Assembly: GCA_036172245.1 (NCBI GenBank)
Contig: JAYWIR010000147.1
Span: 44,242 to 64,241 of the forward strand
DNA from: Raillietiella orientalis
Lineage: Eukaryota
DNA: 20,000 nucleotides
Reading direction: 5' to 3'
The position numbers were made by a program, and so were the translations under genes. Shown in pieces: positions 1 to 20,000 of the stretch (position 1 is the stretch's first letter; every line of letters starts with the position of its first letter). A model generated the notes under the pieces. It saw nothing but the letters and a program-made list of their open reading frames with translations, did no database searches and had not been told where the DNA came from.

Positions 1-1
1 T

Positions 2-1464
2 GCGGCGTGGGCAGGGAAGCAGGACTGGGTCCGTTTGGGGATCCCCACGGTGAGGTACTTCAAGTAACTTGGTGTGCCGTTGGGGGACTACTCCCCTGCG
101 GAAGCGTGGTCCGGCTGCCTCCAAAAAGTAGAGACGGCTATCGGCCTGTTCCGAGGCGGCAGGTTTTTCCTGCCTGATCGGGCCGCGGTTTGGAACACGC
201 TTGTGGCTCCTTTCCTCCGCCTCCTGCTTTTTGTTTGCCTTCCTACAGAGAGAATGAAAAAGCGGAAGAAAGGACCTCCTCCGTATCGCCCTTTGAGGCA
301 ACGGGAGGGCCCGAGTCCGCCTAAAGGACTTGTGCGTTCCACGTCGGGATGGTGGTCTGGGCTTCCTGACGCTGGAGCGGCTGAAGCTTCAGTTCCAGTT
401 CCGCTTGTCGGCACTCGTTCCAGAGTTGTGGTGAACCTGTTGGTGCTTACCTGCACGTCTCCTTCTCCAGCAAGCCACCGGCAAGACGGGACCGACGTCG
501 TTTCTTGCACTCCGTCGCCGCGTCATCCGATGGGGACTCCACCTACGGAGGGTGGCTGCGCTGTATCCCAAAAACCCAGGATTGCCCACCTGTCGCCCTT
601 TGAACGGTAGTGCCTGGCTGCAGGAAACCGTTCGAACGTGGGGACAGTTCGGCATGCAACGCTCCCAACAGGAACGAAAGTTCCTGTTTGGGGGTTACAG
701 AAGTTGCACGCTTCGCGAGATCCTGGAGGATCCAAAGAAGAGAGCGTGGGCAGAAGAACCCCCTCGCTGCTGCGCTGTCCTCCCTAGTGGAACATCAGGA
801 CAGCGATGTTGCGGCGAAGTGGGAGGTTAGAATAAAAATCTCCGGGAAGGAGAAGAAGCAGAGAGAGTGGAAGACGGGCCAGCTAACTGATGCTGCGACC
901 CCGAGTTCGCCTCCCAATGGACTTCGGCGCTGGGGCGCGCTGCTAGATGTTCCCATTGAACATCTGAAGTTGCCCCCGGTGCTCATGAACACTTCCGCCC
1001 TTTCCTTAAAATGGCAGAAGTCGGCTCTCCTGTTGCAGAACTGGGGACTCCCCTGCAACTCCCGCCGACGCCACTGGACCTGGGGAGCGGTGGACCCCAA
1101 TTGCGTCAGGTGTGGGGAACGTAAGTCGCTCTTCCACCTGCTAGTGGATTGTTGCCCTTCGGCCCTTTGGTTTCGCTTTGCCGCGGCCATCGGAATCCCC
1201 TGCGGCAACCCCAGGGACGCACTGAAAGCCCTCTTCGTTGCCTACGCCCTTCGGCCTGCGGCCTCGTTGGCAGCTTTGTGCTGCCTACGCAGGATCGTCA
1301 CCGCTTGGAGCGAGGCTACGGGAGGACAACGCGACCAGGGTGCCTTTTAGCCAGCCTCATAGTTCCTGAGGAGGGCGTCCCGATGGCCCCACCTGGATCC
1401 AGTAATACAGAAGGAGCTTGCCGGCATCCTGCAAAGGATGCAACGGCACCACCAGCAACTGTGA
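2..1464 (+). pseudogene. ORF2 C-terminal part (end of RT/thumb and zf-RVT-like zinc finger), disrupted
   Basis: FK*LGVPLG (decayed KYLG motif, TAA at 65-67). RVRLKDLCVPRRDGGLG from 312 matches the L1-clade LxxPxxxGGLG motif. CVRCGERKSLFHLLVDC at ~1102-1152. Several frameshifts and stops. The end aligns with the 4745-5080 ORF. Confidence 0.9.
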
Positions 1465-1646
1465 TCCCTTCCCTTACCCTCCCAACTTTTCTTTTCTTTT
1501 TTGTTTTGTTTTTTGTTTTTCCCCTTTCCCCCGGCTGCCGTGGTGGACCGTACCGTTCTGCGAACCGGTGACCTGGCAGGTTCTGTGTTTCTTCGTGCGT
1601 GGCTGGAGCAATGGTCCAGCCACCACACGTCTTTGTAAAAGTTTAT

Positions 1647-1682
1647 TTTACAATAAACGCCCCGGCGAAATCCGGGTGAAAA
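1647..1682 (+). terminator. 3'-end signal: AATAAA, GC hairpin and short A tail
   Basis: tttacAATAAAcgccccggcgaaatccgggtgAAAA. Confidence 0.75.
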
Positions 1683-3017
1683 TCGAATGCTTTGTGCAAA
1701 TTGACCGCGACGGCAAAGGCTCCCTACGAGTCCGTCCTTTCTTCTGCATGATGTTCTTGGTCAGAGGGGAGCGCGAGGCTCCCTTGACCATCCTGAGCAA
1801 CGCTTTGTCGCTACTGCTACGATGACCCGGTCGTCGCTGCTCACGCTGGGCTCGCAATTTTGTTGCGGCGTCGACGTTCGCGCGGCGGCGGGTTGAACAG
1901 CTGGCGTGACGTCACATCGCATCCATCCGTCAGCGGAGCGAGTATCGATCGCCGGCACGCGTTTGATGGCCACGCTGCACGCTATGATTGTTGGGCGTGG
2001 CGCGACCTTCCCCTTGCCCTTCACCACTTTCGCCTGTGCGGGCGCGGTAGTTTTAATAATTTTTACTTTGCTGGTGACCAGCTGCCAGCCTTCCTCGTCG
2101 GCAGTCTTTTCCGAGAGCTCCTGTACCTAGTCCTTTTCCAACTGCGCGACTTTTGTCGTAGCCGACGGCTGATCCCCTTTTGTGGGGCTGATTGCTGTTT
2201 TTGCCTTACCTTCCTTCTTTTGCGTAATTTCCGGCGTTGAAGCGACGTTCATCGGGCAGATCACTTTAGTGTGGCCCTTTGCGCCGCACGTTGGGCAAAC
2301 TGCTTTCGGGCACCGCTTTTTCAAATGCCCGAACGTCTTACAACCTCCACAAATATTAGGTTTCCCCACAAACCAAATGTCGACGAACTTGTCGCCAATT
2401 TGGAGCTTGTGGGGAAGCTGTAAGCTTTCTCGAAGCGTCACGAGCGCGCCTACTCGCCCACTAAATGCACCATTCACTCCGAAGGTGTTATGCTTTCTCC
2501 ACATCGCGAAAACGCTAGCGAATTTTTCGAGTTCAGCGTGGATGGCGTTCTCATCCATCCTCACTGTTGTCCCTGTTAGGTGGACCACAATGGAGTGGTC
2601 CACCGTGTGTGGGAGTAAATTCCTGCCATCAAATTGTACGGGCGTGCTGAGCATCTTGTGGGTAAGAGCTGCATCCTTGCAGATGAGCTCCGCCAACTGC
2701 CCTCCGCTCCGTATAAAGAGGCAAAGAATTTCATGGTCGGCAATGCCCATCTTTTTGATGGCATTGCCGAACTTTCGCGCCCTTAACGGGGAATATAAAT
2801 TGCCTACCTTGTACAGGAGGGCCGGATTGTAGCCCTCCTGCATGTAGGATTGTATTTCGGCGGCGACATCGGGCGTTTCCGCCGCTGCCACCGCGCTCCA
2901 GGCCCTCGTCATAGTGGCGGGTTCAGAAGAAGTGGTGGAGCGTGATCCCACCTCCTTTGGCTTGGAAGGCGCGGTCTTCCCGCCTCCCTCACCTGAAACT
3001 GCGGCGTTCACAGGCAT
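1683..3017 (-). pseudogene. ORF1 gag-like nucleic-acid-binding protein (predicted RRM-like region and 2 CCHC zinc knuckles), truncated
   Basis: CGGCKTFGHLKKRC and CPTCGAKGHTKVIC (CX2CX4HX4C). The TAG at 2127-2129 is internal because the same frame continues through DEEGWQLV and CSVAIKRVPAID to 1761. Confidence 0.9.
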
Positions 3018-3110
3018 TTCTGCCTGTCAACTGCCGCGAAACACACACGAAACACCAGAGAGAAAAACTGCTTATCCACGGAGCGCACAACAATTGCCTC
3101 CGCCGTTCGC
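1683..3110 (-). mobile_element. Family-1 LINE, 5' portion (segment 2): 5'UTR and ORF1 broken near its C-terminus
   Basis: GT-rich 5'UTR ending ggcagaaATGcctg, the same start context as 18193-18206, followed by ORF1. The right boundary lies somewhere in ~3095-3150. Confidence 0.88.
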
Positions 3111-3155
3111 CTCCTCCTAAGGCGCTACTAGGCAACCGCATCTGCGGCTGCCTAG

Positions 3156-5080
3156 CCTAAGCGTCGATGCATTCGGCCTGGGGAAGCGCTGGGTGCCTTG
3201 ACGATCGTGGTCGATCTCCGCAAGGCGTTCGATTGCATAAATCACGATCTCCTGCTGGAGCTCCTCAAACGTCTCGGTCTACCCGTGCACCTCGTCGCGT
3301 ATTTGCGCGCTTGCTGGCGCCACGAGCTCATTTCCATTTCTTTCAGCGGCTGCCACGTGTACGGCGTGCAGGAGCGGCGGGGCATCAGGCAGGGCGACAG
3401 CCTCAGTCCACTGCTCTTTAGCACCTACTTTGAGTTGGTGCTGAGGGCGTACAGGCTGACGCTGGCCAACCTGCCGAGCTCTTGTCCAGGAACGCCGTCC
3501 GTGGCGGCCTATGCTAACGACTTTCTTCTACTCTTACCCATGACCACACCGGTGTCCAGTCTTGAGGATTTCTTAAAGCTGATACGCCGGGGAGCGGGCA
3601 TGAACGTAAACCGGAGCAAGAGCGTGATCGTACCTATTGGTGCGGCGTGGCAGGGGCAGTTCGACTGGATCCGCCTGGAGTTTCCAACCGCTTCCTCCAT
3701 GCAATATCTACGCGTTCCGCTAGGGAACATCAGACCAGTGGAAGTGTGGTCGGAGTGCCTTCGGAAGGCTTTGAATGCCCTGTGCCCGTTCCACCATGGC
3801 AGGTTCGTCCTGCCGGAGCGGGCCACGATATGGAACAGCTTCGTTGCCTCCCTTTTGCGCCCTTTTCTTTTTGTTTGCCCGCCTCCCTACTCGGCCAAGC
3901 TTCAGGAGCACAGCCTGTTCAGGAACGCTCTGTGGGGACCTGCGAGGTCCAGGATACGCCTCAAAGACTTAACGGCTTCGCGTCGGGATGCTATCTTAGG
4001 CAAGCTGACGCAGGAGAGAATCGAGCTGCAGGTGCAGCTTCGAATGTTGGCCCTGTGCGCCAACCTTTGGTCCACTCCGTGGTGCGTTCCTGCGCGCCTG
4101 CTTCTGCGGCGCTGCACAGGCAGCGATGGACTACTGTCGCTGCGGCCGCCCACGGAGCGCCCCACGAGAAGCTTCGGTTTCCCCCTGAAACCGCTGTACC
4201 GGCTCCTGGAAGCCCAGGAATGGATGTCCTGCCGCCCAACGAACTTTCAAGCCTGGCAGCAGGAACCGTTGCATGGCTGGGCAAAGCATCAGGATGTTTT
4301 CCTCCTGGAACTCCGTTGCGCTCACCTCTCCCCGTACTGCACGGTGGATGAGGTGTGCAACAGCCAGGAGAAGTGGACCCGCCTGGCCGTCACCCCCCTC
4401 GAAGACGCACTGTCAGCCCTCAGGGCAAGAGATGACAGCCTGGAACCGGCGAGATGGGAATTCGCCTGCACCTTTGCAGGAACAACACGACCTAATGGTG
4501 GCTGAAAGACTTGCGAGCTGGCAGACGCCGCCACGCCTCGCCTCATCTCGAAGGGACTTCTTCGGTGGAGGGAACACTTGAGTGTGCCCCATGAAGAACT
4601 TGTGGTCCCTCTCTCCTGTTTGAACACTTCGGTGTTCCCCCTCTCGTGGAAGCAGGACGTCATCATGCTGGTGCATTGGGATTTTCTCTCCAACCAGCTG
4701 ACGAACTGTGTTTCCGGGGGAGTTGTCTCCCCAAACTGTAAGCGGTGTGGGGAAGTGGTAACGCTCCCGCACCTCCACCTGGACTGCGGTGCTCTTCTAG
4801 GACTCTGGCGGAGGCTGGTTTCAGCTTTCCTGAACCAGGGGGACACCGCGAGGGACTTGAAGCGTCGCTTCTTCTCGCCAGGCGGCCTGTCTTGGGTGCT
4901 GTCGTTGCAACCGTGTGTTGCACCCGCAACATCGTAAAGGCCCATAGTGAGTTGGAGAAGCTGGCCATCGTTCGTCAGCCCACGGCATTAGCCACTACAA
5001 ACATGTTGTCGGCTGGCGAGTGGGCTTATCTGCTACAGGGCGTAAGGAGAGAGATGACCGTCATCCATCGCCGGTTTTGA
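3156..5080 (+). pseudogene. ORF2 reverse transcriptase (subdomains 3-7) and C-terminal zinc finger, inactivated
   Basis: VDLRKAFD, RGIRQGDSLSPLLF, YAND in place of catalytic YADD (3510-3521), GMNVNRSKS, QYLRVPLG and CKRCGEVVTLPHLHLDC. Stops or frameshifts near 4505 and 4937. Confidence 0.95.
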
Positions 5081-5265
5081 AAGAAGGAACGGACTCAATA
5101 AAGACCCCTGTCTCCTGCCCTCCATATTTTAATTTTTTTATAGTAGTGTATTTGTGGTCCCTTCCCTCCCGTTCCGGACTTTCGGCATACCGACCTGCGT
5201 GTCGGGGATCCCACCTCCTTCGTCTCTTGTTTTCCCCTTTGTCCAGGAACACTGTTCCCGGATAG

Positions 5266-5301
5266 TTTACAATAAACGCCCCGGCGCACTTGGGTGATAA
5301 A
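5266..5301 (+). terminator. 3'-end signal: AATAAA, GC hairpin and short A-rich tail
   Basis: tttacAATAAAcgccccggcgcacttgggtgATAAA. Confidence 0.75.
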
Positions 5302-5490
5302 CAGCCGACCCCCCGCGATCGTCTCTATTTCCTGGGCGTCTCCCGCGGTGATAACGTGGATCTCCTGCAGCAGGGCCAGGTCGAAGTCACGCAGGGTGCC
5401 GGCCGTATCTCGTCTGTTGCCGTCGTCGCGCAGCCCGTTTACGTTCCAACTGGCCACGCGGATCCTAGGGCGACAGGCGAGCCCAGGTTT
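5302..5490 (-). pseudogene. ORF2 APE endonuclease N-terminus (fragment)
   Basis: RIRVASWNVNGL and LALLQEIH, the first two APE motifs. The start codon position reads AAA and aligns with the ATG at 19840. Confidence 0.92.
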
Positions 5491-7181
5491 TATTCCTGGG
5501 AAATTGGTTCTGCAGCGTCCGCCACCTGTTAGGGCGGGACGATAGGTGGAGGGGGAGGGTCAGGTGCTGGAGGCACCTGGTCCCCCTCTTCCATGGGTAA
5601 CGGCGCGTCAGCCGGTTCACCCTTAGGTGGGGTCGTGCCTCCCTGTTCTCCCTGCTCCATGAGCATGGCCTGCTCGACGGCTTCCGTACGTGGGAATTTC
5701 AACTCCTGGTTTCTCACGCTGGCGTCAGCTTCCGGCTTCTCGTCCTCGCTCGTGGAGGGGAGGCGCCTCCTCGGTTTTTGGGACTTCCGTCCCGTCTTCC
5801 GGGTGGGTGCCTTTGAGGAGTGGGATGCACTTCCGGCCCCCAGGTCGTACACACTTTCGGGGTCCTTCTTGGGCGGAGCAGCCCTGCGCACTGCATTGCG
5901 TGAGGGGTTCTCACGCACGCCCAGAGTGACCGCGAGCTCCTCCGCTGCCTTCCCGAAGGCGGCGTCCTCGCCGTCGGAGTGCGCGTCGCCCGGCTCACCC
6001 TCTGTTTACACAGTGGGTTCGTCGTCCCGAACCTCGGGCGCGGCGGAAACGGCGAGGGGAGGCTCGTCGCCCCGGGTGGCAACCTCAGGAACGCTTACGC
6101 GATTCAGTGCTACCGAGCACTCCTGGAGTTTTTTTGACAGCCGCGCGGCTTTATTCTTTTTGCTGGCCGTGTTCGTTTTCTCCGTTTTCTTTAGTGGTTC
6201 TTTCACCACTTGTTCCTCCTTCCTGGCCTTTATCAGTTGCCTTCCCTCTTCCACTCCCGCGTCTTCCGCGGTTTCATCCAATGACGCCTGGGTGAGAGGA
6301 AGAGGAGATGGCGGCTCGGGCCGGCCAGTTTCTCGCTTAGGTCTTTTGACCTTGTTGATTTTTTTGGCCTGCGCCTTTTTGGCAGCAGGTGGCAACGGGG
6401 TAGGGCGTTTAGGGCACACACGACGCACGTGTCCCTTAACCCCGCACAAGTGGCACTCAATGTTCGGGCAACGCTTGCGCAAGTGCCCTACTGCATTGCA
6501 GTAGTCACAATAGCGGGGTTTCCCCACGTACCAGAGGTCGACGGATTCTTTCGCGACTTCCAGTTTGTGAGGCAACCTAGCACTTTCATTGACAGTGACA
6601 TGCGCTGCAGCCTGGCCTCCAAAATGGCTAGAAAGCCTTCGAAGATGGTGGGCTTTGGCCATAACGCGTGTACATCTCCGTATTTCATCAATTCGTAATT
6701 CACCGCCGAGCGCGTCATCCGATTTGTGATTCCGGTTAGATGGACCACTACGAAGCGGTCCATGATAACCGGTAGGATTTTCCGGCCATCCACATTCAGC
6801 GGGGTGTTCATCAGGCGCTGTGCTAAGGCTACATCTTTGCAGACGACCTCCACGCGCTGCCCCTCGCTGAGTACGGCGAGGCCGTCAAGATCCTCTTCTC
6901 TTACAGGAACGTCCTGTAGTGCCTTACTGAAGGCTTGGGCGGTGCGACCATCAAACAGGGGTCCTATTTTGAAAACCAGAGATGGTGTTATATCCTGATG
7001 CCCTGTAAGCCGCTTGCTCCGCCTAGGTTTCCGCGCTCGGCGCGGCCACCATGGTGCTCCACTTCCTCGGCGTTGGCGAAGATGATTCCGAAACGGATGC
7101 CCCTTATCCAGTAAGCCGTCGGGAAGGACTATCCTTTCTCACGCCTACCTTTATCGTGGTGTCCTCTGGCAGCGATGCCAT
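5490..7181 (-). pseudogene. ORF1 gag-like protein with 2 CCHC knuckles, full length but frameshifted
   Basis: Assembled from the 6488-6853, 6006-6662 and 5529-5918 ORFs. CDYCNAVGHLRKRC and CHLCGVKGHVRRVC. It ends PISQE* at TAA 5492-5490, matching PLSQS* at 19838-19840. Confidence 0.9.
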
Positions 7182-7270
7182 CGGACACCAACGATGTGAA
7201 AAAACACACACTTTCCAAGAAGAAACCGCTTCCCGGTACTTGTTGACGGAGAAACCGAAAAACACGTCCT

Positions 7271-7870
7271 TCCGTAACGAAAGGGCGTATTTGCACGCCC
7301 ATCGTTTTTCGAGGACCCCTGACATCCGTCGCTTGACAGAGTACAAAGCCGAGGCCGAGCGTCAAGCCTGGCAATCCAAGCCGCCCAGCGTGCTGGACGA
7401 CCTACACCAGGAATACTCGGACCCGGCATGGATACGTCGCTTCGTGCGTTAATTTTACTTCTCCCTTCACGCCAGGGTACCTGCGGAGTGGGACGTGTCG
7501 CGGAGCTTTCTCCCAAATGGAGCCTTGGCCATAGGGAAGGGAGAGAAAGAAAGCTTCGACGAGCCTTTTACGACCGGAGAAATCATCACCGCTATTAAAA
7601 AGCTTAAGAGGCGTAAGGCGCCAGGGTAGGACGGCCTGCCGGCGGAGTTCTTAAAGAGCTTCGCGTCAGATCTGACCCCCCTGGTGCTCCAATTGACACG
7701 GCTGATACGAAACGAAGGCGATGTTCCCGCCTCGTTTTGGTAAGCCAGAGTGAGGCTCCGTCCTAAGGGAGGAGACCTTAGGAAATTGAGCAACTAACGT
7801 TCGATCACGATTGTGAACACGGACGCCAAGTTGCTGGCTGGACTGTGGGCTGCGCGGCTGGGACAGATGG
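7271..7870 (+). pseudogene. Family-1 ORF2 internal fragment (segment 5): linker to RT subdomain 2
   Basis: RNERAYL...AERQAWQS, KAPG*DGLPAEF, LRPKGGDLRKLSN*RSITIVNTDAKLLA. Four in-frame stops. Homologous to 8592-7997 and to segment 10. Confidence 0.93.
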
Positions 7871-7871
7871 A

Positions 7872-9355
7872 ATTCCCGGTGCGCATCAAGCCCATTTTGT
7901 GTTAAAGCTCTAGCCAGGTGGAAGAGTGGAACAGGTTCGCCTCTCTTCTCCGCCTCGGAACAGCATACGTCTTTTCCGGGCTGATGGACGCGTTTGCAAC
8001 CCGTTCCAAGCGCTCAGCCCAAACCTTAGCTATCAACGTGGCATCCGCATTCACTATTGTGATGAAACGCCAGTTGTTCATGCCCCTCAGATATCCTTCC
8101 TTAGGGAGAAGCCGCACCTTTGCCGAACGAAACGAGGCGAGAACGTCACCTGTATCGCGTATCAGCAAGGTGAGTTGATGTACCAGGGGGGTAAGCTCAG
8201 CCGCGAAAGTCTGATAAAACTCCGCGGACAGGCCGTCCTCCCGTGGAGCCTTTCGTCTCTTGAGCTTTCCGATGGCCGAGATGATCTCGCCCATCGTAAA
8301 AGACTCGTCGAGGGACTTTTTCTCCTCTTCCCCGATCGCAGGAGCGCCTTCCGGAAGCAGGATTCGTGAGAAATCCCGCTCGGAAGGCGTTCTTGCGTAC
8401 AGGGAGGAGTAAAAACGCCGCAGCAAACCGCGGATCTGAGCGGGTGCCGAATGCTCCTGGCCCTGATCGCCCAGCAAGCTGGCCGATCCTGACTGCCAGG
8501 CTTGCCTCTCGGCACCCGCTTTGTATTCCGCCAGCCTGCAAATGTCGGGGGTCCTGGCGTAACGACGAGCCTGCAGATAGGCTCGTTCGTTACGTACCCA
8601 GTCCCCAAATCCCGAAGGTAGGCGGTGCTGAGGGAACTGGTCGCAGAACTTCTGGACCGACCGTTTGAAACGATCCCAATCCTGAAGTGTCTGCATCCTA
8701 AAGCTCCGTATAAACGTGCGGAGATGTTCCATCGCGTCCGGGAGCTTCAGCCAGTCCCTTGGCAAACGCCACGCTGACGAGAGGGGGCCCCTGTCGCGCG
8801 GATGGATTTCAATCACGATTGGTCGATGGTCGGACAACTCGCACGGCACCTTGCAGCGCCTGCCCACACGAGTGCACAGGTGCTTCTCAAGGAACACGTG
8901 ATCGACGTTCTTCTCCATCCCTGGTACACTGGCCAACAAATTACAAGTGTGCACCGCCGCGCACACCTCGTTGACCAGGTCCCGCTCGTGATTCGGCCAT
9001 CCGGTTTCAGACGAACGTTGAAATCGCCTGCAACCAGATGAGCATTCCGCACGCCTGCCTTGGTCAACCAGTCGCGATGGAAGGCAAGGACAAATTCTTT
9101 CCTGGCCCTCCTGTTCGTCAGGTCCGCTCCGCTCGGGGCGTACACGTTCATAACGATCAGGTCGATCGAGTCGGGCCAGCTGAGAGTCAGCTGGCCGACA
9201 CGACCGTGATCGTTGCACCGCACGCCCCGAGCCGCGGCCTCGACGGCTGGCCGAAGCAGGTAGGCGACACCGCAACTTTTCGCTATCTGACTTCTGTACC
9301 ATAGCCGCCCTCCGGAGATGCGTTCGATCTCCTGCGCTCGTACAGTGCAGAGGTG
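7872..9355 (-). pseudogene. Family-1 ORF2 internal fragment (segment 6): most of APE, linker and RT subdomains 0-2a
   Basis: GVAYLL, NVYAP and AGDFN in the 8813-9223 frame. After a frameshift: VDHVF, SDHRPI, FYSSLY, KAPREDGLSAEFY and NWRFITIVNAD. Confidence 0.95.
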
Positions 9356-9476
9356 TTCACGCGTCTATCAGCGTTAACGATCGGGCATCTTTGTGCCTGT
9401 GTTTTCGCTCGCACTTGTATATTCTAGTGCAATCTGCAAAGTAGCATAGTGCTACAAGTCCAGTACACAGGAGAGT

Positions 9477-10699
9477 GTGAAGGAGCAAGCCACTGGATGC
9501 ACTTCAACTGTACTTGAAGTGGCCGCATCTTCCGTAATGGTTTCCTCACCCCCGATAAGGAGTTACGCCGCCGTTACCTCCCAAAGACCAGAACCCTGCG
9601 ATGCGGAGTTCCAGGCATATGTGTCATCTGGAAACATGCCTGCACTCCGTTATAAGATCAGTGGGCCCCTTAACGGGAGGATCAAGCGTGAGCTCAATGA
9701 TGAGCTCGTCCGGATTGGCGTTCGCGAGGAGGAACTCCTTGCCATAATGCCTGCTGGCAGGATGGAATATACGAAGATTCGGTGCAAGAACGCAGCATTC
9801 GTGCAGCGCCTTCTCCGTACGCCGTTGACCATCAATTGCAAGGTAGTCCTTCCTACCGCGATGGAAGACTCTTTTCTCGTTCAATTGTGCGACATCGAAC
9901 CGGAAATCTCCGACCGCGATGTCGTAAGCGTGCTGCCGATGTTCGCCACCGTGCACGCCCTGTGGAGGAGGCCGAACCCTTCGAAAGATTTCTCCTTTCT
10001 CCACATCGGACAAGCCTCCGCGCGGATCACCGTCGCCAACAGGCGTGTTGTGCCTGAGCAGCTGCAGGTGAACGGCACGGTCGTTCACCTGTGTTTCATA
10101 GGTTAGACTCGCGCGTGAGTGCAGTGCGGCAATGATGAGCACCTAATCAAAGGGTGCCCATCTCCGAGATGCCGCTATTGCAAAGATTCCGGGCACGAAA
10201 TGAAAAAGTGCCCTGTACTTGCAAGAAAAGCAGCCGAAGCGGAAATTCGTCGGGTTCAAGAGACCACTGCACCAAAAGCCGCAGTGGCAAATAAAAAACG
10301 TCGTCCGCAGAAACTCGGAAAAAGCCACGAGCGATCCGCGGATAAAAAGAAAGCATCCCCGCCCGCAATGCCTAGAAAGGGGAAAGTCACGGCGGGGAAG
10401 CCAATTAAAAAGGGGCGCGTGGGTTTGCCGCGTGCCGTGCCCTCCCTCGCTGCCAAACTTGCAGGCACCTTTCCGAGCCAGGAACCAGCAAATCTCCGTA
10501 ACACCCTGGAGGGAAAGGTAGGCAAACAGGATGATCGCAACAGTGCGAAGACTTCTTGCTTCGTTCCGTTGTCCCTTCGGAGTTCCGGACAGCCCCACTG
10601 CAGCGCAGGCCCCTCTGCAAAGGCTACGAAATCCGTAAAAAGCAGCGTTGCGACAAGGAAAACACACTGCGTGCAGGCGCCTCATCGCCCACTCGGCAG
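9477..10699 (+). pseudogene. Divergent family-1-related ORF1 (segment 7, leader from ~9360), interrupted at ~10700
   Basis: SYAAV, GVREEELLA, QRLLRTPL and FATVHALW align with the other ORF1 copies. Knuckles *VQCGNDEHLIKGC and CRYCKDSGHEMKKC. In-frame TAG at 10104 and TGA at 10116. The start codon is uncertain (GTG 9477 or ATG 9537). Confidence 0.9.
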
Positions 10700-10737
10700 T
10701 TTTCCCCAAGTCCTATGAGGGGAGGTGTAAATTTATT
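10700..10737 (-). terminator. Family-2 3'-end signal: AATAAA, hairpin and short A tail
   Basis: The minus strand reads AATAAAtttacaccTCCCCtcataggacttGGGGAaaa. Confidence 0.65.
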
Positions 10738-10830
10738 TTTCTAAAATTTTTCTATAAAAACATTCACACTACAATCTCATCCATACCATTTGCACATTTT
10801 TTTTTTTACCACTATGAAGTCCTTGGGTTC

Positions 10831-13800
10831 TCACAAGTTCTGCACTAAGGATGGGTTTTTAGATGTTTGCTCCCGGGAGTCGTTCTCTATCCTCTTCAGG
10901 ATGAATCGATACCTCCAGGCTTGGATTTTTCCGCAATTCCTAATCCCGATTTCCCTCTTCAGGAGCCCTTGTAGAATCTCCATCTGTGTTGCGACTCTCC
11001 TGGATATTCTCTTACTTCTCCACCGCACAAGTATGGCGGTGATGAAGAGAGCGATGGTCATCGTCACCATGGGATTGTAACGGAACATTACCATCCCCCT
11101 GAAACATCCCGGCGAAGATCTCCATTACGGACCTGGTGGTGAGTCCCATGATCCTTTTCAGGATCAGCCAGTCATGAAGCAATGTGGGACACGTCAAGAC
11201 GTGAAGTCTCGTGTCGATGTCTCCACATGCTGTGCAGTCTCGATCTTCCCTTATTGCGGTGTAGTGCTGCAATCGGGACCCACTCTGGATTCCTGCATGA
11301 TAAAATATCAGGATGTCATCCTGGGTGCCCGGTGGAAGGTCACTCCTACAGAGCGTCGTGCCAATCGCTAACAGGTTGATCCGGTCCCTCCCGTAGCGAA
11401 TGGCGGCTTCCTGCAGGGCACTAATATCACTGTGTTCTTCTTGAATTATTCTTCGGAGGTTTGTTTTGTTAACCATGGACCACGCAAAGTCGTTGTGGTT
11501 GAACCACACTTCGCGAGTCATGTGGGTAAACCTTCCTAACACCATCTCTATATACCTAAGTATACGAGTGTGATGTAGGTACATTCCTCGTTCCCACTCC
11601 TGGATTCGTTCAAGGGTAGCTCTGGACCGCTGCTGGATCCAGCTTCTCGTGTCCGGCGGGACAGGAAGCATCCAAGGGATCACCAGGATGGACTCGTCCT
11701 GCCAGAGTTCGCTACTTCTCGGCACGATCTCGATTTTTTGCTTTCGCACCTGCCGTTGCTTCCTCGTCCAGGTTGGGTCGATTTTTTTCCATTCGCCTGC
11801 TCGGCCTAGCAGCGCAGTCATCAGGCCTTTCTAGTTGTTTAACAAGAACGCGTAGGCTCTGTGTGCAGCATACGGCCAGTCAACCCAGTGAGTGGCAATG
11901 TCCAGGATGTGTCGCGTATCCATGATTTCTATGGAGTGTGCAAGCGAATTCATCGCGGAACTGTCTTCTTTCCTGGGACGACACAGGGGTTTTAGGCGGA
12001 CTCTTGGGCGATAGTGGCCCCACAGTGTTTTCCTCTGCAGCTTGTCGAACTCCCTCGTGGTGTCCTTGTTCATCCTCGCGAAGGCCGCCCCGAAGAGCAC
12101 TTTTGGAAGGAGTACTCCGTTTTATATGTTGGCCTTGCGCTTCATTCCAAGGTCAGTTCGGGTGTACTTGGCAGCTTCCTTGGCCGTTTTCCCTAGGATC
12201 TCGGTCCACAATAGCTTCGACACGGAGACGTCTCCAATGTAGACACCCAGGTACTTAGCCTTGTCCACCGTTCGGAATCCTCTCCCCGCTAGAGCGGAAA
12301 GATCGAGGATTCCAACGGGCAAGAGTTGGCTTTTCTGAGCGTTGATCTTTTGACCCAGGCATTGATCCATCAGGTCTACCACATCCAGAAACGCTTGTTG
12401 ATTTCTCTCTACCTTGATAAAGGAGAGTAGATCATCAGCGTATGCCAGATGGGTAGACGCTAGCCATCGATTTTTATGCCTTGGAGTCGTCCGCTTTTCT
12501 CGATAAAGGACGACAACGCCTCCATGTAGATGAAGAACAGCATCGGACTAAGCGAATCGGAATGTCGGACTCCCCGTTCCATCCGGATTGCTGCCGTCTC
12601 CTGGCCGTTGATTTTGATTCGGCAGCACTGGTTCTGGAGTACCACCCTCACGAAGTTGCTGAAGTGTTCCGGAAGGCCTAGCTTCTCCAAAACCTTCAGC
12701 AGCATCCCATGGCCGATGGAGTCGAAAGCCTTCTCCATGTCAGTGAACACAAGCGCCACGTTCTCGCCGACGTATCGGCTGAGTCCGACGGTGGCCTTGG
12801 CACACTTGACATTGTCCGACATGTGACGTCCAGGGACTGCACACGTTTGGACATGAGAGATGAGCTTCGTCATGACCTTGCCTAAGCGGTTGGACAAGAT
12901 CTTCGCCAACCACTTGGCATCCGAGTTCAGGATCGAGATTGGCATCCATTGAGCGACCTGCGTGAGGTCGTTTCCCTTTAACAACAATCTCATCCGACTC
13001 TCGTAGAACGACTGTGGAAGTCTTGTTTCTTCGCGGATGCAGAGGGTCAAGTGGTGGAGCAAACACAGGTAGGCATGCAGGTACCGCTGATAGTGAGTGA
13101 TGGGTACGCTGAAAGGGCCCGCTGCCGCGTCCTTGCGTAGTTGACCAAACGCAGTCTTCACCTCGTCTTCGGAGAATTCCGCCTCCAGTCTGTTCAGCTG
13201 GAGATCGTCGGTCCTCTTCTCGGGGTAGCTCAGAAAGGCCTGTTGGTTAGAGCGACAGAGATGTTGTCGCGTAAAGTGTTCCGTGTAATGCCTGTGAAAG
13301 GCATCCACGATGTCCTCAGACGACTGTCGCTTTTGACCGTCGTACTGGATGCAGAAGATATCTGTTGCCAGATTTCTATTCTCCAGCACGCCGACTTCCC
13401 CTTTGATGTTCTTGAAGACGTACCGACCCTCGTACTGAACAAAGTACTTTGAGAGTGAGCGATCTTGGAGGTTCAGCTCCCGGTACGCCTCCTGCCTCAA
13501 GCGCCTATCTCCGAACTGCATGTTTGCAAACAGGTGTATCCTGTGTTTCAGGCTGTCCCAGTCGGCGACTCTTCGGATTGTTGTTTCCTTCAGAATTGTC
13601 TCCAGGACAGCCAGATGTCCGGGATGGGTGTCGAACTAGGCGGCCTTGCTGATGAGCGCCGCCCTGGTTCCTTGCCTCCGTCGAAGGATTCTCCGTTCTT
13701 AGGGAAGACCGCACCAGGGGGTGATCAGACACCGTGGTAATAATGTCTCGAAAACCCTGGATGCGATTCCCAAGTTCGGTGCTGTGCAGGACGTGGTCGA

Positions 13801-14362
13801 TCGGCTTGTGACTTGCAGTTTGCCACACCAGTCCGAACTCTTCGGATAACCGCCGATACGCCGTCCTTCCTCTGGCGTCTTCGTAGTGAGAGATCTCATC
13901 CAATATGTTGAGATAGCCAGCAACAATCACGACTTCCTTGAAAGCAACCTTTTCACGGAGTGCTGCATGCAGCGCCTCCGCACAACGATGTTTTAGCCTG
14001 TGCGGCCCGTACACGTTCAACAGGATGAGGTGAACAGTAGCGGACCAGGCCAGTCGCACGCCGATGATTCGTCCGGGCTGGGGACAGAACACTTCCAGAA
14101 TAGTGGGGGCTAAGTGGTTCTTGATTAGGACCGCCACACCCTGCGTGTTCCGTTCTCCCTCGCTGACAAGCATCTGCCCGTTTAATCGCCGTTCCATTTG
14201 GTGACGAATCTCGAGACCCATCTTGTGGGTCTCCTGCAGGCACACTATGTGTTGTTGTGCGATGGTCCGCACAATCCTTTTTTTTTTTCCCTGCTCGACC
14301 ACACCGTTCACATTCCAGGAGGCGATGGTTAGCCTCCTGGTTGTCGATAGGGAAGAGGCCAT
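10831..14362 (-). pseudogene. Family-2 ORF2: APE endonuclease, reverse transcriptase and C-terminal zinc finger
   Basis: TIASWNVNG, VCLQETH, GVAVLI, NVYGP, AGYLN (decayed GDFN), IDHV, SDHPLV, WMPISILNSDAK, DMEKAFD, RGVRHSDSLSP, YADD (12442-12431), KYLGVYI and CTACGDIDTRLHVLTC. Multiple frameshifts and stops. Confidence 0.96.
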
Positions 14363-16230
14363 AAAAGGGGAAGTCGTATTTCTTGGCCCTCCTGAGCTTC
14401 TTCTGTCTGAGAGAACGTGCTCTTCCAGACAATGAAGAAGCAGCGGGCTTCTCGCTGCCGGCGTCACTCTCTGCTCCGGTGAGGTTGGTTACTTCCGCCT
14501 CCTCCGTAGAGTGTTCCGCTCGCGCGATCAATTTTCGAGATAGCGCCTCTATCTCGACCTTGGCGCAGAAGTTCGCCTTTACGTCGAGAAGCTGTTCCTC
14601 TAGCTTTTCGCGCTCGGTGACCTCCACAACCTTTTTGACCTTCTCCTGTGCATTGCAGATCTTCTGCAAGATTTTCTCCTGCTGGGGACCGCTCTGCACC
14701 TCTAGGACTTCATTAGCCAGTGATGCCAGCTCCTCCGTAGATTGCAGAGCCTTCTGCGACACAAGAGTGGCTTCGGCTATTTCTTTTTCCGCGCCTTTCT
14801 TCGCTACCTCCATCTTCTCGCCTTCTTGCTCTTCACCTTCCAGGATAAGAGGGGTTTCTTGCTCCTTGACGAGCGTCCTCCTCTTTCCTTTCTTCCCTAC
14901 CTGTATGAAGCCGTCTTCCGATACCGGGACGGCTTCTTTCACCTTCTTCGGCCTTGCTGCCTTTTGAGGATGTTCCGCCTCCTTAGTGTTTCTCTCTCTC
15001 ACGGGACAGAGACAACGAATCCTTCTGCAGTTCGCAAACTCCGGACAGCTCCATTTGACATGTCCGTGTTTCTTGCAGAAGAAGCACACCTCCGGCTGCG
15101 GGCAGTTTCGGACTTGATGTCCTACTTTGCCGCAGCGGAAACAACGACACGTTGGGCAAGCGCCGGCCCTGTGGCCGAACTGCTTGCACCCGGTTTAGAA
15201 TATCGGCTGTTGCCGGTAACGCACGTTCACTCCCTGGGATTGTTCGTCAAGAACGGCTAATCCAGGGATCACAGCTCCCTCTTTCAACTTCATTTTGGCG
15301 ATCATGTCGCCAGAAAATATATTTCCAGAGAAGTTCTGGAATTCAAGGTCCAGAACTTCCCCATACTGCTCCAAAAATTTCCACACCGTTAGTTGCGGTG
15401 TGAGGATGGAGATGCCGTTCAGAAAGACGGTTGTGTATGGCATCTCGCCAACACCACAAACCATCCTCCCTTGTATATTGATCCCCTTCTGGATCAATCG
15501 CTCTCTAATATTTTCACAGTCTGTGAAGACTGTGAACCCATTATTTGCCGGTAAGATCGCCTGTATGCGATCAAAATTGATATCCGTTTTATCGAGGCAC
15601 AGATACACCTCCCTGATATCATTAAATTTCATCAGCCCAGTCTTGAAAATGATAAGCTTTACATTCGGCCTTAATTTTACGATTGGCCGATCCACCTTTT
15701 CGCCTTTGCCGCATAGCGGCTTCCCGAATTTTCTTGGTGGGTGGACGCTCTCTTGTCCAGCCGCCACCGACTTATAGGAAAAGGGCTGCGACGCCGCAGC
15801 GGAACAAGATGGCGTCTCGCCCTTAGCCGCATGGACGCCCGCGGGTCCTGCCTGGTACGCCGCCGCCGCAAACGAAACCCTCGACGTCGCCACCATTGCC
15901 CCCGCGGGCGGCACCCTCGGCATCGCCGACGCAGGCGCGACCTTCCCCGCCGCGGGCACGACCTCCGCCGTCATCGCCGCGGGCACGACCCTTGGCATCG
16001 CCGCTGCCAGCGTAGCAAAGCCCGCCGCGGGCGCGATCCTCGGCATGCCAGCCACCGCCTCGCCGTTGCCGCACGTTACCTCCATGGCTTCCATGAAGGA
16101 CGACGGTCTCTCCGCTCTTCCTCTAGGTGCCTGCATCCTGGCAGCTGATCTTGCTGCACGGGACGACTGCAGGTCTTCCGCCGTGATCTCCTTGGCGTTT
16201 CTTTTGTAGTTTCGTCTGGAAACTGTCCAT
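14361..16230 (-). pseudogene. Family-2 ORF1: predicted RRM-like region, 3 CCHC knuckles and a Glu/Lys-rich tail
   Basis: Reading through the TAA at 15197-15195 gives *TGCKQFGHRAGAC, CFRCGKVGHQVRNC and CFFCKKHGHVKWSC in one frame. The start is either ATG 16230 (needs a frameshift) or ATG 16136. The 3' end is inferred at the ORF2 start. Confidence 0.88.
15900..16050 (-). repeat. Degenerate coding tandem repeat in the family-2 ORF1 N-terminus
   Basis: MPRIAPAA, MPRVVPAA and MPRVPPAG, plus partial units VVPAA and VAPAS. The plus strand shows recurring gcggg...c(t/c)ggcat units. Confidence 0.7.
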
Positions 16231-16368
16231 CTCTGGGCACACACGAGCACAATCAACTGATTAGGTCGTCGTGCGCACAACACTTCCAGCCGAGAAGCAA
16301 GTTCACCGAATCGGCAGGACAGGAGCAATCTCCCGACTGTCAAGTAGGTGACTCCGTTGTTGTTTTTT

Positions 16369-16839
16369 AAAGGCGTAGCGAAAGCTGCGCCCCTAGAGAA
16401 CGCAGCGAAAATCCCGGAGGTTTCCGCAACTGCTGTCGCGGAAGCCACCGAAAATCGCGAAGGCGAATGGAAGGTTGTGGAGAGGAGGAAAGAAAAATCT
16501 TCCAAAAAAGCTTCGCAACATCCATTTGTGATCTCTTCCAAAGGAAAAAGCAGTCGCGCGAAAACGAAAACACGCGCGCCTTGTTACTCTTCCCAGGAAA
16601 AAGCCAGCGCCTTCATCGCGTGCAAGTCCGCTTCTCTGACCGCCGAGAAGTCCTTTACGGTGCAATCGGACGGACGCAAGCGCACGTCGATCGTGCGAGC
16701 ATCAGACTCTGCAAAGGAGTCCGATAGCGTAGCTCAACGACGCGTTACTCGCGCGGGAGCGAGCGCCCGCAGAGCTGAAGCCCTGAGGCGTGACACACTT
16801 GCCGCGGAAGGGCGAGTGCTCATCCCGGAACTGCAGTAA
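16369..16839 (+). pseudogene. Probable ORF1 C-terminal fragment (segment 7'), possibly the continuation of segment 7
   Basis: Open K/A/S/E-rich frame containing EGEWKVVERRK, which resembles EEGWQLVTSK and EPGWQKVDPKK in the other ORF1 tails. There is no folded-domain motif, so support is modest. Confidence 0.55.
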
Positions 16840-16843
16840 GAAA

Positions 16844-16970
16844 ACGTGTTTTTTCGGTGCTGTCGAAAACCTTTTTTTTATTTGCGAGTGTTTGCAGTAT
16901 TTTGTGGAGCGGTTGTTCATGGGCAGCAATGCCCGAGGACACCGCCAACACGGCGGAGGGGGGCCAGCAA
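16844..16970 (+). mobile_element. Family-1 LINE 5'-terminal stub (segment 9): 5'UTR and first codons of ORF1
   Basis: ACGTGTTTTTTCGG (16844-16857) matches the segment 4 terminus. ggcagcaATGcccgaggacacc (ATG 16929) matches the ORF1 start contexts of segments 2, 4 and 11. Confidence 0.75.
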
Positions 16971-16974
16971 GCCT

Positions 16975-18122
16975 CGTCCTCCCAACCAACTCAGAGTAGG
17001 TGCTGAAGCCCAGGGGACTGAAGCTATCTCCCTGCCTATGCGGCGCCGTACCGGCACACCATACACCTTGTGACCGCTGAAAGAGACGGTAATCATCGAA
17101 TTTCGCGAGCAAGAGCGCAGGTAGGAAATCAGGGAGGGTGGCAAGCCTATGCGACCCAGGAGCTCCAAGAAGAGTTCCTGGTTCTACACAGTCGAACGCC
17201 TTGTAGAGATCGACTGCGAGCGCTAAGGTCTCCTTTCCCGCCCGGGGGTCCCTTCCCAGCCCGGCTGGCGGCACCAATGTGGGTTTGCCGACTATCCCTA
17301 TCCCTTTCTTCTTTCTTCTTTGCAGGTGCACCCATGTGCTTGCGAGGAAGAGGTTGGCATCCATTCTTCGCCCGGCAACAGCATAAGTCTGCTCCGTGCT
17401 AATTACGGATTCTGCCACCTGCCCCAGACGCGAAGCGCATAGCCCTGCTATCTGCTTGGCGTCCGTATTCACCATCGTGATCGGACGCCAGTGCTTTAAA
17501 TCCTTGAGATTTCCCCCTTTCGGAAAGAGCCTCACTCTGGCTGACCGAAACGTGGCGGGAACAACGCCTTCGTCACGGATCACCCTGATCAACTTAAGCA
17601 GCAGGGGTGCCAGCTCTTCCGCCTAGCTCTGAAAAAACTCCGCGGGCAAGCCGTCTTCCCCTGGAGCTTTCCACCTCTTGATCCTTTTGATACCGTCGAG
17701 AGTTTCGCCGGTGGTAAAAGGCTCAACGAGGCTTTCGATCTCCTCCTCCCCTATTGCAGGGGCGCCATCCGGAATCAAGCGTCCAGAGTCGTTTCGATCC
17801 AAGAGCTCCCTGGCGTAAAGGGAGAAATAGAAACTCCGCATGAGATGCCGTACCGACGCCGGGAACCAACATTCCCGGCCCTGGTCGCCGAGCAAGCTGG
17901 CCGACCCGGATTGCCAGGCTTGGCGTTCGGCCCCGGCTCGGTACTCGGCCAGGCGACGGACATTAGGGGTTCTCTCGTAATTACAAGCCTGTGAATAGGC
18001 CCGATGGTTGCAAGGACCCTCGCCGAATTTGGGGGGCAGGCGGTCCAGGGGGAAGTGCTTGCAGAACTCCCGGACTGATTCCTTAAAAAGGTCCCAGTCC
18101 TGGAGATTCCGGAGCGTCGAGC
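16975..18122 (-). pseudogene. Family-1 ORF2 internal fragment (segment 10): linker to RT subdomain 4
   Basis: LQDWDLFK, KAPGEDGLPAEFF, HWRPITMVNTDAK, VDLYKAFD and QGDSFSPLGFSTY. TAG at 17625-17623 and frameshifts. Confidence 0.94.
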
Positions 18123-18199
18123 GGACGTGTCTTTTCAAGGCTCCTGAGTTTCATTTCCGTTGGTGCTTTTGCGTGGTGTGGGTTGAGGATTAGGCAGAA

Positions 18200-19840
18200 A
18201 TGCCTGATACCACCACCGGTGAAGATCCGGGGGCGATGACCTCATTACCCCGGAGCAGATGGAGGTGTAGGCTTCCGCATCAGTGGAGGCTCCCGCCAGC
18301 ACGGATGCGCCCCCGGCCTTACTCAGAGCTTGGATCGCCGTGGCTGCGGAACCTATGCCAGAGGCTATGGCGGAAATGCGCGCTTACCTGGAGGAGGGGT
18401 ATAACCCACCCCTTCTATATAAGGTAGGCGGTCTATATTCTCCCGAGAACGCGCGCGCCTTCTCACAGGCGATGCGCGTTCTCGGCGTACAGAAAGAGGA
18501 GCTTCTGGCTATGTCCGTCAGAAGCGGGGGTCAATTTGTGGAAGTTATCTGCAAGGAGGCAACTCTTGCGCAGAGACTTCTGCGAACCCCCGTAAGTATG
18601 GGCAGCCGGAGGCTTCTCCCAATAACTGAAGACCGGTCGGTGATCATTCACCTGACCGGTATCACGTTCCGGATGACGAAGGAGGCCGTCCGGAACGAAT
18701 TAGAAAAATTTGCAACTGTCCACGCGCTGTGGGTCAAGCCTACTCCTTTTGTCGATTACGACGGGGTGCTTGGCGGCTGGGTGCAGCGCGAGTGACGGTT
18801 CGCGAAGGATGTGAGTTACCCCACAAACTCACTGTCAACGGTGAATCCGTTGACGTGTGGTACGTGGGGGAACCCAAGTTTTGCGGCTGCTGCAGCAGCT
18901 TCGGTCACCTTAAAATGAGGTGTCCGAGCGTGCAGTGCCGGCAATGCAAGCAAGCGAGGCACATCCGTCTGCTGTGTCCACAAAACATAGTCTGCGCCGT
19001 GTCCGCAAAAAACGCGAGAAAGCACGCGGCTAAAAAAAGAAAGAAGCTGGCAGCTCGTACTGCTGCTAAGGAGGTCACCTCCGCCTCCAAGGCGAAAGCC
19101 AGCCCCGAGGCCTTGGCGAAAAAAGTCGAAAAGGTCGAGGGCGAGGGTCAAGAGCCAGGGTGGCAGAAGGTCGACCCCAAGAAAAACTCCCATAAGAAGG
19201 GAAAGAACCTGGCAAAACAAAGCGAAACCGCTCCGCGATGCGATAAAACCAAAAGCTCTGCGTCTTCGTAAAGCAGATTCCCGCCATCGACGAATGCGGC
19301 GCTAAAGAACTCGCTGCTGTCCCTGCTCTACCCTATGTTGACAAAGTCAACAAGGAGGGGAGCGAGGCGGCGGCGTCCGTCATCGAGCCCACGCTCGATG
19401 ATGTCGCCTTCGAGCGCGCCGCGGAAGAACTGGCTGCCTCGTTGCAGCCGGTTGCCCCCAAGGCTGGCAAGAAGGCCGTCAGTCGTCCGGCTTCCCCTCA
19501 GGAGTCGGCCACTTCCGACCCCGAGGTGAAGGCCGGAAACACAGCATCCATCTCCGCGGCACCCCGCAGAAAGGCAGGACGAAAGTCCACAATGCCCCGG
19601 AAGATCGTCTCCCCCGACGAAGGGGAAGAGATGGCTTCCGGCTGCGAGGGTGCGATGAGCGTAAGAAACTCCCTGGACCAGTCGCCCGAGAGAATTTCAC
19701 GCTCGGACACGGAGGGGATGAAGGGAATGGAGGCCGAACAGGTACCTCAGGCGCCTGAAGAGGCCTCCGTCCTCGTACCAATGGACCTCTCCTACACCTG
19801 CCCCGCGGCAGGTGGCGCGACGCCACTTTCCCAGTCATAA
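18200..19840 (+). pseudogene. ORF1 gag-like protein with 2 CCHC knuckles, full length but frameshifted
   Basis: Assembled from the 18200, 18283, 18729 and 19442 ORFs. CGCCSSFGHLKMRC and CRQCKQARHIRLLC. Closely similar to the segment 2 ORF1 (EGYNP.LLYKVG.LYSP). Confidence 0.92.
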
Positions 19841-19842
19841 TG
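19838..19842 (+). promoter_or_regulatory. Overlapping stop-start TAATG between ORF1 and ORF2
   Basis: ORF1 TAA (19838-19840) overlaps ORF2 ATG (19840-19842), and this ATG is in frame with WNVNG. Confidence 0.85.
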
Positions 19843-20000
19843 CCGGGAATCGCCTGTCACTGTCGACTTCTGATCGCCTGTTGGAACGTGAACGGGCTAA
19901 GCGACGACGGCAAGAGGCGTGACGTGGCCGCCACCCTGGCATCCTTCGACCTGGTGCTGCTGCATGAGATCCACATGATCTCCGCAGATCAAGCTCGGAA
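19840..20000 (+). pseudogene. ORF2 APE endonuclease N-terminus (runs off the window)
   Basis: MPGIACHCRLLIACWNVNGLSDDGKRRDVAATLASFDLVLLHEIH, translated directly from the sequence and absent from the ORF track. This part is open, but it belongs to a copy with a disrupted ORF1. Confidence 0.88.

Follow-up and report, generated by a model that had tools for sequence, protein, structure and literature searches.

We analyzed a 20,000-nt stretch of DNA, referred to here as the window, and found that it is made up of 12 abutting fragments of L1-clade LINEs with nearly no other DNA. The fragments were mapped by means of Pfam, six-frame self-comparison, an ORF2 profile derived from 12 database L1-like proteins, P0062 mapping, and direct reading. 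Across the window they display a CCHC ORF1, an AP endonuclease, a reverse transcriptase (RT), and a putative C-terminal Cys-His motif. Assignment to LINEs by Pfam, profile, or homology succeeded for all pieces but piece 9 (11 of 12). The features are as follows.

1-1682, + strand: fragment 1, the 3' part of a family-B LINE (C-terminal part of ORF2, putative Cys-His motif, 3' UTR, true 3' end), leaving the window at its left edge; P0062 aa 371-615 map to 2-734, with the terminal motif at 1647-1665 and a hairpin.
1683-~3100/3110, - strand: fragment 2, a family-B LINE represented by its 5' UTR and its zinc-knuckle ORF1, with the 5' end at ~3097-3110 and the 3' side cut by the 3' end of fragment 1; ORF1 homology at 2166-2954 to fragments 7, 12, and 4, and a start-codon context resembling fragments 12 and 10; positions 1683-2165 were placed by frame continuity alone.
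~3113-5301, + strand: fragment 3, which begins in the linker joining RT domains 2 and 3 and extends to the true 3' end, its coding part nearly intact; RVT_1 (E=6e-13), ORF2 profile positions 590-856 and 1087-1124, terminal motif at 5266-5284, aligned to P0062 aa 218-589 with 0 stops.
5302-7269, - strand: fragment 4, with a complete 5' end, ORF1, and the ~58 initial endonuclease codons, interrupted by the 3' end of fragment 3 (junction read directly); 5' motif at 7255-7269, homology to fragment 12 in both ORF1 and endonuclease, and a match to ORF2 profile positions 3-61 at 5290-5463.
7270-~7870, + strand: fragment 5, spanning the linker through RT domain 2, with a break at either side and heavy decay; P0062 aa 1-160 map to 7390-7869 (63% identity, 4 stops), and the end of homology was set by alignment with fragment 11.
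7871-7904, no strand: junction J5, 34 unassigned nt between two internal breaks, tail to tail.
~7905-9356, - strand: fragment 6, endonuclease codon ~45 to RT domain 2, with a 484-codon open frame; ORF2 profile positions 40-148, 204-296, and 390-574, P0062 aa 1-191 at 67.5% identity.
9357-10699, + strand: fragment 7, representing a more distant lineage within family B by a full 5' end plus ORF1, interrupted by the 3' end of element A; ORF1 homology, 5' motif alignment, junction read directly.
10700-16579, - strand: element A (fragment 8), a full-length LINE (5.9 kb) that belongs to a separate family; it carries a zinc-knuckle ORF1, an endonuclease, an RT, a putative Cys-His motif, and a 3' end with a hairpin, and its reading frames are interrupted in ~6 places; zf-CCHC, Exo_endo_phos, and RVT_1 by Pfam, ORF2 profile map, ends read directly.
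16580-16841, + strand (tentative): piece 9, 262 nt, an open frame resembling an ORF1 tail and ending at 16839; a homology search found none.
16842-16984, + strand: fragment 10, a 143-nt stub with the 5' end, 5' UTR, and first ~20 ORF1 codons; 5' motif with 2 mismatches at 16842-16856, 52-60% identity to the 5' ends of fragments 2, 4, and 12.
16985-18122, - strand: fragment 11, which reaches from the linker to RT domain 4 and is decayed, with a break at either side; RVT_1, P0062 aa 1-305, left break pinned by an X1 contig (see below) that continues past 16985 with different letters.
18123-20000, + strand: fragment 12, full 5' end, ORF1, and endonuclease start, leaving the window at its right edge; 5' motif at 18123-18137, ORF1 homology, ORF2 profile positions 3-44 at 19867-19986.

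Read from left to right, the strands run + - + - + - + - (+) + - +, the bracketed sign of piece 9 being tentative, which is the order given in the initial annotation of this DNA. The near-absence of non-LINE spacer claimed there was also borne out, as unassigned DNA amounts to ~20 nt (junction J2) and 34 nt (J5) at two junctions, with the 262 nt of piece 9 putatively LINE. DNA identity among the copies is 45-72%, and at least five deeply diverged lineages are mixed in the window; element A shares 24-35% amino-acid identity with family B.

The L1-clade layout of ORF2, an N-terminal AP-type endonuclease followed by the RT, is present in element A, where Pfam matched Exo_endo_phos over profile positions 1-225 of 225 (E=6e-12) and RVT_1 with E=3e-16. 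A C-terminal Cys-His (CCHC-type) pattern after the RT is a hallmark of the clade. The pattern CX2CX7HX3-4C is readable in fragment 1 and element A; zf-RVT was matched in fragment 1 only, and weakly (E=0.039, 15 bits versus a cut-off of 27.5). The ORF2 profile gave weak matches at 1048-1191, 4719-4829, and 11144-11494. By best matches rather than by a tree, the nearest named relatives are L1-like RTs with APE and zf-RVT (24-34% identity) from vertebrates, arthropods, plants, an oomycete, and Mucor. Elements of the Tx1 group are site-specific members of the L1 clade that enter one target sequence in a fixed orientation, a trait that the three 3' junctions of the window do not display.

Seven of the eight junction coordinates proposed earlier were right, and the eighth, ~16360, moved to 16579. 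The three 3' ends among them (1682, 5301, and 10699/10700) all held, each with a short hairpin and a GA(A/T)AA end (GAAAA or GATAAA), directly after which comes host coding sequence. Beside the 3' end at junction J3, this sequence comprises endonuclease codons aligning with fragment 6. Poly(A) or A-rich tails were absent at the three 3' ends examined. A 19-nt terminal motif occurs exactly twice in the window (1647-1665 and 5266-5284; 0.01 expected). A common terminal motif marks four of the five proposed 5' ends (~3100-3120, 7269/7270, 9356/9357, and 18122/18123) and places the fifth at 16579; an additional 5' end was found at 16842. The elements are of a "stringent" type, with a fixed 5' terminal motif and a hairpin plus GA(A/T)AA 3' end lacking poly(A). 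Six full-length 5' ends are visible in the window versus three 3' ends, and the common starting motif of these six suggests mostly full-length insertion. At 9 of the 11 junctions, exactly one true element end meets one internal break of the neighbor, an arrangement consistent with full-length copies having nested through target-primed reverse transcription. The other two, 7871-7904 (5|6) and 16984/16985 (10|11), join internal sequence to internal sequence with no element end at either.

The region is pure repeat, and we considered whether this map could be an assembly artefact in which collapsed repeats led to different copies being joined chimerically. The junctions were checked against short contigs of a relative only, namely, those of the related genome run X1, whose contig pieces are 87-95% identical to the window. 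X1 contig sequence bridges 7|A, with 269 nt to one side and 128 nt to the other, and the X1 contig covering 16438-16831 is unbroken and crosses A|9 at 16579/16580; these two junctions are therefore not assembly artefacts. Moreover, the joins fall at exact element ends, and the copies are so diverged (at most 72% DNA identity) that mis-joining by similarity is unlikely. We regard an artefact as very improbable.

The reading that we prefer, though with reservation, is that the window may be a slice of an old, decaying cluster made by L1-clade LINEs that integrated into resident copies of their own kind. We read this cluster as a Zepp-like self-nesting LINE cluster of new, diverse families. According to this model, full-length copies would enter through target-primed reverse transcription. 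Where a 3' junction is visible (three cases), the sense strand of the presumed host continues into antisense sequence of the presumed guest, at GC-rich sites, so that the guest would lie antisense to its host. Repeated hits would have produced a left chain, with fragment 1 in 2, 2 in 3, 3 in 4, and 4 in 5, and a right chain, with A and 10 in 7 and 7 in 6, plus 12 in 11. Piece 9 may be where fragment 7 picks up again beyond A, with the tail of its ORF1. The internal-to-internal junctions 7871-7904 and 16984/16985 would be the outcome of two or more subsequent deletions or rearrangements.

Nesting, as put forward in the initial annotation, is the simplest reading of 9 of the 11 junctions, but it does not explain 5|6. 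The proposed insertion of fragment 11 into 10 fails, since 16984/16985 is not an element end for either of them; 12 into 11 takes its place as the seventh antisense event. Nesting also predicts a target-site duplication, which was not seen around element A, the sole guest with both ends inside the window (10700-16579). The best word shared by its flanks, a 13-mer, does not sit flush with the element ends, and 20 of 500 shuffles scored equally well. Host fragment 5 is far more decayed than fragment 4 and other young pieces (4 stops in 160 codons versus 0 in 563; p=0.002); fragment 4, counted by hand, has ~2 breaks in ~650 codons. However, fragment 1, which the nesting order makes the youngest, is more decayed than fragment 3, with 3 stops and 1 frame change in 251 aligned codons versus 0 in 372 (p=0.026). 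Fragment 6, a supposed outer host, has 0 stops against P0062, which also counts against the order.

The head-to-head pairs 2+3, 4+5, 7+6, and 12+11 could each instead represent one integration with its 5' portion inverted, through either a second internal primer (twin priming) or a switch by the reverse transcriptase to another cDNA's end, such units then lying inside or beside one another. Fewer events would be required, and strand alternation would be automatic. All four pairs fit the geometry, with an inverted segment that starts at the exact 5' end and a sense segment farther downstream (p=0.06 under independence). In element coordinates, the two segments break at ~1417 and then 3300 for 2+3, 1874 and 2594 for 4+5, 1343 and 1835 for 7+6, and at least 1878 and 2487 for 12+11, and nesting does not predict this downstream order in all four. 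Decay is similar inside 2+3 and 7+6. In addition, among the 5' segments 4 and 12 are closer to each other and 7 stands apart, and their partners show the same pattern, with 5 and 11 closer and 6 apart; such a match has a chance of 1 in 3. Twin priming, reportedly described for 5' inversion of L1 by Ostertag and Kazazian in 2001, likewise sets an inverted 5' segment head to head with a 5'-cut downstream sense segment, both drawn from a single RNA and enclosed by one duplication. It leaves small deletions or duplications, whereas here the segments of a pair do not overlap and the gaps between them are large (~490 to 1880 nt), three of the four sense segments have no 3' end, and no duplication-like sequence flanks 2+3, the only complete unit. 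In human L1, roughly one insertion in five carries a 5' inversion, and the frequency here would be far above that. Decay is unequal between 4 and 5. ORF1 of fragment 7 has 27-34% amino-acid identity to the others, almost the distance of A's ORF1, whereas fragment 6, its presumed partner, shares 58% identity with 11. Nesting would be needed anyway where the outer ends of the inverted segments meet exact 3' ends of other elements at 1682, 5301, and 10700. We consider inverted units unlikely.

We also weighed, and find rather improbable, an old LINE-rich, heterochromatin-like region whose order was shaped in large part by later inversions, deletions, and end-joining. Strand alternation would then arise because related neighbors in direct orientation are lost by recombination while inverted ones stay, or by chance in a window picked for its pattern. 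Retroelement-rich islands in centromeres and heterochromatin are dense, gene-free nests of old, decayed copies. The window resembles them in all of these respects; unlike such islands generally, the pile is LINE-only, of one clade, and alternates in strand. The cluster is old, since the X1 contigs differ from it by ~5-13% yet share two junctions, and every element has broken frames. Two junctions are internal to internal, decay does not follow the nesting order, and break coordinates cluster (6 pairs within 110 nt versus 2.7 expected; p=0.05). The breaks of fragment 6 (3' side) and fragment 3 (5' side) are complementary within ~30 nt, and both fragments have 0 stops against P0062, so that a single inversion of ~3111-7904 would rejoin them; with ~40 candidate break pairs, however, one complementary pair is unsurprising. 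Random breakage would not yield exact element ends at 9 of 11 junctions. Furthermore, the 45-72% DNA identity is too low for homologous recombination now, and selective survival of inverted neighbors requires recombination soon after insertion.

Returning to self-nesting, we asked how far a near-strict antisense rule, as initially proposed, is supported. Strands switch at 9 of 10 independent adjacencies (one-sided p=0.011), and seven of eight end-to-break events are antisense (one-sided p=0.035, two-sided p=0.07, uncorrected for the choice of this window by its pattern). The excess is real within the window, but the rule is not established, given eight events in a pattern-picked window, the failure of 11 into 10, the 5|6 junction, the missing duplication around A, the order of decay, and the 5'-inversion geometry of the pairs. 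One window cannot establish antisense nesting as a general rule, and the 7:1 excess may be a property of the elements or a sampling effect.

The claim that there is no single target requires qualification. No common target sequence is evident. Two of the three 3' junctions interrupt a host in the tail of its ORF1 and the other does so at endonuclease codon ~58, in host sequences that differ, and their nick sites have no common flank beyond a 7-mer in two of the three, which is not enriched on sense strands (4 sense versus 8 antisense). However, the eight inferred insertion sites are spread unevenly, all within the central 36% of the element (1343-3300 of ~5400 nt; p=0.004), with several of the breaks at almost identical positions. 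Runs of A prevail on the sense strands (AAAA 159 versus TTTT 94), so the classical L1 nick preference would favor sense rather than antisense nesting. A stronger version of self-nesting, which we hold to be distinctly doubtful, is that a hairpin-tailed L1-like clade primes almost only from sense-strand nicks of resident copies, with guests always antisense and at few preferred regions, and so builds LINE-only, strand-alternating arrays. The sense strand would perhaps be exposed while resident copies are transcribed. The preferred regions would be the tail of ORF1, codons 45-58 of the endonuclease, and two linkers, one preceding the RT and one between RT domains 2 and 3. The arrays may act as a chromosomal landmark, such as a centromere.

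Target-specific LINEs (Tx1, TRAS, and SART) resemble the elements described here in having a zinc-knuckle ORF1 and a 3' end that is defined and lacks a long poly(A) tail. In those LINEs, a sequence-specific nick sets the orientation relative to the target, whereas no single target sequence is evident here. TRAS and SART, R1-clade elements of Bombyx telomeres, are described as entering the same repeat in opposite orientations (PMC10088271).

The closest parallel in cluster build, as distinct from phylogeny, is with Zepp of Chlorella and Coccomyxa and ZeppL of Chlamydomonas. These L1-clade LINEs are described as accumulating by insertion into existing copies, which leads to local LINE-dominated clusters (PMC8226300, PMC3446292, PMC9940879), and the 12 abutting pieces here would have been built likewise. 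Zepp arrays are reported as tandem and mostly composed of 3' ends through 5' truncation (PMC8226300, citing Higashiyama 1997); in contrast, the six visible 5' ends here are all full length, versus three visible 3' ends, and a poly(A) tail is absent. In Zepp and ZeppL, the pattern is also one of a single cluster on each chromosome. The Chlamydomonas clusters are attributed to a single family, ZeppL-1_cRei, whereas at least five diverged lineages are mixed here. The passages on Zepp and ZeppL nesting in PMC8226300, PMC3446292, and PMC9940879 state no orientation rule.

If the antisense bias proved true genome-wide, it would amount to a strand-specific self-targeting rule for a LINE and would constrain how the endonuclease and the RNA-protein particle locate their target. 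It would also explain how LINE-only arrays, similar to those proposed as centromeres in some green algae, grow without collapse by direct-repeat recombination. If the bias proved false, the window would be an ordinary old retrotransposon nest, and it would still supply several new L1-clade families that are well delimited, their 5' and 3' ends having now been fixed exactly.

We mapped the window by four routes: a six-frame self-comparison, a profile derived from 12 L1-like proteins in the databases, alignment to P0062 (a database reverse transcriptase [RT] protein and the closest relative), and direct reading of the junctions. This mapping yielded 12 abutting pieces, whose strand order and lack of spacer are as the initial annotation had described.

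Pieces of the window (coordinates, strand, piece)
1-1682, +, fragment 1
1683-~3100, -, fragment 2
~3113-5301, +, fragment 3
5302-7269, -, fragment 4
7270-~7870, +, fragment 5
~7905-9356, -, fragment 6
9357-10699, +, fragment 7
10700-16579, -, element A
16580-16841, +?, piece 9
16842-16984, +, fragment 10
16985-18122, -, fragment 11
18123-20000, +, fragment 12

On both strands of the window, Pfam searches detected domains of reverse transcriptase, AP-type endonuclease, and zinc knuckles; by this architecture, the elements belong to the L1 clade. The G+C content was 56% throughout the window and 52 to 60% in every fragment. Over the whole window, CpG was not depleted (observed/expected, 0.97) and TpA was (0.56); these old repeats lack the CpG decay that methylation causes, a point against a vertebrate host. 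Long open frames of 200 to 323 codons run antisense to the LINE open reading frames at 5533-6504(+), 2173-2832(+), and 14365-14967(+), and appear to be incidental products of sequence rich in G+C and poor in stops. Rfam and tRNA scans of the window found no RNA genes that could serve as targets.

Element A is complete (5.9 kb) and forms its own family, with 24 to 35% amino acid identity to the other pieces. Among the remaining copies, collectively family B, DNA identity over the same region was 45 to 57% in ORF1 and 67 to 72% in the linker and RT; such low values indicate several old lineages and not a single family. Fragments 4, 6, and 3 were considered as three parts of one element; for 4 and 6, this was ruled out by a 42-nt overlap that is about 62% identical by hand count. 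Within the window, piece 9 had no DNA or protein similarity that would identify it as the ORF1 tail of fragment 7, and a search of that tail against 1.84 billion representatives returned seven matches, all in the zinc-knuckle part.

P0062 is an uninterrupted RT of 619 amino acids, 68% identical to fragment 6, and the searched databases contained no other close relative. The best named relatives in protein searches were L1-like proteins at 24 to 34% identity, and matches in the protein atlas were generic animal RT clusters. The sequencing run X1 contained 9% of sampled words. Its contigs gave 240 pieces of at least 90% likeness to the window (18 at 99% or more, 57 at 95 to 99%, and 165 at 90 to 95%), and X1 is a relative, not the source. 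Its depth fell below 0.5 at 6004-8004 (the 5′ part of fragment 4, fragment 5, and the junction between fragments 5 and 6), compared to about 4 to 40 over most of the window.

All three 3′ ends proposed initially hold. At 1682, 5301, and 10700, fragments 1 and 3 and element A terminate without a poly(A) tail, in a short GC hairpin and then GA(A/T)AA (GAAAA or GATAAA); the conserved tails lie at 1647-1682, 5266-5301, and 10700-10740. A 19-nt motif occurs exactly twice in the window, just upstream of 1682 and 5301 (0.01 expected). These 19 nt, which precede the hairpin, do not differ between fragments 1 and 3, even though the coding parts share just 32 to 55% protein identity. When metagenome contigs were scanned for exact copies of the motif, only two loci matched, and these were rejected as chance matches, having 36% GC and no similarity to the window. 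The 3′ untranslated region of fragment 1 carries a T-rich 12-nt tandem repeat (1487-1519, 2.8 copies), and that of fragment 3 has a similar T-rich tract at ~5128-5145. Past 5301, the sequence is verified host coding sequence, its endonuclease codons aligning with those of fragment 6.

The same short motif opens five 5′ ends, at 7269, 9357, 16579, 16842, and 18123.

T-rich 5′ motif, following two variable bases (coordinates, strand)
7255-7269, -
9357-9371, +
16565-16579, -
16842-16856, +
18123-18137, +

Four of the five 5′ ends in the initial annotation stand; that of element A lies on the motif at 16579 and not at ~16360. An X1 contig is unbroken across 16438 to 16831. Fragment 2 has a less sharply defined 5′ end (3097-3110). 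Counting it, six 5′ ends are visible, every one full length. The motif is common to family B ends and the distant element A, and its sharing points to a conserved promoter inside the elements or to transcription from a defined start.

The strand switches at 9 of 10 independent adjacencies (P = 0.011), and 9 of 11 junctions join one true end to one internal break of the neighbor. The other two, 7871-7904 (fragments 5 and 6) and 16984/16985 (fragments 10 and 11), bring two internal breaks together tail to tail, and neither has an element end. The latter position is fixed by an X1 contig that carries RT on past 16985, and the earlier proposal that fragment 11 had inserted into fragment 10 fails there. 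End-to-break junctions would arise if full-length guests entered resident copies by target-primed reverse transcription. The antisense events would then be 1 in 2, 2 in 3, 3 in 4, 4 in 5, 7 in 6, A in 7, and 12 in 11; the one sense event would be 10 in piece 9, provided that the latter represents the tail of fragment 7. Where a guest 3′ end meets its host (three junctions), the guest antisense strand continues the host sense strand, and the sites are GC rich. Host 5 has accumulated 4 stops in 160 codons, versus none in 563 codons of young pieces (P = 0.002). Fragment 1, the youngest by nesting, has three stops and one frame change in 251 codons, versus none in 372 codons of fragment 3 (P = 0.026). 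Taken as a whole, nesting is a plausible but still tentative reading.

The head-to-head arrangement might also come about if each such pair were a single unit made by 5′ inversion. In four of four pairs the inverted piece begins at an exact 5′ end, with its partner lying further downstream (P = 0.06), and kinship among the 5′ pieces mirrors that among their partners, a match with a 1-in-3 chance. Against such units, the gaps measure 490 to 1,880 nt, three of the four sense pieces lack the 3′ end, fragments 2 and 3 have no flanking duplication as a pair, and fragments 4 and 5 have decayed unequally. Moreover, nesting would have to be invoked anyway for the 3′ termini at 1682, 5301, and 10700. 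A later rearrangement is another candidate reading: fragments 6 and 3 could be halves of one element split by an inversion of ~3111-7904. The 3′-side break of fragment 6 and the 5′-side break of fragment 3 (7871-7914 and 3111-3125) lie in the variable RT domain 2-3 linker and are complementary within ~30 nt; neither fragment has stops relative to P0062, and a single inversion would rejoin them. With ~40 candidate break pairs, however, one complementary match is unsurprising. An assembly artifact is unlikely, as the copies are divergent and X1 bridges two junctions. These are only those of fragment 7 with A and of A with piece 9, and the bridging contigs show both joins to be real and old.

Returning to nesting, the inferred insertion sites all (8 of 8) fall within about nucleotides 1343 to 3300 of the 5.4-kb element (P = 0.004), and 6 break pairs lie within 110 nt of each other, versus 2.7 expected (P = 0.05). 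Endonuclease codons 45 and 58 are broken in two different hosts, and the linker between RT domains 2 and 3 is broken in three copies. Hosts 4 and 6, ~62% identical in this part, are broken no more than 13 codons apart in the endonuclease (5302-5345 and 9310-9356); one break adjoins a guest 3′ end and the other a guest 5′ end. Such paired breaks could reflect a preferred target or a long (~40-nt) staggered cut. A near-identical 7-mer (6 of 7 bases) ends the host sense strand before the guest at 5293-5301(-) and 10691-10699(+), two of the three sites with a guest 3′ end. As a candidate nick-site motif it fails: sense strands have no excess of it (4 occurrences, versus 8 on antisense strands), and its presence just inside host starts (two of five) is not significant. 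Element A is the sole guest with both ends visible, and it lacks the target-site duplication flush with its ends that the initial annotation had anticipated; the best word shared by its flanks is a 13-mer, not flush with the ends and matched by 20 of 500 shuffles.

Strand alternation is real, but the near-strict antisense rule read from it is unproven. Seven of eight events are antisense (P = 0.035 one-sided, 0.07 two-sided) in a window selected for that pattern, and we consider it improbable that the orientation rule is a genuine property of the elements. Since the sense strands are A rich, the classical L1 nick preference would favor sense nesting. A full-text literature search covering work other than the original Zepp papers turned up no mention of nested LINEs following an orientation rule; as those papers lay outside it, this is not proof of absence.

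Zepp and ZeppL are L1-clade LINEs described as targeting existing copies and forming LINE-dominated clusters (PMC8226300, PMC3446292, PMC9940879). Compared to these accounts, the window differs in that its copies are full length whereas those of Zepp and ZeppL are 5′ truncated, in that several lineages are mixed, and in that its elements have no poly(A) tail. We interpret the window as a self-nesting LINE cluster, which on those same accounts resembles Zepp and ZeppL in behavior, a similarity that need not imply kinship.
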